From Gemmatimonadota bacterium (GTDB taxonomy: Bacteria; JBHIER01; G020348925), in contig CP070758.1 in assembly GCA_020348925.1 (NCBI GenBank), forward strand, positions 2,619,688 through 2,683,687: a stretch of DNA of 64,000 nt, given 5' to 3'. The notes below the pieces were generated by a model. That model saw only the letters and a program-made list of their open reading frames with translations. It was not told the DNA's origin and did no database searches. This document shows positions 1-64,000 of the stretch, in pieces. Position numbers and translations under genes: made by a program. How positions within the stretch are numbered: the first letter of the stretch is position 1; every line of letters starts with the position of its first letter.

Positions 1-107
1 TAGAAGGAGTTCGTGAAGAGAGAGATCCAACCGTATTTGCTCCCGACGTACTTGTACCACCGGCCTTCAAATTCACCGAAGCGGAGACCCAGGACTTCGG
101 TTAAGGC

Positions 108-815
108 TCAGACAATATCTCCGGTTTTGGCTAAGGTTCGAACGATGTCATGAAATTTCTCGAGGCCGTATTCTTTAATAAGATAGGAAACTGCCAGAAG
201 GCTCTGTGCGTAAGCCAACTGGGCCTTTTCGCGATTGAAGGACAGGACGTAATCAATGCGTTTCAATGGTATGATGGAGCGTGTGAAAACGGCCTTGGCC
301 ATGATGAAACTCTGATTGAAGTCCCATTCGTGAGATTCGTACATGGCCAAACCTTCGTCGAACCAGCGGGGAGCTCTTTTGCCGCGGAGTGCTTGACCGA
401 GGACGACGTGGGTGAGCTCATGAACGGCTATCTGATTGAGCCTGCCCCCGGAAACCGTTTCGGGCTCGGCTTTGAGAACAATGAGCCATGAATCCGGAAA
501 GGCGCACCCGATACCCCAGTCGGGCAGTGCGTTGCGAGTCAAAGTTTGAAATTCTCGGTCTGAAATAGTGATGTAAACCCGAATTTGTTGTTGTACTGTA
601 TACCCGATATCCATGGTCACGAGGGGGTATGCTTTTTCAAGGGAGTGCAGCACCGATTCGGCAAGTGTTTCGTTTTTTGGGTGATGTTGAATGACGAAAT
701 GATCGGATCTTTTTTCCTCCCAGGCACAGAGAATAAGATGAGTACCGCTCCCAAACAGAAAGAGGAACAGAAAGAACATGGTTCTTATGACGGAGGACTT
801 TCGTTTGTTTGGCAT
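108..815 (-). CDS. Peptidase MA family zinc metalloprotease (signal/TM N-terminus); probably interrupted by an in-frame TGA at 108-110 and continuing past the window start
   Basis: HELTH motif, then PRWFDEGLA and AYAQS motifs; frame stays open after the TGA (ALTEVLGLRFGEFEGRWYKY...). Start uncertain (ORF extends to 974). Confidence 0.75.
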   Translation of the reverse strand: MPNKRKSSVIRTMFFLFLFLFGSGTHLILCAWEEKRSDHFVIQHHPKNETLAESVLHSLEKAYPLVTMDIGYTVQQQIRVYITISDREFQTLTRNALPDWGIGCAFPDSWLIVLKAEPETVSGGRLNQIAVHELTHVVLGQALRGKRAPRWFDEGLAMYESHEWDFNQSFIMAKAVFTRSIIPLKRIDYVLSFNREKAQLAYAQSLLAVSYLIKEYGLEKFHDIVRTLAKTGDIV

Positions 816-987
816 TCTGAGTATCGTGTCGACCACCGAGACAGCATCGGTCCTTGCTTCGTGGTAAAAGCCGGGAGCGCCTGAAACGGATCCCTCGATT
901 CGGCGTCGTCGAGGCTGAACGAACTGCGGTCTTGGAGTCACGTTCACACGTTCAGATTTTTCGAATTTGGACATTGGGTTTCAACGC

Positions 988-2148
988 TCACGCAGCCGTG
1001 GCTGCATTGTCGATGATGCCACCGCCGATAACGACGTCACCGTTGTACAAGACGACAGATTGACCGGGCGTTATGGCTCGTTGTGGTTCGTCAAAGTGAA
1101 GGGATATTCTATCATCAATTATCGGATTGACTAAGGTCTTGGCTGGATGATGGCGATATCGTATTTTGGCCGTACATCGCAGAGGCTCTTTCAGGTGAGG
1201 TATCGCTATCCAGTTGAGATGGGTCGCGCTGAGCGTTTGACAGTACAGATCCTCCTCAGAGCCCACATACACTGCGTTTTCTGACGGGTCAATTCTGGTC
1301 ACGTAGAGGGGTCTTCCGGCAGCGATTCCCAATCCTTTCCGCTGCCCCACGGTGTAAAAAGGGTACCCCGAGTGTTCCCCGATAATTTCTCCTGATCGAT
1401 ACTTGATGGGTCCGGTGCTCATTGCTGGGACGGTGCTCATTTCTTTTATGCTCCGTATCTTCAATCGGTTTCCTTGTGCCAGATCCTGAAAGAAGCGTCT
1501 GTAGTTGTTGTCGGGGATAAAACAGATCTCCTGGCTATCACCCTTTTCTGCCACTTTTAAATGGTGTTTCTTCGCTAAGCCTCGAACCTCTTCTTTGGTC
1601 ATGGATCCCAGGGGAAAAAGTGTATGTTGTAATTGATGTTGCGTTAATATCCAGAGAAAATACGATTGGTCCTTGCGTTCGTCTGTTCCGCGTTTCAGGA
1701 GGTATCGTTCATTCTTGGCGTCGGTTTCAATTTGGGCGTAATGTCCTGTCGCAAGAAAAGAAGCTCCCAGTTGTTTTGCTTTTGTCCAGAGTGCCTCCCA
1801 CTTCATTTTTTGATTGCAGATGACGCATGGGTTGGGAGTTCGGCCTGATAGGTATTCGGATACGAAATCTGTGATCACCTCTTTCTCGAATTCCGCTCTC
1901 AGATCCAGGACATAGTGTGGGATGTTCCACGACTGGCATAGGGTTCGTGCATCACTCATCGCCTCAACAGAGCAGCACGCCGTATCGGAGCCTATGTTCC
2001 CCCCGGAGGTCCCGTAGTCCCAGAGGTGCATGGTCACACCGATTACCTCAAATCCCTGTTGCTGCAAGAGAACTGCGGCGAGCGAGCTGTCCACACCGCC
2101 ACTCATGGCCACGACGACGGTGCTGCTTTTGTTTCGGTTGGATGCCAC
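988..2148 (-). CDS. mnmA: tRNA 2-thiouridine(34) synthase
   Basis: AMSGGVDSS, TPNPCVICN, ATGHYA, KDQSYFL, SQEICF, YTVGQRKGLG, TPGQSVVLY motifs. Confidence 0.97.
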   Translation of the reverse strand: MASNRNKSSTVVVAMSGGVDSSLAAVLLQQQGFEVIGVTMHLWDYGTSGGNIGSDTACCSVEAMSDARTLCQSWNIPHYVLDLRAEFEKEVITDFVSEYLSGRTPNPCVICNQKMKWEALWTKAKQLGASFLATGHYAQIETDAKNERYLLKRGTDERKDQSYFLWILTQHQLQHTLFPLGSMTKEEVRGLAKKHHLKVAEKGDSQEICFIPDNNYRRFFQDLAQGNRLKIRSIKEMSTVPAMSTGPIKYRSGEIIGEHSGYPFYTVGQRKGLGIAAGRPLYVTRIDPSENAVYVGSEEDLYCQTLSATHLNWIAIPHLKEPLRCTAKIRYRHHPAKTLVNPIIDDRISLHFDEPQRAITPGQSVVLYNGDVVIGGGIIDNAATAA

Positions 2149-2526
2149 TTACGATTTCTTTTTCCTCTTTTTCTGATAGTCTGCTATGGCGGCGTGCAAT
2201 GCATCGGCGGCCAAATTCGAGCAATGCATTTTTGCCGGAGGAAGGCCGTCGAGGGCTTCTGCGACGACTTTGTTGGAAATGTGCTTGGCTTCCTTGAGGG
2301 TCTTCCCTTTGACGAGCTCGGTCACCATACTGCTCGTGGCAATGGCGGCACCACACCCGAAGGTCTTGAACTTGGCGTCGACGATTTTTCCCTTCGTAAC
2401 CTTGATGGAGAGCTGCATCACATCGCCGCAGACAGGGTTGCCGATCTTGCCAACACCATCGGGGTGAGAGATCTCACCCACATTTCTCGGATTCATGAAG
2501 TGGTCCATCACTTTTTCGCTATACAT
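2149..2526 (-). CDS. nifU: Fe-S cluster scaffold protein, NifU/IscU type
   Basis: MYSEKVMDHFMNPRNVG, NPVCGD, FKTFGCGAAIATSS, KMHCSNL. Confidence 0.95.
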   Translation of the reverse strand: MYSEKVMDHFMNPRNVGEISHPDGVGKIGNPVCGDVMQLSIKVTKGKIVDAKFKTFGCGAAIATSSMVTELVKGKTLKEAKHISNKVVAEALDGLPPAKMHCSNLAADALHAAIADYQKKRKKKS

Positions 2527-2547
2527 GTGTCCTCCAATTCAGGATTA

Positions 2548-3575
2548 CTATTTCAAAGTTCTCTGTTCAAGTTGTCTGAGAACGAAATCTCAAATCTTTT
2601 GAGGGTCAGGCAATGTATCAATAAGCGTACCTTCTTTGGCCACAGGCTTGTCTTCGATTTCAACAATATCCAGACTGAAATTGATGACCGGTGCATTGCT
2701 CAGACCTGTTCCAACTCCGTCGGCGTCAGCGACCGAATTGAGCCTGAAGATTTCGAATTCATCGATTCCGCCGCTGACGAAGAGTTTGACTTTGTTGAAT
2801 CCGCGCAGATCAAGTTTCCATCGTACTTCCTGAAGCAAACTCAACATGTCACCACGCCTGGACTCGGGTGTATCCAGACGGATTCCCAAAATGCGTGTAC
2901 CCATGGCTTCGGCGACGTGCAGCGCCTCGTACTTCTCGTCTTGAAAGGTATCGATGGGTACCACTCGCTTGATCCATGGATCGATAACTCTATCGAAGGC
3001 CTTAACTGCATCGATTGTACTGCCCAGGAGGAGGATGAGGGCGTGAGGCATGGTTCCTGCCGGTTCTTCATCGAGCAATTCGCCGAATTTTGTGACGGCA
3101 ATTCCTCGCACCCTCCGATAAAAGCGCTGTGCTCAATCATGGAAGCAATGGCAGGATGCAATCGTCGGGCGCCGAAGCTGATGACACTTTTGGATCCAGC
3201 GGCTTTTTTGCATCGGGCTGCACGGGTAGGAATACCGATAGCTTGACACGGGAGTCCGAGAAGTGCCGTCACGAATTGGCCGAAATGTATATATCGTCCG
3301 CTCAGTACCATAACCGGTTCCCAAGCAGCGAACAAGGTTCCTTCGGCGAGGATCTCAATATCAACGGGGGTTCCGTCAAAGATCTTGGCTCCTTCTTTGA
3401 TGACCGCCAGTCCGGCAAAATGATACCTCCTCGGCAAACTCGCAGCCCGGACCTCCATCACCACGCGGGATGTCTTCCCCGTCTCTTCCAGAATCTTGAG
3501 GGTTCGTTCACAGTAAATGTCGGTGATTTTTCCAGATTTAATCTCTTTATCTGATGCCGTGTGAAAGAAGTTCAT
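2548..3575 (-). pseudogene. pncB: Nicotinate phosphoribosyltransferase pseudogene (frameshift near 3105, nonsense TGA at 2590-2592, probably shortened C-terminus)
   Basis: SFGARRLHP..AFIGGC in one frame; GTMPHAL, PIDTF, IRLDTP, VSGGIDE, GVGT in the next; homolog-like tail PQKI*DFVLRQL continues past the stop. Confidence 0.85.
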
Positions 3576-3614
3576 CTCAAATGTGTCGTTGGAATTCGCT
3601 GTGCGTTACAGCCC

Positions 3615-4775
3615 TTATACTGCTTGCATTGGTGACATGGCTCGAAGTCTTTCGATGATTTCCGGCAAAACTTGGACGACGTAGTCCACGTCCCTCTTCG
3701 CATTCTCTCGACCCAAACTAAAGCGGATCGATCCTTGAGCGAGTTCTGAGGAAAGCCCCATGGCCGCAAGGACATGTGACGGCTCCAGGGCACCGGAAGT
3801 ACACGCCGAACCACTCGAGACCGCTATACCTTTTAAGTCAAGACTGAGGACAATCGATTCTCCCTCGATGCCAGCAAAGGAGACGTTCAGTGTTCCGGGA
3901 AGTCTTTTCATGGGATGGCCGTTCAAATGAATATGTTCAATTTTTTCCGCTAATCGATCCATGAGTGTATCGCGTAATTCGGATATATTTTTCGCTTCGG
4001 ATTCCATTGAGTCCATGGCAATTTGTATCGCTTTTCCGAGCCCAACGATCCCAGCGACATTTTCTGTCCCTGCGCGTCGGTTCCGTTCGTGACTGCCACC
4101 GTGAAACAGCGGTGTGATTCGTTTCCCCTTTCGAATGTAAAGGGCACCGATCCCTTTCGGGCCATAAAGTTTATGTCCGGATAGAGACAGGAGATCGACG
4201 TTGACGTCATTCACATCTACGGGAATTTTTCCGAAAGATTGGACTGCATCCGTGTGGAAAGATACTCCTTTCTCTCTGCAGATAGCACCGATCTCCTTGA
4301 TGGGCTGGAGAGAACCGACCTCATTGTTGGCATGCATGATGGTCACAAGTATTGTGTGCTCAGTGATCGCCTCCGCGACGGCATCAGGATCAACCATGCC
4401 ATTCCTATCCACAGAGACATACGTTACTCGAAATCCCTCTTTCTCTAAAGACTGACAAGTATGGAGAACTGCATGATGCTCGATCTTCGAAGAGACGATA
4501 TGGTGATCATCCTTGCCGTTGACATGGACTGAGCCTTTGATGGCCAAGTTGTCCGACTCCGTTCCACCAGAGGTGAAGAAGATCTCACTCGGCTTCGCGC
4601 CTAAACTGTGTGCAACAATCTCTCTGGCCTCATCTACGGCGACTCTTGTCTCTCTGCCAAAAAAATGGATGCTCGAAGCATTTCCAAATTTCTCTGTGAG
4701 AAAGGGTCGCATCGTTTCCAACACATCAGGATGAAGAGGTGTCGTCGCATTATGATCCATGTAAATTCGTCTCAT
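3615..4775 (-). CDS. nifS: Cysteine desulfurase, NifS/IscS type
   Basis: YMDHNATTP, FTSGGTESDN, HTDAVQ, SGHKLYGPKG, SSGSACTS. Confidence 0.96.
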   Translation of the reverse strand: MRRIYMDHNATTPLHPDVLETMRPFLTEKFGNASSIHFFGRETRVAVDEAREIVAHSLGAKPSEIFFTSGGTESDNLAIKGSVHVNGKDDHHIVSSKIEHHAVLHTCQSLEKEGFRVTYVSVDRNGMVDPDAVAEAITEHTILVTIMHANNEVGSLQPIKEIGAICREKGVSFHTDAVQSFGKIPVDVNDVNVDLLSLSGHKLYGPKGIGALYIRKGKRITPLFHGGSHERNRRAGTENVAGIVGLGKAIQIAMDSMESEAKNISELRDTLMDRLAEKIEHIHLNGHPMKRLPGTLNVSFAGIEGESIVLSLDLKGIAVSSGSACTSGALEPSHVLAAMGLSSELAQGSIRFSLGRENAKRDVDYVVQVLPEIIERLRAMSPMQAV

Positions 4776-4805
4776 TTAATTTTCCTCCGCTTCTGAACGA
4801 TGCAT

Positions 4806-5732
4806 CTAACCTTGGAAAAGATCTGTGCTCAAGTAACGTTCTCCTGTATCGCACACAATAACGACAACGGTATGTCCTCTGCCCAATTCTTGAGCCACAC
4901 GTTGTGCCGCCCAAACATTTGCTCCCGAAGAGATACCGGCCAACAGGCCTTCCTCTTCGGCCAATTTTCTTGCAGTGGTGGCTGCATCTTCATTTGTAAC
5001 TTGGATGACTCTGTCAAGAATATCTCTGTTTAATATATCAGGGATGAATCCAGCACCAATTCCCTGTATTTTATGAGAACCGGGTTTCCCACCCGACAGG
5101 ACAGGAGAATCTGCGGGCTCGACAGCAACGATCTGTATGTCTTCGATCTCCTTTTTTAAAACTTCTCCCACACCAGTAACGGTTCCGCCCGTACCTACTC
5201 CAGCGATAAATGCATGAATATTATTTCCGACTTGATCAAGAATTTCCCGGGCAGTGGTTTTGCGATGTATATCAGGATTGGCAGGATTTTGAAATTGTTG
5301 CGGCATAAAGACGTTTTTGCTTTGGGAAGCAATCTCCTGTGCTTTCTTCACTGCGCCAGACATTCCTTCGGCTCCGGGGGTTAATACAATCTCGGCACCA
5401 TACGCCTTCAGAAGTTTTCTTCGCTCGATGCTCATTGTTTCGGGCATCGTCAGAATAAGATTGTATCCTTTGCACGCGGCTACCAGAGCTAAGCCAATAC
5501 CGGTGTTTCCGCTGGTGGGTTCCACTATGGTTGTTTCAGGCGTCAAGAGTCCATTTTTTTCAGCCTCTGAAATCATGTTCAAAGCAATCCGATCTTTGAC
5601 GCTCCCACCAGGATTGAACGATTCGAGTTTGGCCCACACAAGCGCATCGCCCTTGCCAGTCATTCTATTCAACTTCACGACAGGAGTCGAACCTATCAGG
5701 TCCAAAATGGAATGAGCCGATTTAGATGCCAC
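4806..5732 (-). CDS. cysK: Cysteine synthase A
   Basis: [51 protein letters not shown]. Confidence 0.96.
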
Positions 5733-5913
5733 AGGGAATTCCTTTCTGTTATGGGTTCAACTTCTTTTATTCGATCGATTCATCTCTCAATTCGGGCAAT
5801 CGTTATGTTGCTGTTCTTTCGATTTCAACTCTTTCAGAGATTTTCAAAAATCCGGGATTGAACCTGGACGAAGATTGCGTTCAAGTCTTGCTCGATCTCG
5901 TAATTTCAACACC

Positions 5914-6357
5914 TCAACATGTATCGATAAGGCAGTCGATTGTTTTCATCTCTCTGCTCAGATCTGCAAGAGTGATGCTATTTAAAACGTCTTCAATTTT
6001 ATTGCTGATCCGTTTCCACATCAGGCGGACCACGCAGTCATCAACGTGCTCACACGCTTCCTTCATAAGGGACTCATCAATACATTTCGCCAGAGCGATC
6101 GGTCCTTCAAGAATGCGGACAATATCGCCGACACTGATCTCCGATGGCTTTTTGGCCAGAACATATCCACCGCCCGGACCTCGCACACTTTGAATGAGAC
6201 CACTCCGACGGAGTTTGGAAAGAAGCTGCTCCAGGTAATGGACCGAGAGATGCTGCCGTTCTGAGATCGTTCTGATGGCGATGGGCCCTTTGCCATATTC
6301 CTTGGCTATTTCGAACATGGCCCGAAGACCATATCTCCCCTTCGTTGTAAGTCTCAT
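5914..6357 (-). CDS. Rrf2 family transcriptional regulator (IscR-like, three C-terminal Cys)
   Basis: TTKGRYGLRAM, YLEQL, SVRGPGGGY, C-X9-C-X5-C; heads the cysK-nifS-nifU operon. Confidence 0.92.
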   Translation of the reverse strand: MRLTTKGRYGLRAMFEIAKEYGKGPIAIRTISERQHLSVHYLEQLLSKLRRSGLIQSVRGPGGGYVLAKKPSEISVGDIVRILEGPIALAKCIDESLMKEACEHVDDCVVRLMWKRISNKIEDVLNSITLADLSREMKTIDCLIDTC

Positions 6358-6381
6358 AACCGCCTCCTTAAAAGAACCTGA

Positions 6382-6413
6382 AATATAATTAATCTGACAA
6401 TTTTTATCAAGAT
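6382..6413 (-). promoter_or_regulatory. Sigma70 promoter overlapped by a putative Rrf2 autoregulatory operator
   Basis: Minus strand TTGATA-17-TATATT; imperfect palindrome ATCTTGAT-AAAAATT-GTCAGATT covers the -35 and spacer. Confidence 0.65.
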
Positions 6414-6640
6414 AAATTTGCAGGACATGATTTCGGTCGATCCAACGACCGTCTCGAAAAAGAACATCAAGAAACTGTTTTCAGATCACTTGTACAATAG
6501 AATATAAATATATTATAAACAATATCTAATGTTTCGGCGGTTGATGACATCACGGGGCGGACTTCATCCCACTGATACTCTCCGAGCCTCGTTGAAAAAT
6601 GATCCCAATCTCTGAACGGACCTCCATTTGGTCGCTCACT

Positions 6641-6699
6641 GCTCAAGAGGGTCGATCAGACCCTCTTGAGCTTCGCGATCCTTAGCCTTCGCGGATCGC
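6641..6699. repeat. Two intergenic hairpins (REP/MITE-like)
   Basis: Perfect 13-bp inverted repeat GCTCAAGAGGGTC/GACCCTCTTGAGC (6641-6671) and GCGATCC/GGATCGC (6675-6699). Confidence 0.55.
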
Positions 6700-7030
6700 T
6701 CCGCTGTCACTCATGAAGGGGACTTACTTCTTTCAAACGACCCACACCGCTTCAAAAGTTTGTAGAATTTCCCAGCGGTCCGGTTTATGAGAGTTCCCGT
6801 GAAACTTAATGCTGCTTGATGTTTTCTAATTACTGAGGTGATGCGATGAGTCAAAAGTAAATGAGACTGTATGACATATGAGACTCGGGAGTAAAAGAGG
6901 AGAGGTGTCCCAGTGAATTTTCCAGAACTATTGGACTCAGAGGGGAATATTTTCTTGTGGAGGCCCGAATGATACCCAAATTGATGCATACAAACCAAAA
7001 AAAATATCTTGAAAAAGGTATATTTTTTCC

Positions 7031-7060
7031 TTGACAAAACTGGTTGTTAAATAATATATT
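7031..7060 (+). promoter_or_regulatory. Putative sigma70 promoter of the cohesin gene cluster
   Basis: TTGACA-18-TATATT upstream of RBS AGGAGG and GTG at 7134. Confidence 0.55.
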
Positions 7061-7133
7061 GTGTTATTGTATTGTGCGGTATTTTTATCGCATGTACCGC
7101 TTAGAGAAAATGTCTTTTTAGGAGGATAGATTC

Positions 7134-7922
7134 GTGAGTCTTAAAATGTATTTGACGATTGCACTGGGGATCTGTGTAACGGTCTTCACAGGATCGCTCT
7201 GTGCCAGTACAGAGCAACCATCCCAAGATCTCAAAGCAGCTCAAATATTTACAGGTGATGCGCTTTCCTTTGAAGCAGGAACGCATATTGAGGTTCCGAT
7301 AGTCCTGACTACAACGAAGTCCTTGGCTGGTATTCAGATATCCTTAGAATACAATGGTGATATTATGACCCCGGGAGAACCTGTCCCAACCGAGCGGACG
7401 GCCGGTATGTCCGTCGCTCATAATATTACCGATGATAAGATTCTTATTTTACTGTATGATGTCACAGGGAAAACCATCAGCCCAGGAAACGATCCGGTTT
7501 TAACGCTCCCCTTTTCTATTGCTCAAAATGCGGAAGGTCGCAGTGAGTTGGTCTTTCGCGAAGTAATCCTCGCCGATGAAGGAGCAAACGCAGTACCTGC
7601 CGAAGTGAAGTCAACACCGATCACTTTTGAAAAAGCCCTTCCCACCGAATATGGTCTTGTTCAAAACTATCCCAATCCGTTCAATCCGGAGACGGTCATT
7701 GCCTATCAGCTCCCTGAAGAATCTCATGTAACTCTCACTGTTTATAACGTGTTGGGTCAAGAGATTCGCAGACTGACGGACGAACGACAGTCCGGGGGAT
7801 TTTATCAAATTGTCTGGGACGGGAAAAATGAATTCGGCAAAGATGTTTCGACGGGAGTATACTTTTACCGACTGCAGGCGGGTGGCTTCAAGAGTGTAAA
7901 AAAGATGATGATGCTCAAATAG
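7134..7922 (+). CDS. Secreted single-cohesin protein with FlgD/T9SS-A-like CTD
   Basis: Signal peptide; cohesin-like pattern EVPIVL..LAGIQISLEYN..PTERT..ISPG..VLTLPF; CTD QNYPNPFNP..WDG..GVYFY..KKMMMLK. Confidence 0.8.
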   Translation: MSLKMYLTIALGICVTVFTGSLCASTEQPSQDLKAAQIFTGDALSFEAGTHIEVPIVLTTTKSLAGIQISLEYNGDIMTPGEPVPTERTAGMSVAHNITDDKILILLYDVTGKTISPGNDPVLTLPFSIAQNAEGRSELVFREVILADEGANAVPAEVKSTPITFEKALPTEYGLVQNYPNPFNPETVIAYQLPEESHVTLTVYNVLGQEIRRLTDERQSGGFYQIVWDGKNEFGKDVSTGVYFYRLQAGGFKSVKKMMMLK

Positions 7923-8117
7923 GAATTGAGGGCATGTCCGATGTAAGGAAATCAATAAATAGGATTATGTTTAATCTTATCGACGTTCATTGAACAGGAG
8001 GGGGTGATCTTTCGAAAAAGAGTTTCCGTAGAAGGGTGTTCAAAAACCCATCATTTTCATTGTTGTACCGTCCGTTGTTTGAAAAGTTGAATCCTGTTTA
8101 GTTAAAGGAGGTTATAA

Positions 8118-9341
8118 ATGCGTGTGAAGACTTTTATTGTTTTAACGGTCTTTGTAGTGATGAGTGCAGTCTGCGGGTACGCGCAGGAAGCTATTCTGGC
8201 AATCGATGGTGAACCGTGTGCGGATGCTGGGGCGACTGGAATCGAGGTCAGCATCACTTTGGACAATAGCGCTATCGAAGACGATGTGGCCGGATTTCAG
8301 TTTGATCTCAATTTTGACAAGAGCGCTCTAACAAAAACCGATGTCGCTAAGACACCACGCTCAGAAGATCTTGCTATTTTTTCGACGAGCGACACCGATG
8401 ACGGCATTCGAGTTGTTGCGACGGGTATCGGGCAAACCATTTCAGATGTTACGGGAGCTATAGCTATTGTTACTTTCGATGTGGATGCCGGAGCTTCCGG
8501 TGATTACGACCTCACCTTTGTCAATCCGAAAGTGGCCAATCCTGCAGCCCAGGCCCTTCCACTCTCGGTTGTCGATGGCGTGTTTTCCGTGCCCTGTGGT
8601 GGGGGAGGAGGGGATGAGGCCATATTAGCGGTTGAGGACGCTTGCGGAGACCCGGGGCAAACAGGGGTTGAGGTGAACATCACCCTGGATAACAGCGCTC
8701 TGACTGAGGATGTCGCTGGCTTTCAATTTGATCTCTACTTCGACAAAACAGTGTTGGCCGTGAGCGATATTGTCAAGACAGACCGTACAGAAGATCTCAC
8801 TATTTTTAGTTTCAGCGAGACGGATGATGGATTGAGGTTGGTGGCGACGGGAATAGGTACCATCGTTTCAGGGACAACAGGTGCAATTGCCAAAGCTATC
8901 TTTGATGTGGATGCCGGGGCCGCTGTGGGCGAATATGATCTGACGTTCGTCAATGCGAAAGTTGCCGATCCAGGAGCGAATCCATTGCCAGTTGTTGTTG
9001 TCGATGGGACTTTTTTCGTGCCGTGTGATGCGGTTGAGCTCGTTCGTGAGGACATTGTGCCCACGAACTTTCACTTGACGCAGAACTATCCCAATCCCTT
9101 CAACCCAACAACAAGCTTCGATCTCTCCGTACCGACATCGGAGATGGTTAACGCGGTGATTTACAACGTCATGGGTCAGAAGGTGAGGACGTTGGTCAGC
9201 GAAGAACTTCCTGCTGGCTATTATACACTCACTTGGGATGGGTTGAGCGAACTGGGCATTCCTGTGACAAGCGGTGTTTATTTCTGCCAAGTGAAAGCCG
9301 GAACATTCGGCAGCTCTATCAAGATGCTGTTGTTGAAGTGA
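8118..9341 (+). CDS. Secreted two-cohesin mini-scaffoldin with CTD
   Basis: Signal peptide; two similar modules (EV.ITLDNSA...DVAGFQFDL.FDK...YDLTFVN.KVA.P...VVDG.F.VPC) joined by GGGGG; CTD. Confidence 0.85.
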   Translation: MRVKTFIVLTVFVVMSAVCGYAQEAILAIDGEPCADAGATGIEVSITLDNSAIEDDVAGFQFDLNFDKSALTKTDVAKTPRSEDLAIFSTSDTDDGIRVVATGIGQTISDVTGAIAIVTFDVDAGASGDYDLTFVNPKVANPAAQALPLSVVDGVFSVPCGGGGGDEAILAVEDACGDPGQTGVEVNITLDNSALTEDVAGFQFDLYFDKTVLAVSDIVKTDRTEDLTIFSFSETDDGLRLVATGIGTIVSGTTGAIAKAIFDVDAGAAVGEYDLTFVNAKVADPGANPLPVVVVDGTFFVPCDAVELVREDIVPTNFHLTQNYPNPFNPTTSFDLSVPTSEMVNAVIYNVMGQKVRTLVSEELPAGYYTLTWDGLSELGIPVTSGVYFCQVKAGTFGSSIKMLLLK

Positions 9342-9395
9342 TGTCCATTCGGGGACTTTCAAGTTGAGGCCAATCTCTTGGAATTCTAAGGAGAT

Positions 9396-9432
9396 AACCG
9401 TCGAGGCTTTCTCAATAGCCTCGACGGTTTTT
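9396..9432 (+). terminator. Rho-independent terminator or stabilising stem-loop
   Basis: 13-bp stem AACCGTCGAGGCT/AGCCTCGACGGTT followed by T-run. Confidence 0.8.
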
Positions 9433-9488
9433 GGCAAATAGAGATTTGCGTTGAAAGCAATGCTCTGTAAAAGTAAGGAATCATCGCG

Positions 9489-12400
9489 ATGAAAAGGTGG
9501 TATCTGTTCTTATTCTGTGTGGTTTTTGGGGTTGCAAGTATTCAAAACCTTTATGCCCAGGAGGCTACGTTGAGGATTCTGGATGCTTCCGGAAATCCGG
9601 GGAGTGAACGGAATCCTGTCTTTGTGAATCTCTCCAACGGTACCAGCGCCAGTGTCGTCCAATTTGCTCTAAATTTCGACGGAACCGTTTTAACCGTCGT
9701 TGATGTCCAACCCACTGAGCGCACCGAGCATATGGGAACCTTCTCGTGGGAAGTGCTTGATTCGAATGCTTTTGTCGTGTTCATTCAAGATCTTTCGGGT
9801 GAGGTGATCGATCCTGGGGTAGGACCAGTTGCCACTTGTTTTGTTGATGTCGCGGAAGGCGGGCTCGGGAAAGACCTGCTTCTTCAACTCTCAGGTGCAA
9901 GCCTCTTTGATCCATTCTCGAATCCTGTTTCGGTGAGAACTGTCGATGGTATTTTCAGGGTTACTGTTCCCGATATATCTCTCTCTGCCCAGACGCACAA
10001 TTACGGATTCGTCTTAATGGGACAATCCCAGGAATGGGAAGTCACTGTGTACAACGATGGAACGGGTTTGCTTACAATTTCCGATGTTCATTCCGACAAT
10101 TTTGAGTTCGTTGTAACATCTCCGCCCTTCCCTCAGGAAATAGCTCCCCTCGATAGTTTAGATATTCTTATTGTTTTTTCACCTTCCCTGGAGGGACCAC
10201 GATCGGCTTCAATATCATTATTTTCAAATGATCCCGATGAAGGTCTGCTATTTCTCTCCTTAACTGGCGGTGGAACTTCGGTCGATATCGATCTTTCTGA
10301 TTTGGAGCATGATTTTCAGGCTGTAAGAATAGGGACCACTTCCGACTGGTCCTTCACAATATTCAATTTGGGGATTGAACATATTACGGTATTCAATATC
10401 GTTTCAACCCACTCTGATTTTGAAATTACGCATCCCTCATTTCCTCAGAACGTATCACCGGCTGGGAGTTTAGAGGTGATCCTGCAATTCGCACCAACAT
10501 CGATGGGGAAATTAGAAGGTATGCTCACATTAACATGTGACGATCCAGATGAGGGAACAATTCTCTTAAATGTTGAGGGCATTGGACTTGCCCCAATTAT
10601 TCAACCGTCTGTTACGAATTATGATTTTGGGGATGTCGAGGTTGGTGCTTCGGAAGGGTGGTTACTTACGATTTCGAATGATGGAACAGCTGATCTGACG
10701 ATTGAAGCCCTCACTTCAAATAACACTGAATTTTCTGTTGCGTTTCCTGCATTCCCTCAAACTATTCCGCTGGGAGGAAATATTGAAGTTGTCGTTTCAT
10801 TTGCCCCATCAGACATAGGTGAGAGAACCGGAATCTTAACCATCACAAGTGATGATCCCTTCGATCCAACATTGAATTTAACCCTGAGTGGTGAAGGTGT
10901 TCCTTCAGCCATACTCACCATGGGAAACGGTTCGGGAGCTCCAGGGAGTGTGAGTATTCAAGTTCCTCTTTTGCTTACCAATCGGAGAGGGGTCGCTGCG
11001 TTGCGATGTATCCTCAGTTACGATGCATCAAAACTGGATGTTTCCAGCGTTTCGCCGACGAATCGAACCGCTCACATGGGAATTTTCAATTGGACCGAAC
11101 CTCTAGCCGGGAAGATTGTTCTTCTGATCGAAGATCTGACAGATCGCGTGGTTTCCCCGAGTACGGGTGCTGTCGCCAATTTCTTTTTTGATGTTGACAT
11201 TTCGGCTTTGCCTGCGGAAGAGCCGTTAATGCTTTCAAATGTGGCTTTGTATGATATCGATGAAGGAGACATTTTCACTGTCTCTGACGAACCCGGTTCT
11301 TTCACAATTATAGCTCCGGATATAGCGTTATCTGATACAGATTATGCGTTTGGGTCTGTGCTATTGGACGCTACAGCTTCATGGACATTGACCATATTCA
11401 ACGAAGGGACTATCGATCTTACTGTCACGGGAGTGACGACAACGAACACCGATTTCATGGTCGTTGCACCCTCTTTTCCCCAGACAGTCGAAGCTGGAGG
11501 AGATTTGGAGGTGGCCATCCGATTTACTCCCACTTCCCTTGGTCCTATTACGGGGGCCATTACGGTTGTAAGCAACGATAGTGATGAAGGTTTATTATCC
11601 GTAACTCTGTCGGGAACTGGGGTAACTCCTAATATTATACTGTCAGCGTACAGTCATCATTATAGTGAAGTCATATTGGGTACGTCCTCGTCATGGACCA
11701 TGAAAGTATTCAATACAGGAACAGCCGATCTTTCTATCACTCATGTTACTACTGATCAGGCTGACTTTCATGTAGCAAGTCCAATTTTTCCTCAAAGTGT
11801 GAAGCCGGCTGACAGTCTCACGGTCTCAGTAAACTTTACGCCTTCCGTTTTAGGAAATATATCGGGAACACTTACTGTATTCAATAATGATCCAGAGGAT
11901 GGAGAATTGTCTGTCGTTTTGATTGGCGTGGGCACTGCACCGGATATTAATGTTTCTGAAACAAGTCATGATTTTGGTGAAATCGTGGTGGGAGGGATGA
12001 GTAGTTGGATGTTACGAATATCAAATATCGGGTCAGCCGATTTAACCCTTCAAGACATCTCTTCAAATCGCGCTGACTTTAGTATTGTGGCTCTTTCCTT
12101 TCCCCAGATAGTACCACCGGGTGGATACCTTGATGTTATGATTTCATTTTCTCCCACTATTGAGGGTTTCATTTCAGGTGAGTTAGTCATCACATCCAAT
12201 GATGTTGATGAGGGTTCTTTCTTTATCCCAATGCAAGGGCGGGGAATTGCACCTGATATACACCTTTCGGCAACGAGTCAAAATTTTGGATCAGTGCTAC
12301 TGAATAAGAGTCGGTCATGGACGTTCTCCATTCATAATCTTGGAGTCGTGCTTTTAAGAGTAAACGAAGTGATTTCAGGCACCTCTGATTTTCATGTAAT

Positions 12401-14606
12401 CTCTCCCACGTTTCCACAAAATATTTTACCGGGTGATACTATTGAGGTAAATCTTATTTTTCAACCGGTTATGCTTGGTGAATTGATAGATACGATCCGG
12501 ATAGTGAGCAATGATCCAGATGAGAACATCTTAAACCTTCAGGTTCGAGGCACAGGTGTGGCTCCTCATATTGAACTCTCAGCAGAGGCCTATGATTTCG
12601 GTAATGTCGTGGTTGGGCGAACTGCAAGTTGGACATTGACAGTGAGGAACAGTGGGAGCTATGATCTTCATCTCAACCGCATTTATCTTGCGGATAGTAC
12701 GAACTTTCAAATACATGAAGTTTTACTCCCGATAACGATCACTCCTTCTGCAAGCTCAAATTTCACCCTCAATTTTAAACCCCTGAATCCAGGAATAAAG
12801 ACGGACGAAATCACAATTGAGAGTAATGATCTCGACAATCCAGTGGTTACATTTTCTCTTACAGGTCGGGGATCTGCTCCTCCTGCGTTGACTGTTCTCG
12901 ATAGGAGAGGCGCACTTGGGAGTTCAGATCGGTTGGTTCCACTTGAATTGTCCAATGAAATGGCGATTTCGAAGATTGTTTTTACTCTTCAGTATGATTC
13001 CGGGCGTTTGATCACGTCTGAAATTCAACCTACAGTGAGAACCGATCATATGGGTACATTTACGTGGCGTGAACAGAGTCCGGGTATTATTGGAGTAACC
13101 ATTGATGATGAAAACAAAATTGTAGAACCAGGATCAGGATGGGTTGTTGAATTCCTTTTTGACGTGAGAAGTGATGCCACATTGGGAGAAATTCCAATGA
13201 CTTTGACCAATGTCACACTTTATGATACTAACGGAGTAATTCTCCCCAAAAATCTCTTTCACGGTACTTTTGAAATAGTTGAAACGCTCGAGCAAGTGAC
13301 TATTGCTATTCCCCATAGGAGTAAACCTGCCGGTGACACCTTTCAAATTCCAGTAAAACTGTTGCAGGACATCACAGGATTAAATGTTTTGGCCATGGAA
13401 TTTGTCATTGTTTTTAATCCAGAACTTTTGACGGCTATTTCGGTTTCAGACGAGGGCACTTTAGCGGATGCTTGGCGTGGAACGCCAAATGCTGAATATT
13501 TAGCATTTACAGCCATAGAAGAGGATCGAATTATTGGAGTCATTGCGGCAAACTTTTCACTGTGGGGAGAAGGTACTTTTTTAAATATTACTTTCGAAGT
13601 TTCTGAGGATGCTCAGGCTGGTGAGAAGAGTCCACTTCATTTCTTAAATTCTAAGGTAAATGAAGGTGATCCTCCGGCAGAATTTATTGATGGGTGGTTT
13701 TCTGTCGAATCTGTACCGGACATTGATTTCTCGTTTCGAGAGCACGACTTTGGATCGGTGGAAATCGGTGAATCTCAAGATTGGCAATTGACCATCTACA
13801 ACGTTGGAACCGAGGATCTCGTTATTAGTGATATTGTTGTTACGATTTCCGACTTTACTCTGAGCGATATAACTGTGCCGCAAACGTTATCTCCAGATAG
13901 CCATCTTAATACCACGGTAGTTTTCAGTCCTCAAAGTCAAGGCCAAATAACAGGTGAGCTAAGAATTACAAGTAATGATACTGATGAACCCACAGCGTCT
14001 CTTTCGCTGCTGGGTGTGGGCACGCCTGGAGTCGATGTGCAATTAGCATACTTCTCTGGATACTGGACCGGGAGGGATGTTCTTCTGAAGTGGACATTCG
14101 CATCGTATGATGATGTGTTAGGTTTTCATGTTTATCGAAAAGGAGAAAATGAAATTGAATATTCTCGTCTAACGGCAGAACCGTTGATGTATGATGGGAA
14201 ATCTCTTTTCCGTGATATGGAAGTCCCGGGTTCGGGATTGTATTCCTATCGACTCGCAGCAGTTGACAATGAGGGTTTGGAAGAGTTATTGGGAACTGTT
14301 GCAGTGAAGGTGGGTGAAATAGGTAACTTATCATATTTTCTATCTCAAAATTTTCCTAACCCATTTAATCCTAAAACACGGATCGAATATACTCTCGAGA
14401 AAGCGGATCAGATTTCTCTTTCCATATACAATGTAATGGGTCAAAAAGTACGCAACTTGGTCTCTGCACGTCAAGGAGCGGGGCGATACACAGTTTTTTG
14501 GGATGGGACGAATGATAGTGGAGAAGCTGTTCCAAGCGGAGTTTATTTTTACATATTGGAAACTATGCATTTCCATGAAACGAGGTCGATGCTCCTCTTG
14601 CGTTAA
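9489..14606 (+). CDS. Large scaffoldin-like protein: 4 cohesin-like modules, 9 ASH/choice-of-anchor-D Ig repeats, FN3-like module, CTD
   Basis: Order Coh-ASHx3-Coh-ASHx5-Coh-Coh-ASH-FN3-CTD; ASH repeats P.I.LS...(H/Y)DFG.V..W...I.N.G...L...FPQ...F.P....SND.DE...L.G.G. Confidence 0.85.
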   Translation: MKRWYLFLFCVVFGVASIQNLYAQEATLRILDASGNPGSERNPVFVNLSNGTSASVVQFALNFDGTVLTVVDVQPTERTEHMGTFSWEVLDSNAFVVFIQDLSGEVIDPGVGPVATCFVDVAEGGLGKDLLLQLSGASLFDPFSNPVSVRTVDGIFRVTVPDISLSAQTHNYGFVLMGQSQEWEVTVYNDGTGLLTISDVHSDNFEFVVTSPPFPQEIAPLDSLDILIVFSPSLEGPRSASISLFSNDPDEGLLFLSLTGGGTSVDIDLSDLEHDFQAVRIGTTSDWSFTIFNLGIEHITVFNIVSTHSDFEITHPSFPQNVSPAGSLEVILQFAPTSMGKLEGMLTLTCDDPDEGTILLNVEGIGLAPIIQPSVTNYDFGDVEVGASEGWLLTISNDGTADLTIEALTSNNTEFSVAFPAFPQTIPLGGNIEVVVSFAPSDIGERTGILTITSDDPFDPTLNLTLSGEGVPSAILTMGNGSGAPGSVSIQVPLLLTNRRGVAALRCILSYDASKLDVSSVSPTNRTAHMGIFNWTEPLAGKIVLLIEDLTDRVVSPSTGAVANFFFDVDISALPAEEPLMLSNVALYDIDEGDIFTVSDEPGSFTIIAPDIALSDTDYAFGSVLLDATASWTLTIFNEGTIDLTVTGVTTTNTDFMVVAPSFPQTVEAGGDLEVAIRFTPTSLGPITGAITVVSNDSDEGLLSVTLSGTGVTPNIILSAYSHHYSEVILGTSSSWTMKVFNTGTADLSITHVTTDQADFHVASPIFPQSVKPADSLTVSVNFTPSVLGNISGTLTVFNNDPEDGELSVVLIGVGTAPDINVSETSHDFGEIVVGGMSSWMLRISNIGSADLTLQDISSNRADFSIVALSFPQIVPPGGYLDVMISFSPTIEGFISGELVITSNDVDEGSFFIPMQGRGIAPDIHLSATSQNFGSVLLNKSRSWTFSIHNLGVVLLRVNEVISGTSDFHVISPTFPQNILPGDTIEVNLIFQPVMLGELIDTIRIVSNDPDENILNLQVRGTGVAPHIELSAEAYDFGNVVVGRTASWTLTVRNSGSYDLHLNRIYLADSTNFQIHEVLLPITITPSASSNFTLNFKPLNPGIKTDEITIESNDLDNPVVTFSLTGRGSAPPALTVLDRRGALGSSDRLVPLELSNEMAISKIVFTLQYDSGRLITSEIQPTVRTDHMGTFTWREQSPGIIGVTIDDENKIVEPGSGWVVEFLFDVRSDATLGEIPMTLTNVTLYDTNGVILPKNLFHGTFEIVETLEQVTIAIPHRSKPAGDTFQIPVKLLQDITGLNVLAMEFVIVFNPELLTAISVSDEGTLADAWRGTPNAEYLAFTAIEEDRIIGVIAANFSLWGEGTFLNITFEVSEDAQAGEKSPLHFLNSKVNEGDPPAEFIDGWFSVESVPDIDFSFREHDFGSVEIGESQDWQLTIYNVGTEDLVISDIVVTISDFTLSDITVPQTLSPDSHLNTTVVFSPQSQGQITGELRITSNDTDEPTASLSLLGVGTPGVDVQLAYFSGYWTGRDVLLKWTFASYDDVLGFHVYRKGENEIEYSRLTAEPLMYDGKSLFRDMEVPGSGLYSYRLAAVDNEGLEELLGTVAVKVGEIGNLSYFLSQNFPNPFNPKTRIEYTLEKADQISLSIYNVMGQKVRNLVSARQGAGRYTVFWDGTNDSGEAVPSGVYFYILETMHFHETRSMLLLR

Positions 14607-14639
14607 TTTACTTTGAATAGACTAAAAAGGAGGTATCTT

Positions 14640-16079
14640 TTGCGGGACTGGAAGATCAAAATGTTCATGACGCGGCGTTTCTGGAGCATTTGCATGCTCA
14701 TCATGTGCTCAATGTGTTGTGGATGGGGGTGGCAGGATTCGAATGCTGATACAAGCGAATCAGTCGTTGATACTGGAAAAGTCCGTATCCCTAATGTTTG
14801 GGCTATGCCGGGGGATACAATTGAGTTGCCTATTATTATTTTGTATGATGTTACCGGATTAGATATTTTTTCGATCACGGGAGATTTAACATTTGATCCA
14901 TCTCTTATCTCCTTAACAGGAGACACCGTAATTACAGAAGGCACGCCGAGTGACAATGAAGTTTGGGCTTGGTTTTTCATATCAGCCATGGTTGATACCA
15001 ACACATTCCGCATGGTTTGGGCTGCCGTAGAATCTCTGGAGGGAAGTGGACCTCTTGTTTATGTGCAATTTCGCGTGTCACCAATGGCACAACTTGGTGA
15101 GGTCAGTCCTCTTTGGTTAGAATCTTGGAATTTTAATGAAGGAGATCCGGCAATTGAGGTTTTTGATGGGGTCTTTTCTGTTGGGCAACCTCCACGCATC
15201 GAGCTCTCAGAGACGATTCATGAATATGGAACCGTCGATATTGGTCAGAGTGCGGAGTGGATACTGCGCATTACGAATGTAGGAGATAATTTTCTTGATA
15301 TATATACTATGGAAACCGATAGTGTACAATTCGAAGTTCTTGAACCTTTTTTTCCTCAATCGATCAATGCTGGGAATACGATTGAAACAACCGTTACTTT
15401 TACACCAGACTCTAATGATTCTATTGAGGGTAATTTACGGCTAAGTTGTAATGATTTAGATAATCTAATCCTAAATATCCCCTTGGGGGGAATAGGGCGT
15501 GGGACACATGTGCAACTTTTATCTTTTACTGCTCAGTTTCATGATGATAAGATTTTCATAAACTGGATAACCTCTGAGGAAAGTTGTCATTTAGGATTTA
15601 TTCTCTACCGTAGCTGTTTTCCTGATAAAGATTTCAAACCAATCAATACTGAATTGATTGCTGGGGGTCCTTCGTATGTTTTTCTGGATGATTCTCCAAA
15701 GGGGGAAGGTATTCATTACTATAAACTTAGTTCTGTGGATGTGAACGGATATGAGGAAACCGTTGGTTTTACTTCAGTAAAAGTGTTTTCTATGACACCT
15801 ACAACTCATTCACTTCTTCAGAACTACCCAAATCCATTTAATCCTATTACTTACATTACGTTTGAAGCACCAAAAGAGGAGTATGTGACCTTAAGTGTTT
15901 ACAATTGTTTAGGGCAAGAGATTCGGAAGCTTTTTGAAGGTCATGCGGATTTGAATCATAATACTGTATCCTGGGATGGTTTGGATAGTAAAGGAAATAT
16001 TCTTCCGAGTGGAATCTACTTTTGTAGGCTTCAGTCTTCCATGGGCATTAGATCAATGCGAATGATGCTTTTACGATAG
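14640..16079 (+). CDS. Secreted cohesin + ASH + FN3-like + CTD protein
   Basis: TTG after AGGAGG (ORF call begins 14613); architecture mirrors the last four modules of the large scaffoldin (TGL..F.P.L..EGT..NEGDP..DG.FSV). Confidence 0.8.
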   Translation: MRDWKIKMFMTRRFWSICMLIMCSMCCGWGWQDSNADTSESVVDTGKVRIPNVWAMPGDTIELPIIILYDVTGLDIFSITGDLTFDPSLISLTGDTVITEGTPSDNEVWAWFFISAMVDTNTFRMVWAAVESLEGSGPLVYVQFRVSPMAQLGEVSPLWLESWNFNEGDPAIEVFDGVFSVGQPPRIELSETIHEYGTVDIGQSAEWILRITNVGDNFLDIYTMETDSVQFEVLEPFFPQSINAGNTIETTVTFTPDSNDSIEGNLRLSCNDLDNLILNIPLGGIGRGTHVQLLSFTAQFHDDKIFINWITSEESCHLGFILYRSCFPDKDFKPINTELIAGGPSYVFLDDSPKGEGIHYYKLSSVDVNGYEETVGFTSVKVFSMTPTTHSLLQNYPNPFNPITYITFEAPKEEYVTLSVYNCLGQEIRKLFEGHADLNHNTVSWDGLDSKGNILPSGIYFCRLQSSMGIRSMRMMLLR

Positions 16080-16104
16080 GACAATTGTCCAAAACTATGA
16101 TAAA

Positions 16105-16782
16105 ATGTTGATGAATAGTGTTGAACAAGAAAGGAAGAGTAAAGAGATAACAGCATTGATTTGTCAGCTTCAAGGTGTGCTCTCTGCTCATGTCTCCTTT
16201 AATGGACAGGAAGAACTGGAAGAGATTCATGTTTTAGCGAATCGTGGTCGATCACCGAAGCAAATTGTTCGCGATATCGAATCGATTTTAGTTACACAAC
16301 GAGGTCTGCGGGTTGATCACAAAAAAATTAGTGTGGCCCAGATTGAAGGAGAGTCGACTGCTTTAAAAGATGGATCTCGAATTAAATTTGTAAGTGTAGG
16401 CGTTTCTGTCCCTGGCCTTGAAAGTAAAGTAGAGGTTGAACTTACCAAGGACAATGTTCCTTCCCTCGGAGTTGCCGAGGGACCAGGATCGGAATTGAAT
16501 CAATTGCGCTTAGTAGTTGAGGCCACCTTAAAAGCGATCAGGAACTTTTTAGATTCAGATCATACGTTTGTTTTCGAAAGTATTAAGTCTATAGGCGAAG
16601 AGAGAAATATTATCATTGTGACAATAACGGCACTTACACCGAGAGATGAACGAAAACTTATTGGTTGTGCCTTTTCTGAAGGGGATCGTAATAAAACAGC
16701 TGTTTTTGCTACATTAGACGCGTTGAACCGGTATTTGGAGAGATGGTTAAAAGCTTCGTGCAATTCGGGGCAAAATATATAA
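16105..16782 (+). CDS. Conserved hypothetical protein
   Basis: EIHVLA..RSPKQIVRDIES..VDHKKISVAQ motif; C-terminal ATLDALNR resembling a LeuA-regulatory-like fold. Confidence 0.7.
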   Translation: MLMNSVEQERKSKEITALICQLQGVLSAHVSFNGQEELEEIHVLANRGRSPKQIVRDIESILVTQRGLRVDHKKISVAQIEGESTALKDGSRIKFVSVGVSVPGLESKVEVELTKDNVPSLGVAEGPGSELNQLRLVVEATLKAIRNFLDSDHTFVFESIKSIGEERNIIIVTITALTPRDERKLIGCAFSEGDRNKTAVFATLDALNRYLERWLKASCNSGQNI

Positions 16783-17026
16783 GGCCGACATCAAAAATGT
16801 GTTTACCAATGGTTATCACTAAAGTTTATTGAGCGGAGCGGTTATCAACCGAGCGAAGCGGTTTACAAGCCCGTCTTTTAAATGAATTTCGGGTAGTGTA
16901 GATTGCGAAAGGGGGTTGATACCGTGNNNNNNNNNNNNNNNNNNNNNNNNNNNNNNNNNNNNNNNNNNNNNNNNNNNNNNNNNNNNNNNNNNNNNNNNNN
17001 NNNNNNNNNNNNNNNNNNNNNNNNNN

Positions 17027-18680
17027 ACACGTCGCTGATACTGACCAGACAGCTCGTTGAGGGCGAGGCGGGAACGGTCCAGGCGTGAGTGCTGTCGTCG
17101 GAGGTGCCGGCCACAACCGTCTGCCAGATGAATCCGGCGTCGGTCGAATACTCAATCTTCACATAGCCACTGGTGTTTTCGGAGGTCCAGGTGATGTTCA
17201 CGCTCTCCCCGGCACACCGGATTTCACCGTCATCGGGCGAGGTCACCGTGATCCGGCACTCCTCGCCTGGTGCTGAGATGCGGCTGTAGTAGACGTCCTG
17301 CTCACCGTTGAATGTCGCCGCCCAGGCCAGGTGGGCGCCGGTCGAATCCGAGATCATGTGAAAGTAATCGCCCATTTTCTCCTGCTGAGGCCAGCCGACG
17401 TGCGAATTGAATGCCTCGGACAGCCGTACATTCTCGGACCAGGTGACGCCCCCATCTGTCGAGCAGGAGTAGTAGAGAGAGGAGTTGTAGCCGTTGCCGT
17501 TGCCCTGGACGACTTCAGCGCGCGTGTCGAGCCAGACGACGTCGATGCGCCCGTCAGGGGCGACGGACATGGTGCCGAACCACTGCCAGGCGTCAGTGCC
17601 CGGATCGTCGTTGACGCGGATCGGCGGGCTCCACGTGACTCCTCCGTCAGTGCTCCTCGAGAATATGACGTCGAGGGGGTCTTCGGAATCGTAGGGGACG
17701 ACTGAGCACAGCAGATAGACGTTGCCCCGGTTCGGACCGGACGAGTGATCGACGGCGATCCAGACCTGCCCGAGCAATCCGCTGGGATTCGGGCCTGCGC
17801 CGAGCACAATCTCACCACCCAGGGAGACCGCCGTGGAAAGATCCCACGTCACTGTCTGGCCGGGGTTCTGGGCGTTTGTCGATTTCAGCACGATGAAGTT
17901 GCCGTCCGAAGCGCCGCAGACGTAAAGCTCACCGTCGTTTCCCACGGTGAGGACGCCCCAGTAGGGCTCCTCCGGGATGACCGAACAGTCCTCGAAGCTG
18001 AGGCCGCCGTCGGTCGAGCGTGTGAAATTGCCCGGATAACAGGTGCTGTAACGGGCGTCCCAGTAAGCGTATATGTTCCCTCTGCCGATGCCGGTCGTTC
18101 TGTCTATAGCCATCCACTGCTTGTCGCCGCCCCGAGCGAAGGTTCCGGAGCCCCACGTGGCACCGCCGTCGGTCGACGTGAACACGTCGCAGACCCGGTT
18201 ACTGGTCAGACTGTTGAAGAAGAAGTTGCCCTCCGCGTCGTAATCCAGCACTGGGTCCGATCGGAAGACCCCCGGATCGATCACACCGGGAAACGTCCAC
18301 GTCCGGCCGCTGTCCGTAGTGTAACCCCAGCCGGCCTGGCGAAAGTTGCTGTAGATTGTGTCGAACTGCCGCCAGCAGATGGCCATTCGGCTCGGATCGG
18401 TCGGGTCAACGGCTATTGTAGGCTCGTTTGCGGCATCACCGAGAATGTTCTCGCCGCTGACGGTAACATTCACCTGGGCTGTGAATATTCGATCCGTTGA
18501 AAATCGGTAGGCGGGTGACGTTTGCCATTCAGTACGCAGAACAGTGATATATTCATCGTCGAGGTACTCGTGACGCATGCCGGACGACAGCGGGCCAGGT
18601 GTGTCCTGTCCGGTACCCTGGGAAAAGGGAGGGAGTGCGAGAAAGAGGATGATCGGAAAAAGACTGATGCCCGTATGCAT
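17027..18680 (-). CDS. Secreted BNR/Asp-box (sialidase-like) beta-propeller protein plus Ig-like module; 3' end lost in gap
   Basis: Repeated STDGGxTW Asp-boxes, NEPTIAVDP, DKQWMAID, GDYF; ATG 18680 with GAGGA RBS. Confidence 0.85.
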
Positions 18681-19408
18681 TTCAGTCCTCCTTAGGAAAG
18701 GTGGTGGTTGGAAAAAATACACATCGGATTAATCGATGGAGAGACGGAAAATCGAATTTTCTGAGAAAAACCGGATGAGGGGATATCATGTACCAGTGAG
18801 AGCACGGATCACCTCTCATGTTCTGTTAGAATGAACGCCAACCCTCCCGAAACAATTTAAACAATGATGACGGATCAATCAAGAAATTAGTGCGTAAAAC
18901 GGGAAAGTATACCGGATATGGTCAGGACGTCTCAGGAGGTGAGAAAAGGTGTCTCGTATCAAGGTATTCAGGAATAGGCCTCATACGAAATAAATTCTGG
19001 GCAAGCGTTTTGACCATCGAAAAAAAGCGTTCAGGTCGGATTTCAAAGGGAATTATTTATCGATTGGGGTCGGACCAAAGAAAGTTAGACGGCTCACTCC
19101 ACTGTTTTTCCAGACTCATCCCCCGCTAGGGCGGGGGATGCAGACACGGAAAAAGCAAGAGCTTATCCTGAGCGAAGTCGAAAGGCTCCGTTCGTCTGAC
19201 GGTCCAGCGACTCACGTTTCAGGGCGGTTTTAACTCGATCCCAAACTGGAGGTTGTGAACGAGAAAAAGGATGCAGACAAACCATACCTGCCACGATGAA
19301 TCCTCGCACTCCAAATTTTCCAACCAATGAAATTTTTTCAATCAATGAGTTTGCTTGGAGTGAACTGATTTATTTTTTCGGTCTTTTTCATCATACTTGA
19401 AAAAGTGC

Positions 19409-19437
19409 TTGACAGAATATTAAAAGTATTGTACTTT
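19409..19437 (+). promoter_or_regulatory. Putative sigma70 promoter
   Basis: TTGACA-17-TACTTT; downstream gene unclear because of the gap. Confidence 0.4.
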
Positions 19438-19900
19438 AGATGGCAGGAAAATAACCAAACTGGGAAACAAATGATAGACATCCGGACTTTGCCACAGTTT
19501 TTCAGAGTGTTCATTTAAATACCGTGAGCGAATAGATGAGACATTTTAGAGAGCTATTAAAGAGCTGAGAAAATTTAATTTTTAAGGCCTGACCCCGATT
19601 CGTATAGAAGGAGGTTGGGGATTTATTTGAGTGTTTATTATAGCACAGTGAGTAAATGGGTGAGAAAGACGGAAGTGAACAGATCACGACGCAAGAACCA
19701 CCCTGATTATACTGGATGAGATCGACCGTCCGATGCCCAAAGAGCGGGAGTCAATAATCTACGAACTACTGCAGTTGCCAAAAACAGGCCTCTTCTGCAT
19801 NNNNNNNNNNNNNNNNNNNNNNNNNNNNNNNNNNNNNNNNNNNNNNNNNNNNNNNNNNNNNNNNNNNNNNNNNNNNNNNNNNNNNNNNNNNNNNNNNNNN

Positions 19901-20226
19901 ATGAGGCCATCGCCTTCGGTCACGGCTCGATCTTCGTGGTCAAATCCGAGGATCTGGTGCCGGCCGAGTACGGTCTGGCTCAGAATTACCCGAACCCGTT
20001 CAACCCGGTGACGTCGATCGCCTACAGTCTGCCTCAGGCGGCCAAGGTCAAGGTGTTTGTCTACAACACTCTGGGCCAGGTTGTGGCCGAGCTGGTGGAC
20101 GGTGATCAGGAGGCCGGCCATCATGTGGTTACATGGGACGCGGCGGATATGGCCAGCGGTGTCTACTTTTACCGAATCGAGGCCAACGACTTCACGGCCA
20201 CCCGGCGGATGGTACTGATGAAGTAG
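19901..20226 (+). CDS. 3' fragment of a secreted protein (CTD only)
   Basis: AQNYPNPFNP..WDA..SGVYFY..RRMVLMK directly after the gap. Confidence 0.85.
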
Positions 20227-20277
20227 GAGAGATTGAAAAGCATGTCCTGAGCGAAGGCGAGGGATCAAAAAAGAACG

Positions 20278-20315
20278 AAAGCCGCCCTGGTTTTGAGACC
20301 AGGGCGGCTTTTTTT
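20278..20315 (+). terminator. Rho-independent terminator
   Basis: GCCGCCCTGGT/ACCAGGGCGGC stem, flanking A-run and T-run. Confidence 0.9.
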
Positions 20316-20465
20316 GGAGAATGCAATGATGTCTCATTGCGACATATGTGACGAGACGGTGAACCGTTTCACTCCGGGGAAAGCCGCCCGAAGTATTCAA
20401 AATTTCGGGCGTCTGTCCGTCAACAGGATCATGATGTGTAAGAAGTGAAAAAATATAAAAAATAC

Positions 20466-20494
20466 TTGACAAACATATGTTTACATCGTAATTT
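20466..20494 (+). promoter_or_regulatory. Putative sigma70 promoter
   Basis: TTGACA-17-TAATTT upstream of the 20667 gene. Confidence 0.5.
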
Positions 20495-20666
20495 AATTCT
20501 GATTTGTCAGAAGCCCTGTATGAATTATTGTTTTATTGTTTCATGCTGAGGGGCTTGTATTGCCGAAAAGGCGCAATCGATGAACTCTTTTCATAGTTTC
20601 AGTATCCTTGTTTTGCAAAAACCAGACACATCTTTTTTATTATTGATTCTGATGGGAAGGAGGAGA

Positions 20667-22872
20667 ATGATGAAACAGGCTTTACTCGGAGCAGCATTGA
20701 TGATTCTGGTATGCATATTACCGCTGGTCACACAAGCTCAGGATGTCCTCTTGAACCTACCCCTAACGGATACGGTCAGGGTTGCCGACTACGATGACGG
20801 CATTTTTGTTGCCGGGACAGAAGATGGCAAACTCTACGTGTTGGATGAGGCGGGCAACTATGCGGTAACTGATCTGGGTGCCGGCCGTGTCAACGACATT
20901 CGTATCGAGAGACCTTACATCGCCGTGGCTGCGGGCAGCACCGTGGTCGAGCTCCGGCTGGGCAGCCTGACACCGCAGGAGCTATGGAGAAAAACTTTTA
21001 ATATTTGGAATGATTATGCGGAAGAAATTTCCTCATTGGATCTGAGTGAAGACGGCAATTATGTCGCTTATTTCGCCTGTGCCTCAAATACGTATAATTC
21101 AGGTGAATTGGGTGAAGTGGGGGTTCTTGCGGGAGGTGTGGGTGGAGGTACAATTATCGACAACGAGTTCACGGATGGTTCAGCAGCCATAAACTACTGG
21201 CTCGATGCCACAGGGGATATGTCACGCATTGCCACGTCGCAACCCTTCACAGATGGCGTGGATTACTTTGGATACGAGGCGGGAACTGCCCTCTATCATT
21301 TCGACGGTTCGAATCTTGAATTTCAGTGGTGGACACTTCAGGAGGTGCACTACGAAGTGACGGAGGTGAGGGTCTCCGAGAACAAGGATTACGTGGCTGC
21401 AGCCACCTCCAGCGGGACCTTTATGTGGTTACTTCGAATGAGCAACGGCGACAGTTTAGCGTCGTATGAGAGCCAGTGCAAAGAGCAGTTCGCCTGCGAC
21501 GGAGACGACAATCTGAACTATGTGATAGGATCGAATAAGAGCTGTGAATGTGGTTTTGGTTGTTCTCCTTGTCCCTGTCCCCCGTACGACTGGTTCATTC
21601 TGAACAATGATGGTGGTGCGGGATATTCGGTGGCCTTAAGCGGGACGATGACCGATCCCATCGACGATCTCGATGCCACGTCTGACGGCTCCTACTTTGC
21701 CTTTGGAAGCAAGGGCGGTGATTATGTCGTTCTGGGGAGACACAGCAGCATAACCCAGGAGTTGAGCGGCAATGTGGGGGCGGAGATTGATGCGGTCGAA
21801 TTGGGCCACTGCGGGACGCTGCTCCTCGGAGGAGATCAGTTTCTGAAGCTGCTCCGGTTTGCCGCCGGGCACAATGTGGTCTACGTCAACATCGACTGGG
21901 CCGGGGAGCCTTGCGGCGCGGATCTCGGGACCGGAATACACGGCGAGCCCATTGTCCGGTGCTGCAACGGCTTCGATAATATCCCGGACGCCCACGCCGC
22001 TGTGGCGGTGGGGGGGACCATCATCACCTATGACGGGACCTACTATCCGCCGGGCCTGGTGGTAACAAAGGACGGGATTACGATTCAGGCCGGATCGAGG
22101 CCCGTCATCGACGGTGGCGGGGATGTGGGCTTCCACATTCGGGCCGACAATGTGACTGTTATCGGCTATGAGTTTACGAACTGCCTGTGGGCCCTGGTCA
22201 TCGGTCCCGACCCCCTTGGCGGTCCAATTACCGGATTCGCCGCACACTACTGCTATTTCAACGACAATATAAATGACTGGGCCATGGAAGTGGAGTGGCA
22301 TCCGGGGCTCATTGATGCGGAGTTGAATTACTGGGACTCCTGCACCGGCCCCACGCACCCGGACAATCCGGGGGGACGGGGCGAGATCATTCAGGTCAAT
22401 GATTTTTCTGCTTCCGTCGATTACGTTCCCTGGCTGCACCCCTGCGCGGCGACCTGGGGTGACACGTGTCTGGACCACAATTTGGTGGGGGACGCGGAGG
22501 ACTTTCTGATGGGGAGTGGTGTACCGGACCAGGATCTGTACGCCGTGGGGTTCTACAACCCCGGCGGGGAGGCCCGTTTGACATCTGTCTCCTTCCAGTG
22601 GTACGATCCCGGTGAGGTCGATCTCTACGTCTATTTGGGCCCTGAGGGCACCTGTCCGGTCTGCCTGTCGGAGGACGGGGGACCCATGCTGGCCGATTTC
22701 GCGCTGGATACCATAGCCTCCGGAAGCTTCATCGGCAACTGGGAGTGGGAGACGGTGGGGCTGGAGGATGGGCCGTGCATTCAGATACCGGCCAAGAGCT
22801 GTTTCTATGTCGTCTGGAAGATGAGGGAGGGGATGGACAGGCCGAGGATCCTGGCCGATGCCGGTCACGACC
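20667..22872 (+). CDS. Secreted Cys-rich multidomain protein: WD40-like propeller, pectin-lyase-like beta-helix, beta-sandwich; truncated by gap
   Basis: AGGAGGAG RBS and signal peptide; blade repeats (LDLSEDGNYVA, VRVSENKDYVA, LDATSDGSYFA); GTIITYDGTY..VIDG..NYW..GP..VDYVPWL. Confidence 0.7.
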
Positions 22873-22972
22873 NNNNNNNNNNNNNNNNNNNNNNNNNNNN
22901 NNNNNNNNNNNNNNNNNNNNNNNNNNNNNNNNNNNNNNNNNNNNNNNNNNNNNNNNNNNNNNNNNNNNNNNN

Positions 22973-24126
22973 ATATTGCTCATGATGGTTTGCCGCATGT
23001 TCTGAGTGTTGATGGCTTCGAAGCCGAAGCCGAAGTAAACGACTTTGTAGGTTCCCGTTTCCGCCCGGACGGCCCCGCAGCGTGTTTCGTCATACTTGAA
23101 GACCTCTCTCGCCGGCCCGAGGGGAGAGACAACGCTGGGAGAGGTCTGGTTGTCCGCTCCGTCTTCTCCGGCGATCTCAATGTCCAATCCGTGGGAGAGA
23201 GCATCCCCGGTCAGACCGGAGAGGGAAAAATCGTCAGAGGAATTCACCTCGTACGCTGCGCGGAGGTAATTTCGATAAAAGTCGCACGCCGCCTCGCCGA
23301 AATCAGGACTGGCGGGATCGCACAGCGACCAGCCGATGTCCTGGCCGCTGATAAAGAGGTTTCCGCCTCCGTCCAGATAAGTCGAGAGGGCGCTTATGTC
23401 GGATGGGCTTAAAGCCGGCGAGGCTTCGCCGGTCGCCCAGATTACGGTCTCAAAGAAGTTGAGATCCACAGAGGCCACCTCTTTGCAGCAGCGGATCCAT
23501 GTTCCGAAGGTTACGTCTCCGGTGAGAGCCTCTTCATAGAATTGTTCGTAATTTTCCTCCCCATCGTCATCGACTATGAGAACGTCCGTACCGGCAGTGA
23601 TGCCCACGAGTGTCACGGATTTTGTGAGGCTCGGGTTCGCATTTGACTGGACGGTCAGCGTGACCGAGCCTCCCCCGTCTCTATCCTGGGGGTAGATATA
23701 GGCCGAGAATGAATCTTTCTCCGCGGCATGGAGAGTGAGCTGGAAGGTGTCGACATCAGGCCTCAGACAGAAACCGTCCTCGCCTCCGATACACATGGCC
23801 GAATACCATCCGGATGGGAGGTTTTCAATTCTGAGAAGGTCGTACGTATCCGTTTCATCACCGAGGTTTACTATCTCTGCGTGCAACTTGATTTCACCGG
23901 TTCCCAAGGCCTGTATTTTAATCGGGTCCAGGGATAGGAAATCGAAATCCACGGATGCTGTCCTGTTGAAGGCATCATCCTTATTATCCGAATTATCCGG
24001 GCGTCCCCACGTTCCTGCAGTTATTGTGGCAAGGGCCAATGTTATCAACAAGGTATATCTCATTGCGTTTTGTAAACGTTGCATTGAGGCGTCTCCTCTC
24101 TTTCTGTGGTTGCGTTTTTTTCTCAT
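22973..24126 (-). CDS. Secreted protein with Ig-like domain and VLIVDDDG alpha/beta module; truncated by gap
   Basis: Signal-like hydrophobic stretch; VLIVDDDG..VIWATG..YLDGGGNLFISGQDIGW..VVYFGFGFEAI; ATGA overlap with upstream gene. Confidence 0.7.
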
Positions 24127-25331
24127 CGAATAGGATCGGAAGCGGCTTGAAGAATCTCTCGCGTATCGTTATCCTGGACAAAGACAACGATGTGTAAATG
24201 GTCGGGATTCCAGCTAAAGTCAATCGTATAGTCCCGAGTCAACTGTACGTTCGTTTCCGGTAAAAGGGTGATCGGCTCGCCTGTCGGGTCGGGAAGCATG
24301 TCCCTCATGACCTGGTGAAAAATGCTTTTTCCGTTGGGCGCCTCAAATTCTATCCCGGATTCGGTGATGACGAAGTGTGCCCGGAGCGCCCTGCCGGAGA
24401 GATCCGCACATGATACGATGGAGGCCGTCGCATTTCCCTGAAGGCCGTTGGTGGTATTTGAGATAGTAATGTCTATTTCGGTTTCCCTCTTCATCCTGTC
24501 CTCAAGGATGGTCTCCCAGACGTTGTGATCGCGACCGGCGTCGATGGAGCCGTCAAGAAAGAGGTGGGGAGCGAAGAGATTGTCGTAATAGTCATTCCGG
24601 GCGGCGTTCTCCACAGTGTTATCCAGATAGAACGGGTCATCACCCGGGGGCGGCCACCAGACGTGGTACCGGATGACAATGAAGGATCCAGAGTAACGTT
24701 CGCTGAGTGAGTCCAAAACAAGACTCGACGGAAAACACGGCTCGCACGTCGTGCTGGTGAAATCCTCGCCCAGAACGACGTGTTGTGCGTTTAAAAGGGA
24801 GAAGATCGCTTGAACCGTTTCATTTTCCAGCACCTGAACGGACAGAGACTCCGGACAACTTTTGTGCCCCTGAAGCTCAATGTGTACTGAATAGATACCC
24901 ACTAGCACATTCGAAAGTGTATCAGGGGTCGTTCTTCCGGTACTGGTACCGTCCAGGAAGATGGCCGCTCCCATCGGACTTGAAACGACGGCGATGGCGC
25001 CTTCCTTGGCCGTGACAAAAAGAAGGAATTCGACCGGGATTATATTATTTTCAAGAACTTCGACCGCATGTGAACCTGGGGAGCTTTCGTATCCTGACAG
25101 GACAACAGATACCGTATATGTACCAACAGGTATATGAAAGAGGGTATCAGGCGTGGTCCGTCCGGTGTCCAGGCCGTCAAGAAAAATGCGGGCGCCGATG
25201 GGGTCTGTCATGACGGCAATTGCACCCTCGCTCGTCATCTCCAGTGGAGGATCTTTCTGCCCGCAGGAGAAAAAAAGCAGAATGAAGCCTAAGAAGTAAA
25301 GAACCGAAAGCTTTTCTGAAAAGGATGTCAT
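24123..25331 (-). CDS. Lipoprotein with two PEGA domains and an Omp28-like thioredoxin-fold domain
   Basis: Lipobox FFSC; two GAIAV...P.GA.IFLDG..TGRTTPDTL repeats; EDFTSTTCEPC, IRYH, VMRDMLP, VVFVQD..ILQA. Confidence 0.85.
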   Translation of the reverse strand: MTSFSEKLSVLYFLGFILLFFSCGQKDPPLEMTSEGAIAVMTDPIGARIFLDGLDTGRTTPDTLFHIPVGTYTVSVVLSGYESSPGSHAVEVLENNIIPVEFLLFVTAKEGAIAVVSSPMGAAIFLDGTSTGRTTPDTLSNVLVGIYSVHIELQGHKSCPESLSVQVLENETVQAIFSLLNAQHVVLGEDFTSTTCEPCFPSSLVLDSLSERYSGSFIVIRYHVWWPPPGDDPFYLDNTVENAARNDYYDNLFAPHLFLDGSIDAGRDHNVWETILEDRMKRETEIDITISNTTNGLQGNATASIVSCADLSGRALRAHFVITESGIEFEAPNGKSIFHQVMRDMLPDPTGEPITLLPETNVQLTRDYTIDFSWNPDHLHIVVFVQDNDTREILQAASDPIR

Positions 25332-25618
25332 TCATCCCACCCTTTCAAGGACATAAACCTGAAATGTCGCGGAAAATACTGAGGTTTGAGAGCAAATCTT
25401 TGATCCCGTCCGTGTTCGATTCGTCGCGTTCTCTTTGCTTATTGGTGCGATTTGTCCCTAACTATCTGAAGTGAATGGTACATATGCCCCTTCTCCCAAT
25501 CAGCATCTGCTTTGAAATCTATAATAACCTCCCGGGTTTGTCAAGTATTTAAAAATTGTGGGAGGGGTCTGTATGATTCCATGTTCTGAGGTGAGCCCAG
25601 CTCAGCTCCTCCGTGTCT

Positions 25619-28600
25619 CTATTCTTTTTTTCTCTGATGGAATTGTGTCACTTGGTGCATGAAGGCTTCAAGCCGCGTTAAGGATTGGGTTTCCTCTTGG
25701 CCGTCGTACGCCAGATTTAACCAGGGGACGTTGTCGTAGTCCTCCCGAAACCTTTTGGAAATGGCTATGACCACCATACCCGGCATGCACGTAAAGGGCA
25801 TGACGTTGACGATGCCCGAGAGCCCCTTTTTGACGTAATCGGCAGCTTTCCCGATACTCAGGATCGCCTCCCCCCCGAAGGTGTGATGCATATATCGAGC
25901 ACTGTTGCCCAGGACCTCGGAGGTCGGGGGTTCATGAATGTTGAGAAGCATATCCTTGAAAGGTTTCGAGATGGTGTGCTCGTCGTACCGCTGGACCCGA
26001 TCCTTGATCCAGCCCTTGACAAAATCTGTGTAGACTCCGTAGGCCAGACTGTCTTCCTTGAAACGGTGATTGGTGTACAGAACCCACTCGGAGATCGGGG
26101 CCACCCAGGCTTCACCGCCCAGGCTTTCGATCTTGGTCACGACGTCGTTATTGCTGAAACGGTTGGACCGAATGAAGATCTCCCCGACAACGCCCACGAT
26201 CGGTTTGCGCGTCTTCTTGTCGACGGGGATTTTTTGAAAGCGCTCCTTGATCTGCCCAAGAACCCCCGCAAGATTTCCGTTGGTGCCGGCGAGCTCGTCC
26301 TCGATGAGCTTGAGGCACTTTTTGTACACCTTCTCGGTCTCACCCCTATTTATTTCGTAGGGACGCGTCTCCCACAGAAGTTTCTGGAGAAGGTCGACGG
26401 CCACAATTCCCCTCCAGGCCCGGCGCTGAAAACCGTTTCCCAAATCGCCGAATTCGCTGTAGGAATTCCTAGAGCTCGGGGAAATGATGGGTATATCCGG
26501 ATATCCCAGCTCACCAAGAATGATGCGATCCATTCGGTTGTATTGGCCGAAGCGGCAGGGCCCACTGGCCGAGGGCATGAGAAAAGCCGTTCGGTTCGGA
26601 TCGAAGCTCGGTTCCTGGACCTTTTTCACAATATCACCAGTGGTTACGATAAAAGGGAAGCATTCCTTCCCTGAGGCGTGTTCTCTTCCCAGCCGTACGG
26701 TCTCGTCATCCGATTCCGGAAGCACTTCCGAATCCAGACCGTAGTGGCGGAGGGCAGCACTGATGGCGTATGCATGGTCGGACATGTGAGGAACGAAAAT
26801 GGTTCTGCTGGCCAGTCCTTTGGCCGAGGGCGTGGCTTCGTGCCATTCCCTGCTGGAGATCTCCCGCTGATCCTCGTTCTCAAGACTGTCGAAAAAGGCC
26901 TCGCATCGTGTGATGGTTCCCGCATCGGCGCTGTGCTCGTCGATCTCCAACTGCAGATAGGGCTTTCCAGTCATAATTGCTCGGACGTAGTGCTCGATAA
27001 AGGAGTCCGGCCCGCACTTGAAGTTGGAGATGTATATGACATGCAGTCTCGGGTCACTTCTCACGATCTCGGCAGCGCTGAGTATTCTCTGCCCGTACTT
27101 CCAATACATGTTCGGAAACTCGGTGGAAATATCCTGGTCTTCCAGAGAAAGGAAATCCATGGGAATGGCCAGCACCCCCATATCCTTCAATTTCTTCGGA
27201 AGGTCGAGATTGATCCCGGGATCGCAACCGTTGTAGGGCCGACTTATAATGACGACGGCGCGTTGATCCGGCGACAGACCCTTCATGACCTCGCGGCCGC
27301 GGCGTCGAAGATTCTCATAAAAGGTGCTTTGGGCGTCCTTGGCGATTCGAAGGGCACTTTTCACATCAGCGGCTGTTCTCCCCAAGCTCTTACCCAAACG
27401 AACCAGGGTCTGCTCAATGTGTTTTTCCCCTCGCTGAAACAGAATCGGCGGTGTCAAAAGTTGCGGGCCAGCCCCATCAAAGCGTATGGCCGAATGTATC
27501 GTGTACGGCAGGGCCTGGACGAGAGGGCAGACGTAATTCTGCGATATATTCGGGTTTGAGCGGGCCATATTTATGATGCTCGGCAGGAAGATGTAATCGA
27601 CACCCTTTTCGAAAAGATCCATAATGTGGCCGTAAACGATCTTTACGGGAAAACAAGTGTCCGCCACATCGTTTTCAACCGAGCTGTGGATGAGCTGGCG
27701 GTTGGTGGTCTCCGACAGGACGACCTCGAAGCCCAGTTCCGAGAAGAAGGCCTTCCACAGAGGATAGAGTTCATAAAAATGGAGCACCCGCGGCATGCCG
27801 ACCCGCTGCCGCTGAGGACCGGAAGATGTTGATGTGGGGAGGGATTGTCCCTCATAAGATGTCAGGAGAAGATGCTCCCTCTCTCCAAAGAGATCGGGCA
27901 GATCCGCGCCCCTCCCTTTGGCCTCATCCACCTCGTAACGCTCGCAGCGGGGTCCGTAGAAGAGGGGCCTCTCGTTTTCGAAGACGACTTTTCTGACGTC
28001 ACACCTGTTCTCACATTTTTTACATTCAAAGGAGGTGGTGGTGTACTTTCTGTGACTCAGATCGAATCCCTTGAAGCGGCTCGGTCCCTCGATCTTGGCC
28101 TTCATGGCCAGGATGGCCACTCCGATAGCACCGGTAACATCGTGGTGCGGTGGCACGGTGATGCGTTTCCCCAGCACCTTTTCGAAGGCGGCCACCACGG
28201 CACTATTCCAGGCCACTGCACCCTGGAAGAAAATTTTGTTCCCGATACGCTTCTCCCCGACCACTTTATTCAGGTAATTGTAGACGATGGAGTATCCCAA
28301 ACCCGCAACCAGGTCCTCCTTTTCGGCCCCCTTCTGTTGATACGAGACGAGATCCGATTCCATAAAGACGGTGCATCTGTCGCCGAAACGACCCGGGGTT
28401 TTGGCCTGTAAAGCCAGGTCACCGAATTCGCCGACGATGTTGATGTCCAGCCGCTCCGCCTGTTCCTCGAGAAAGGAGCCGGTGCCGGCGGCACAGACTT
28501 TATTCATTTCGAAGTCGACGACGATACCGTTGTCGATGCTGATGTACTTCGAATCCTGACCTCCTATTTCGAAAATGGTGTCCACGTCCGGATCAAAGTG

Positions 28601-29854
28601 TATGGCGGCCGTGGCCTGGGCTGTGATCTCATTTCTGACCACATCCGCCCCGACGTAGTCTCCCGAGAGGTAGCGCCCCGAACCGGTCGTGCCCACTCCG
28701 CAAACAGTGACTCGATCTCCCAGTTCCCGTCCCACTTCCTCCAGGCCTCGACAGACTGCCAGGAGAGGACGACCCGCCGTTCGCAGATATCGACGGGCCA
28801 GGACATTTTTCTCCTTGTCCAGAACGACCACGTTGGTGCTCAGGGAACCGATGTCTATGCCGACATAGGCCTCAGTTTTTTTCGCGCCGCCCTTCAGAGG
28901 GTGCAGCTTCGTCTGAACCTGCTCGTTGGCCAGTTCGTAGTCAAGGCTGAGCTTTTCGAGCCCTTCCGGTGGTGTCTGTTTCACCTTCAGGTGCGATCTT
29001 AAGGCGTCGAGGCCGGGCCACGGGGCCTGGATCGCAGTCTTACGCTCTCGCGCCACAAGGACCGCCCCGATAGCTCCCATGGAGGCAAAATGCTCGGGAA
29101 TGATGAGCTCCCCGTCTTTGAGGTCGAGAACATCCCTGAAAGCCTTGACCACTCCGAGGTTCGCTGCCACCCCACCCTGAAAAGCAACCGGCTTTTTGAA
29201 GCTCTTGCCGCGACCGACGTTACTTTTGAAACTTCTGGCCACAGCGTAGCAGAGTCCCGCCACAATATCGTAATCCGGCGTACCGATCTGCTGCAGGTGG
29301 ATCATGTCCGACTTGGCGAAGACACTGCAGCGGCCGGCTATTCGAGGTGGTCTCTCCGATTTGAGCGCCAATTGACCGAACTCCTCCTCAATGGACAATC
29401 CCATGCGGCTGGCCTGCTGGTCGAGGAAAGAACCGGTTCCCGCAGCACAGATGGCGTTCATGGCAAAATCCGTGAGTCGTGCTCCCCCATCTCCCGGCTC
29501 CTCTTCGAGAAGGAGCAGCTTCGAATCCTGCCCTCCCATCTCTATCACTGTCCGCACCTGGGGATAATAGACTCCGACAGATCTCGCTTGAGCAACAATC
29601 TCGTTTACGAACTCAGCCCTGAGAAGATTTGCAAGTAACTCTCCACCCGATCCTGTAACGGCGACTAGTGAAACCTGATGAGGGGAGAACCTGGTGAGGA
29701 TATCCTCCATAACTCTCAGAACAGTCGGTAACGGTTGTCCTTTCGTTCTGTTGTAATGATCCTCGAGGATAGAATTCTTTTCATCGAAGATGACGATCTT
29801 TGCACTGACCGAACCGACATCAATACCTATAAAAATCTTTTTCTCCATAAACAT
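25619..29854 (-). CDS. Fused acyl-CoA dehydratase activase (two HgdC/BadF-type ATPase domains plus DUF2229-like region)
   Basis: Two GIDxGS..GGQDSK..MN..CAAGTGSFL repeats; CFPVK, CGPD, EIDEH, PFTCMPG, TRLEAF. Confidence 0.92.
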   Translation of the reverse strand: MFMEKKIFIGIDVGSVSAKIVIFDEKNSILEDHYNRTKGQPLPTVLRVMEDILTRFSPHQVSLVAVTGSGGELLANLLRAEFVNEIVAQARSVGVYYPQVRTVIEMGGQDSKLLLLEEEPGDGGARLTDFAMNAICAAGTGSFLDQQASRMGLSIEEEFGQLALKSERPPRIAGRCSVFAKSDMIHLQQIGTPDYDIVAGLCYAVARSFKSNVGRGKSFKKPVAFQGGVAANLGVVKAFRDVLDLKDGELIIPEHFASMGAIGAVLVARERKTAIQAPWPGLDALRSHLKVKQTPPEGLEKLSLDYELANEQVQTKLHPLKGGAKKTEAYVGIDIGSLSTNVVVLDKEKNVLARRYLRTAGRPLLAVCRGLEEVGRELGDRVTVCGVGTTGSGRYLSGDYVGADVVRNEITAQATAAIHFDPDVDTIFEIGGQDSKYISIDNGIVVDFEMNKVCAAGTGSFLEEQAERLDINIVGEFGDLALQAKTPGRFGDRCTVFMESDLVSYQQKGAEKEDLVAGLGYSIVYNYLNKVVGEKRIGNKIFFQGAVAWNSAVVAAFEKVLGKRITVPPHHDVTGAIGVAILAMKAKIEGPSRFKGFDLSHRKYTTTSFECKKCENRCDVRKVVFENERPLFYGPRCERYEVDEAKGRGADLPDLFGEREHLLLTSYEGQSLPTSTSSGPQRQRVGMPRVLHFYELYPLWKAFFSELGFEVVLSETTNRQLIHSSVENDVADTCFPVKIVYGHIMDLFEKGVDYIFLPSIINMARSNPNISQNYVCPLVQALPYTIHSAIRFDGAGPQLLTPPILFQRGEKHIEQTLVRLGKSLGRTAADVKSALRIAKDAQSTFYENLRRRGREVMKGLSPDQRAVVIISRPYNGCDPGINLDLPKKLKDMGVLAIPMDFLSLEDQDISTEFPNMYWKYGQRILSAAEIVRSDPRLHVIYISNFKCGPDSFIEHYVRAIMTGKPYLQLEIDEHSADAGTITRCEAFFDSLENEDQREISSREWHEATPSAKGLASRTIFVPHMSDHAYAISAALRHYGLDSEVLPESDDETVRLGREHASGKECFPFIVTTGDIVKKVQEPSFDPNRTAFLMPSASGPCRFGQYNRMDRIILGELGYPDIPIISPSSRNSYSEFGDLGNGFQRRAWRGIVAVDLLQKLLWETRPYEINRGETEKVYKKCLKLIEDELAGTNGNLAGVLGQIKERFQKIPVDKKTRKPIVGVVGEIFIRSNRFSNNDVVTKIESLGGEAWVAPISEWVLYTNHRFKEDSLAYGVYTDFVKGWIKDRVQRYDEHTISKPFKDMLLNIHEPPTSEVLGNSARYMHHTFGGEAILSIGKAADYVKKGLSGIVNVMPFTCMPGMVVIAISKRFREDYDNVPWLNLAYDGQEETQSLTRLEAFMHQVTQFHQRKKE

Positions 29855-30084
29855 TTTCTACTCAAAAGTAATTTTTCGGCAGGCATGAAGGTGGGCACTG
29901 CACACTTCTCGAAAAAAGAGCATGTCCCCCATCCTCAGTGACAAGACCGGGGCACATCACCTGTCCGACTCTTCTCTGTCCGTGACCGATACATATGCGT
30001 ATATTACTTTTCCATATCCGTTTCCGTTGACGATAAACACTACATATTACTTTGCTCAATCCGTTAACGGCTAATATATTCATG

Positions 30085-30279
30085 CTACTCTGCCAAAGGG
30101 ACTATGCACTCCACCGGGCATACACCCACACATTGTGGTCCGTCATCCATCCCTTCACACTCAGTACAGAGGGCAGTATCAATAATATATGTATCCTCAC
30201 CTTCACTGATTGCGTTATTCGGGCACTCCGATTCGCACACACCGCAAGAAATGCATTCTTCTGTAATGGACATAGCCAT
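30085..30279 (-). CDS. 2[4Fe-4S] ferredoxin (YfhL-like)
   Basis: [12 protein letters not shown] and [16 protein letters not shown]. Confidence 0.93.
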
Positions 30280-30429
30280 TGTTCTGTCCTCCTCTCGTTG
30301 CTCGTTTCAATGGTGGTCCGTCACTGACACCCATACTCCGAAAAGAAAGTTCGGAAAAAATAGTTTTACTCATGTATAAAGTCAAGGGTAAAAGGGTCAG
30401 ATCCCTTTCGCTGGTGTTTCAAAATCCGA

Positions 30430-31131
30430 TCACTTTTCAATAGTCATCTCGATCGAGCCGGTGCGGAAACCTCGGAGTGATGAAAGCAGACCGATGATCG
30501 TATTCGAAATCATCCGTGCGATGAAAGGATTCAATGGCAGGATCTCGCCGTCAATTCTTAGATCGACCTCCCCTTGGAGAGAGGCACAATCTTCTACGGT
30601 TTTCTCTCCCATTACGATGGCTTTGGCCAGTTCGTAACACGTGTCGAAGCCACAAGCCCCGCAATCCAACCTTGGCAGCTTGAAGGATTTTTCAAGAACG
30701 AGATCAGCCAGCTCGTGGATGTCACTCACAAGAGGAACGGAGAGATCCTCGCCTGATCCGACGACACATATTTGAAGCCCATCAAAGAGATTTTTCGCCT
30801 CGGTCTCATCGCGCAGGCACACAATCTTGGGATATGTCTTTTCATCCTTGAAGCCCTCTATAACGGCGATGTCTGTCCTGAAGAATTTCAGGACTTCCTC
30901 TAATGGCATGACCTCCTGAAAAGAGATCACTGTTTCAGAATCGGACAGGGCAGCTCCCTGACCGGAACACTCGATCATCTTCGTGCTGTCCACATCAGCC
31001 GGGGTGAGGTTCGAATCGGAGTGCTTGATCACGGCCACGGTGAATCCTCTGCTCCGAAGTTCCTGGCACAAATTGACTGCCAATGAGGTTTTGCCACTTT
31101 TTTTAAAACCGACAATTCCTATGACCTTCAT
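30430..31131 (-). CDS. mobB: Molybdopterin-guanine dinucleotide biosynthesis protein B with C-terminal FeS domain
   Basis: GFKKSGKT P-loop, VAVIKH, IEGFK, LPRLDCGACGFDTC..C. Confidence 0.88.
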   Translation of the reverse strand: MKVIGIVGFKKSGKTSLAVNLCQELRSRGFTVAVIKHSDSNLTPADVDSTKMIECSGQGAALSDSETVISFQEVMPLEEVLKFFRTDIAVIEGFKDEKTYPKIVCLRDETEAKNLFDGLQICVVGSGEDLSVPLVSDIHELADLVLEKSFKLPRLDCGACGFDTCYELAKAIVMGEKTVEDCASLQGEVDLRIDGEILPLNPFIARMISNTIIGLLSSLRGFRTGSIEMTIEK

Positions 31132-31224
31132 TCTGCTTCTCCTTATCTAAGGTGAAAAAGCGCGAGGCGTTCTTTGGGTCCTCGATCCAAGGGGAAATGC
31201 TTTCTGTTCCATATGGGAGGAATA

Positions 31225-31512
31225 TTATCCGCCCCCGATGAGGAGCATGAAGGTGACGATGTCACCATCGTTCAGAGGCGCGTCATGTTTGTCCGCAGTT
31301 ATCCAGACCTTTCTGTTGAGGGCAATCTGAATCATGGTGTCGAACTCGCCCTGTCTGGTTGTGAGAGCCTCTTTCGCCTTCTGACCGTATTTTTGAATCA
31401 AAGCCTCTATGAGTTCTTTTACGGTCGTACCGGTAAAATCGAATTCCAATTCTTCTTTACCGATGACCTTGTTCAGCATGGGCAAAAGGCGTATTTCAAG
31501 ATGAACCTTCAT
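31225..31512 (-). CDS. MoaD/ThiS family sulfur carrier
   Basis: Ubiquitin-like size; TVKELI..LNDGDIV..IGGG C-terminus; ATG 31512 with GAGAGGA RBS. Confidence 0.88.
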   Translation of the reverse strand: MKVHLEIRLLPMLNKVIGKEELEFDFTGTTVKELIEALIQKYGQKAKEALTTRQGEFDTMIQIALNRKVWITADKHDAPLNDGDIVTFMLLIGGG

Positions 31513-31525
31513 AGTCGTATTCCTC

Positions 31526-32605
31526 TCAATTGCCGATGTACTTGGAGTATAACGCTCTGGCCACATTCGGATCTTCGGTGCCTTTCACAATGACCCGTCC
31601 GTCAGGGAAAATGACCAGATGATAGGTATCGACATGAAACATAATCATGTCCGGGGAGACCTCTGTGCGGCCGGCCGGTTCGAGCTTTTTTGCCAACGTC
31701 TCAAGATGTATCCCTTTCGGTTCATAGTAGGTGATCATCACCGTATTTCGCCCACAGAGTGCGGTTACGGAAGCACCCTCTCGAGCCTTGAGGGCCGGAT
31801 ACTCCTCTTTTTGGCAGGACGCGCAATCCTCTTGCCGCTGCAATTTCGTCCCGACACACGTCCCCTCCCATACGTCACAATAGATGAGCTCGCCGGATGG
31901 TGTTTGCCTTCCAGTCAACAGTTTGAAGCATTCGGAAACCTGAAGAGAGCCCACTGTTTGAACGATGGAAAGAAGAACCCCGGAGGTGTCGCAGGTGTGG
32001 AGGTGTTCAGGAGGAGGGATTTGGGGAAAGATGCATCTCAAGCACGGAGTGACACCTGGGACGATGGTCGTGCACATCCCGCGACTTCCCGCCACTGCAC
32101 CGTAAATCCAGGGGATATTCCCCTTCACGCAGGCATCGTTCATGAGGTACCGCGTCTCAAAGTTATCCGTGCCGTCCATTACGACGTGGCTCCCCGCAAC
32201 GATCTCCTCAATGTTGCCGTAATGCACATCCGTTACGACGGCCTCGAGGGACGCACTCGAATTCATCCTCAGCAATTTTCGTCGAGCAGCCGTAGCCTTG
32301 GGAAGATGCTTCCGGGCATCCTCCTCATCATAGAGAATCTGATGAAGGAGGTTCTCCTCCTCGACGAAATCGCGATCGACGATTTTTATTTTTCCGACAC
32401 CGGCCCGAACGAGAGAGGTCGCAATGACAGAGCCCAATCCCCCGCACCCAATGAGGGTTACTCTGCTCATTGACAGTCGTTCCTGACCTTCAGGGCCGAT
32501 CCCCGAAAAGAGCATCTGTCGTGAATATCTTTTTAAATGTCGAAGGTTTTTCTCTTTCATCATGAAAGGATACCTCGCGTAACGTGAGTTTTTCATACCG
32601 GACAA
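31526..32605 (-). CDS. ThiF/MoeB family adenylyltransferase
   Basis: RYSRQ, GCGGLG, VDRD, DGTDNFETR, CLRC, TCDTSG. Confidence 0.93.
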   Translation of the reverse strand: MSGMKNSRYARYPFMMKEKNLRHLKRYSRQMLFSGIGPEGQERLSMSRVTLIGCGGLGSVIATSLVRAGVGKIKIVDRDFVEEENLLHQILYDEEDARKHLPKATAARRKLLRMNSSASLEAVVTDVHYGNIEEIVAGSHVVMDGTDNFETRYLMNDACVKGNIPWIYGAVAGSRGMCTTIVPGVTPCLRCIFPQIPPPEHLHTCDTSGVLLSIVQTVGSLQVSECFKLLTGRQTPSGELIYCDVWEGTCVGTKLQRQEDCASCQKEEYPALKAREGASVTALCGRNTVMITYYEPKGIHLETLAKKLEPAGRTEVSPDMIMFHVDTYHLVIFPDGRVIVKGTEDPNVARALYSKYIGN

Positions 32606-32629
32606 TCAAACATATACTCTGTGCGTCTT

Positions 32630-33550
32630 TCAAGGTGTCTTCTTCCGTAAGGTGTGAAGCATATAATTTGGATTCTCAATTGAGAAGAACAATATCCTCT
32701 CCAAGAGTATCCCGCTGAGGAGACTGATCAAAATGGCCGTCGCGGGTATCATCAAGGGCTCCTTCGCTGCTGTTGATCCCAAGATAAAGGTGAAGGGAAG
32801 AATGAAGGTCAAGAGAATATACCAGCGGGGAATCCTATCTTCGCCGTCCCGAAACGTTCCTCCCGAGGCCTTATCATGTATGGTTTCAGCATATCTCTTG
32901 TAGCTCAAAACTGTCAGGAACAGAAAAACAAGAGAAAGAGCCATGGCAAACAGGAGGATCCGTATGGCCCCTCCCGCCATATTGGAACAAAAGATCGCGT
33001 CGATCCAAAATACCGTTGCTGCACCCAGAAGAGAGCCTGAGATGATGGAATACACCGAAAGAATGTTTGTATTCCACAAAGGGTGGGAGACGAACTTGTA
33101 GGCCCAACCGGTGCTTCCGAGAGTCAGCAGGCCGGAGATGATGACGAGGATGGCCGATATGATTCGAAGGAGACCAAATGTGTTGAAGACGTACAGCATA
33201 AGACAATCGACGGCCACAAGGCCTGTAAAGACTCCTGCCAGGAGAACCTCCCAACTCACCTGCGAGCGGAGGTTTTTTATCATGGCCAGAAAACGCAGCC
33301 GGTCACTCAGGTGAAAAATGGAGAACAGCGTAGCGATCAGGATAAGAATCAGCGAACCCCCCATACTTATCTTGACAAGCTGGGGGAAACGATTTCCAGC
33401 CTGCAGAAATCCGGCCACGATTCCGGTCCCGACAGACCAGCGTGAGAAGAGGACGAAGAGAACTAAGGGGTAGTCGGGATCATACCGGTCCGTTCTCCTC
33501 TCGCAGTTCTCTTGAAGGCGAAAATACGTCGATTTCGGAAATGACGCCAT
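32630..33550 (-). CDS. DmsC/NrfD-like membrane anchor subunit
   Basis: About 8 TM segments; PLVLF..SVG, SIFHL...R....N..S..SWE, P.WNT, LERILFF. Confidence 0.75.
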   Translation of the reverse strand: MASFPKSTYFRLQENCERRTDRYDPDYPLVLFVLFSRWSVGTGIVAGFLQAGNRFPQLVKISMGGSLILILIATLFSIFHLSDRLRFLAMIKNLRSQVSWEVLLAGVFTGLVAVDCLMLYVFNTFGLLRIISAILVIISGLLTLGSTGWAYKFVSHPLWNTNILSVYSIISGSLLGAATVFWIDAIFCSNMAGGAIRILLFAMALSLVFLFLTVLSYKRYAETIHDKASGGTFRDGEDRIPRWYILLTFILPFTFILGSTAAKEPLMIPATAILISLLSGILLERILFFSIENPNYMLHTLRKKTP

Positions 33551-33559
33551 GTTTTCTTG

Positions 33560-35419
33560 TCAGACTTCCGAAATCTCCAGGACTTCGGAAGTCTCTCTCA
33601 TGCGTGAATTGTTTTTGGGTAATCCGGTTTCAGATTCCCAATCTCTCAGGGCGTAATACCGGGACAGCATAGTACGCCATTCCTGGTGTGAGCATCCTGC
33701 TCTCTCTGAATCCCCGGTGAGCAACCTATCCATCGGAAATCGTTCCTCATCCGCTCGACTCACCCCCTCCCGTGCTGCAAGACGCCGCTCATCTGCGATC
33801 ACCTTTTCAGAAGCATTGATGAGGGCCTCCTCGTCCAGACCGAGATCTGCCACGGCCGACAGCTGTTCGATTAAATCCGCAGGATTCAGGACGGGAAGTC
33901 TGGCATAGGGAAATGAGCAGACGCCGGCAAGGTCGGCGGCACATTTTACATCTTCGGTTCGCTTTACGATATGAGCAATCGTATCGATGTTTGGTGGAGG
34001 GTTCACTCCGCTCTCGGATTGTCCCTGTTTTTTCCGGGTATTGTGTTCATGTCTCATATCGCCGGACAGGCCGATCACTTTTTTGAGGTTATCCCAATCG
34101 CCCGTCGAGACAGCCGCATGAAGGGCCGAATTCATTCTCATATCTTTGAGACCAACGAGTTCAAGGCCTTTCACATGTGCGACGAGCTCTTCGCTTTGGC
34201 GGCCTACTATTTCGGATGCCCTCAAAGCGCCTTCGGCGAGGGTGTCACCACTCCCTTCACGCTTCGCAATTTTTTCTATGAGCTTCACAGCCCCTTCCGC
34301 GTTTCCCCAGTGAAGGGGAATGTCGTCCGTCTCGTGTTCGCGGAACAGACCTTTGTCGAAGGTCCTCATGGCCCAGGCGATGGTCCCGCCCGTTGATACT
34401 GGGTCGAGTCCATATAGTATGCACATCTGTATCATTTTTAAAATAGAATCCCACCGGGCGATTCCCATTTCAGGGCCCAGAGCACGGACACTTTCTCCGT
34501 GCGCTCCTCCGAAGTGGATCCCGTCGTAAGGGCCGCTTTTCACGTGCGTATAGCGGCCGCAATGTATGGGGCAGGCGAAGCACCCTTGCTTGCTGAAAAA
34601 ATAGTTTTTACGGTAATACCGGGAGTTGATGTCCTGAAACGAGCCCCCCGGCGACTGGCCCTGATGTTCTCTCAAGACGAAGAGTGTCCCCTCGAAGCTG
34701 AGGGCTTGGGTTCGCGAGTCCCCCTGTATTTTATGGATCAATCCTTTACATACTGCGGCAAGATGCTCAGGATCATGGAGGCTTGCGGATCGGCTTCCCC
34801 TCACGGCCACGGCTTTCAGGTTCTTCGAGCCCATAACTGCTCCCAGGCCCAACCTCCCGGAATCCCAGTGAAAGGCGTTGACCAGAGAGGCGTATCGAAC
34901 AAGACGTTCCCCGGCCGGTCCGATGCACAGCACTTGAACGGTTCTGTCCTTCAGTTCTTCCTGAATGAGAACGGTCGTTTGATGGGTGTCTTTGCCCCAC
35001 AAATCGGTTGCATCTCTCAATTCCACATCGTTGTCATGAATCCAAATATATGTTGGATGCTCAGCCTGACCCCTTATGACTATTTGATCGGAACCTGTAA
35101 ATTTGAGCTCAGCGCCCCAGTGGCCGCCCATGCTCGATGTGGCGTATGTCTGGGTCGCAAGCATGGGCGATTTCGACGCCACAGACGTAATGGCCGCACA
35201 GGGCGCACATGTACCGGTCAGCGGTCCGACGGCCAGACAGAAAGCTGTCTTCGGATCATACGGATCAAGATCTGCCTTGGTCTCCTCGGAGAAAACGTTC
35301 ACATTAAAACCTCTGCCGCCTATCCACGACTCGAGATAATCAGAGGACAGATGCTCGTGCTCGATCTTTCCCCTGGAGAGATCGATCCGCAATCTTTTTC
35401 CCGCCCAGCCTTTTATCAT
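33560..35419 (-). CDS. Aldehyde:ferredoxin oxidoreductase family protein, divergent paralog
   Basis: IGGRG, SKSP, MGGHWGAELK, IGPAGE, GLGAVMGSKNLKAV, CFACPIHC; ATG 35419 overlaps the upstream stop (ATGA). Confidence 0.88.
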   Translation of the reverse strand: MIKGWAGKRLRIDLSRGKIEHEHLSSDYLESWIGGRGFNVNVFSEETKADLDPYDPKTAFCLAVGPLTGTCAPCAAITSVASKSPMLATQTYATSSMGGHWGAELKFTGSDQIVIRGQAEHPTYIWIHDNDVELRDATDLWGKDTHQTTVLIQEELKDRTVQVLCIGPAGERLVRYASLVNAFHWDSGRLGLGAVMGSKNLKAVAVRGSRSASLHDPEHLAAVCKGLIHKIQGDSRTQALSFEGTLFVLREHQGQSPGGSFQDINSRYYRKNYFFSKQGCFACPIHCGRYTHVKSGPYDGIHFGGAHGESVRALGPEMGIARWDSILKMIQMCILYGLDPVSTGGTIAWAMRTFDKGLFREHETDDIPLHWGNAEGAVKLIEKIAKREGSGDTLAEGALRASEIVGRQSEELVAHVKGLELVGLKDMRMNSALHAAVSTGDWDNLKKVIGLSGDMRHEHNTRKKQGQSESGVNPPPNIDTIAHIVKRTEDVKCAADLAGVCSFPYARLPVLNPADLIEQLSAVADLGLDEEALINASEKVIADERRLAAREGVSRADEERFPMDRLLTGDSERAGCSHQEWRTMLSRYYALRDWESETGLPKNNSRMRETSEVLEISEV

Positions 35420-35904
35420 ATTCGTTTCAAAATTCCGCGATATTGTTCTGCGAGGGATTGACCGACGTGCCGCCTCTTCTTCCAAGCAATACATTCTGCA
35501 GGAATATAAGAAAGCGCTCCTGTAGTACAGACGCCCAGGCATTGGGGATCGCCCTGACACACATCGCACGTGATGGTTTTTTTCGTGAGCGGGTGCACTT
35601 TGGGGGCGGCATATGGGCAGGCGTAGATGCACGATTCGCAACCCACACAGATCGCATCGTCCGTAATCACAGCCCCCGTTTTCGGGTCGCGCTTGCGAGC
35701 CTTCGTCGGACAGACCTGCTCGCACACGGGATCGATGCACCGCTGGCAGATCATGGGAATGTGAACGGCCATCTCACCCCAGGTCTCGATTGTGATTCTG
35801 GAATAACGGGGGTTACTGGCACCATCGTGAACGAGTGAGCAGATGGCCTCACACGACCTGCAGCCGGTGCACAGATCCGGATCGACAAAAAGAATCTTAT
35901 GCAT
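35416..35904 (-). CDS. 4Fe-4S dicluster electron-transfer subunit
   Basis: CTGCRSC, CQRC..C..VCP, CVGCESC..ACP, CDVC..C..VC. Confidence 0.93.
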   Translation of the reverse strand: MHKILFVDPDLCTGCRSCEAICSLVHDGASNPRYSRITIETWGEMAVHIPMICQRCIDPVCEQVCPTKARKRDPKTGAVITDDAICVGCESCIYACPYAAPKVHPLTKKTITCDVCQGDPQCLGVCTTGALSYIPAECIAWKKRRHVGQSLAEQYRGILKRI

Positions 35905-35926
35905 GGTAAGAGAAATTTCCCCTGCC

Positions 35927-36409
35927 CTATCCGACGAATTTTCTCATCAGCTCGGAGAAATGCTCCCCGGCCGATCGTTTCTTCTTCAAAGCCGCCGCGC
36001 TGACATCAATATATTCTATCGCCTTTGGATCGCAGAAACTGACGCACGTCGGCTCGCCGTCGCACAGATCGCACTTCATCACTTTCTCCTCGGTCGCGTC
36101 TATGCCCATCCCCCCGAAAGGACAGGCTGCGACACACATGAAGCAGCCAATACACTTGTCGTAATCAACGACAACCCGGTTCAGGTCAGTCTCGCGGGAG
36201 ATCGCATCCTTGGGACAGACCGTCATGCATGCTGCCGTTTGACAGTGCTGGCACAGCATCGGCAGATAGAAACCGTCCGCCTCCCATTTGATGATGTTGA
36301 TTCGCGCCCGCGACGGGTTGCTGACGCCGGTCTTCTTGACCGAACAGACCATTTCGCACAGCCTGCAGCCCGTGCATTTCTCGTGATCGACAATTAAGAG
36401 TTTTTGCAT
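35927..36409 (-). CDS. 4Fe-4S dicluster electron-transfer subunit
   Basis: CTGCRLC, CQHC..C..VCP, CIGCFMC..ACP, KCDLC. Confidence 0.93.
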   Translation of the reverse strand: MQKLLIVDHEKCTGCRLCEMVCSVKKTGVSNPSRARINIIKWEADGFYLPMLCQHCQTAACMTVCPKDAISRETDLNRVVVDYDKCIGCFMCVAACPFGGMGIDATEEKVMKCDLCDGEPTCVSFCDPKAIEYIDVSAAALKKKRSAGEHFSELMRKFVG

Positions 36410-36434
36410 CTCTTTCCCTTTCGATTGAGTCTCT

Positions 36435-38342
36435 TCAAAGCATGTGGGACGGCTCTTTATCCAAACCAAGCTTCTTTAACGTCTCCGGCTTGGGCACGCC
36501 CTTCTCGTCCCAGCCGTGCAATTGGTAGTACTCATCGATCATTTTTGTGAACTTGTCTCGATCAATACTTTTCCCTCTGGCCACATCCAGTCCTATGGGC
36601 GTCGGCTCGTCGAAGTACCGGTCCGGCAGCCAGTCATCCTGTCGCGTCAGTCCCTCGCGGATGTTGAAGAGTCTCTCGATGTTGTAAGCACGATCGGCCA
36701 CCTCCCAGATGTCGGCCGGGGATAACTCAAGACCGGTGTTGTGATACAATAGTTTCGAGAACTCATCGAAGCTGAGCAGATTGGGGCTCAAGAAGACGGA
36801 GTGAAATTTACACACGCCCAAACAGTCCACGGCCTCGTAGCACATCTCCTGCCACTGAACCATGCGGGGTTTGCCCTCGTAGTCCGAAAAATCTGAGCTC
36901 AAGGGACCATCATAGGGGGTGGGATGGCCGAAGATCTTTCGCAGCGCTTCCTCCGGAAGATGGTACAGATCGATGGCCGGGCGGCTGCGCAGATGGTCGG
37001 AGCCGCGGGATGAGGTGGCAATGCCCAGGGCCAGTGAGGGTGTCGGCCGCTCGTCGGAGTGAAGGTTACTCATGCCCTTCACCTGTATGTTGTACTTGAG
37101 CGAATCTCTTCCGATTCTTTCACTGGCGCGGAGAGGACCCTCAGCCAGGATATCACCCAGACCCTGGCGCTTGCCGATGCGGTGAATCATCTCCAGCACG
37201 GCCTCGTCGTTTCCGAAGTTGAGCTGCAATCCGTCGGTGTCCTCGTCCGTCAGGATGCCTTTTTCATAGAGCTCCATGGCCCAGGCAATCATGCTGCCCG
37301 TCTCCAGCGTGTCGAGACCGTAGTCGTTGACGAGATGGTTGCCGGCCAGGACCGTGTTGAAGTCGGTGCACCCCTGTTCGGCGCCGAAGGCACCCTGTGT
37401 TGTGTATTCAGGTCCCTCCGCATAGGTCCCCGCGTAAGGACCTTCCTTAATGACGTAGCGGTGGCGGCAGTGGAGCTGGCAGCCGAAGCAGCCGGCCGTG
37501 CCGATGGTCACGTCGTCCAGGTTCTCACACTCGAGGTTTTCGCTGTCCGGCAGCTGGTTTTGTTGGAAATTTTTCACCCTGACCAGACCGGTCGAGTTGG
37601 TCACACCGTAAATGAACATCGTCCCCCAGCGCTGCATAATCTGTCCGAATTTGGTCGAGGTGATTTTATCGATAATTTCTTTATTGTATTTCAGGGCCTC
37701 CTCCGGATGCCTGATGGTGATGTCCATGGTGCCCCGGACGGCCACGGCCTTCAGGTTTTTCGATCCCAGGACAGCACCCATTCCGGTCCGACCGCCGGCA
37801 TCCTTGTGGCTCGTCCTGACGTTGGCAAAGCGGACCCGTTTCTCGCCGGCAGGGCCGATGACGAGAGATTGGATCTCCTCGTCCTCGAGCTCTTTTCGAA
37901 TGAGATCCTGGGTCTCGAAAGCACCCTCTCCCCACAGATGGGACGCGTCCCTGATCTCGATCTCACCGTTGTGTATCCACAGGTAGACAGGGGTCTTCGC
38001 TTTCCCCCTGACGACCAGATGGTCGAATCCGGCCCAGCGCAATTCCGGGCCGAAGAAGCCGCCCATGTTGGTACTTCCGAGGTAACCTGTCAGGGGCGAT
38101 TTCGCCGCCACATGCGTCCGCGATGAGGCCGAGGCCAGGGTTCCGGTCAAAACGCCGGCGCTGATCATGGCCGCATTGTCAGGGCCAAGGGGATCGACAC
38201 CTGCATCCGTGTGGTTGTACAACAGATACATATCGAGCCCCCGCCCACCGATGTACTTTCGACGTATCTCCATAGGAATTGGCTTCGTCTCGACTTCCCC
38301 GGTCGTGAGGTTGATATACGCTATTTTTCGATGTAATGCCAT
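36435..38342 (-). CDS. Tungsten-type aldehyde:ferredoxin oxidoreductase catalytic subunit
   Basis: GGRG, AKSPLTG, GRTGMGAVLGSKNLKA, CFGCQLHC, EGPEY, YGLD, RGSDHL, GVC; RBS GAGGAGG before ATG 38342. Confidence 0.95.
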   Translation of the reverse strand: MALHRKIAYINLTTGEVETKPIPMEIRRKYIGGRGLDMYLLYNHTDAGVDPLGPDNAAMISAGVLTGTLASASSRTHVAAKSPLTGYLGSTNMGGFFGPELRWAGFDHLVVRGKAKTPVYLWIHNGEIEIRDASHLWGEGAFETQDLIRKELEDEEIQSLVIGPAGEKRVRFANVRTSHKDAGGRTGMGAVLGSKNLKAVAVRGTMDITIRHPEEALKYNKEIIDKITSTKFGQIMQRWGTMFIYGVTNSTGLVRVKNFQQNQLPDSENLECENLDDVTIGTAGCFGCQLHCRHRYVIKEGPYAGTYAEGPEYTTQGAFGAEQGCTDFNTVLAGNHLVNDYGLDTLETGSMIAWAMELYEKGILTDEDTDGLQLNFGNDEAVLEMIHRIGKRQGLGDILAEGPLRASERIGRDSLKYNIQVKGMSNLHSDERPTPSLALGIATSSRGSDHLRSRPAIDLYHLPEEALRKIFGHPTPYDGPLSSDFSDYEGKPRMVQWQEMCYEAVDCLGVCKFHSVFLSPNLLSFDEFSKLLYHNTGLELSPADIWEVADRAYNIERLFNIREGLTRQDDWLPDRYFDEPTPIGLDVARGKSIDRDKFTKMIDEYYQLHGWDEKGVPKPETLKKLGLDKEPSHML

Positions 38343-38361
38343 GGAACCGTTCCTCCTCAGA

Positions 38362-38553
38362 TCATGTTGAAATGCGCTCAGGAATACTGTCCCAGACCGG
38401 CCCTCGAATTTTTGCCGTCTTCGGATAGGGCCATGAGATACGCCATTGCATATCACATTTCGGACAGTTCGCCTTGTCCGCTCTGGCTGCCGGTCTGAAT
38501 CGCGTGAAGCAGTTCAAACAGCGAACCTCACCATCCCTGGTCCGTGCTTTCAT
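38362..38553 (-). CDS. Small Zn-ribbon-like protein
   Basis: CLNC..CPKC; ATGA overlap with queH; directly precedes the AOR gene. Confidence 0.7.
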   Translation of the reverse strand: MKARTRDGEVRCLNCFTRFRPAARADKANCPKCDMQWRISWPYPKTAKIRGPVWDSIPERIST

Positions 38554-39119
38554 GGTTTCCGCCTCCCTTCTTTTTTACTGTAGACACACCCACAGTAGTT
38601 CTGCCTATAGATTCCCAGGATCTCGCTCATTTCTGTTGTTCTCTTGAAGCCGTTCTTTTTCTTAAAGTTGCTCTCTAAAAAGTGAACGCCATACTTTTTC
38701 ACCGCCTCGCAACCGGTTCTATTAATTGTTTCGGCTTTTTTGTGGGGACTGACGGTCAGTGTTGTTGCAATGATGTCAAAATTCTCCTCCCGGGCGCACT
38801 GAGCGGTCTTTTCCAATCTCATGCGAAAACAGGCTTCACAGCGGCGTCCGCCCTCCGGTTCATTCTCCATGCCCTTGATCGACCCGAACCATTCGCTCAC
38901 ATCATACTCTTCGCAGCGGAGTTCAATATCATATGTTTTTGCGAGATTTTTTGCCTCATTAAGCCGGAGTTGATACTCGTTTTCAGGATGGATGTTGGGA
39001 TTATAGAAGAGACCTGTTACTTCATAATCCTTTTTTAAGAGATCGATGACATACGGTGAGCAGCCTGCGCAGCACATATGGAGCAACAGTTTCGGATGGT
39101 TTGAGGTCACAAGGCTCAT
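38550..39119 (-). CDS. queH: Epoxyqueuosine reductase QueH (DUF208)
   Basis: LLLHMCCAGC, FYNPNIHP..EY..R, EPEGGRRC..C, TTL.VSPHK, YRQNYCGC. Confidence 0.92.
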   Translation of the reverse strand: MSLVTSNHPKLLLHMCCAGCSPYVIDLLKKDYEVTGLFYNPNIHPENEYQLRLNEAKNLAKTYDIELRCEEYDVSEWFGSIKGMENEPEGGRRCEACFRMRLEKTAQCAREENFDIIATTLTVSPHKKAETINRTGCEAVKKYGVHFLESNFKKKNGFKRTTEMSEILGIYRQNYCGCVYSKKEGRRKP

Positions 39120-39246
39120 GGGGAACTATTACATCTCCTCTGAAAATCACTCTCAATCTTTATACGATAGATTGAAAATTTAGAGACTTGGAGGGCTCGA
39201 ATCAAGCTCTTTCTAAAAACGGAGGGTGTTGCTGAACCTCCGAACT

Positions 39247-39981
39247 CTAAGCATTTTTTATGTCTTCGACGATCTCAATGACCTTTCCCACGTTGTGCCC
39301 GTCCCCTGAAACCGCCAAGGTGATGGCTCCTTGAGAGTCGTCCAAACCGCCGGAGGCGATATGGACAACGTTGACATCGGCCAAAAGTTGCAGGGCATTG
39401 ATTTCATTAACAGTCCTGCCATACATGACCGGCATGAATCCCACCTTTTTCCCCGTGGCATAATCGACGGTTTCGAGGCCACAGGTATTCGACGCCTCTT
39501 TCACCGATGGAATGAGTTTTTCCAGTCCCACGGGGATGATGAGGTGGGAGCCGCGGGCGGCCAATATGCCGATGGCTGTGCCGATTGTACCGCCCACATC
39601 GTTGTGGAGGAGAATACCCGCATTCCCGTCAGGATCGACGGCATTTGCCCCTTTGATGAAGACGTCATCTCTACTGTAGGTCTGGAGCGCATCCTTCGGA
39701 TGAACGTCGACTCTCTTCCCCTTGTGCAGAACGACGGGAGGTATCCGATCCTGGCCTTCAGAGACCTTCAGCTCGCCGCCGCCGATATACCCCGCCAGGA
39801 ATCGTTCAGTCTCGACAGTTTCGCCTGAGATCTCCTGAGCAACATAGGTGTTGGTGCTGCCCCAGCCAACGATGATGGTACCTTGCTTCAAAGCATTTGT
39901 AACTTCCGGGAGAGCGGCGACCCCCTTGGCAATGAGTCTCTTCGATTCCGTAGGGGTGAGGACAATGAGTGCCTTCATCAA
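39247..39981 (-). CDS. Conserved hypothetical protein
   Basis: LTPTESKRLIAKGV, IKGANAVD, GGT, PVGLEKLIP; RBS GAGGAGG. Confidence 0.75.
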   Translation of the reverse strand: MMKALIVLTPTESKRLIAKGVAALPEVTNALKQGTIIVGWGSTNTYVAQEISGETVETERFLAGYIGGGELKVSEGQDRIPPVVLHKGKRVDVHPKDALQTYSRDDVFIKGANAVDPDGNAGILLHNDVGGTIGTAIGILAARGSHLIIPVGLEKLIPSVKEASNTCGLETVDYATGKKVGFMPVMYGRTVNEINALQLLADVNVVHIASGGLDDSQGAITLAVSGDGHNVGKVIEIVEDIKNA

Positions 39982-40037
39982 AACCTCCTCATTGGCTTTG
40001 AACTTCGTGAGTTTATGTTTTCCACAGGAGCTTTGTA

Positions 40038-40120
40038 TGTCATTCCGGTTTCATACCGGAATCCCCTCAGTGTCGAGTGCATTGCGCCGACCGAGGAGAT
40101 TCCGGCATCCCGTGACAAGC
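40038..40120 (-). repeat. REP-like palindromic dispersed element, copy 1
   Basis: GCTTGTCACGGGATGCCGGAATCTCCTCG...GGATTCCGG...GGAATGACA; homologous to 57575-57657. Confidence 0.65.
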
Positions 40121-40162
40121 CCAGCCCGAAACGGCAGCTTGTGAATGAAGCGGGCTGACAAT

Positions 40163-41017
40163 TTATCCAACCTCTTTGAAATAATGATCGGCCAGATATG
40201 AACTCCGGACAAGGGGGCCGGAGGCGACGGATTGAAATCCTATGGCCTCCCCGAATTTTCGATATTCATCAAACGTATCCGGATGAACGTATTCAATCAC
40301 AGGAACACACTCTTTTGAAGGTTGTAGATATTGCCCTATTGTGATAATATCGCATCCCACGTTTCTGAGATCCTGCATCGTACCCAGGATCTCCTCCTCG
40401 ATCTCCCCGAGGCCGACCATGAAGCCCGATTTGGTCGTTAGCACGGGGTTACTCTCTTTTATCTGTTCAAGAACAAAGAGGGAGCGGTCGTAATCGGTTC
40501 GCCGATCTCTCACCTCTGGAGTCAATCGGGCAACGGTCTCCACGTTGTGACTGATCACATCCGGCCCGGCATCGATGATTTTTTGAAGCGAGTTCACATT
40601 CCCATCAAAGTCCGGGATCAATACCTCAATCGATGTATTATTACAAGCGCTTCGTATAGCCTTCACTGTAAAAGCAAAATTGGCGGCTCCACCATCGGAC
40701 AAATCATCCCGGGTGACGGACGTAATCACGCAGTATTTCAATGATAGCGCCTTCACCGCTTCAGCCACCCGGTGTGGCTCCTCCTCGTCCGGTGCTGAAG
40801 GGTGACCGGTTGAAACGTTACAAAATCGGCAGACTCTGGTACACACATCTCCCAGAATCATAAACGTCGCCGTGCCCCGCCCCCAGCACTCCCCTAAATT
40901 GGGACAGGCGGCCTCCTGACCGACCGTGTGAAGACGCAATTGTTGCAGTGTCGTTGTTACATCCTTGAAATGTTCGCCAACATGCAGAGGTGATTTGAGC
41001 CACGCGGGTTTTCTCAT
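40163..41017 (-). CDS. lipA: Lipoyl synthase (first auxiliary-cluster Cys reads Gly)
   Basis: KPAWLK, CPNLGECW, CTRVCRFC, TSVTRDDL, HNVETV, GQYLQP, GPLVRSSY. Confidence 0.95.
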   Translation of the reverse strand: MRKPAWLKSPLHVGEHFKDVTTTLQQLRLHTVGQEAACPNLGECWGRGTATFMILGDVCTRVCRFCNVSTGHPSAPDEEEPHRVAEAVKALSLKYCVITSVTRDDLSDGGAANFAFTVKAIRSACNNTSIEVLIPDFDGNVNSLQKIIDAGPDVISHNVETVARLTPEVRDRRTDYDRSLFVLEQIKESNPVLTTKSGFMVGLGEIEEEILGTMQDLRNVGCDIITIGQYLQPSKECVPVIEYVHPDTFDEYRKFGEAIGFQSVASGPLVRSSYLADHYFKEVG

Positions 41018-41148
41018 TTTATGCAGTCTCTCGTCAATTGGAATGGACNNNNNNNNNNNNNNNNNNNNNNNNNNNNNNNNNNNNNNNNNNNNNNNNNNNN
41101 NNNNNNNNNNNNNNNNNNNNNNNNNNNNNNNNNNNNNNNNNNNNNNNN

Positions 41149-41595
41149 GACGTGCTCGATGCCCTGGGCATCGTCAACGTCATCCTGGGCACCGGCAGTT
41201 GTGCGCCCGGGGCCTGCAAGGCAGAGCTGACGCCTGAGGCCATGGAGGTGCTGAAGTCACTGCGGTCGTATCTGTCGCCCGAGGACTACGGCCGGTTCAT
41301 GGCCCTGGTCAAGGGTGAGGTGGGCATGCCGCTCGAATACAGTCTGGCCCAGAACTATCCGAACCCGTTCAACCCGGTGACAAGCATCCACTACTCCGTG
41401 GCCGGCAATGTGCGCACGACGCTGAAGGTGTATAATGTGCTGGGCCAGGAGCTCGCGACGTTGGTGGATAAAGTCGTTGAGCCGGGCCATTACAGCGTCA
41501 CGTGGGATGCGAGTGATGTGGCCAGTGGGATCTACTTCTATCGGCTGGATGCCGGCGATTTCAGCGACACGAAGCGAATGGTCTTGATGAAGTAG
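41149..41595 (+). CDS. 3' fragment: dockerin second half + helical linker + CTD
   Basis: DVLDALGIVNVILG..C..LTPEAME..EDYGRFMALVKGE..QNYPNPFNP..MVLMK. Confidence 0.85.
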   Translation, partial: DVLDALGIVNVILGTGSCAPGACKAELTPEAMEVLKSLRSYLSPEDYGRFMALVKGEVGMPLEYSLAQNYPNPFNPVTSIHYSVAGNVRTTLKVYNVLGQELATLVDKVVEPGHYSVTWDASDVASGIYFYRLDAGDFSDTKRMVLMK

Positions 41596-41961
41596 AGGAT
41601 CATCATCCACGCCCTTGGGTGTGGGAAGAGAAGATCAGATTCTTAGGAGATGTTCGGGAGACCATGCGATGTCGGGGTGTGCCTGTCTGAGGGCGATATG
41701 GTGCGGATGAAGGGTAGACAAGTGTAATTGCTGTCATGCGCTGGATTTTTCTGGGATGAGGGGTACATCCATCCCCTTTGAAAGGGGGTGGTGAGGGTGA
41801 AGTCATCATGACTGTCACTGTCTGACTGGGTTCTACGTGGAGAATCCTGACCGAGAAAGGAGGATGCCTTCGAACTTATCTTCATTATGAATGCGGAGGG
41901 GGGACTTCGCATGTGGAATGTGAGGTCACGTATGTTTCATTTTCATAGAGGGGGAAGCGAA

Positions 41962-44841
41962 ATGTGTAAAAAAATAACCGTTTCCTTGATTGCACTCCTT
42001 TTTCTTATCGTCGGGTTGAGCCAGGTTGGAGTAGCCCGCCGGCTCCCTGTTGTTCAGCACAAACTGCCCATGCTGAAGCAGGTGCCGCAGCGGTCAATTG
42101 TGACGGCCGAGGTGGATACTTTGTTGGGTCCTGTGTTTTTTGAGGACGGTTTGCCCGAGGGCTGGGAGTTCATCGACGGGAAATGTGAGCCTCACTGGCA
42201 TGTTACGGATCACGGGGCGTATGACACGCACTCTTACTGGTGCGGTGTTCACAGCGCTGTCTACAGCGGATACTACAGCTACTGGACCGACTGGCTCGAT
42301 TCTCCGGAGATCACCATTCCCGGCGGAACCGGCAGCATGATCCTGACGATCCTGCACAAGGTGGATACGGAGGATGTCACGGCGCAGTATTGGGATGGAT
42401 CGGCGGTGTTTGTCCGAACGGACGGCGGTCAGTGGACGGTGGTGCGCCCCACGGAGAATGTCCATCCGGATAGCACCTTTGCGGATTACACCAGGGTTGA
42501 CAGTCTGCGGGCCTGGGAATGCTCTGAGATGGCCAATACCGTTTACGAAAGAATGGAGGGGCGGCCCGGCTGGGCAGGGATGTTGGACAACTGGTTCACC
42601 TCCACCTTTGATTTGAGCAGTTTCGCCGGGGAATCCACTATTCAGCTCCGGTATGCCTTCGTCTCCGATTGGGGAGCCGACTCCTTCGACGAACCGGATC
42701 ATTACGGCGGTTGCTGGGTGGAGAGCTTTGAGCTGACGGCCGATGGGAGCGTGATCTTTTTCGACGATGCGGAGGATCCGCAGATGACGGCCAGTGCGCC
42801 GTGTCCCGGTCACAACATCGATCTGACCGGAGACAATCTGCCGATCATGCAGAAGTATCCGGGCTGGCCGGATGCCGAGCAGACGGACTGGCCTCCCGTG
42901 ATTACCGAACCCTATCCACCGACCGGCTGGACGCCTGGCGCGCAATCTGTGAGGTGTGCCGACGTGCCGTATCTCCAGTCCATTATTGTGTCGCCGTGGT
43001 TTGATCTGCCGGTTGATGGCTATCCCCGGCTGTCCTGGTTCGTGTTGATGGAGATGCCCGGGGCGGACTGGGATAATGACAGTGACGTGGATGACTACTG
43101 GCATGTGGAATACGAATCAAGTGACGAGCTGGGGTTGTGGCACGAGTTCTTTTATGCCTCCAGTAGCGGTGATAACGATACTACGTACGAGTACTGGTGG
43201 TGGGATCGGCAGACGCAGCTCAAGATCCACGATCTCAACGGGCAGTCCGTCAGAATCAGGTGGCGGATCAATACCGATGGGTATGAGGATGTCCATCCTA
43301 CTGCGGATCCGGAAGGGTGTACCTGGGATCCGTGCATCGGGCGGGGATTCTTCCTCGATGAGTTCACCGTTGTCTGGTTGGGAACTCCGGCCCTCGATCT
43401 GGCCATTTCCGAGATCGAAATTCCCTGGGTCGTCTCGGTGGAATATCCGTCAACTGTGACCATAGAGCTGGCGAACATCGGGGAGACGGACATTCCCAGT
43501 GCCGTCACCTTCTTCTTTCTCATCGATCCTGAGACGCTCGAGCCCATCCCCGGCTGGGAGGCGGGCGTGCCCATGGGACCTCCCTATCCTTACGTACCGG
43601 CTCTGGATACTTTCTGGTTTGAATACGAGTGGATTCCGGAGGAGGTCGATACCGTTCGGTTCAGGGCGCAGTATTTGATGGTCGATGAGATCGCTGAGGA
43701 TAACGAACTGTTCTCCAACAGCGTCGCTATTTATCCCAAGTTTCACGGACAGCTTGGAAACAGAAAAAGAGTGGTTTCGGGGGGCTCCGGCGGTTCCATT
43801 CAGGCGGGCACCGGGCCGGCGATTCGGTTCACCGTTCCTGAGGATTTTCAGGACGGTGTGTGCATCGATGCCATACGACCTGACTATATGGGCACCCTCT
43901 CACCCTTCGAAGTGTACGTCAAAGGGCCCGGGCCCAATGATACAACCTGGGGTGATGATCTCATCGAGCCCTTCACTATCCTGGATCCCGACACGCTGGG
44001 CACACGTATCTACGTGGATTTGACGGAGCGTCCGGATTACGAGAACCTGTGTGGGATCACGGGCGATTTCTGGATCCACATTCGGCAGACGCCGGAGTCG
44101 AACTTCTCCTTCGTGCAGAGACCGGCGGACAAAGGTGACTGCGTGGAAGATCACGACGGTCGGGACTGGTTTCATGCGGCCGGTGGTGAAATGGTGAGGA
44201 AAACCGATTGTTACGATGTCCTCGTGCGGATCAACTGGGCACCTCCGGGTTGCATTGGGATCAGGGGTGATGCCAACGGCGACAATAGTACTGACGTGCT
44301 CGACGTGCTGGCTGTGGTCAATCACATCCTGGGTATCACTCCTCTGACAGGTGATGCCTTGTGCCGCGGTGACTGCAACGGCGATGGTGGCATCGATGTC
44401 CTCGATGCCTTGGGCATCGTCAATTCCATTTTAGGCACGGGCGGTTGTATACCCGGAGCCTGCCGGACGGTCCTGACGCCCGAGGCCATGGAGTTGCTGG
44501 AGTCGCTGCGTTCCTACCTGTCGGCCGAGGACTACGGCCGGTTCATGGCCCTGGTCAAGGGTGAGGTGGGTATGCCAGTGGAATACAGTCTGGCGCAGAA
44601 CTACCCGAATCCCTTCAATCCGACCACGAACATCGAGTATTCGGTGGCCGGTAATGCGCGCACGACGCTGAGAGTGTACAACGTGCTGGGTCAGGAGCTC
44701 GTGACCTTGGTGGATGAGGTGAAGGAGCCCGGCCATTACAGTGTGGATTGGGATGCGAGCGAGATGGCCAGTGGCGTCTACTTCTATCGGTTGGAAGCGG
44801 GTGATTTCAGTGCGACGAAGCGGATGGTGTTGATGAAGTAG
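41962..44841 (+). CDS. Secreted acidic multidomain protein (jelly-roll/MAM-like, CARDB-like) with dockerin, linker and CTD
   Basis: Signal peptide; WDG..V....GG.W, FDLS.FAG..LRYAFVSD, DLAIS....ANIGE; GDANGDNSTDVLD/GDCNGDGGIDVLD. Confidence 0.85.
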   Translation: MCKKITVSLIALLFLIVGLSQVGVARRLPVVQHKLPMLKQVPQRSIVTAEVDTLLGPVFFEDGLPEGWEFIDGKCEPHWHVTDHGAYDTHSYWCGVHSAVYSGYYSYWTDWLDSPEITIPGGTGSMILTILHKVDTEDVTAQYWDGSAVFVRTDGGQWTVVRPTENVHPDSTFADYTRVDSLRAWECSEMANTVYERMEGRPGWAGMLDNWFTSTFDLSSFAGESTIQLRYAFVSDWGADSFDEPDHYGGCWVESFELTADGSVIFFDDAEDPQMTASAPCPGHNIDLTGDNLPIMQKYPGWPDAEQTDWPPVITEPYPPTGWTPGAQSVRCADVPYLQSIIVSPWFDLPVDGYPRLSWFVLMEMPGADWDNDSDVDDYWHVEYESSDELGLWHEFFYASSSGDNDTTYEYWWWDRQTQLKIHDLNGQSVRIRWRINTDGYEDVHPTADPEGCTWDPCIGRGFFLDEFTVVWLGTPALDLAISEIEIPWVVSVEYPSTVTIELANIGETDIPSAVTFFFLIDPETLEPIPGWEAGVPMGPPYPYVPALDTFWFEYEWIPEEVDTVRFRAQYLMVDEIAEDNELFSNSVAIYPKFHGQLGNRKRVVSGGSGGSIQAGTGPAIRFTVPEDFQDGVCIDAIRPDYMGTLSPFEVYVKGPGPNDTTWGDDLIEPFTILDPDTLGTRIYVDLTERPDYENLCGITGDFWIHIRQTPESNFSFVQRPADKGDCVEDHDGRDWFHAAGGEMVRKTDCYDVLVRINWAPPGCIGIRGDANGDNSTDVLDVLAVVNHILGITPLTGDALCRGDCNGDGGIDVLDALGIVNSILGTGGCIPGACRTVLTPEAMELLESLRSYLSAEDYGRFMALVKGEVGMPVEYSLAQNYPNPFNPTTNIEYSVAGNARTTLRVYNVLGQELVTLVDEVKEPGHYSVDWDASEMASGVYFYRLEAGDFSATKRMVLMK

Positions 44842-44869
44842 TCTTTGCACCTCCACGGAATATTTTCTC

Positions 44870-44913
44870 AGAACCGCTGGGTCTCTGATGATGAGACCCA
44901 GCGGTTCTTTTTT
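44870..44913 (+). terminator. Rho-independent terminator
   Basis: Perfect 16-bp stem AGAACCGCTGGGTCTC/GAGACCCAGCGGTTCT plus T-run. Confidence 0.92.
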
Positions 44914-45186
44914 ATGATTTGAAAAAAACTTCGAACGATTCTCGAAGTCAATCCGCTTCGAGTTCGGCTCGAAAGAAATAGCAACAGGTATGAGAACAGG
45001 AACATGCTTGCGATATGTTCTTGCTCCGACGAGCGATTCATGAATGAAATCTGAACGTTTTTAGGATAATGAGATTGATTCCTGTGATGGGTTATACGAA
45101 AAGGAAATGGAAATGCTGCAACGGCATGCGTTCTGGGAGGGAGCACTCTAAAGATGGGAACCATAATCGATGCAGTAAAAAAAAGG

Positions 45187-45214
45187 TTGACAAAGGAAAC
45201 TTTTTTTATAATAT
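45187..45214 (+). promoter_or_regulatory. Putative sigma70 promoter
   Basis: TTGACA-16-TAATAT within TATAATAT. Confidence 0.5.
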
Positions 45215-45567
45215 TATTGACCCCAAGTGACTCGGAGAATGTCATTTCTTTACGGTAATTTGGGTTCATGGGGAGGGTACTCAAATCTTTCGAATCGATG
45301 CTATGAAGGAGCAGCACTGGCACTGATGCAAATTCAACCCACTTTTATTAAATTAAGACGCATATTATATGTTTGAAAGGAGGTGATGATGAGGTAAGGT
45401 TCATTGTGTCTGAACGGCTCTTCGAGGGAGAGCTTTATGTCTGTTACTCATCGGTCAGAAGGAGGTGATGCGTTTCGGTTGATGTTGCATGAATTCATTA
45501 TTCGGGGGATTTTGAACTTAGATTTTCAGGGAACAGTAGTACAAATATTTCTTTTGGGGGAAGCAAA

Positions 45568-48255
45568 ATGCATAGAAAAATCATTGTTTTTATAGTACTT
45601 TCTCTTTTTATCATAGCCGGACTGAGTCAGGTCAGCTTCGCCCGTCGTCTTCCGGTTGTGAAACATACTCAGAACGTGAGCAAAGAGGTTCCTCAAGTGC
45701 CCTTTGTCACGGCGGAAGTGGAGACACTCTACGGTACCGTCTATTTTGAGGACGGTTTACCTGATGGTTGGGAGTTCGTCGACGGCAAGTGCGGATATCA
45801 CTGGCATGTCACGGACTTCGGTGCCTACGACAACCATTCCTACTGGTGCGGTGTGCACAGTGACACCTACAGCGGGTATTACAGCTACTGGTCCGACTGG
45901 CTGGATACCCGGGATCCGATTGCGATTCCCGGTGGTACCGGCAGCCTGAATCTGACGATTCTCCACAAGGTGTATACCGAGGACCCCACGGCTATGTATT
46001 GGGACGGTTCCGCAGTCTTTGTGCGAGTGGACGGTGGTCAGTGGGAGGTGGTACGGCCCACGAACAACACCGGTCATCCGGACGGTGATTTTACGGACTA
46101 CACGCGGCTGGACAGCCTCCGGGCCTGGGAATGCGTCGATATGGCCAACACCGTCTACGAGAGATTGGAAGGATTACCCGGTTGGGCCGGATTGGAGGAT
46201 AACTGGTTCACCTCCACCTTTGACCTGAGTGCTTACGCCGGCGCTTCCGAGATAGAACTTCGGTACGCCTTCGTCAGTGACTGGGGTTCGGACTCCTTCG
46301 ACGAGCCGGATCATTACGGTGGAAACTGGGTGGAGAGTATCGAATTGGTGGCCGATGGCAGCGTCATCTTCTTCACCGATGCCGAGGAAGACCCGCCGCT
46401 GATGGTGGCCAATGCACCGTGTCCGGGACACGAGATGAGCCTGGCCAATGGTGATGTGGCATTGAATCAGAAGTATCCGGGTTGGCCTGACGCGGAACAG
46501 ATGGATTGGCCCCCGGTCATCACCGAGCCCTACCCGCCTTCCGGTTGGACGCCCGGGGCGCAGTCTGTGCGATGCGCGGATGAGATGTATCTCAACTCCC
46601 AGGTTGTGACGGACTGGATCACTCTTCCGCCTGAGGGATATCCGCGGGTATCCTTTATGATCCTGGCGGATATGCCCGGTGGCGACTGGGAGAACGACGG
46701 TGACGTCGATGATTACTTCCACTTTTCATACGAGACCTCCGCTGAGCTTGGTGTCTGGCATGAAATCTTTTACAGCCAGGGCGGCGGTGGCGGCGACAAC
46801 GATTCCACCTGGGAGTACTGGTGGTGGGATCGGGATACCGGGTTGAAGATCCACGATCACAATGGGAATGATATCAGGTTCCGTTGGCGTCTCAATACCG
46901 ATGGGTATCAAATACCAGGTCCTGACCTGAGTGATCAGGAAGCTTGTCTGAGGGATCCTTGCATCGGTCAGGGGTGGTTCATGGATGAGTTCACTGTGGT
47001 CTGGCTGGGCACACCGGCCCTCGATTTGGAAGTGTCCTATATCGATATTCCCTGGGTTGTCGCGGTCAATCATACGTCACCGGTGACGGTGACCCTGTCG
47101 AACATCGGGGAGACGGATATTCCCAGCGCCGTCACTTTCATGTTCCTTCTGGATCCTGAGACCCTGGAACCTGTCCCCGGATTTGAGGCGGGCGTGCCCA
47201 TGGGACCTCCCTATCCCTTTGTCCCGGCACTGGATACGTTCTATTTTGAGTACGATTGGACGCCTGAAGAGATCGACACGGTTCGCTTCAGAGTGCAGTA
47301 CCTGATGGTGGACGAGATCATGGAAGACAACCAGCTCTTCAGCAGTGCCGTGGCCATTTACCCGCAATACCACGGGCAGCTGGGCAATACGATTCGCCAG
47401 ACCTCAGGCGGGTCGGGTGGTTCCATTCAGGGGGACGTCGGTCCTGCGATTCGGTTTACGGTTCCCGAAGAGTTCGAGCCCGATGGTGTGTGCATCGACG
47501 CCATACGGCCCGACTACATGGGGAATTTTGATACGCCCATTTGGGTCTATGTGAAGGATGCCGGACCTGATGATACCACCTGGGGCGCCGACCTGATCGA
47601 TCCCTTCTATATCGAACACCCCGACACACTTGGCACCAGAATCTACGTCGATCTGACCCAGCGTCCTGATTACGACAACCTGTGCGGAAGAACCGGTGAT
47701 TTCTGGGTCCACTTCAGGATGACGGACGAGACGAACTTCTCCTTTGTCACCAGGGGTGCGGACGAGGACAACTGCGTCGAGGATCATGAAGGGCGGGATT
47801 GGCTGTACTATCTCGGTACCATGGATCGTCAGACCGACTGTTGGGACGTTTTGGTGCGGATCAACTGGGCGCCTCCAGGTTGTATTGGGCTCAGGGGCGA
47901 TGCCAACGGCGACGGTAGTATCGACGTCCTCGACGTGCTGGCTGTGGTCAACCACATCCTGGGTATCACTCCTCTGACAGGTGATGCCGAGTGCCGCGGT
48001 GATTGCAACGGTGATGGTGGCATCGACGTCCTCGATGCGCTTGGCATCGTCAATTCCATTTTAGGCACGGGCGGTTGTATACCCGGAGCCTGCCGGACGG
48101 TCCTGACGCCCGAAGCCATGGAGGTAATGGAGTCGCTGCGGTCGTACCTGTCGGCCGAGGACTACGGCCGGTTCATGGCCCTGGTCAAGGGTGAGGTGGG
48201 TATGCCAGTGGAATACAGTCTGGCGCAGAACTACCCGAATCCCTTCAATCCGACC
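45568..48255 (+). CDS. Tandem paralog of the 41962 protein with dockerin; CTD truncated by gap
   Basis: Colinear similarity over the whole length; GDANGDGSIDVLD/GDCNGDGGIDVLD. Confidence 0.88.
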
Positions 48256-48355
48256 NNNNNNNNNNNNNNNNNNNNNNNNNNNNNNNNNNNNNNNNNNNNN
48301 NNNNNNNNNNNNNNNNNNNNNNNNNNNNNNNNNNNNNNNNNNNNNNNNNNNNNNN

Positions 48356-49112
48356 AAATCACTTGCCCGCTATCAAGGATGTGAGCGCTGCAGTCAAACT
48401 TGGTGATGTCAATGGTGACGGTGTCCTTGATGTCGTTATCGCCAATTATGGGGAACAGAGCGTTCTGTTCGTGGGGAACTCCGAACCAAAAGGAGGTCCT
48501 GTTGAACCGGAGGTGTTGCGCGGTGATGCGGACGGTGATGGCGAGATCGATGTGACGGATGTGCTGGTACTTGTGAACCACATTTTGGGTCACGTTCTTT
48601 TGGACGAGGAGACGATGGACCGTGCCGACTGCAATGATGACGGGCAGGTTGATATCTTGGACGCTATCGGTATTGTGAACGTCATCCTGGGGATGGGTGA
48701 GTGCAACCCAGGCGGTTCTAAGGCAGAAATCACGCCTGAGGTATTGAGGTTTTTTACATCTCTCGGAGACTTTCTTCCTGCCGAAGATGTCGACCGGTTC
48801 ATGGCGATTGTCAGCAGAAATGGTACCATTCCGATATGCTGCAGTCTCTCCCAAAACTACCCCAATCCTTTCAATCCCGAGACGCGGATCGATTTTCAAA
48901 TTCCCACTGCGGAAATGGTCAACGTGTCGATTTTCAATACGTTGGGACAGAGCGTGCGAACCTTGACACACAGTGCGCATGAGGCCGGAATGTATACGCT
49001 CCAATGGGACGGCTGTAACGATTGCGGTCGGAGACTTCCGAGCGGTGTGTATCTGTATCAATTGAAGGCGGGACATTACACAATTACGAAAAAAATGATG
49101 TTGATGAAATGA
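48356..49112 (+). CDS. 3' fragment: FG-GAP-like repeat + dockerin + linker + CTD
   Basis: LGDVNGDGVLDVVIAN; GDADGDGEIDVTD/ADCNDDGQVDILD; ITPE..EDVDRFMAIV; CTD. Confidence 0.85.
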
Positions 49113-49348
49113 TATCCAAATGGAAAACGTTCCTTCATGATCCCTTGATCCGTTCCACTCATCCCTTTCAAAAGTACAACATCTCAAATCCTCGCCGGAA
49201 GACCGTACCTCTCTCAAAACCACCGCTTTACTCGGCAATCTGGCAAGATATTGAAAAACAGAAATTAAAACTTGACTCAAGAAGGACCTTGTGCTATTTT
49301 TCGAAAACGAAGCCGTTCTCTGTTCTGTATATGTGGAAAAGGATCGAC

Positions 49349-50026
49349 ATGGAAATAAAAGACATACTTAAGAAAAGCCCTTTATTTTCTGAGCTCAATG
49401 CAGGTGACCTCGATGCCGTGGCCGGCATCTCCGCCAAAAAAAGATATGCAAAAGGAGAGGCGATTTTCAATGAGGGTGAACCTGCCGACAGACTTTTTAT
49501 TCTCAACTCAGGGCGCATAGAAGTGTTTAAGCTGTCAACGGAAGGCAAAAGGCAAATTCTGCGCATCGTCCTTCCGGGTGAGGTTTTTGCAGAGGCGGCC
49601 ATGTTCTCAGGGGAGACCTATCCGGCATATGCTGATGCTGCCACAGACACCGAGCTCCTGTGTATTGCTCAGAAGGAATTTTTATATCTGTTGGAAAAGA
49701 AGCCTGAGCTCAGTTTGCGAATGCTGGGGGCACTTTCGAAATTATTGAGAGGATTTACGGGCATGATCGAGGATCTCTGTCTCAGGGACGTCCCATCGCG
49801 CCTGGCAAAATTCCTTCTTGATCGCTCGGTAAAGGAGGACAGAGATTTTTTTCATTTGGACATGAAAATGGGCGACTTGGCTCAAAAGATATGTACAGTG
49901 AGTGAAACGCTGTCGCGGACCCTGCGGAAGATGAGAGTGAAAGGGGTTATTGACGTAAGAGGTAAGACCATTACGATTCTCGATAAGGAGACCCTCCAAA
50001 AAATTGCCTCGGGAATGAAGATCTAA
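49349..50026 (+). CDS. Crp/Fnr family regulator (HcpR-like)
   Basis: PLFSEL, IFNEGEPA, PGEVFAEAAMF, YPA, RLAKFL, ETLSR recognition helix; no FNR Cys motif. Confidence 0.9.
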   Translation: MEIKDILKKSPLFSELNAGDLDAVAGISAKKRYAKGEAIFNEGEPADRLFILNSGRIEVFKLSTEGKRQILRIVLPGEVFAEAAMFSGETYPAYADAATDTELLCIAQKEFLYLLEKKPELSLRMLGALSKLLRGFTGMIEDLCLRDVPSRLAKFLLDRSVKEDRDFFHLDMKMGDLAQKICTVSETLSRTLRKMRVKGVIDVRGKTITILDKETLQKIASGMKI

Positions 50027-50103
50027 TGCCTCTCTCAAAATAGAACGCTGAGTTCACCCTCATGTGACCTCCATCAATTTTGAAATCCAAATAATCTGCT
50101 TTT

Positions 50104-50117
50104 TTGACGAAAGTCAA
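50104..50117. promoter_or_regulatory. Crp/Fnr (HcpR-type) binding box
   Basis: TTGAC-GAAA-GTCAA in context TTTTTGAC-N4-GTCAAAGA, same flanks as the 56271 box. Confidence 0.75.
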
Positions 50118-50278
50118 AGACTTTTCTCTCATTACGTGACATCTTTATTCAAATAAAAGGGTTGTATGGTCCGCGTTATGTTAGATGCGGAGAAGTGCAG
50201 CTTTTGGATGAAGAGTCAGCGATTTATGATAGAAATCGATGGAGAGGAGCAATACAGAACTCAAGGAGAAATTGTACC

Positions 50279-51571
50279 ATGAGAGATTTGTCTAAGATGT
50301 TATTATTTTTTTTCATAATGATCCCCGCGATATCCCCGGCTCAGTACGTTGTGAAGGAGTTCAGCGCACCGGGTCCTGAGGCGAGAGGTCTGGCTTGGGA
50401 TGGAAATTACCTGTGGTGTGTTGATGCCGATAAAGATGCCATTTTTAGGATCGATCCGGCTTCGGGAGATATCGTACATTCCATTCCTTTTGATACTCCT
50501 GACACTTACGGAGGGGGAATCACCTGGAGCGGTGATGGCGCTTTGTGGGTGAGCCGGTTGCAGTATTTTTATAAGTTGGATACCACGACAGGCCGGGAGC
50601 TCGCCGAATTTCATTGTCCTGGTGGGTGACAGGCGCGTCCTACGGGCGTGACCCGTATTGGAAATAACCTCTGGTATTTCGATGAAAGTTATTGGTGGAT
50701 CGGTCAGACGACGACGAGTGGCGGCCTCGGGGCAACGTTCTATCCCAGTGACAATACGATCAAGGATTTGGCCTGGGACGGCACGAATATCTGGGCGATC
50801 AATCCCTCAGGCATACTCACGGGATACAGTCCCACCGGTTCGCTCACCGGAGCAATTCCGGGCCTCCTTACTGGTGGCTGGGGACTGACGTGTGACGGAA
50901 CATTCCTGTGGGCTTCCGATCCGGAGTCCGATAAAATATACCAGATATCCCTGCAGGGTGAATTACCAAAAGGCGATGTGAACAGCGACGGGAGCGTCGA
51001 TCTTCTGGATTTGGTGGATATCGTCAATCACATTTTGGGTCTTCGTGCTCTGGAGGATGGATCCTTTCGGCGGGCCGATTGTAATGAGGACGGTGGGATT
51101 GATGTTATCGATGCTCTGGGTCTGGTGAACGTGATTCTTGAGGTTGGTGGTTGTGAGTCAGTATCTCCTAAAATCGCTCTTTCCGACCAGGAGATGGAAA
51201 TTCTGGAATCCTTGAAACCTTATGTCTCACCTTCTGGATATAAAAAATTCATGACGCTCGTGGAGCATAACGTGGAAATTCCCTCTGAATATAGACTCTC
51301 TCAGAATTATCCCAATCCCTTCAATCCCAGAACGGATATTCGATATGAGATACCGGGTGGGAGATCATCCATCCACACTGTTCTGAAGGTATATAACGTA
51401 CTTGGCCAGGAAGTGCGGACGCTCGTGAATGAAATCAAGGAGCCAGGCTATTATCAAGTGACCTGGGACGGTCGGGATGATTCCGGTTTTGAAGTGTCGA
51501 GCGGTGTATATTTCTACCAGATACGGACGGAAAACTTCCTCGATACAAAACGCATGGTTTTTCAAAAGTGA
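50279..51571 (+). CDS. Putative secreted selenoprotein: five-blade beta-propeller (glutaminyl-cyclase-like repeats) + dockerin + linker + CTD; in-frame TGA 50627-50629
   Basis: ORFs 50162-50629 and 50648-51571 are in the same frame separated by a single TGA (FHCPGG*QARPTG); blade repeats on both sides; hairpin downstream. Confidence 0.75.
50638..50662 (+). promoter_or_regulatory. Candidate bacterial SECIS element
   Basis: TCC-TACGGG-[CGTGA]-CCCGTA-TT-GGA; loop starts after 17 nt following the TGA. Confidence 0.6.
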
Positions 51572-51598
51572 TTCCCTCGCAGGTGAGAGGAGGTTAAA

Positions 51599-52960
51599 AT
51601 GAAGATCAAGGGTTTGTGGGTAGTTCTTTTGGTGGCTGTTCCAATGTGTGGGGCTCACGCGGAGTTGGCATTGGACGTCGCCTTTCCACATCTGTCTATC
51701 AATCGACCTGTCGATCTCCAAAATGCGGGTGACGGAAGTGACAGGATTTTTGTCGTCGAGCAGGCGGGAAGAATTCATGTCTTCGAGAATTCTCAGGACG
51801 TCCAGTCAACAGACATTTTCCTGGATATTCAGAATCGAGTCAACAGGTCAGGGAACGAGGAGGGTCTTTTGGGACTTGCCTTTCATCCCGACTATGAGCA
51901 TAATGGCTATTTCTACGTCGATTACACGGCTTCAAATCCCCGTCGCACGGTGATTGCCCGCTACACTGTCTCCGGTACGGATCCGGATGTGGCCGATGTT
52001 AATAGCGAGATCGTTCTGTTAGAAATCGAACAGCCCTTCAGCAATCACAACGGCGGTCAGATATCCTTCGGACCCGACGGCTATCTGTACATATCCGTTG
52101 GTGACGGTGGTGCGGCTGGTGATCCTCAGGGTAACGGTCAGAACCTTCAAACCTTACTCGGAGCAATTCTTCGGATAGACGTGGACAATCCCGATATAGG
52201 ATTCAATTACAGTATACCCAGTGACAATCCTTTTGCACATAATCAATTTGGCTATGCCGAGGAAATTTATGCTTACGGTCTCCGAAATCCCTGGCGCTTC
52301 TCCTTCGATTCTGAAACCGGCTGGTTGTGGGCGGCTGACGTTGGTCAAAACACCATCGAGGAAATCGATATCATAGAGAAGGGGAAGAACTACGGCTGGG
52401 ATATAATGGAAGGAAGCGCATGTTTTGAACCACCTTCAAATTGTGATACAACTGGCCTTACCTTTCCCATCTGGGAATACGATCACAGTCTTGGACAGTC
52501 CATAACCGGAGGGTTCGTGTATCGCGGGACCAGCACACCCCAGTTGACAGGGAAATATCTGTACGCAGATTATGTCACAGGTCGGATCTGGTCATTACAG
52601 TATGATGGGCAAAATCCTCCCTCCAACACCGAGCTCTTCGATACGGATCTCAATATCTCCTCCTTTGGCGTGGATGAGGATAATGAGCTTTACTTCTGCG
52701 CCTTTGATGGTAGTATCTATAAAATTTCCTCCTCGTCATGCATGTCCAAAGGTGACGCCAACGGTGATTGTGCCTTCGATGTTCTTGATGCACTTATGGT
52801 AGTAAATGTTATTTTGGATGCTGTAGATCCCACACCAGACCAATTCTGGTCAGCCGATTGCAACGGACCGGAGGGGAATTGCGACGGCGATGGTCAGGTC
52901 GATGTTTTGGATGCGCTCAAAATTGTTAATCTGATTTTAGGCTTGGCTGAGTGTCCGTAG
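51599..52960 (+). CDS. PQQ-dependent sugar dehydrogenase (GSDH family) with C-terminal dockerin, no CTD
   Basis: EEGLLGLAFHP, NHNGG, FGPDGYLY, GDGG, GLRNPWR, DVGQ, NYGW, SITGG; GDANGDCAFDVLD..DGDGQVDVLD. Confidence 0.92.
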   Translation: MKIKGLWVVLLVAVPMCGAHAELALDVAFPHLSINRPVDLQNAGDGSDRIFVVEQAGRIHVFENSQDVQSTDIFLDIQNRVNRSGNEEGLLGLAFHPDYEHNGYFYVDYTASNPRRTVIARYTVSGTDPDVADVNSEIVLLEIEQPFSNHNGGQISFGPDGYLYISVGDGGAAGDPQGNGQNLQTLLGAILRIDVDNPDIGFNYSIPSDNPFAHNQFGYAEEIYAYGLRNPWRFSFDSETGWLWAADVGQNTIEEIDIIEKGKNYGWDIMEGSACFEPPSNCDTTGLTFPIWEYDHSLGQSITGGFVYRGTSTPQLTGKYLYADYVTGRIWSLQYDGQNPPSNTELFDTDLNISSFGVDEDNELYFCAFDGSIYKISSSSCMSKGDANGDCAFDVLDALMVVNVILDAVDPTPDQFWSADCNGPEGNCDGDGQVDVLDALKIVNLILGLAECP

Positions 52961-53234
52961 GAGTTTGAGTAATAAAGTGCCGACACCTTTTGATCTCTGA
53001 ATTATGCATTAAATCTCTTTGATGTTAGGCAAATATGACGCTTTCAACAGATTAAAATGATTCGGATTTTCAACTCAACTTGTAATGATCGGGCCTTCTG
53101 AACAAAGGGAGAGGAGTATTCCCCGAAAGATCGGGAAATCCTGAGAAGAGGTTAAATGGAGAGGAAAAGGAGATCGTCCTGAGAGCAAAGGAGTGACCGT
53201 TGAGATTGATATAATGCTGTCTAAGGAGGAAAAT

Positions 53235-53945
53235 ATGAGAAGTATACCAAGTATCACGCTGGTAATAATAATTACAGGATTTCTGCTTTTTTCAATTGCG
53301 ATCCAGGACATTCAAGCCGAGGTTGGTGTGGGTGATCAAGCCCCGGAGTTTACACTGACCGATCTCGACGGGAACACCGTTTCCCTGTCCGATTTTACCG
53401 GTCAGGTCGTCTTTCTCAACTTTTTGGGTTATGGTTGAGGGTTCTGTCGGGCGGTGGCACCGTCCATCGAACAGAACGTCTGGCGAGCTTATCAAAACAG
53501 GGAGTTTCAAGCCATAGGTATTGATCTGTGGAATGGTTCGATTCAACAGGTGAGATCGCAATATCAACAACCGTACAATATTACATATCCAATTTTGATC
53601 AACGGTAGTCTGTTGGGTGAAACATATGGTGTTTCTCAGGACTATTATTTTATCGTTGACAAGGGAGGAATTGTCCAGTATCGATCCACCGGCGGCTTGG
53701 GTCAGCGTTATGATGAGGATACCGTTACTGACATCATTGAGGGACTGCTTGATGATTGCAAGAAAGCTGATGTTGACCTGAACGGTGAGATAGACGTTCT
53801 GGACATTCTTCTGGCGGTCAATTTCATCCTCGAACAGACCGATCCGAATTCCACTCAATTTTGTGCGGCGGACTTCAACGATGACGGCAATATCGATATT
53901 CTCGATCTCTTGGGTATTGTTGGAGAAATTCTTGAAGGTCTGTAA
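53235..53945 (+). CDS. Putative secreted selenoprotein: AhpC/TSA-TlpA redoxin with UxxC motif + dockerin; in-frame TGA 53436-53438
   Basis: RBS AAGGAGG, signal peptide, VGDQAPEFTLTDLDG..VVFLNFLGYG*GFC; same-frame continuation to ADVDLNGEIDVLD/ADFNDDGNIDILD. Confidence 0.85.
53441..53477 (+). promoter_or_regulatory. Candidate bacterial SECIS element
   Basis: Lower stem GTTCTGT/ACAGAAC, upper stem GGGCGGT-[GGC]-ACCGTCC; loop starts after 17 nt following the TGA. Confidence 0.7.
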
Positions 53946-54069
53946 GTATGGCGAACATTGGCTTTCTGCATTTAGAAAATGTGCACCTATGGGGTGTGAA
54001 TAATGAAAATATGTACTATACGTACTCCGTTACCAAATCATTATGGATTCTGAACATTAAACAATTACT

Positions 54070-54636
54070 TTGATGAATCAGTCTTTTCGAATGTGGAGGA
54101 ACTCACTCGTGACCGGTAGAAAAACAGTACTATTTCTCCTCTCTCTCCTCTTATTGGGTTGTGTATCTGCTTCATACGGTGATACTGAAAAAGCGCCCGA
54201 TTTTAATCTGCTCACTATTGAGGGGGAAAAGGTGAAGTTGAAGGATTTACTGGGAAAAGGTCCCATCTTGATCGACTTTTGGGCCACCTGGTGCAAGCCG
54301 TGTATAAAGTATTTACCCAAGTTACAAGATTTGTACAAGGAATATGGGGAGAAAGGTTTCATGGTTTTGGCCATCAACGAGGACGGACCCCGGAACCTTT
54401 CCAAGGTGAAACCTTTTGTCAATTCCTTGGGACTTCAGTTTCCGATTCTTTTGGATAAGAACTCGCAGGTTCTGCGTCGCTTCCGGGGTTTCGGCATACC
54501 TATATCCGTACTCGTCAATCCGGAGGGTGAGATTGTTCGCGTACATCGGGGTTACAGGCCTGGTGATGAAAAAATGTGGGTCGAAGAGATTGAGAAGCAT
54601 TTGATCGTAAAGGAGCCCAAGGCCCAAATCCAGTAA
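54070..54636 (+). CDS. TlpA-family thiol-disulfide oxidoreductase
   Basis: APDF, IDFWATWCKPC, GIP; N-terminal signal; start uncertain. Confidence 0.92.
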   Translation: MMNQSFRMWRNSLVTGRKTVLFLLSLLLLGCVSASYGDTEKAPDFNLLTIEGEKVKLKDLLGKGPILIDFWATWCKPCIKYLPKLQDLYKEYGEKGFMVLAINEDGPRNLSKVKPFVNSLGLQFPILLDKNSQVLRRFRGFGIPISVLVNPEGEIVRVHRGYRPGDEKMWVEEIEKHLIVKEPKAQIQ

Positions 54637-54646
54637 GGTATTCTTT

Positions 54647-56206
54647 TTGAGAAGTACACTCCGTTCAATTAAGTTTATCGCATTAACCTGGATATTTCTG
54701 TTATTGAGTTGGCGTGGAGCGCTCGGTCAATTGGCTGTGTCCAACTTAGCGGAGTATCAATTAGGAAACCTGCCCCACACAGATCCTCCAACCCTCACTA
54801 CCCTTTATGATCAACTCAATGTCGATTATTATTACCAAAATATCCTTCTCGGTTTGAGGTTGGAATCTTTTCGGGCTTCGGAATTGGATCGCAAATTCTT
54901 CGAGGTCACCCAGAAATATATGGAGGCACAAACGGATCATCTTTCGTTAAGAATAGGCAACTTTTATGCCATACTGGGCAGGGGTATTGTGCTGAGGGCT
55001 TTTGAGTTGCCCGGAGTGGTTCTTGAAGATCAGGTCTACAGAAGGAGGTACAGCTTCTCTCGGGATTTAGAGGGAGTGTTGTTGAAGGGAATGTGGCGAA
55101 AAAGTGAATTCACGCTCCTGCGGGGTGAGCCATTGGACAGCAGTCTTCCACCGGGTGTGGAGAACCTGGAAAGAAGACAGAGACTGGTTGAGGGAGGGGA
55201 GCTGCGACTGAGGCCATGGAATTGGCTTACTCTCGGTGGCACCTATGTGAGACTGAATAAAAACGAAGGCCATCAGGAGGTGGCTTCCGCCTTCTGGGGC
55301 GGTTCCCTTCGATCGCTGGTGGAAATCTTGAAGGTGAAAGACATGGACCTTGACTTCTACGGTGAATATGCCCAGGTTCAGGGGGAGCTGAGCTCATTCT
55401 TGAGTCTTGAAGCAGACCAGCCTCATGCTTTGTATCTCTCTTTCAACTTTCTGTTCAGGAACCTCGGTCTGAGCATAGAATACAAAGACTATCAATCCTT
55501 CGACTTGGGCATCAACGACCCACCCTATTTGGTCAAAGAACATAATTTGACGCTCTTGAATCGTTCAACTCACATTCTTTTGCCTCAAAATGAGCGAGGC
55601 TACCAAATCGAAGGCAATTACAAGATAAGCAGTTATGCAAATGCGGTCTTCAACGTGAGCCGCGCCGTCAATGATCTCCTCGGTAGAGAAACGAAATTTG
55701 AGGAAAGATACGGGGAGATTTTGATGAATTTCAAACCGAATGTGTCTACTACGCTCTTTTATGATCATGGGAAAGACGAATTTGATTTCATTAAAGATAG
55801 AGATACATGGGGAAGCACCGTGGAATGGCAACCGGATTATGCCTACGGTTTGAAATTGGATTTTCAATGTCAGAGAGTGACACGCTCTTTCACTTCGGAT
55901 AAAGAAGAGGTTTTTCGGAATCATTTTCTCTCACTCTCGTTCTCAAAATCGCCGCAGGTCATATTCTCTCTTATCGGGGAAAAATCCACCGATCCTTTTG
56001 AGACTGACGATAAGGAGACTGTTGATATTCTTGAGGATGATCCGGAATATTGGCTTGGTGTAAACGTCAATTACCAGATCAGCGTGGAGCATGAGCTCAA
56101 TCTCTTCTACGGTGACCGCAGGGGCGGTCCCGCATGCAATGCAGGTACATGTTATGAGGTCTTGCCCTTTGAGGGATTAGAGATGAGGTTGGTAAGTCGT
56201 TTTTGA
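54647..56206 (+). CDS. DUF6029-like outer-membrane beta-barrel protein
   Basis: Signal peptide; GNFY..GRG..LR, EYKDY, NDPP..KEH, RRGGPACNAGTCY..PFEG; terminal Phe. Confidence 0.75.
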   Translation: MRSTLRSIKFIALTWIFLLLSWRGALGQLAVSNLAEYQLGNLPHTDPPTLTTLYDQLNVDYYYQNILLGLRLESFRASELDRKFFEVTQKYMEAQTDHLSLRIGNFYAILGRGIVLRAFELPGVVLEDQVYRRRYSFSRDLEGVLLKGMWRKSEFTLLRGEPLDSSLPPGVENLERRQRLVEGGELRLRPWNWLTLGGTYVRLNKNEGHQEVASAFWGGSLRSLVEILKVKDMDLDFYGEYAQVQGELSSFLSLEADQPHALYLSFNFLFRNLGLSIEYKDYQSFDLGINDPPYLVKEHNLTLLNRSTHILLPQNERGYQIEGNYKISSYANAVFNVSRAVNDLLGRETKFEERYGEILMNFKPNVSTTLFYDHGKDEFDFIKDRDTWGSTVEWQPDYAYGLKLDFQCQRVTRSFTSDKEEVFRNHFLSLSFSKSPQVIFSLIGEKSTDPFETDDKETVDILEDDPEYWLGVNVNYQISVEHELNLFYGDRRGGPACNAGTCYEVLPFEGLEMRLVSRF

Positions 56207-56270
56207 GCGATCCTGGGAAAAATAGAGGGAAAGTGAAGGAACGGTTTATACTATTTTAAAAATTTCTTTT

Positions 56271-56284
56271 TTGACTCGGGTCAA
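56271..56284. promoter_or_regulatory. Crp/Fnr (HcpR-type) binding box
   Basis: TTGAC-TCGG-GTCAA; -10-like TACCTT at 56307. Confidence 0.78.
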
Positions 56285-56418
56285 AGAATTCTATGTTTTT
56301 TTGAGATACCTTTCAGCATAAGCAGAATGTGATAGCACGCTCGCTGAACCTCTACAAATTTTGAGGATCAGCAAGACTGAGGAGAAAATCGAAGATATTC
56401 ATTTTAAGAAGGTTGGAA

Positions 56419-57144
56419 ATGGTAAAGAGAAAGATTGTCGAAATTGACGGGGAGAAAAGTACAGGTTGCGGGTTGTGCATACCGGCCTGTCCTGAGGGAG
56501 CTATTCAGCTTGTCGATGGTAAAGCCCGGTTGATAAGCGACATTTATTGCGATGGATTGGGTGCATGCCTTGGTGAGTGTCCTGAGGATGCGATTACTAT
56601 CATAGAACAGGAAGCTGAAGCGTTCGATGAAGAGGCGATGAAGCTCCATTTGCTGGAAATGGAGGAGAAACAGATCCCTCCAGCTCCTGAATTCAGTGGC
56701 TGTCCGGGGTCAAGAGTTATGGAGTGGAAAAGCGAGCGTGAGGCTCCTTGGTCGGGAAAGGAAGTGCCTCCGGTGCAATCGGAATTGCGACAGTGGCCTG
56801 TCCAATTGATGTTGGTGAATCCTGAGGCACAGTACTTTGAAAATGCGGATCTCGCCATAGTCGCAGACTGCGTCCCCTTTGCCTACGCCAGTTTCCACCA
56901 GGATTTCCTAAAGGATACTTCCATCGTTGTCGGCTGTCCGAAGCTCGATGACCTCGGTTTCTATCAACAGAAACTGGCACAAATTTTTAGTATGAACAAT
57001 ATCAAGAGCGTCACCACCGTTATAATGGAAGTCCCCTGCTGTGCCGGATTGAGCCATGCGGTGCAACAGGCCATCGCCGAATCGGGGAAGGATATTCCCT
57101 ATGAAAAGGTTGTTATCGGGATTAAGGGAAATCGGCACTCCTGA
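56419..57144 (+). CDS. 4Fe-4S ferredoxin-like protein of the type usually linked to hcp (FrdX-like)
   Basis: GCGLC..ACPE, YCDGLGACLGECP, GCPGS, SELRQWPVQL, ADC, GCPKLDD, MEVPCC. Confidence 0.88.
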   Translation: MVKRKIVEIDGEKSTGCGLCIPACPEGAIQLVDGKARLISDIYCDGLGACLGECPEDAITIIEQEAEAFDEEAMKLHLLEMEEKQIPPAPEFSGCPGSRVMEWKSEREAPWSGKEVPPVQSELRQWPVQLMLVNPEAQYFENADLAIVADCVPFAYASFHQDFLKDTSIVVGCPKLDDLGFYQQKLAQIFSMNNIKSVTTVIMEVPCCAGLSHAVQQAIAESGKDIPYEKVVIGIKGNRHS

Positions 57145-57428
57145 AACTTTTCGTCTTGCCCAGAACTATTCCAATCCCTTTAATCCAACAACAGATATCA
57201 GATATCAGATATCAGATTGCAGATAGCAGATCTTCAGTTCATATCACCTTGAAAATTTTCAATCTTCTTGGGCAGGAGGTGCGGACGCTGGTCAATGAGA
57301 TACGGGAACCTGGTTACTATTCCGTGACGTGAGATGGTCGCGGTTATGCACTTGCCAGCAGTATCTATTTCTACCGCCTGAATGCTGAGGATTACTCTGT
57401 TACGAAACGTATGATCCTGATGAAATGA
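57140..57428 (+). pseudogene. Orphan decayed CTD remnant
   Basis: PETFRLAQNYSNPFNP, frameshift by an extra 7-mer, Trp-to-TGA at 57330, ends KRMILMK*. Confidence 0.8.
57192..57233 (+). repeat. 7-bp tandem repeat CAGAT(AT) x6 (three perfect, three degenerate)
   Basis: cagatat cagatat cagatat cagattg cagatag cagatct. Confidence 0.85.
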
Positions 57429-57574
57429 ACAGGGGCGGATATGGAATGATGATGGTCGATACAAATAAGTGAAAGATCATGTTGAAAGTTCCCAGACAAT
57501 CGAAACATGTGCATACGCGGGCACAGAAAACTTTATTTAACCTGCTTATTTCATGAACTGGCATTGCGGCTGGA

Positions 57575-57657
57575 GCTTGTCCCGGGATGTCGAAATCTCC
57601 TCGACCATTGAAACAGATTCTCTATTCGGGAGATTCCGGGAGAAATCGGGAATGACA
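57575..57657 (+). repeat. REP-like palindromic dispersed element, copy 2
   Basis: GCTTGTCCCGGGATGTCGAAATCTCCTCG...GAGATTCCGG...GGAATGACA. Confidence 0.6.
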
Positions 57658-57983
57658 GAGTCTCTCATCATTAAAAATGCCATGAAACGTGGTTCGAAAA
57701 CAGTGTTCATTTTAAATCTTTATATACATTGTAGTTGTATATGAATTGATCACACTCTCTTCATCCTCCGTTTTTTCGTTCAATCCGTTGAATTTTGAAC
57801 AATGAGACATTACGTTTAACAACATTTCCTGTAACCATATAGAGAAACTACTCGTAGAGTACTGCCAGATTTTGAACAAAATTNNNNNNNNNNNNNNNNN
57901 NNNNNNNNNNNNNNNNNNNNNNNNNNNNNNNNNNNNNNNNNNNNNNNNNNNNNNNNNNNNNNNNNNNNNNNNNNNNNNNNNNN

Positions 57984-58443
57984 ATTAGTCTGGGCTATTG
58001 TCGGTTATACCGTAATTGCTGCGCCTATTGATACTTTTCTATTGAGCCATGTATTTCATTGGTTCCCAGATCAGTTACAATTGAATGAGATAATTACGAA
58101 TTTATCCCTCTATTCAAAGAGCACCCTGCTTCTAACGCTTGTCCTGGGATTTCTGGTTAATGGAATTTTTGGCCCGAGTGTGGAAGTGCTTTATTTTAGA
58201 GGTTTTTTACTCCCCCGCATTTCGAGGTTTAAGAAATGGGCACCGTTTATAAACACAGTTTTATTTTCCGTATATCATTTCTTTACCCCCTGGCAGATAT
58301 TCAGTAGAATTATCGGTCTGATACCATTATTTTATGTGGTATGGTGGAAGAGGAATATGTATATAGGGATATGGGTGCATTGTTTGATGAATACCATTGC
58401 TACAATACTAATGGCTGTTACAGTAATAAATGCTTTATCTTAA
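57984..58443 (+). CDS. CPBP (CAAX protease/Abi) intramembrane protease, 5'-truncated
   Basis: GPSVEVLYFRG, LFSVYH, GIWVHCLMN. Confidence 0.8.
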
Positions 58444-58677
58444 ACACGAGAAGTATACTATGCCAATAAGCCCGACCAATAACATTGAAACGAGAACACT
58501 GTTCCTTTTTCTCTTCGGCGAAGTCTGAGAGAAGCCGAATTTGATGAGTGCGCGTTCTGTGAGACAAAATGAGTATGATGTCCCCGAATTACACGATCAG
58601 TTGTAAAAAGTGTCCCCTTAAAACATTTTCATATCATAATGAAGGGATCAAAAACATATCATGCAAAGGAGTTACAT

Positions 58678-60135
58678 ATGCAACGTAGTAAATTTCAACT
58701 CACGATAGTCCTGTTAGTCATTCTCTATGCAATTTCAGGATCATTCGCTCTTGCTTCTGAGACAGAACCCGTCATCGACGATCCCGACGTAAAGGCAGCG
58801 ATCGAGGTGTTCGATGCCTGGGTTCAGCACCGGCTGTATCAGGAGGAAATACCTGGCATGTCTGTCGGAATTGTTTACGATCAGGAGCTTATGTGGGCTA
58901 AGGGATATGGCTATGCCAATCTTGAAAGGAAGACACCTGCCACGCCATCAACCGCATACCGGATCGCGTCGCTGACCAAGCTTTTCACGGCAACGGCCAT
59001 ACTTCATCTTCGTGATGCGGGGAAACTGCAATTGGATGACCCGGTGGCAAAACATCTTGATTGGTTCCATCTGCATGATGAGTACAGCGACAGCCCGGTC
59101 ATCACCATTCGTCACCTTCTGACACATTCGTCCGGCCTGCCCCGCGAGTTCGAGGCGCTCTATTGGGATGACATGGAGTTCCCGGATCGAGAAACGTTGA
59201 TCAAGATGTTCCAGGAGTCTTCGACGATCCTTCCGCGTGAGTCGAAATTCAAGTATTCAAACGTCGCTTTCAATGTTTTAGGTTTTGTCGTTGAGGCTGT
59301 CTCTGGCCAATCGTACGCTAAGTACGTGACAAACCATATTCTGAACCCGCTGGGGATGACCTCGACATCGGTCACCCCGTCTTCTGAAATGTCTCATTTA
59401 GCAACGGGATATTATTCACGGAGACCGGGACGATCGAGAGAAATTGCACCTTTCTTTGACAAAAAGGCCGCGGTCGCATCGGGAAATATGGCTTCTACCG
59501 TTGAGGATCTGGCTAAATTCTTATCGCTGCAGTTCCGAGATGGTGCCGCCGGTGGTGCCCAGATCCTGAAAGGATCCACGCTGAAAGAGATGCACCGCCC
59601 CCACTGGCTTTATGATGACTGGAATGGCGGTCGCGGTCTGGGATGGGGTGTGGCTCGTGTCAGTGATCAGGTACGAATTCAACACGGGGGCTCTGTGCCC
59701 GGATTTAAATCAGCGATTTCCGCTGCACCTGCCGATAAATTCGGTGTTGTTGTCTTGACAAATGGTGATGACGGTAAGCCGGGAGAGATTACAGCACAAG
59801 CCTGGACACTTATTGCTCCGGTTGTCAGGAAGGCTACTGAAACCGAAGAAAAACCGGCTCAAGCCGATCCGTCCTGGATGAGATTTGTTGGAGCCTACGA
59901 ATGGAGCGATGGTTCCGTCATGCATGTCATGCTGCTCAACAACGAATTGTCCCTTGTCGATCCCGCAAGTGATGATCCGTGGGGGGATCGGGTCAGGCTC
60001 AAATATGTTTCGGGGAACACGTTTAAAATGCTCGATCAGTGGCAGGAGGGCGAGCTGATCAGGTTCGAAGAAAATGACGATAGAGAGGTGTCCGGAATCA
60101 TTATGCCGGGGTATTCGCTGCAGAGAAGGAGATGA
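58678..60135 (+). CDS. Secreted serine hydrolase, beta-lactamase class C/PBP-like
   Basis: ASLTK (SxxK), LLTHSSGL, YSN, HGG; RBS AAGGAG (ORF call begins 58639). Confidence 0.92.
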   Translation: MQRSKFQLTIVLLVILYAISGSFALASETEPVIDDPDVKAAIEVFDAWVQHRLYQEEIPGMSVGIVYDQELMWAKGYGYANLERKTPATPSTAYRIASLTKLFTATAILHLRDAGKLQLDDPVAKHLDWFHLHDEYSDSPVITIRHLLTHSSGLPREFEALYWDDMEFPDRETLIKMFQESSTILPRESKFKYSNVAFNVLGFVVEAVSGQSYAKYVTNHILNPLGMTSTSVTPSSEMSHLATGYYSRRPGRSREIAPFFDKKAAVASGNMASTVEDLAKFLSLQFRDGAAGGAQILKGSTLKEMHRPHWLYDDWNGGRGLGWGVARVSDQVRIQHGGSVPGFKSAISAAPADKFGVVVLTNGDDGKPGEITAQAWTLIAPVVRKATETEEKPAQADPSWMRFVGAYEWSDGSVMHVMLLNNELSLVDPASDDPWGDRVRLKYVSGNTFKMLDQWQEGELIRFEENDDREVSGIIMPGYSLQRRR

Positions 60136-60282
60136 AAAATCCGAATGCTTCGAGCTTGTCCTCAGTCGTAAGCCACATTTTTTTCTTTAATCTTGACATG
60201 AATTAAAAAAGATCAAGTTTGAAAAACGTATACTCCTTTCCATCCCCCGCATTGGATACATAGAGGATGATCGGGTCGGTGT

Positions 60283-61773
60283 TCATTTATTTTTGATCTC
60301 GTACTTTTCCGGTGCATCGGAGGGTACGATGATTTCGGACGCTTCCGCCACAACGTTCTGCTTTGGGTCATACAGAACGGCACCGCGACCGATGAAGAGG
60401 TGCTCCTTACTATGAAGCTGAATGTCACCTATGAGGATCCACTTGCCCTCCTTCCCCGGAATCTCGGCTTTGGCGCGACCGTATTCAACGACTGATCCCT
60501 GCACCGCTCCAAGCATCTCCTCCGGGTTCCAGGATTGCCGGGACGAATGGACGAGGGCTCCAAATACGTTCGTGAACTTCGTGTGATAAACAGGCTCCTC
60601 CGAGACGTCCAGAGGTTCCTCGAGTGATTCGAACTGCAGCACCAGGATGGCAACGTCCTCGCCATACCGCATTGCCATCAGCTGACCGTGGTCCTCGTTT
60701 ACGGCGAAATCCTTCAAGTGCTCCTTATTTCGATACGTGTCGAAGAAACTCACCGTTCCTTGAACTCGGAAGTAATCCTTCTTGATAGCATCTTCGGGAA
60801 TCTCTACCTTGAATCCCCGAAGGTTGTGCGTGACGTGCAGAGATAATCCCTGTGAGCGCAAGATCCGCTGGGATTCGATGCCGCCGATCAATCCCATGGT
60901 GAACTTGACGTCGGAAAGCTTCCCGTTAAAGAGTTTCTTAATCTCTTTTTCGACCTTCTTACTGCCGGGAGAACGGAGAGCGGGAAAATCATACACGTGT
61001 AATGTGCCCTCCTGTATGAGATGGCGATCCTTCTTGAGACGGGCGGTGTAGCCGTAGTAGTTCAGTTGAACCGGGATCGACTCCATTTGGATTTGTTTCT
61101 GCCATAAGGCCGCCTCTTTTCGGACGGATTCGTCGGGATCTGAGGTCTCCACGCGATGCAGGATGGATAGTCCCGCCTGTCCGTGATACGCTCCGAGAAG
61201 AAACAATGCTTGTTTACGGATCGCCGCATCGTCCTGAGTATTCAAAACGTCCTCAATCAAAGGCAGGGCCGCCTCAGGTTCCAGATCGGTCAGTGCTTCG
61301 AGCGCGGCCATCAACAAGTCCGGATCTCCCCCGTCCTGATCCGAGACGACCTCTTCAATATATTTCTTATACTGCATCCGTCCCAGCAGGGCGAGCGCAG
61401 ACGCAATTTTGATCCTGAGTACCTTGGCGTCGTCCTGCCAAATGCTGTCGGGATGGCGCTCGAAGAGACTATTGAGATTCTCAATGGCACGTTCTTTCAA
61501 CCGGACCATGTCGTCTGCCTGTTTTACTTCATCAGAGAGTTGATTCAAGCTTCGAGCCAGCCAGTAGTACGCTTCCGCCTCAAACTGGCCTGAGGGGTAT
61601 CGGTTCAAATATTCCTCAAGTCTGGAGCGGGCCTGTTCCCATTTTCGTTCGAAAGCGAACTCTTTGGCCTTGAGGAAGAATTCTGTTTCCGTATCGCCGT
61701 AATAAGATCCGGCGAGGGATACACTGTTGAGTAGTAAGATGAGTCCGGCCGTTAGGAATAGTATGCTTCTCAT
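60283..61773 (-). CDS. Secreted TPR/HEAT-repeat protein
   Basis: Signal peptide; YP...EAYYWLA TPR; HEAT repeats IRKQALFLLG, DPDESVRKEA. Confidence 0.75.
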   Translation of the reverse strand: MRSILFLTAGLILLLNSVSLAGSYYGDTETEFFLKAKEFAFERKWEQARSRLEEYLNRYPSGQFEAEAYYWLARSLNQLSDEVKQADDMVRLKERAIENLNSLFERHPDSIWQDDAKVLRIKIASALALLGRMQYKKYIEEVVSDQDGGDPDLLMAALEALTDLEPEAALPLIEDVLNTQDDAAIRKQALFLLGAYHGQAGLSILHRVETSDPDESVRKEAALWQKQIQMESIPVQLNYYGYTARLKKDRHLIQEGTLHVYDFPALRSPGSKKVEKEIKKLFNGKLSDVKFTMGLIGGIESQRILRSQGLSLHVTHNLRGFKVEIPEDAIKKDYFRVQGTVSFFDTYRNKEHLKDFAVNEDHGQLMAMRYGEDVAILVLQFESLEEPLDVSEEPVYHTKFTNVFGALVHSSRQSWNPEEMLGAVQGSVVEYGRAKAEIPGKEGKWILIGDIQLHSKEHLFIGRGAVLYDPKQNVVAEASEIIVPSDAPEKYEIKNK

Positions 61774-61878
61774 TTTCGCCCTCCATTTTAATAGGAATAG
61801 TATGTTTCTCATTTTCGCCCTCCATTTTTATAGGAATAGTATGCTTCTCATTTTCGCCCTCCATTTTAATAGGAATAG
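61753..61878. repeat. 39-bp tandem repeat (3 units plus a partial) covering RBS and start codon
   Basis: TAGGAATAGTATGCTTCTCATTTTCGCCCTCCATTTTAA at 61753, 61792 (2 substitutions), 61831, 61870 (partial). Confidence 0.92.
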
Positions 61879-61978
61879 NNNNNNNNNNNNNNNNNNNNNN
61901 NNNNNNNNNNNNNNNNNNNNNNNNNNNNNNNNNNNNNNNNNNNNNNNNNNNNNNNNNNNNNNNNNNNNNNNNNNNNNN

Positions 61979-62450
61979 AAATATCCTGACCAGCGAGGCT
62001 TTAACTCTTTGGCTACCTCTACGGTGGACTTGCAGTTGGCACCCAAAGCATTGATGATCTGGAAAATGTGATATGCTTTCATTCCAAGTTGTCGACCAAT
62101 TGCTCGATAACTGGCCTCACTGTCATAATAGAGTTCACAGGCTTTGATCTGGAGAGAAAAATTGACGGGTTTGATTTTTGTGGGAGTAAATGATTTGTTA
62201 CAGTCCTTACAGAGCCAACGTCGGTACGTTCGGATCCTCTTCCCGGATGAAGTCCTTACCTTTCTCTTGCGCCGATCGTGTAGCTTCGCTCGTTTGCCAC
62301 TGCAAAACGCACACGGTTTTCTTCGCATAATAGACCTCCTTAGCGCGTTCAACGCACTAAAACTAGAAGATCTATTACGCAATCCCTCTCACAACAAAAT
62401 GTTACATGTATCTATCCATCAAAAAAACACCCAATTCTGGATACGCTCTC
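61979..62450 (-). mobile_element. Left part of an insertion sequence; transposase N-terminus 62328 to gap (Zn-finger + HTH; IS256- or IS1-like)
   Basis: CAFC..RWLCKDC..SFT, SYRAIGRQL HTH; RBS AGGAGG; possible terminal repeat GAGAGCGTATCCAGAATTGGGTGT near 62450. Confidence 0.65.
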
Positions 62451-62465
62451 CAAAATTTATAGAAA

Positions 62466-64000
62466 TCAAGGCACACACTCTCCTGTGCCCAGGAGTACGT
62501 TCACGATACCTAAAGCATCTATAATGTTTACCTGAGCGTCTCCATTGCAATCTGCCCATGGGAGAGCGTCTCCTGGTAATGGATCGATTCCCAAAATATG
62601 GTTGACCACTGCCAGTACATCCAGGATGTTGATCTCACCGTCGAAATTTACATCCCCATTCATGCCGGTATATTCTTCAAAGGTCAGGCAATATTCTTTT
62701 GTTTCGATAGCTCCCAGATCGTCTTGCACTTGAATGGTAAAACAGAATGTACCAAATTCCTGCGGTTTTCCTGAAATAGAACCCATGACCGTATCATGAG
62801 TCAATCCCAATGGCAGCTCACCCTCAACAAGGGTCCACGAATAAGGGAGGACTCCCCCTGATGCTATCAGGTATTCTTCGTAGTAAAATTTTTCAGAACC
62901 ATCCGGTAGTTGTTCAGTCGTGATACCTAGAGGACCGCACCCGCTGATCTTGAAAGTTCTTTCACACACGCCACAGTTTTCAATGTTTTCGGGATCACAG
63001 ATTCTGACAAGGCAATCGATGGAAGGTGTATCGGGAATGGTCCAGGGATATGAACCATCATCAGGAGTACTCTCGGTGACCGGTTCCCAGTCGGTTCCAC
63101 CATTGGTCGAATACTCGATGATCACATTTCCGCTGGTAAAGCATGAGCTCCATGTGATCTCATGGTCTTCTACCGCACACCAGCTCTCCCCACCGTTCGG
63201 TGAAGCAATATCGACATAAGCATTCCCCAGAACGGTCAGACCTGAATCTCTATCGGCAACATATATATAACATCCATATAAAGCTACCCCCCAGGCTTGG
63301 CCCGGTGTATCGTAGGTCTCGATCAACGTTGGCGAAGCCGGATCAGAGATGTCGATGATCTGAATGCCGATCTGATCGCGAGCCATACAGGCAAAATCAC
63401 CGACCACGGCTACAGTAAAGTTATTTTGCCAATCCTCATAGTACCCGCCAAGAGTCGGCGAAGTCGGATCGCTGATGTCGATGATATAAAGCCCTGAGTA
63501 ATCGGCCACATAGGCGTAGTTTCCAACCACCTCTACATCGTTGGCCGCGTGGGTCTCGAAGCTTCCGGCCGGGGTTGGCGAAGCTGGATCGATAATATCG
63601 ATGATCTGTAGGCCCCCTTCCCAGTCCGCTACGTATGCGTAATTTCCAACCACGTCCAAACCCTGTGCCGCGTCCTGGGTATACATACCGCCCATCAGGG
63701 TTGGGGAAGTCGGGTTTGAAATATCGATGATCATCAGTCCAGCATTCTGAGCTCCCACATATGCATACTCACCGACCACATCCACACCATTGGCATTGTC
63801 CGGTGTAACGTAGCTTCCAGTCAACGTTGGCGTGGTCGGGTCCGAGATGTCGATGATCTTGAAACCATTATTCCCGGCAGCGCAATATGCATAGGATCCA
63901 ACAATGGTAACATCATAGATGTAATCCCCAGTATAGGACCCGGTCAGCGATGGAGAGCCGGGATCGGAGATATCGATGACAGAAAAACTATATGCGCCTA
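62466..64000 (-). CDS. LVIVD-repeat protein + Ig-like module + putative Ig (He_PIG-like) + dockerin, no CTD; 5' end outside window
   Basis: Repeated V.VVG.YAYVAD..GL.IIDISDP.SP; ASGGVLPYSW....G.LP.GL; GDVNFDGEINILD/ADCNGDAQVNIID. Confidence 0.9.
   Translation of the reverse strand, partial: GAYSFSVIDISDPGSPSLTGSYTGDYIYDVTIVGSYAYCAAGNNGFKIIDISDPTTPTLTGSYVTPDNANGVDVVGEYAYVGAQNAGLMIIDISNPTSPTLMGGMYTQDAAQGLDVVGNYAYVADWEGGLQIIDIIDPASPTPAGSFETHAANDVEVVGNYAYVADYSGLYIIDISDPTSPTLGGYYEDWQNNFTVAVVGDFACMARDQIGIQIIDISDPASPTLIETYDTPGQAWGVALYGCYIYVADRDSGLTVLGNAYVDIASPNGGESWCAVEDHEITWSSCFTSGNVIIEYSTNGGTDWEPVTESTPDDGSYPWTIPDTPSIDCLVRICDPENIENCGVCERTFKISGCGPLGITTEQLPDGSEKFYYEEYLIASGGVLPYSWTLVEGELPLGLTHDTVMGSISGKPQEFGTFCFTIQVQDDLGAIETKEYCLTFEEYTGMNGDVNFDGEINILDVLAVVNHILGIDPLPGDALPWADCNGDAQVNIIDALGIVNVLLGTGECVP

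Follow-up and report, generated by a model that had tools for sequence, protein, structure and literature searches.

The window analysed here (the whole stretch of 64,000 nucleotides) belongs to a genome record of 206 contig pieces joined with 100-N spacers. Seven runs of exactly 100 N divide it into eight contig pieces, so it is not one stretch of DNA and adjacency across the N runs is uninformative. The genome is 96% complete, with an estimated contamination of 0.52%, and it comes from a diderm sediment bacterium with a T9SS, of a barely sampled phylum. ORFs were counted as stop-to-stop frames and not as gene calls. Four adjacent genes in the window encode scaffoldins:

7134-7922 (+): small anchoring scaffoldin with a signal peptide, one cohesin (7272-7628) and a T9SS type A C-terminal domain (CTD, 7647-7919)
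8118-9341 (+): two-cohesin scaffoldin (8181-8597 and 8607-9026) with a CTD (9069-9338)
9489-14606 (+): large scaffoldin of 1705 aa with four cohesins, about nine "choice-of-anchor D"/HYDIN-type Ig domains and a CTD (14334-14603)
14613-16079 (+): scaffoldin with a divergent cohesin (14781-15182), one Ig domain and a CTD (15807-16076)

The first-pass annotation had noticed about eight cohesin-like modules across 7134-16079, in agreement with the eight (1+2+4+1) placed by a genome-iterated profile. Those of the large scaffoldin lie at 9555-9962, 10905-11309, 12882-13277 and 13290-13706, interspersed with Ig domains. Three of the four genes exceed the Pfam cohesin cut-off of 24.1 bits (PF00963; 32.7 bits for 7134-7922, 56.7 bits in two stretches for 8118-9341 and 99.9 bits in three stretches for 9489-14606), and the fourth scores 21.2 bits, just below it, with an E-value of 4.9e-21 against a genome-trained profile. 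The large scaffoldin also matches HYDIN_VesB Ig and NF012200 (456 bits), each in nine stretches. What had been described as FlgD/T9SS-like CTDs are T9SS type A sorting domains, found at the C-terminus of all four proteins (TIGR04183, 29.7-45.1 bits with a cut-off of 23; also FlgD_ig/Por_Secre_tail); the highest score belongs to 7134-7922, which matches both FlgD_ig and Por_Secre_tail, and 14613-16079 scores 33 bits. Together the four scaffoldins carry eight cohesins and no dockerins, and Pfam and TIGR/NF profile scans detected no CBM on them.

Both sequence profile and fold identify the modules as true cohesins. A cohesin profile built from 38 modules (A1) matched cohesins of solved structure from an E-value of 6e-13, and nearly all of its 39 PDB matches are cohesins. 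An AlphaFold2 model of the second cohesin of 8118-9341 (pLDDT 96.3, pTM 0.89) retrieved cohesins as all of the PDB matches listed by Foldseek (TMq 0.66-0.84). All PDB matches listed for a model of a dockerin-cohesin tandem (pLDDT 90.0, pTM 0.87, linker pLDDT 61) were likewise cohesins. These profile and Foldseek matches rule out a CBM or generic Ig identity.

Eight dockerin genes had been reported in the window. Seven ORFs exceed the PF00404 cut-off (41887-44841, 45568-48384, 48363-49112, 50648-51571, 51599-52960, 53454-53945 and, on the minus strand, 62466-63998), and the eighth gene, at 41149, retains only the second half of its dockerin because an N run cuts it:

41149-41595 (+): 3' fragment of a dockerin-linker-CTD protein, cut by the N run 41049-41148; second dockerin half 41149-41211, CTD 41335-41592
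41962-44841 (+): protein with about 780 aa of cargo without assigned function; dockerin 44251-44457, 41-aa linker, CTD 44581-44838
45568-48255 (+): paralogue of the 41962-44841 gene; dockerin 47881-48087, 3' end lost in the N run 48256-48355
48356-49112 (+): 3' fragment with an FG-GAP repeat; dockerin 48516-48713, linker, CTD 48843-49109
50279-51571 (+): beta-propeller-like cargo; dockerin 50969-51160, linker, CTD 51287-51568; in-frame TGA at 50627-50629
51599-52960 (+): glucose/sorbosone dehydrogenase-type (PQQ family) propeller; C-terminal dockerin 52745-52954, without CTD
53235-53945 (+): AhpC/TSA-type redoxin; C-terminal dockerin 53760-53936, without CTD; TGA at 53436-53438
62466-64000 (-): LVIVD-repeat propeller with a He_PIG Ig domain; C-terminal dockerin 62469-62663, without CTD; 5' end outside the window

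The fragment at 41149 matches Por_Secre_tail (35.3 bits). The 41962-44841 protein matches Dockerin_1 (32.2 bits), Por_Secre_tail (39.8 bits) and, weakly, InhA-like_MAM (29.5 bits), and its look-alikes in the Atlas are hypothetical proteins only; the translation of its paralogue (Dockerin_1, 36.8 bits) continues into X. Gene starts had been placed at 41962, 50279 and 53235, correctly: the first is the start of the Atlas record, and the other two genes each cross an in-frame TGA. In the redoxin, both ORF halves lie in one frame and the TGA occupies the first Cys position of a CxxC motif, giving UxxC; with TGA read as U, positions 1-123 of the 124-position AhpC-TSA profile are matched across it (Dockerin_1, 35.1 bits), and a tRNA-SeC was found in the genome. 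It is this gene that bears the dockerin; the redoxin at 54070-54636 lacks one. The expected PQQ dehydrogenase is present (GSDH 171.3 bits, Dockerin_1 28.4 bits; TIGR03606 83.7 bits, below cut-off), its ORF stopping directly after the dockerin. Propeller cargo was borne out for FG-GAP (48356-49112: Dockerin_1 38.1, FlgD_ig 46.1 and FG-GAP 22.6 bits) and LVIVD (62466-64000: 247.8 bits in seven stretches, Dockerin_1 41.2 bits; full genomic ORF 609 aa), but a "QC-like" propeller was not, as 50279-51571 read through its TGA (Dockerin_1 35.7 bits) matches only DUF6923 (27.8 bits) and Vgb_lyase (29.0 bits, below cut-off), weakly.

A dockerin profile built from 60 modules (A2) matches solved type I dockerins. 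Residues were counted in the 198 of 286 full-length dockerins genome-wide in which both loops were recognised by pattern. Positions 10/11, described from the window as mostly V/I-L in both halves, are VL, IL, II or LL in 155/198 first and 157/198 second repeats, and positions 17/18 are V/I-N in 160/198 and 156/198. This conservation fits the proposal of one dominant, internally symmetric dockerin type. One specificity common to all cannot be taken for granted, since the cohesins are far more diverse than the dockerins (mean column identity 29% versus 55%).

Far from being confined to the window, the system is spread over the whole genome and is very large. With genome-trained profiles we counted about 306 ORFs with a dockerin, 102 with cohesins (174 modules in all) and 261 with a CTD; ORFs of the first two kinds occupy about 16% of the genome. 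Pfam gave 96 cohesin matches (73 above cut-off) and at least 153 dockerin matches (150 of 527 candidates scored). It confirmed 43/61 of our dockerin calls at E<=1e-6 and 88/106 at E<=1e-4, with no extra Pfam calls outside our set. For cohesins it confirmed 18 of 42 sampled ORFs (2/12 at E<=1e-6 and 16/30 at E<=1e-4), so the figure of 174 modules rests largely on the genome-trained profile, which the PDB matches and the two folds back for the aligned subset. The same expansion is found in the only other genome of the phylum in the collection, where searches gave 56 cohesin matches at E<=1e-5 and 271 dockerin candidates, along with 10 dockerin-cohesin tandems of full length.

A record made of 206 pieces with 100-N joins raises the concern that cohesin and dockerin contigs came from different organisms and were binned together. 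The first-pass annotation had listed such an origin as a refutation, but cohesins and dockerins belong to one organism: both module types occur on 51 of the 206 pieces and in one ORF 65 times. The 80-kb cohesin contig itself carries 13 dockerin ORFs, ending 13.5 kb upstream of the scaffoldin genes, and those scanned encode M28, M1, M14, C25 and PAD domains. The tetranucleotide profile of this contig has a correlation of 0.983 with the genome mean. That of piece 41149-48255 is low, at 0.689 the ninth-lowest of 205. However, dockerins 86% identical to that of this piece occur in loci L112 and L116, the latter also encoding a cohesin-dockerin protein. Runs of two studies retrieved with the cohesin cluster also contain the dockerin contigs. 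Considering also the low contamination estimate and the sister genome, the artefact reading is close to refuted.

Of the T9SS machinery, the genome encodes SprA (708 bits) and the PorU sortase (738 bits), both above cut-off, with a PorV-like gene adjoining porU; a genome search run without a positive control gave no match to the motor protein GldM/PorM. Most dockerin proteins have no sorting domain (165 of the 254 dockerin ORFs complete at both ends).

The leading enzyme cargo is peptidases, not redox enzymes. In 181 ORFs sampled from the densest gene clusters, and hence not at random, a hand tally gave 36 with peptidases, 39 with propeller-type repeats, four with glycoside hydrolases (GHs) and one with a heparinase-II C-domain. 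The peptidases belong to M28, M1, M14, S8, S41, C1, C25 and M6; other cargo comprises beta-propeller/lectin-like modules (FG-GAP/ASPIC, LVIVD, SBBP and Laminin_G_3), assorted hydrolases and redox proteins. C25 gingipain-like peptidases with a propeptide domain and Porphyromonas-type peptidyl-arginine deiminases (PAD) are present as secreted proteins. The system might instead be a true polysaccharide-degrading cellulosome or something closely analogous, for instance an amylosome or a complex that degrades chitin, with CAZymes too divergent for Pfam. Dockerins are indeed borne by a GH13 amylase, GH31, GH99, a GHL10-like protein and a heparinase-II C-domain, Laminin_G_3 (concanavalin-like lectin/glucanase superfamily) is common on cargo, and several of the 181 ORFs match no cargo family in the domain scan. 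We consider this improbable given GHs in 4/181 ORFs versus peptidases in 36/181, the lack of CBMs on the window scaffoldins, and a 96% complete genome in which no GH9 or CBM3 and only one weak GH5 match, in an ORF without a dockerin, were found. The earlier remark that the window holds no recognisable cellulase or cellulose-binding domain thus extends, for GH9 and CBM3, to the whole genome.

Cohesins and dockerins often share a chain: 65 of the 102 cohesin ORFs also have a dockerin, usually directly adjacent, and 87 junctions abut (median gap 6 aa from dockerin to cohesin, n=40, and 2 aa from cohesin to dockerin, n=47). Dockerin-cohesin-CTD and dockerin-41-aa-linker-CTD cassettes recur. The modules might act mostly within one polypeptide, a tandem dockerin clasping the neighbouring cohesin as a stabilising or auto-capping device; free dockerins would then serve mainly as Ca-dependent tails that add stability, and the proteins would not assemble into a large complex. 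The tandem model, with its high pTM despite the poorly predicted linker, suggests a fixed mutual arrangement, although this value is a hint only, and some genomes in which cohesins are few or absent have dockerin-like modules too (0-20 dockerin matches in five FCB-group MAGs). However, 241 of the 306 dockerin ORFs lack a cohesin in the same chain and the window scaffoldins have cohesins without dockerins, so free partners exist on both sides, making this alternative unlikely, if less so than a polysaccharide-degrading complex.

The most probable reading, from domain content, is a mainly proteolytic and adhesive network, exported by T9SS and assembled at the cell surface, that resembles a cellulosome in how it works but is not one. 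Judging from domains and machinery genes, cohesin proteins with a Sec signal and a T9SS type A CTD, such as the four window scaffoldins, would be exported through SprA, and PorU would remove the CTD and fix them to the cell surface. Proteins with one highly conserved, symmetric dockerin would, by family membership, dock on these cohesins Ca-dependently. Side-by-side dockerins and cohesins, often in a dockerin-cohesin-CTD tail, would permit chains or networks as opposed to a simple scaffold-plus-enzymes hierarchy. As the cargo consists mostly of peptidases, propeller/lectin-like modules and various hydrolases and redox proteins, GHs being very few, the complex is best read as a surface protein-degrading, adhesive coat; "proteolytic" denotes the largest enzyme class and not the whole system, about 39 of the 181 sampled ORFs being propeller cargo without assigned activity.

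The system resembles clostridial and ruminococcal cellulosomes, such as that of Pseudobacteroides cellulosolvens, in its multi-cohesin scaffoldins, many dockerin-borne proteins, adaptor-like dual-module proteins and type I-like cohesin fold. The duplicated Ca-loop/helix with near-identical halves recalls dual-binding type I dockerins; a co-varying Cys pair in the dockerin is, to our knowledge, absent from clostridial dockerins. Cellulosome producers use SLH domains or sortase for anchoring, whereas the host here is a diderm with T9SS sorting domains. Neither CBM3 nor GH9 was found in this genome, and the frequency of dual-module ORFs is a further difference. P. cellulosolvens, called the largest known system, is credited with 78 cohesins on 31 scaffoldins and 212 dockerin ORFs, about half of the dockerins being on CAZymes (PMC5590126). 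Module numbers here rival or exceed these, with peptidases and propellers as the main cargo. A survey of 305,693 genomes published in 2024 found, as summarised by its authors, 33 species only, primarily in four clostridial genera (PMC11557425); it required dockerin-fused GHs, which places the present system outside its definition.

A T9SS-anchored cellulosome-like complex was already proposed in 2021 for Ca. Stygibacter (Cloacimonadota), with a scaffoldin-like protein bearing tandem cohesins and a T9SS C-terminal domain, and with dockerins on S8/S53 and C25 peptidases, GH18 and GH57, for polypeptide and polysaccharide degradation (PMC8542988). Tandem cohesins, the T9SS domain and peptidase-borne dockerins are shared with our system. 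That account is based on a few dockerin proteins and a single scaffoldin of 3,755 aa with CBM2/CBM3, unlike the hundreds of dockerins, about 100 cohesin proteins, recurrent cassettes and lack of detected CBM3 here. One Cloacimonadota MAG, which may not be Stygibacter, gave no dockerin matches at E<=1e-5. Archaeoglobus fulgidus and ANME carry cohesins and dockerins on proteins unrelated to cellulose, described as of unresolved function, some scaffoldin-like proteins having one dockerin and up to five cohesins (PMC9012536). An A. fulgidus cohesin (2xdh) ranks sixth among the Foldseek matches listed; the archaea differ in their S-layer envelope, lack of T9SS and much smaller numbers, and ANME in cargo that is often ABC-transporter binding proteins. 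The secreted C25 and PAD proteins and the porU-porV pair in a T9SS organism recall Porphyromonas-type cargo (gingipains, PPAD). However, the sampled C25/PAD proteins have a terminal dockerin in place of the expected T9SS CTD, so their surface attachment would be indirect, via cohesins. Hundreds of cellulosome-type modules thus mostly carry peptidases and propellers rather than cellulases, linked to T9SS, in a barely sampled phylum.

Cohesin modules are encoded by four adjacent genes of the window, referred to here as scaffoldins:

7134-7922 (+), scaffoldin with one cohesin
8118-9341 (+), scaffoldin with two cohesins
9489-14606 (+), scaffoldin of 1705 aa with four cohesins
14613-16079 (+), scaffoldin with one cohesin

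The Pfam cohesin model (PF00963, cut-off 24.1 bits) scored 32.7, 56.7, 99.9 and 21.2 bits in these genes, so that three of the four exceed the cut-off. A cohesin profile, seeded from one window cohesin and iterated on the six-frame ORFs of the genome, placed 1+2+4+1 modules in the four genes, matching the eight estimated in the first-pass annotation. Nine 'choice-of-anchor D'/HYDIN-type Ig domains lie between the cohesins of the 1705-aa scaffoldin. An alignment of 38 cohesin modules was constructed from the eight window cohesins and 30 from elsewhere in the genome. A PDB search with its profile gave 39 matches, almost all of them cohesins, with E-values for solved cohesins starting at 6e-13. 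The second cohesin of 8118-9341 (modelled over 8601-9032) was predicted by AF2 on the same alignment with a pLDDT of 96.3 and a pTM of 0.89. All Foldseek PDB matches listed for this model were cohesins (best TMq 0.81-0.84, rmsd 2.1 A); the model can thus be superposed on solved cohesins, whose fold is a nine-stranded beta-sandwich. Pfam, the alignment profile and the AF2/Foldseek comparison agree that the modules are cohesins, as had been proposed, and not CBM or generic Ig domains. A further cohesin that Pfam misses, preceding a type IX secretion system (T9SS) type A C-terminal sorting domain (CTD) in a D-C tandem (a dockerin directly beside a cohesin in one chain), was modelled with a pLDDT of 90.0, and its listed Foldseek matches were likewise all cohesins (TMt ~0.72).

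Eight dockerin genes had been proposed in the window. Seven ORFs score 28.4-41.2 bits with PF00404 (cut-off 22.9); a run of N has removed the first half of the eighth, leaving a fragment at 41149. An alignment of 60 dockerin modules has a mean column identity of 55% and the consensus RGDVNxDGxIDVLDVLAVVNHILG...RADCNGDGxVDILDALGIVNVILGxGECxP; columns D20 and D54 are invariant, and N26, D43, N45, D47 and N60 nearly so. Its profile matches solved type I dockerins (e.g., 2ccl_B and 1ohz_B). The modules comprise two tandem segments of ~22 residues, in each of which a helix comes after a Ca-binding loop (D-x-N/D-x-D...D), and the dockerin in the model of a D-C tandem has three helices. Two Ca-loops were recognisable by pattern in 198 of 286 full-length dockerins, mostly 34 residues apart, and dockerin function is predicted to be Ca-dependent. 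Positions 10/11, which the first-pass annotation had described as mostly V/I-L in both halves, are aliphatic (VL, IL, II or LL) in 155 of the 198 first repeats and 157 of the 198 second repeats; V/I-N occupies positions 17/18 in 160 first and 156 second repeats. The modules can carry a Cys pair, with one member at position 2 in the second loop and the other no more than 12 residues past the last helix (both present in 141 of the 198 modules, neither in 49 and a single one in eight). Because the two Cys co-vary, they probably form a disulfide.

Two of the dockerin genes contain in-frame TGA codons, and their proposed starts (50279 and 53235) are correct only if these codons are read through. 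The thioredoxin-fold gene at 54070-54636 carries no dockerin; the dockerin-bearing redoxin is encoded at 53235-53945. Its TGA (53436-53438) takes the place of the first Cys of the CxxC motif (..GYG-U-GFC..), and the AhpC/TSA Pfam domain is complete across the TGA when it is read as Sec. A tRNA-SeC gene (tca) is located at C1:405376-405474 of the record. The redoxin is probably a secreted selenoprotein. The propeller-dockerin-CTD gene at 50279-51571, on the same contig piece, has an in-frame TGA at 50627-50629 (HCPGG-U-QARP) and a true stop that is likewise TGA; the internal codon could be selenocysteine, a sign of a pseudogene or a sequencing error. Hairpins 3' of both in-frame UGA codons folded no better than shuffles (z -0.76 for the redoxin and -1.52 for the other gene) and thus give no evidence of a SECIS element.

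Seven stretches of N, each exactly 100 long, interrupt the window:

16927-17026, 19801-19900, 22873-22972, 41049-41148, 48256-48355, 57884-57983 and 61879-61978, N runs

The whole record (5.04 Mb; completeness 96.3%, contamination 0.52%) contains 205 runs of 100 N, dividing it into 206 contig pieces. It is thus a draft or metagenome-assembled genome whose pieces were laid end to end, and neighbourhood across an N run therefore implies no physical linkage. One piece of 80,355 bp (window 1-16926) has the scaffoldin genes at its end, and the window's dockerin genes are spread over three other pieces. Two more T9SS CTDs at contig edges (19966-20223 and 57153-57329) are what remains of genes that N runs interrupt, which reveals how frequently the repeated modules break the assembly. 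Three window ORFs lack a Pfam family: 16105-16782 (+), 225 aa, directly downstream of the scaffoldin cluster, and 20580-22872 (+), 764 aa, both also without an NCBIfam family, and 39247-39981 (-), 244 aa.

Several observations place cohesins and dockerins in one organism. Thirteen dockerin ORFs are found on the cohesin contig itself, in an array whose end is 13.5 kb upstream of the scaffoldin genes:

G000:C1:2556818-2613246, array of 13 dockerin ORFs, upstream of the window on the contig shared with window 1-16926 (G000:C1, the window's own genome record)

Both module types occur on 51 of the 206 pieces, and dockerin and cohesin share one frame in 65 ORFs. The tetranucleotide profile of the cohesin contig correlates with the genome mean at 0.983. 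A piece with a low correlation (41149-48255; 0.689, ninth-lowest of 205) consists of two paralogous 3-kb genes, and dockerins at two other loci of the genome (L112 and L116) are 86% identical to its aligned dockerin; L116 also encodes a cohesin-dockerin protein. Four studies, all of sediment metagenomes, contributed the sequencing runs that match the cohesin cluster; one run may be where the window's DNA came from, and no RNA run is among those listed. In X2, another sample of the study to which that possible source run belongs, the dockerin pieces at 41149-57883 are wholly covered (30 of 30 bins with depth) by contigs no longer than 2,342 bp, with 0-4 differences, and three runs of a second study cover the dockerin pieces patchily with 0 differences. 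This read cover demonstrates presence only, and the parts uncovered in runs X3-X5 are uninformative.

At genome scale, six-frame Pfam searches gave 96 cohesin matches, 73 of them over the cut-off, and at least 153 dockerin matches (150 of 527 first-look candidates were scored); all 150 dockerin matches listed genome-wide exceed the PF00404 cut-off. Profiles trained on the genome gave higher counts.

Table. Dockerin, cohesin and T9SS CTD content of the genome, from genome-trained profiles.
Dockerin: 316 domains, about 306 ORFs
Cohesin: 174 domains, 102 ORFs
T9SS CTD: 261 ORFs
Dockerin + CTD: 113 ORFs
Cohesin + CTD: 76 ORFs
Dockerin + cohesin: 65 ORFs
Dockerin + cohesin + CTD: 47 ORFs

Dockerin or cohesin ORFs, measured as stop-to-stop frames, occupy ~825 kb (16% of the genome). 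Two to six modules are found in 46 of the 102 cohesin ORFs, so that several-cohesin scaffoldins occur together with many dockerin proteins of one conserved type. We compared the local calls with Pfam in a sample of 181 ORFs out of the 343 with a dockerin or cohesin; it comprises the densest clusters and is not random. Of the local dockerin calls, Pfam recovered 43 of 61 at E<=1e-6, and 47 of 54 and 41 of 52 at E<=1e-4; for cohesins it confirmed two of 12 at E<=1e-6, and seven of 11 and nine of 19 at E<=1e-4. The Pfam cohesin model thus performs weakly on these divergent modules. No Pfam call in the 181 sampled ORFs was missed by the local profiles. Single-linkage clustering of the cargo regions was of no use for a census, since 198 of the 343 ORFs fell into a single cluster on account of the Ig and lectin domains that they have in common.

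The four cohesin genes match the CTD model TIGR04183 at their very C-terminus with 29.7-45.1 bits (cut-off 23); with the three scanned CTD-bearing dockerin genes included, the range is 29.7-48.9 bits, all over the cut-off. The genome encodes SprA (708 bits) and the PorU sortase (738 bits), both over their cut-offs, and immediately downstream of porU a PorV-like gene (190 bits, below the cut-off of 250). These three genes support export of the CTD-bearing proteins by a T9SS. There is one secretin gene, and GldM/PorM had no match in the genome in a search whose positive controls gave none either.

The modules are arranged in three cassettes. The first, to which the window scaffoldins belong, is cohesin(s)-CTD. 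The second is dockerin-linker-CTD, with a linker of nearly constant length (40-42 residues in no fewer than 80% of 66 ORFs) and a conserved helix motif TPEAME..L.SL..YLS.EDY.RFMALV ('TPEAME...RFMALV' is present in five window genes):

44458-44580, 48714-48842 and 51161-51286, dockerin-CTD helical linkers in the window; a further 63 ORFs genome-wide carry one

The third is dockerin-cohesin-CTD or cohesin-dockerin-cohesin-CTD, in which the two modules abut with median gaps of 6 and 2 residues for the two orders. AF2 modelled a D-C tandem with a pTM of 0.87 despite a weak linker, which hints at a fixed mutual arrangement of the two modules.

A hand tally of cargo domains was carried out on the same 181 ORFs. 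Peptidase domains are present in 36 of them, including M28 (eight), M1/M6 (six), M14 (four), S8 (four), S41 (six), C1 (three), C25 (five) and M23, and propeller-type repeats (FG-GAP/ASPIC, LVIVD, SBBP, PD40, Kelch, PQQ_2, Reg_prop and BNR) in 39. Laminin_G_3 (lectin-like) and PKD domains occur on many. Other families comprise serine beta-lactamase-fold and metallo-beta-lactamase-fold hydrolases, esterases, DJ-1/PfpI, two Porphyromonas-type peptidyl-arginine deiminases, a transglutaminase core, an endo/exonuclease-phosphatase domain, Omp28, DUF3160, DUF362 and Fib_succ_major. Within the window, the cargo consists of two MAM-like proteins, an FG-GAP fragment, a DUF6923-like propeller, a GSDH/PQQ-family propeller, a redoxin and an LVIVD propeller. 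This set agrees with the cargo of the wider sample. The scanned ORFs of the 13-dockerin array include seven tandem M28 peptidase paralogues, M1, M14, one gingipain-like C25 peptidase and a Porphyromonas-type arginine deiminase. Gingipain-like and deiminase genes are also found at other loci of the genome:

L095:1-14905, L103:5939-12618 and L105:17418-19136, C25 gingipain-like proteins (three in tandem) and two PAD_porph, each ending in a dockerin

The C25 gingipains and PAD of Porphyromonas carry a T9SS CTD, whereas their counterparts here end in a dockerin. A paralogous family combines a ~780-aa N-terminal region with a dockerin:

41962-44841, 45568-48255, L094:1015-3444, L112:1-2724 and L116:1-2790, members of the ~780-aa family

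This region always precedes a dockerin and has a weak InhA-like MAM hit as its sole match; Atlas look-alikes of the N-terminal domain of 41887-44841 were 'hypothetical protein' clusters only.

Glycoside hydrolases were found in only four of the 181 sampled ORFs (GH13, GH31, GH99 and a GHL10-like domain), and a heparinase-II C-domain on one. GH9 had no matches genome-wide, GH5 had a single 32.6-bit match in an ORF without a dockerin, and CBM3 (CBM_3) was detected neither genome-wide nor on the window scaffoldins. The absence of a recognisable cellulase or cellulose-binding domain, reported beforehand for the window, thus extends to the genome for GH9 and CBM3, with one GH5 that lacks a dockerin. 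A cellulosome has cellulases (GH9, GH5, GH48) as its main cargo and CBM3 on its primary scaffoldin, and in searches for GH9, GH5 and CBM3 the system showed neither; by its defining cargo it is not a cellulosome.

The other window genes include the following:

25619-29854 (-), 30430-33550 (-), 33560-35740 (-) and 36435-38456 (-), on a piece that carries a 1411-aa 'CoA enzyme activase' (double BcrAD/BadFG ATPase and DUF2229), two aldehyde:ferredoxin oxidoreductases, a DmsC-like membrane anchor, ThiF and MobB-FeS

The two oxidoreductases and the 1411-aa BcrAD/CoA-enzyme activase suggest an anaerobic fermenter, and the gene set of the piece suggests an anaerobic metabolism that needs tungsten or molybdenum cofactors.

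The phylum has only two genomes in a 199,900-species collection, that of the window and another from its family. This sister genome (3.7 Mb, 87% complete) has 56 cohesin matches at E<=1e-5, equal to the window's genome at that threshold, 271 dockerin candidates and 10 full-length D-C tandems, compared to 32 in the window's genome. Eight of 29 other genomes, relatives at domain level only, have one to four cohesin matches. Dockerin matches in five FCB-group MAGs at E<=1e-5 numbered six in KSB1, seven in Zixibacteria, none in Cloacimonadota or Calditrichaceae and 20 in Ignavibacteriaceae (E<=1e-14 was too strict and gave no matches). The expansion is therefore peculiar to this lineage among the genomes searched. 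The 80 retained matches of the two-cohesin protein (8118-9341) reflect the CTD pattern only (residues ~230-407) and are uninformative on cohesins. The CTD itself is common to MAGs of Ignavibacteria, KSB1, Zixibacteria, Calditrichia, Cloacimonadota and Marinimicrobia, as found by scanning genome contigs.

Our results confirm the cohesin and dockerin modules seen in the first-pass annotation and support its interpretation as a cohesin-dockerin system. The system most likely works like a cellulosome. The cohesins are predicted to bind the dockerins. CTD-bearing cohesin proteins would be anchored at the surface by PorU, dockerin proteins would dock onto them, and proteins carrying both modules would extend the network. 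The resulting complex would be located at the cell surface and may function in protein degradation and adhesion. No CTD is present in 165 of the 254 dockerin ORFs complete at both ends, and 132 of these 165 have a signal peptide by a crude rule, which raises a question about the T9SS, namely the route by which such dockerin proteins get to the surface. One reading, which we regard as improbable, is that CTD-less enzymes hitch-hike: they would bind CTD-bearing cohesin proteins in the periplasm and leave folded through the T9SS, and D-C-CTD tails would polymerise head to tail into an enzyme-studded surface lattice. It draws on the contrast between these dockerin proteins, which mostly have a Sec-type signal, and the cohesin proteins, 76 of 102 of which have a CTD.

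Teaching usually presents cohesin-dockerin assembly as something that Gram-positive bacteria invented to break down plant cell walls. In the genome described here this pairing reaches the largest scale known (~16% of the genome), in a diderm host whose phylum has two recorded genomes; it is tied to type IX secretion, and its cargo is mainly peptidases and binding propellers. Assemblies of this kind, 'cellulosome analogues' that degrade protein, may thus be one of the major strategies in anoxic sediments. The system also offers a natural library for synthetic scaffolds, with one very conserved dockerin type (with its probable disulfide) and ~170 diverse cohesins.

With dockerin-fused GHs as a requirement, a survey of 305,693 genomes yielded 33 species, chiefly in four clostridial genera (PMC11557425). 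Non-cellulosomal cohesin-dockerin sets have been described in ANME archaea (PMC9012536) and as 'mucinolysomes' (PMC12997984), and a T9SS-anchored, partly proteolytic cellulosome-like complex was already proposed for Ca. Stygibacter, a genus of Cloacimonadota (PMC8542988). The idea of such a T9SS-anchored complex is therefore known; among the papers listed for the open-access cohesin-dockerin, T9SS and MAG literature, supplements aside, we found no system this large, no dockerin-cohesin-CTD cassette and no Cys-paired dockerin. R. flavefaciens has 180-223 dockerins, and P. cellulosolvens, whose system is called the most intricate known, has in its 6.9 Mb 212 dockerin ORFs and 78 cohesins spread over 31 scaffoldins (PMC5590126), compared with the 174 cohesins and ~306 dockerin ORFs of the genome described here.

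Follow-up and report, generated by a model that had tools for sequence, protein, structure and literature searches.

A TGA-interrupted redoxin gene of a Gemmatimonadota bacterium as a candidate exported selenoprotein with a C-terminal dockerin

The window analysed here (the whole stretch of 64,000 nucleotides, on contig CP070758.1 of a Gemmatimonadota bacterium) contains a thioredoxin-like reading frame with a single in-frame TGA, and the question it raises is whether the two parts encode one exported selenoprotein and, if so, what such an enzyme would do with a dockerin at its C-terminus. The original prediction was of a secreted UxxC redoxin fused to a dockerin and split by gene callers. Our reading is of a single gene for an exported, dockerin-bearing UxxC selenoprotein, which has TlpA-like and DUF6029 partners and would be tethered to a cohesin; we give it a probability of about 0.8. 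The features on which it is based are presented in Table 1.

Table 1. Features of the redoxin–dockerin locus, in positions of the window
Feature	Position	Strand	Description and basis
Shine-Dalgarno-like AAGGAGG	53223..53229	+	5 nt before ATG; read directly from sequence
Whole gene, secreted UxxC redoxin with dockerin	53235..53945	+	ATG at 53235, 236 codons, TAA at 53943-53945; sole in-frame TGA at codon 68
Probable Sec-type signal peptide, residues 1-28	53235..53318	+	MRS, hydrophobic run, IQA/EV; by eye
Thioredoxin-fold redoxin domain	53328..53681	+	Pfam AhpC-TSA residues 32-149; model confident at about 31-170
TGA, putative selenocysteine codon 68, first position of UxxC	53436..53438	+	Translation, alignments, homologues, contigs of other runs
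SECIS-like hairpin	53441..53477	+	Folding and comparative analysis
TGT, Cys71, resolving Cys of UxxC	53445..53447	+	Alignment
Type I dockerin module, residues 178-226	53766..53912	+	Pfam; own HMM census; repeats by eye
TlpA/ResA-like CxxC (WCKPC) thioredoxin-fold lipoprotein	54109..54636	+	Pfam, NCBIfam, sequence
DUF6029 protein, ends ...RLVSRF	54647..56206	+	Pfam, alignment; begins 10 nt past the TlpA-like stop
C-N-A-G-T-C cysteine pair (C497, C502)	56135..56152	+	Both Cys kept in all 5 DUF6029 proteins aligned
Four consecutive genes with cohesins and a T9SS C-terminal sorting domain	7134..16079	+	1-4 cohesin-like modules each, 8 in total

The in-frame TGA and the hairpin that follows it

The gene model is based on translation with TGA read as U, on Pfam and on a genome search which read one frame with one TGA. 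Public collections hold the two parts as separate entries, as had been claimed: the 67-aa protein P0030 is identical to residues 1–67, and the 163-aa protein P0002 begins MAPSIEQ. The read-through protein has NFLGYG-U-GF-C at its active site, where U68 takes the place of the first Cys in FWATW-C-KP-C of the neighbouring TlpA-like gene and in other CxxC homologues, so that the proposed position of the TGA, at the first Cys of a thioredoxin CxxC, is upheld. Cys71 is the sole invariant residue at the active site (14 of 14 alignment rows). The predicted signal peptide is likewise recognisable by eye; a modelled N-terminal helix (residues 6–19) and equivalent N-termini in homologues agree with it.

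TGA is found at the same codon in all three homologous copies of G001 (55–70% identity; U-IS-C, U-AF-C and U-GP-C), the sole other genome from this family (87% complete, 7% contamination); given this quality and the short contigs on which the copies lie (3.5–5.8 kb), some of them may be strain variants and not paralogues. The position is also occupied by TGA in seven further genomes (G204, G003, G023, G046, G273, G192 and G016), in a second gene of the host's own genome and in 6 of 9 metagenome loci, for which the part after UxxC was the query. These true relatives come from the genome search; a contig scan for related loci returned four only, distant or dockerin-only. The closest homologue outside the family (in G064, 43% identity) has FFGYG-C-PY-C, and Cys is found at the U68 position in P0005–P0007 and P0019 as well. 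CxxC is present in 202 of the 225 aligned domain stretches (the top 150 library representatives and the query's own row, in which U is written as C). The alignment of homologues, suggested as a check for Cys/TGA pairs, yields them: TGA in G001 and in distant homologues, and Cys in most relatives.

A genome without Sec machinery, or raw reads with TGC or TGT, had been named as grounds for abandoning the prediction; both checks came out on its side. The genome contains selA (520.8 bits), the SelB wing (76.3 bits), selD (372 bits, with a TGA of its own) and tRNA-Sec (65.8 bits; ARAGORN anticodon TCA). Contigs from three other runs (X2, X3 and X5, from two studies) span the codon with no differences and carry TGA; they cover the codon, and none extends across the whole gene. 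Genome-wide reassignment of TGA was rejected, because TGA terminates 939 of the 2231 naive ORFs of at least 300 aa and is otherwise a normal stop.

In bacterial SECIS models, the apical loop contains a G and lies about 16–37 nt from the UGA. The two-tier hairpin with a GGC loop that had been described at this locus is present, with both stems: the outer one pairs 53441–47 with 53471–77, the inner one (7 bp) pairs 53449–55 with 53459–65, and the loop is at 53456–58. The hairpin begins 5 nt downstream of the UGA and its loop lies 20 nt after the U, so that a UGA-adjacent stem-loop with G in the apical loop is found here. The stem overlaps a conserved peptide, A-V-A-P-S. The suggested folding check gave a divided result: the hairpin forms, but its energy is ordinary on this sequence alone (z −0.99 for 53430–53500, with 34 of 200 shuffles folding equally well or better), for which reason we rely on comparative analysis. 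Across 12 TGA genes the inner stem covaries: 90.5% of its cells are paired, against 64.1% in shuffles (reached by 0 of 500), and in six of the seven pairs both partners have changed, over 21 cells (0 of 500 shuffles). Slid controls gave 38–52% pairing. Within the four close copies alone there is one compensatory pair, which 137 of 500 shuffles also reach, and the covariation is not significant.

This comparative evidence points to the UGA being decoded as selenocysteine, presumably by means of SelB, tRNA-Sec and the hairpin. It is very improbable that the UGA is read by a near-cognate Trp or Cys tRNA, or that it stops translation and a restart gives two products. Gene callers do report two ORFs, with the GTG at 53454 as a possible start of the second; however, a split at this point would sever the thioredoxin fold at the active site, and TGA, never another stop, is kept at the Cys-equivalent site of distant homologues together with a covarying hairpin, in a genome with complete Sec machinery. 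Still more remote is the possibility that the gene is no longer functional (a pseudogene) or that sequencing or assembly turned a TGC or TGT into TGA, for which only the stop codon itself speaks: the frame is open on both sides of the TGA, and we rejected this explanation in view of the G001 copies, the many distant homologues with TGA and the identical contigs of other runs.

The redoxin domain and its neighbouring genes

The domain matches Pfam AhpC-TSA (PF00578) with 61.8 bits against a cut-off of 26, and Redoxin is also above its cut-off. With PF00578 above the gathering score and a UxxC (U-G-F-C), it has both traits by which Prx-like UxxC selenoproteins are defined. In the structural model, residues 31–170 mostly have pLDDT above 90 and U68 is placed directly before helix 69–86. 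The best Foldseek matches in the PDB are ResA-type oxidoreductases (TM by target 0.85–0.90) and the pneumococcal surface thioredoxin Etrx2, and the thioredoxin fold contains a ResA-type insertion (1su9, 3c73, 4nmu). The protein is thus similar to ResA, TlpA, CcmG and Etrx1/2 (1st9, 4nmu, 4hqz; rmsd 1.7–1.9 Å) in fold, in its predicted extracytoplasmic location and in having its CxxC-type site where helix 1 begins. It differs from them in having Sec for Cys, in the lack of the cis-proline and in its HMM scores, as no NCBIfam model is over its cut-off (ResA subfamily NF002854: 70.8 against 170; TlpA NF047696: 25.2 against 230; WAxxUGC: 18.6 against 300). The cis-proline loop is missing in all six clade members, which have SQDYYF where TlpA-type rows show their xIPxxV loops, and Pro is missing at this position in 171 of the 225 aligned stretches; with this replacement, the chemistry may differ from that of ResA/TlpA. 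Membership of ResA/TlpA proper was rejected on the scores and the cis-proline, and that of peroxiredoxin proper because neither the peroxidatic motif PxxxTxxC nor the catalytic Arg is found in the redoxin (FLGYGUGFC; Y before the FIVD strand; by eye). The subfamily is best described by (F/L)G(Y/H/N)x-C/U-xx-C, and its members usually end in a T9SS sorting domain.

The enzyme family itself is already known, as the original prediction held. Prx-like thiol:disulfide oxidoreductase selenoproteins (PF00578, UxxC or UxxU) appear as ‘Prx-like 1’ in the available text of Zhang and Gladyshev (2008; PMC2398784), and that of a 2026 review (PMC13188914) lists the family as ‘predicted with high confidence’. 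Our protein shares with them PF00578, UxxC, Cys homologues that far outnumber those with Sec, and a SECIS-type hairpin after the UGA; it differs in that its clade is without the cis-proline loop and its subfamily is usually T9SS-tailed. The unusual part is the dockerin mounting. In the available text of PMC13188914 and PMC13326102 neither ‘dockerin’ nor ‘signal peptide’ occurs, nor does ‘signal peptide’ in that of PMC2398784, and a literature search for selenoprotein and dockerin found no published dockerin form of a Prx-like UxxC selenoprotein.

Two genes follow on the same strand; their role as conserved partners, like the loss of the cis-proline in the redoxin's subfamily, was no part of the original prediction. 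The TlpA-like gene probably starts at GTG 54109, after GGAGG at 54095–99 (the ORF lister places the start at 54070), and has the lipobox LLLGC. The DUF6029 protein is probably an outer-membrane beta-barrel, with the cysteine motif CxxGxC; the likeness to barrels is taken from PMC9603273, the only literature on DUF6029 that was found, in whose available text a polysaccharide-export barrel is suggested and not a redox function. The order UxxC-dockerin, TlpA-like, DUF6029 is also seen on contig C364 of G001, and a TlpA-like gene is directly upstream of DUF6029 in G064, G003 and G204. In G064, the pair is followed by a Cys homologue with a T9SS tail; the redoxin of our locus, in contrast, is upstream of the pair and has Sec and a dockerin. 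The locus thus combines a TlpA-like gene, a probable DUF6029 barrel next to it with the invariant CxxGxC, and a predicted exported redoxin whose tail would target it; linkage of all three is limited to the host genome (G000), G001 and G064. In G003, G023, G204 and G192 the TGA redoxin and DUF6029 are on different contigs.

Dockerin, cohesins and type IX secretion

The predicted C-terminal dockerin is confirmed by Pfam as a type I module (Dockerin_1, PF00404: 35.3 bits against a cut-off of 22.9), and its two Ca-loop repeats, DVDLNGEIDVLD and DFNDDGNIDILD, can be seen by eye. In the monomer model it has low confidence (pLDDT 43–59). A census of the genome with our own HMMs gave about 295 dockerin, 105 cohesin and 251 T9SS-tail ORFs, and 73 cohesin matches are over the cut-off. 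T9SS tails are found on 79 of the 105 cohesin ORFs and are absent from 158 proteins in which a dockerin forms the C-terminus; the redoxin–dockerin protein is without such a tail in both Pfam and the census. The host is a diderm and its genome contains SprA. These counts suggest a display system in which cohesin–dockerin pairing is built on type IX secretion, and the four cohesin genes of the window with T9SS tails are candidate docking partners.

Complex prediction of dockerin residues 170–236 with the cohesin at window positions 7242–7634 (one of 178 modules) scored 0.44, while the best of three controls scored 0.01; contact agreement between runs was 100% and the partner pLDDT at least 81. 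Of 157 solved complexes 116 attain such a mark, as do 2 of 215 mismatched pairs; with scores of 0.60 or below, however, it is attained by only 18 of the 157 and by both passing mismatches. As cohesin–dockerin complexes have already been solved, passing may reflect likeness only. With cohesins abundant and mostly on T9SS cargo, and with weak support from this model, docking on an extracytoplasmic scaffold, as first proposed, is plausible.

The closest parallel to this mounting is offered by the type I cellulosomal systems of Clostridia, which also have secreted enzymes with a C-terminal Dockerin_1 of two 12-residue Ca-loop repeats, and anchoring proteins rich in cohesin modules. The present host differs from them as a diderm with SprA and the T9SS-tail ORFs counted above: its cohesins are on T9SS cargo, whereas those of Clostridia have S-layer-homology or sortase anchors, and the dockerin cargo described here, the binding of which is predicted only, is a redox selenoenzyme and not a glycoside hydrolase. 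The dockerin also takes the place of the lipid or transmembrane helix that anchors ResA, TlpA, CcmG and Etrx1/2.

Probable function, location and significance

The protein would be a thiol/selenol:disulfide oxidoreductase that most likely works in the reducing direction, possibly with peroxidase-like activity. In it, U68-G-F-C71 on a ResA/TlpA-like fold would use a selenolate in place of the nucleophilic thiol. A Sec-type signal peptide would take it across the inner membrane, and the dockerin may hold it on one of the numerous cohesins of T9SS-exported surface proteins, where it would act together with the TlpA-like lipoprotein reductase and the DUF6029 barrel. In other lineages the same catalytic domain has a T9SS tail (9 of 25 scanned library representatives, G064, and L094–L097 by eye), so that the dockerin here would replace a surface-sorting signal.

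Two other views of the enzyme deserve more weight than those on the TGA, although we consider both unlikely. The somewhat more probable one accepts the selenoprotein but keeps it in the periplasm, where a dockerin-like module would bind cohesin before or without export, or would be a calcium-binding tail, and where the enzyme would work with TlpA. Without a T9SS tail, a plain Sec substrate of a diderm would stop in the periplasm; the only export signal seen is the signal peptide, TlpA-type partners are periplasmic, and the 158 ORFs with a C-terminal dockerin likewise have no T9SS tail and therefore no known route across the outer membrane. Against this stand the T9SS tails of the same catalytic domain in many other lineages and the predominance of T9SS cargo among the cohesin ORFs. 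The other, to which we give about a one-in-four chance, concerns the chemistry: the enzyme would be a peroxidase, similar to peroxiredoxins or GPx, whose selenolate attacks peroxide, and not a disulfide reductase. AhpC/TSA is indeed the best Pfam family, the protein lacks the cis-proline that disulfide oxidoreductases typically have, the peroxiredoxins Bcp and AhpE are close structural matches, a di-haem peroxidase-like gene comes after the cassette in G064, and close to where the proline has been lost most Cys relatives have a conserved Y-D-R. However, the window gene's clade has Y, not R, at that position, the protein has no PxxxTxxC, and the top matches in both sequence and fold are of the ResA/TlpA type; moreover, the conserved Cys of peroxiredoxins (P0009–P0011, TxxC) aligns with C71 and not with U68, as the peroxiredoxin rows (PGAFTGVC) have T at the U68 position. 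We retain a cohesin-tethered oxidoreductase as the preferred reading.

A wider proposal, which we regard as speculative and improbable, is that reducing power passes from cytoplasm to surface along a thiol/selenol relay with the selenoredoxin as its outermost link, and that this enzyme reaches the surface by hitch-hiking on T9SS. The genome encodes CcdA-type membrane electron donors, and electrons would pass from CcdA to the TlpA-like lipoprotein, the CxxGxC pair of DUF6029 and the cohesin-docked Sec enzyme. The enzyme would bind in the periplasm to cohesin-bearing T9SS cargo and be exported with it, as would the approximately 158 dockerin proteins without a tail. If this is true, cohesin–dockerin pairing would serve for export and display of a whole secretome in a diderm, selenium chemistry included.

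The locus also exposes a systematic annotation error: truncated entries named ‘dockerin type I domain-containing protein’ stand in the databases for this gene and its relatives. The cohesin–dockerin/T9SS display of the host may be of interest for surface-display engineering and for sediment anaerobes. Under the preferred reading, the enzyme is tied to an unstudied, widely conserved TlpA-like/DUF6029 pair and would offer a test case for redox upkeep outside the inner membrane of diderms, and a selenoprotein family known only from sequence would gain an extracytoplasmic, module-anchored form.

Reading frame and conservation of the TGA codon

The original prediction described a secreted UxxC redoxin fused to a dockerin and split by gene callers. 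Based on the Pfam models, residues 32-149 of the read-through product match AhpC-TSA (61.8 bits, cut-off 26) and Redoxin (52.9 bits, cut-off 26.6), and the C-terminal dockerin was recovered as Dockerin_1 at residues 178-226 (35.3 bits vs a cut-off of 22.9), with two Ca-loop repeats. The N-terminal region is basic and hydrophobic and ends in IQA/EV, where a signal peptide would be cleaved. The split is also found in public collections: one entry, of 67 aa, matches residues 1-67 exactly, and a separate 163-aa protein starts with MAPSIEQ; two related NCBI entries with this same start point bear the name 'dockerin type I domain-containing protein'. As predicted, the TGA (codon 68) occupies the first Cys position of the CxxC motif: NFLGYG-U-GF-C aligns with FWATW-C-KP-C of the next gene and with other homologues. 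Concerning a sequencing error for TGC or TGT, contigs from three further runs on sediment metagenomes, belonging to two studies, show 0 differences across 53436-53438. TGA also ends more long ORFs in this genome than any other stop (939 of 2231), which shows a standard code.

The sole other genome of the same family that was compared (G001; 87% complete, 7% contamination) contains three homologous copies with 55-70% identity, each with one TGA at the identical codon (U-IS-C, U-AF-C and U-GP-C), a dockerin and, where the contig allows, a signal-like N-terminus. The remaining relatives offered for comparison share only the domain as taxonomic rank, so the lineage is sparsely sampled. A redoxin-domain search of 301 genomes gave a match in 31 at E <= 1e-14; TGA-bearing matches are found in G001 and in the more distant genomes G003, G046, G192, G204 and G273. 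Outside the family, the nearest homologues are in another distant genome, G064: two copies with 43% and 38% identity and no stop, of which the one extracted reads FFGYG-C-PY-C at the active site. In a library of 1.84 billion proteins, 1261 match at E <= 1e-10. The best 150 of these and the query, whose U was written as C, were aligned, giving 225 domain stretches, and 202 of them have CxxC. When metagenomes were scanned with the sequence after UxxC, 9 loci matched: 6 have TGA at the first-Cys position (including two pairs of identical or nearly identical loci) and 3 have Cys. Computation shows a single gene whose TGA is conserved at the catalytic position equivalent to Cys.

Features of the selenoredoxin gene, its surroundings and related loci (window positions unless a genome or locus is named; G000 is the whole genome)
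Feature	Location	Strand	Remarks
Four consecutive cohesin + T9SS-tail genes	7134-16079	+	262, 407, 1705, 488 aa (naive ORFs)
InhA-like MAM/dockerin protein and 249-aa dockerin-T9SS ORF	45568-48384 and 48363-49112	+	
GSDH-dockerin gene	51599-52960	+	also a redox enzyme with this kind of anchor
Shine-Dalgarno-like AAGGAGG and ATG	ATG 53235, 5 bases past AAGGAGG	+	sequence
Reading frame	53235 to TAA 53943-53945	+	single in-frame TGA 53436-53438; 236 residues on read-through
Replaced cis-proline loop	53634-53651	+	alignment
TlpA/ResA-like CxxC lipoprotein	likely start GTG 54109	+	lipobox LLLGC
Second dockerin-tagged selenoredoxin, 573 aa	G000:C1 ~1519470-1521188 (L022:226-1944)	-	HIWHSG-U-PT-C
selD	G000:C1:2516704-2517624	-	one in-frame TGA; adjacent to selB and selA
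Cys-type redoxin homologue (L003) and tRNA-Sec gene (L016)	G000:C1:404399-404800 and 405376-405470		
Cohesin + T9SS-tail protein, 437 aa, and heavy-metal-associated (HMA) domain protein	L055 (G001 C387) 333-2327		
Di-haem oxidoreductase (DHOR) gene	L086 (G064:C1:2124000-2136000) 8170-9459		

Probable recoding hairpin and selenocysteine machinery

The two-tier hairpin with a GGC loop proposed directly 3' of the TGA is present, with an outer stem at 53441-47/53471-77 and an inner stem at 53449-55/53459-65. Folded from the window sequence alone its stability is not unusual (z -0.99), and across the four close copies all inner-stem positions pair (100%) with almost no variation. In distant TGA homologues the inner stem differs (e.g. 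AUGCGGA/UCCGCAU, GUGUGGA/UCCACAC and GACCAGA/UCUGGU), while a triloop beginning with G keeps a constant distance of 20 nt to the U of the UGA. In a 12-gene alignment, counted with the poorly fitting G016 row included, 90.5% of the inner-stem cells are paired vs 64.1% in shuffles, and both-side changes occur in 6 of the 7 pairs (21 cells); 0 of 500 shuffles were as high in either measure. Pairing falls to 38-52% when the partner is slid by 1-3 columns as a control. For the six metagenome TGA loci, which stand outside this count, a hairpin is likewise predicted, and its triloop 22-24 nt downstream is GGC, GGU or GUC. The sequence evidence for a putative recoding hairpin is weak from the window and the close copies and strong from the distant homologues.

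The Sec machinery on which the prediction depended is encoded in full in the genome: selD, selB and selA lie in a row ~100 kb upstream of the window, and a tRNA-Sec has the anticodon TCA. The in-frame TGA in selD indicates that the selenophosphate synthetase is itself a selenoprotein. Sec is probably inserted at codon 68. A Cys-type redoxin homologue (33% identity) is also found within a 374-aa frame ~600 bp upstream of the tRNA-Sec gene.

Enzyme type and redox partners

Residues 31-170 are modelled with confidence by AlphaFold, and U68 stands immediately N-terminal to the helix 69-86, as in CxxC thioredoxin folds. In PDB sequence and fold searches, ResA-type thiol-disulfide oxidoreductases rank first, among them the surface thioredoxin Etrx2 of pneumococcus and a Bacteroides protein named 'putative protein disulfide isomerase' (2ls5); Bcp/AhpE peroxiredoxins rank just after them. 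No NCBIfam model matches at or above its cut-off. The protein is a member of a large subfamily whose signature is (F/L)G(Y/H/N)x-C-xx-C. In place of the cis-proline loop that thioredoxin-type enzymes have, most of its Cys members show T-T-Y-D-R and the window clade shows S-Q-D-Y-Y. The Arg that is conserved in T-T-Y-D-R is reminiscent of the peroxiredoxin catalytic Arg but is out of register. The fitting published family, in the available text of its descriptions, is the UxxC 'Prx-like thiol:disulfide oxidoreductase' (PMC13188914) or 'Prx-like 1' (PMC2398784) of PF00578, known there from sequence only. Based on these matches, the subfamily and the published family, the protein is interpreted as a selenol/thiol oxidoreductase, most probably acting as a reductase; less probably it would have a peroxidase-like role.

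Downstream of the selenoredoxin gene, the TlpA-like gene is followed after 10 bases by the gene of a DUF6029 protein, a probable barrel that ends in RLVSRF. This three-gene order recurs on contig C364 of G001, and a TlpA-like gene is immediately upstream of DUF6029 in G064, G003 and G204; in G064 the barrel gene is followed by the gene of the Cys homologue, which has a T9SS sorting tail. A C-x-x-G-x-C near the barrel C-terminus is invariant in all five DUF6029 sequences, and the sole DUF6029 paper found compares the domain, in its available part, to Wzi-type polysaccharide barrels (PMC9603273). The redoxin gene is not linked to this pair in every genome, since in G003, G023, G204 and G192 the query-matched TGA redoxin and DUF6029 are on different contigs. 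Electrons would reach the selenoredoxin via the TlpA-like protein and could come from CcdA-type proteins, for which the genome has two genes at other places. The G064 cassette is followed by a di-haem oxidoreductase gene (putative peroxidase), and the entire cassette is present there twice with identical DUF6029 scores. The upstream neighbour in the window has a glucose/sorbosone dehydrogenase (GSDH) domain; a dockerin is at its C-terminus, and it lacks a T9SS tail.

Dockerin, cohesins and cell location

In approximate counts from HMMs that were built from Pfam matches and iterated on naive ORFs of at least 60 aa, the 5.04-Mb genome has dockerin modules in 295 ORFs, cohesin modules in 105 (178 modules in total) and T9SS tails in 251, an unusually large repertoire; SprA is also encoded. 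The T9SS tail is present on 79 of the 105 cohesin ORFs. The dockerin ORFs without it number 191, and in 158 of these, as in the selenoredoxin, the dockerin lies <= 25 residues from the C-terminus. The genes of the window cohesin cluster, 37 kb upstream, contain 1-4 cohesin-like modules each and are scaffoldin-like. In G001 a cohesin + T9SS-tail gene is two genes upstream of one UxxC-dockerin copy, and the HMA-domain protein is encoded upstream of that copy too; the best match of the cohesin protein in G000 (C1:736985-739039) has 52% identity. Also in the window, a 249-aa ORF with a dockerin and T9SS tail overlaps the end of a 938-aa dockerin protein that has an InhA-like MAM domain; these may be one frameshifted gene or two genes.

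The predicted complex of the selenoredoxin dockerin with one window cohesin scores 0.44 (best of 3 controls 0.01), with the runs agreeing in 100% of contacts and partner pLDDT of at least 81. Of 157 solved complexes, 116 reach the pass mark for this score, as do 2 of 215 mismatched pairs; among scores <= 0.60, only 18 of the 157 and both passing mismatches reach it. As cohesin-dockerin complexes are already solved, the score may reflect likeness only. The model gives weak support for the proposed binding of the dockerin to a cohesin.

Related catalytic domains carry a T9SS tail in 9 of 25 library representatives scanned (mostly from the top of the 150 listed), in the G064 homologue and, by eye, in the metagenome loci L094-L097, so the dockerin here fills the slot of a surface-sorting signal. 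In other metagenome loci (L089-L093) an EF-hand/dockerin-like pair ends the domain, and library protein P0126 scores only weakly as EF-hand. The second selenoredoxin of the genome has a signal sequence, Dockerin_1 at 510-563, a GGC-loop hairpin 20 nt past the UGA and a middle region of ~350 residues with no Pfam match; its G003 relatives have a T9SS tail in place of the dockerin. The proposed location of the window selenoredoxin is the cell surface. Lacking a T9SS tail itself, the protein is expected to stop in the periplasm; either it is a periplasmic enzyme, or it would dock in the periplasm and perhaps then be co-exported with cohesin-bearing cargo.

The Prx-like enzyme family and UxxC selenoproteins in general are already well known. 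A literature search found no published dockerin-anchored selenoredoxin or link of one to TlpA/DUF6029, and the available text of two 2026 overviews (PMC13188914, PMC13326102) has 0 mentions of dockerin or signal peptide. The gene is best seen as a genuine but mis-annotated selenoprotein gene that gives a known family a new architecture.
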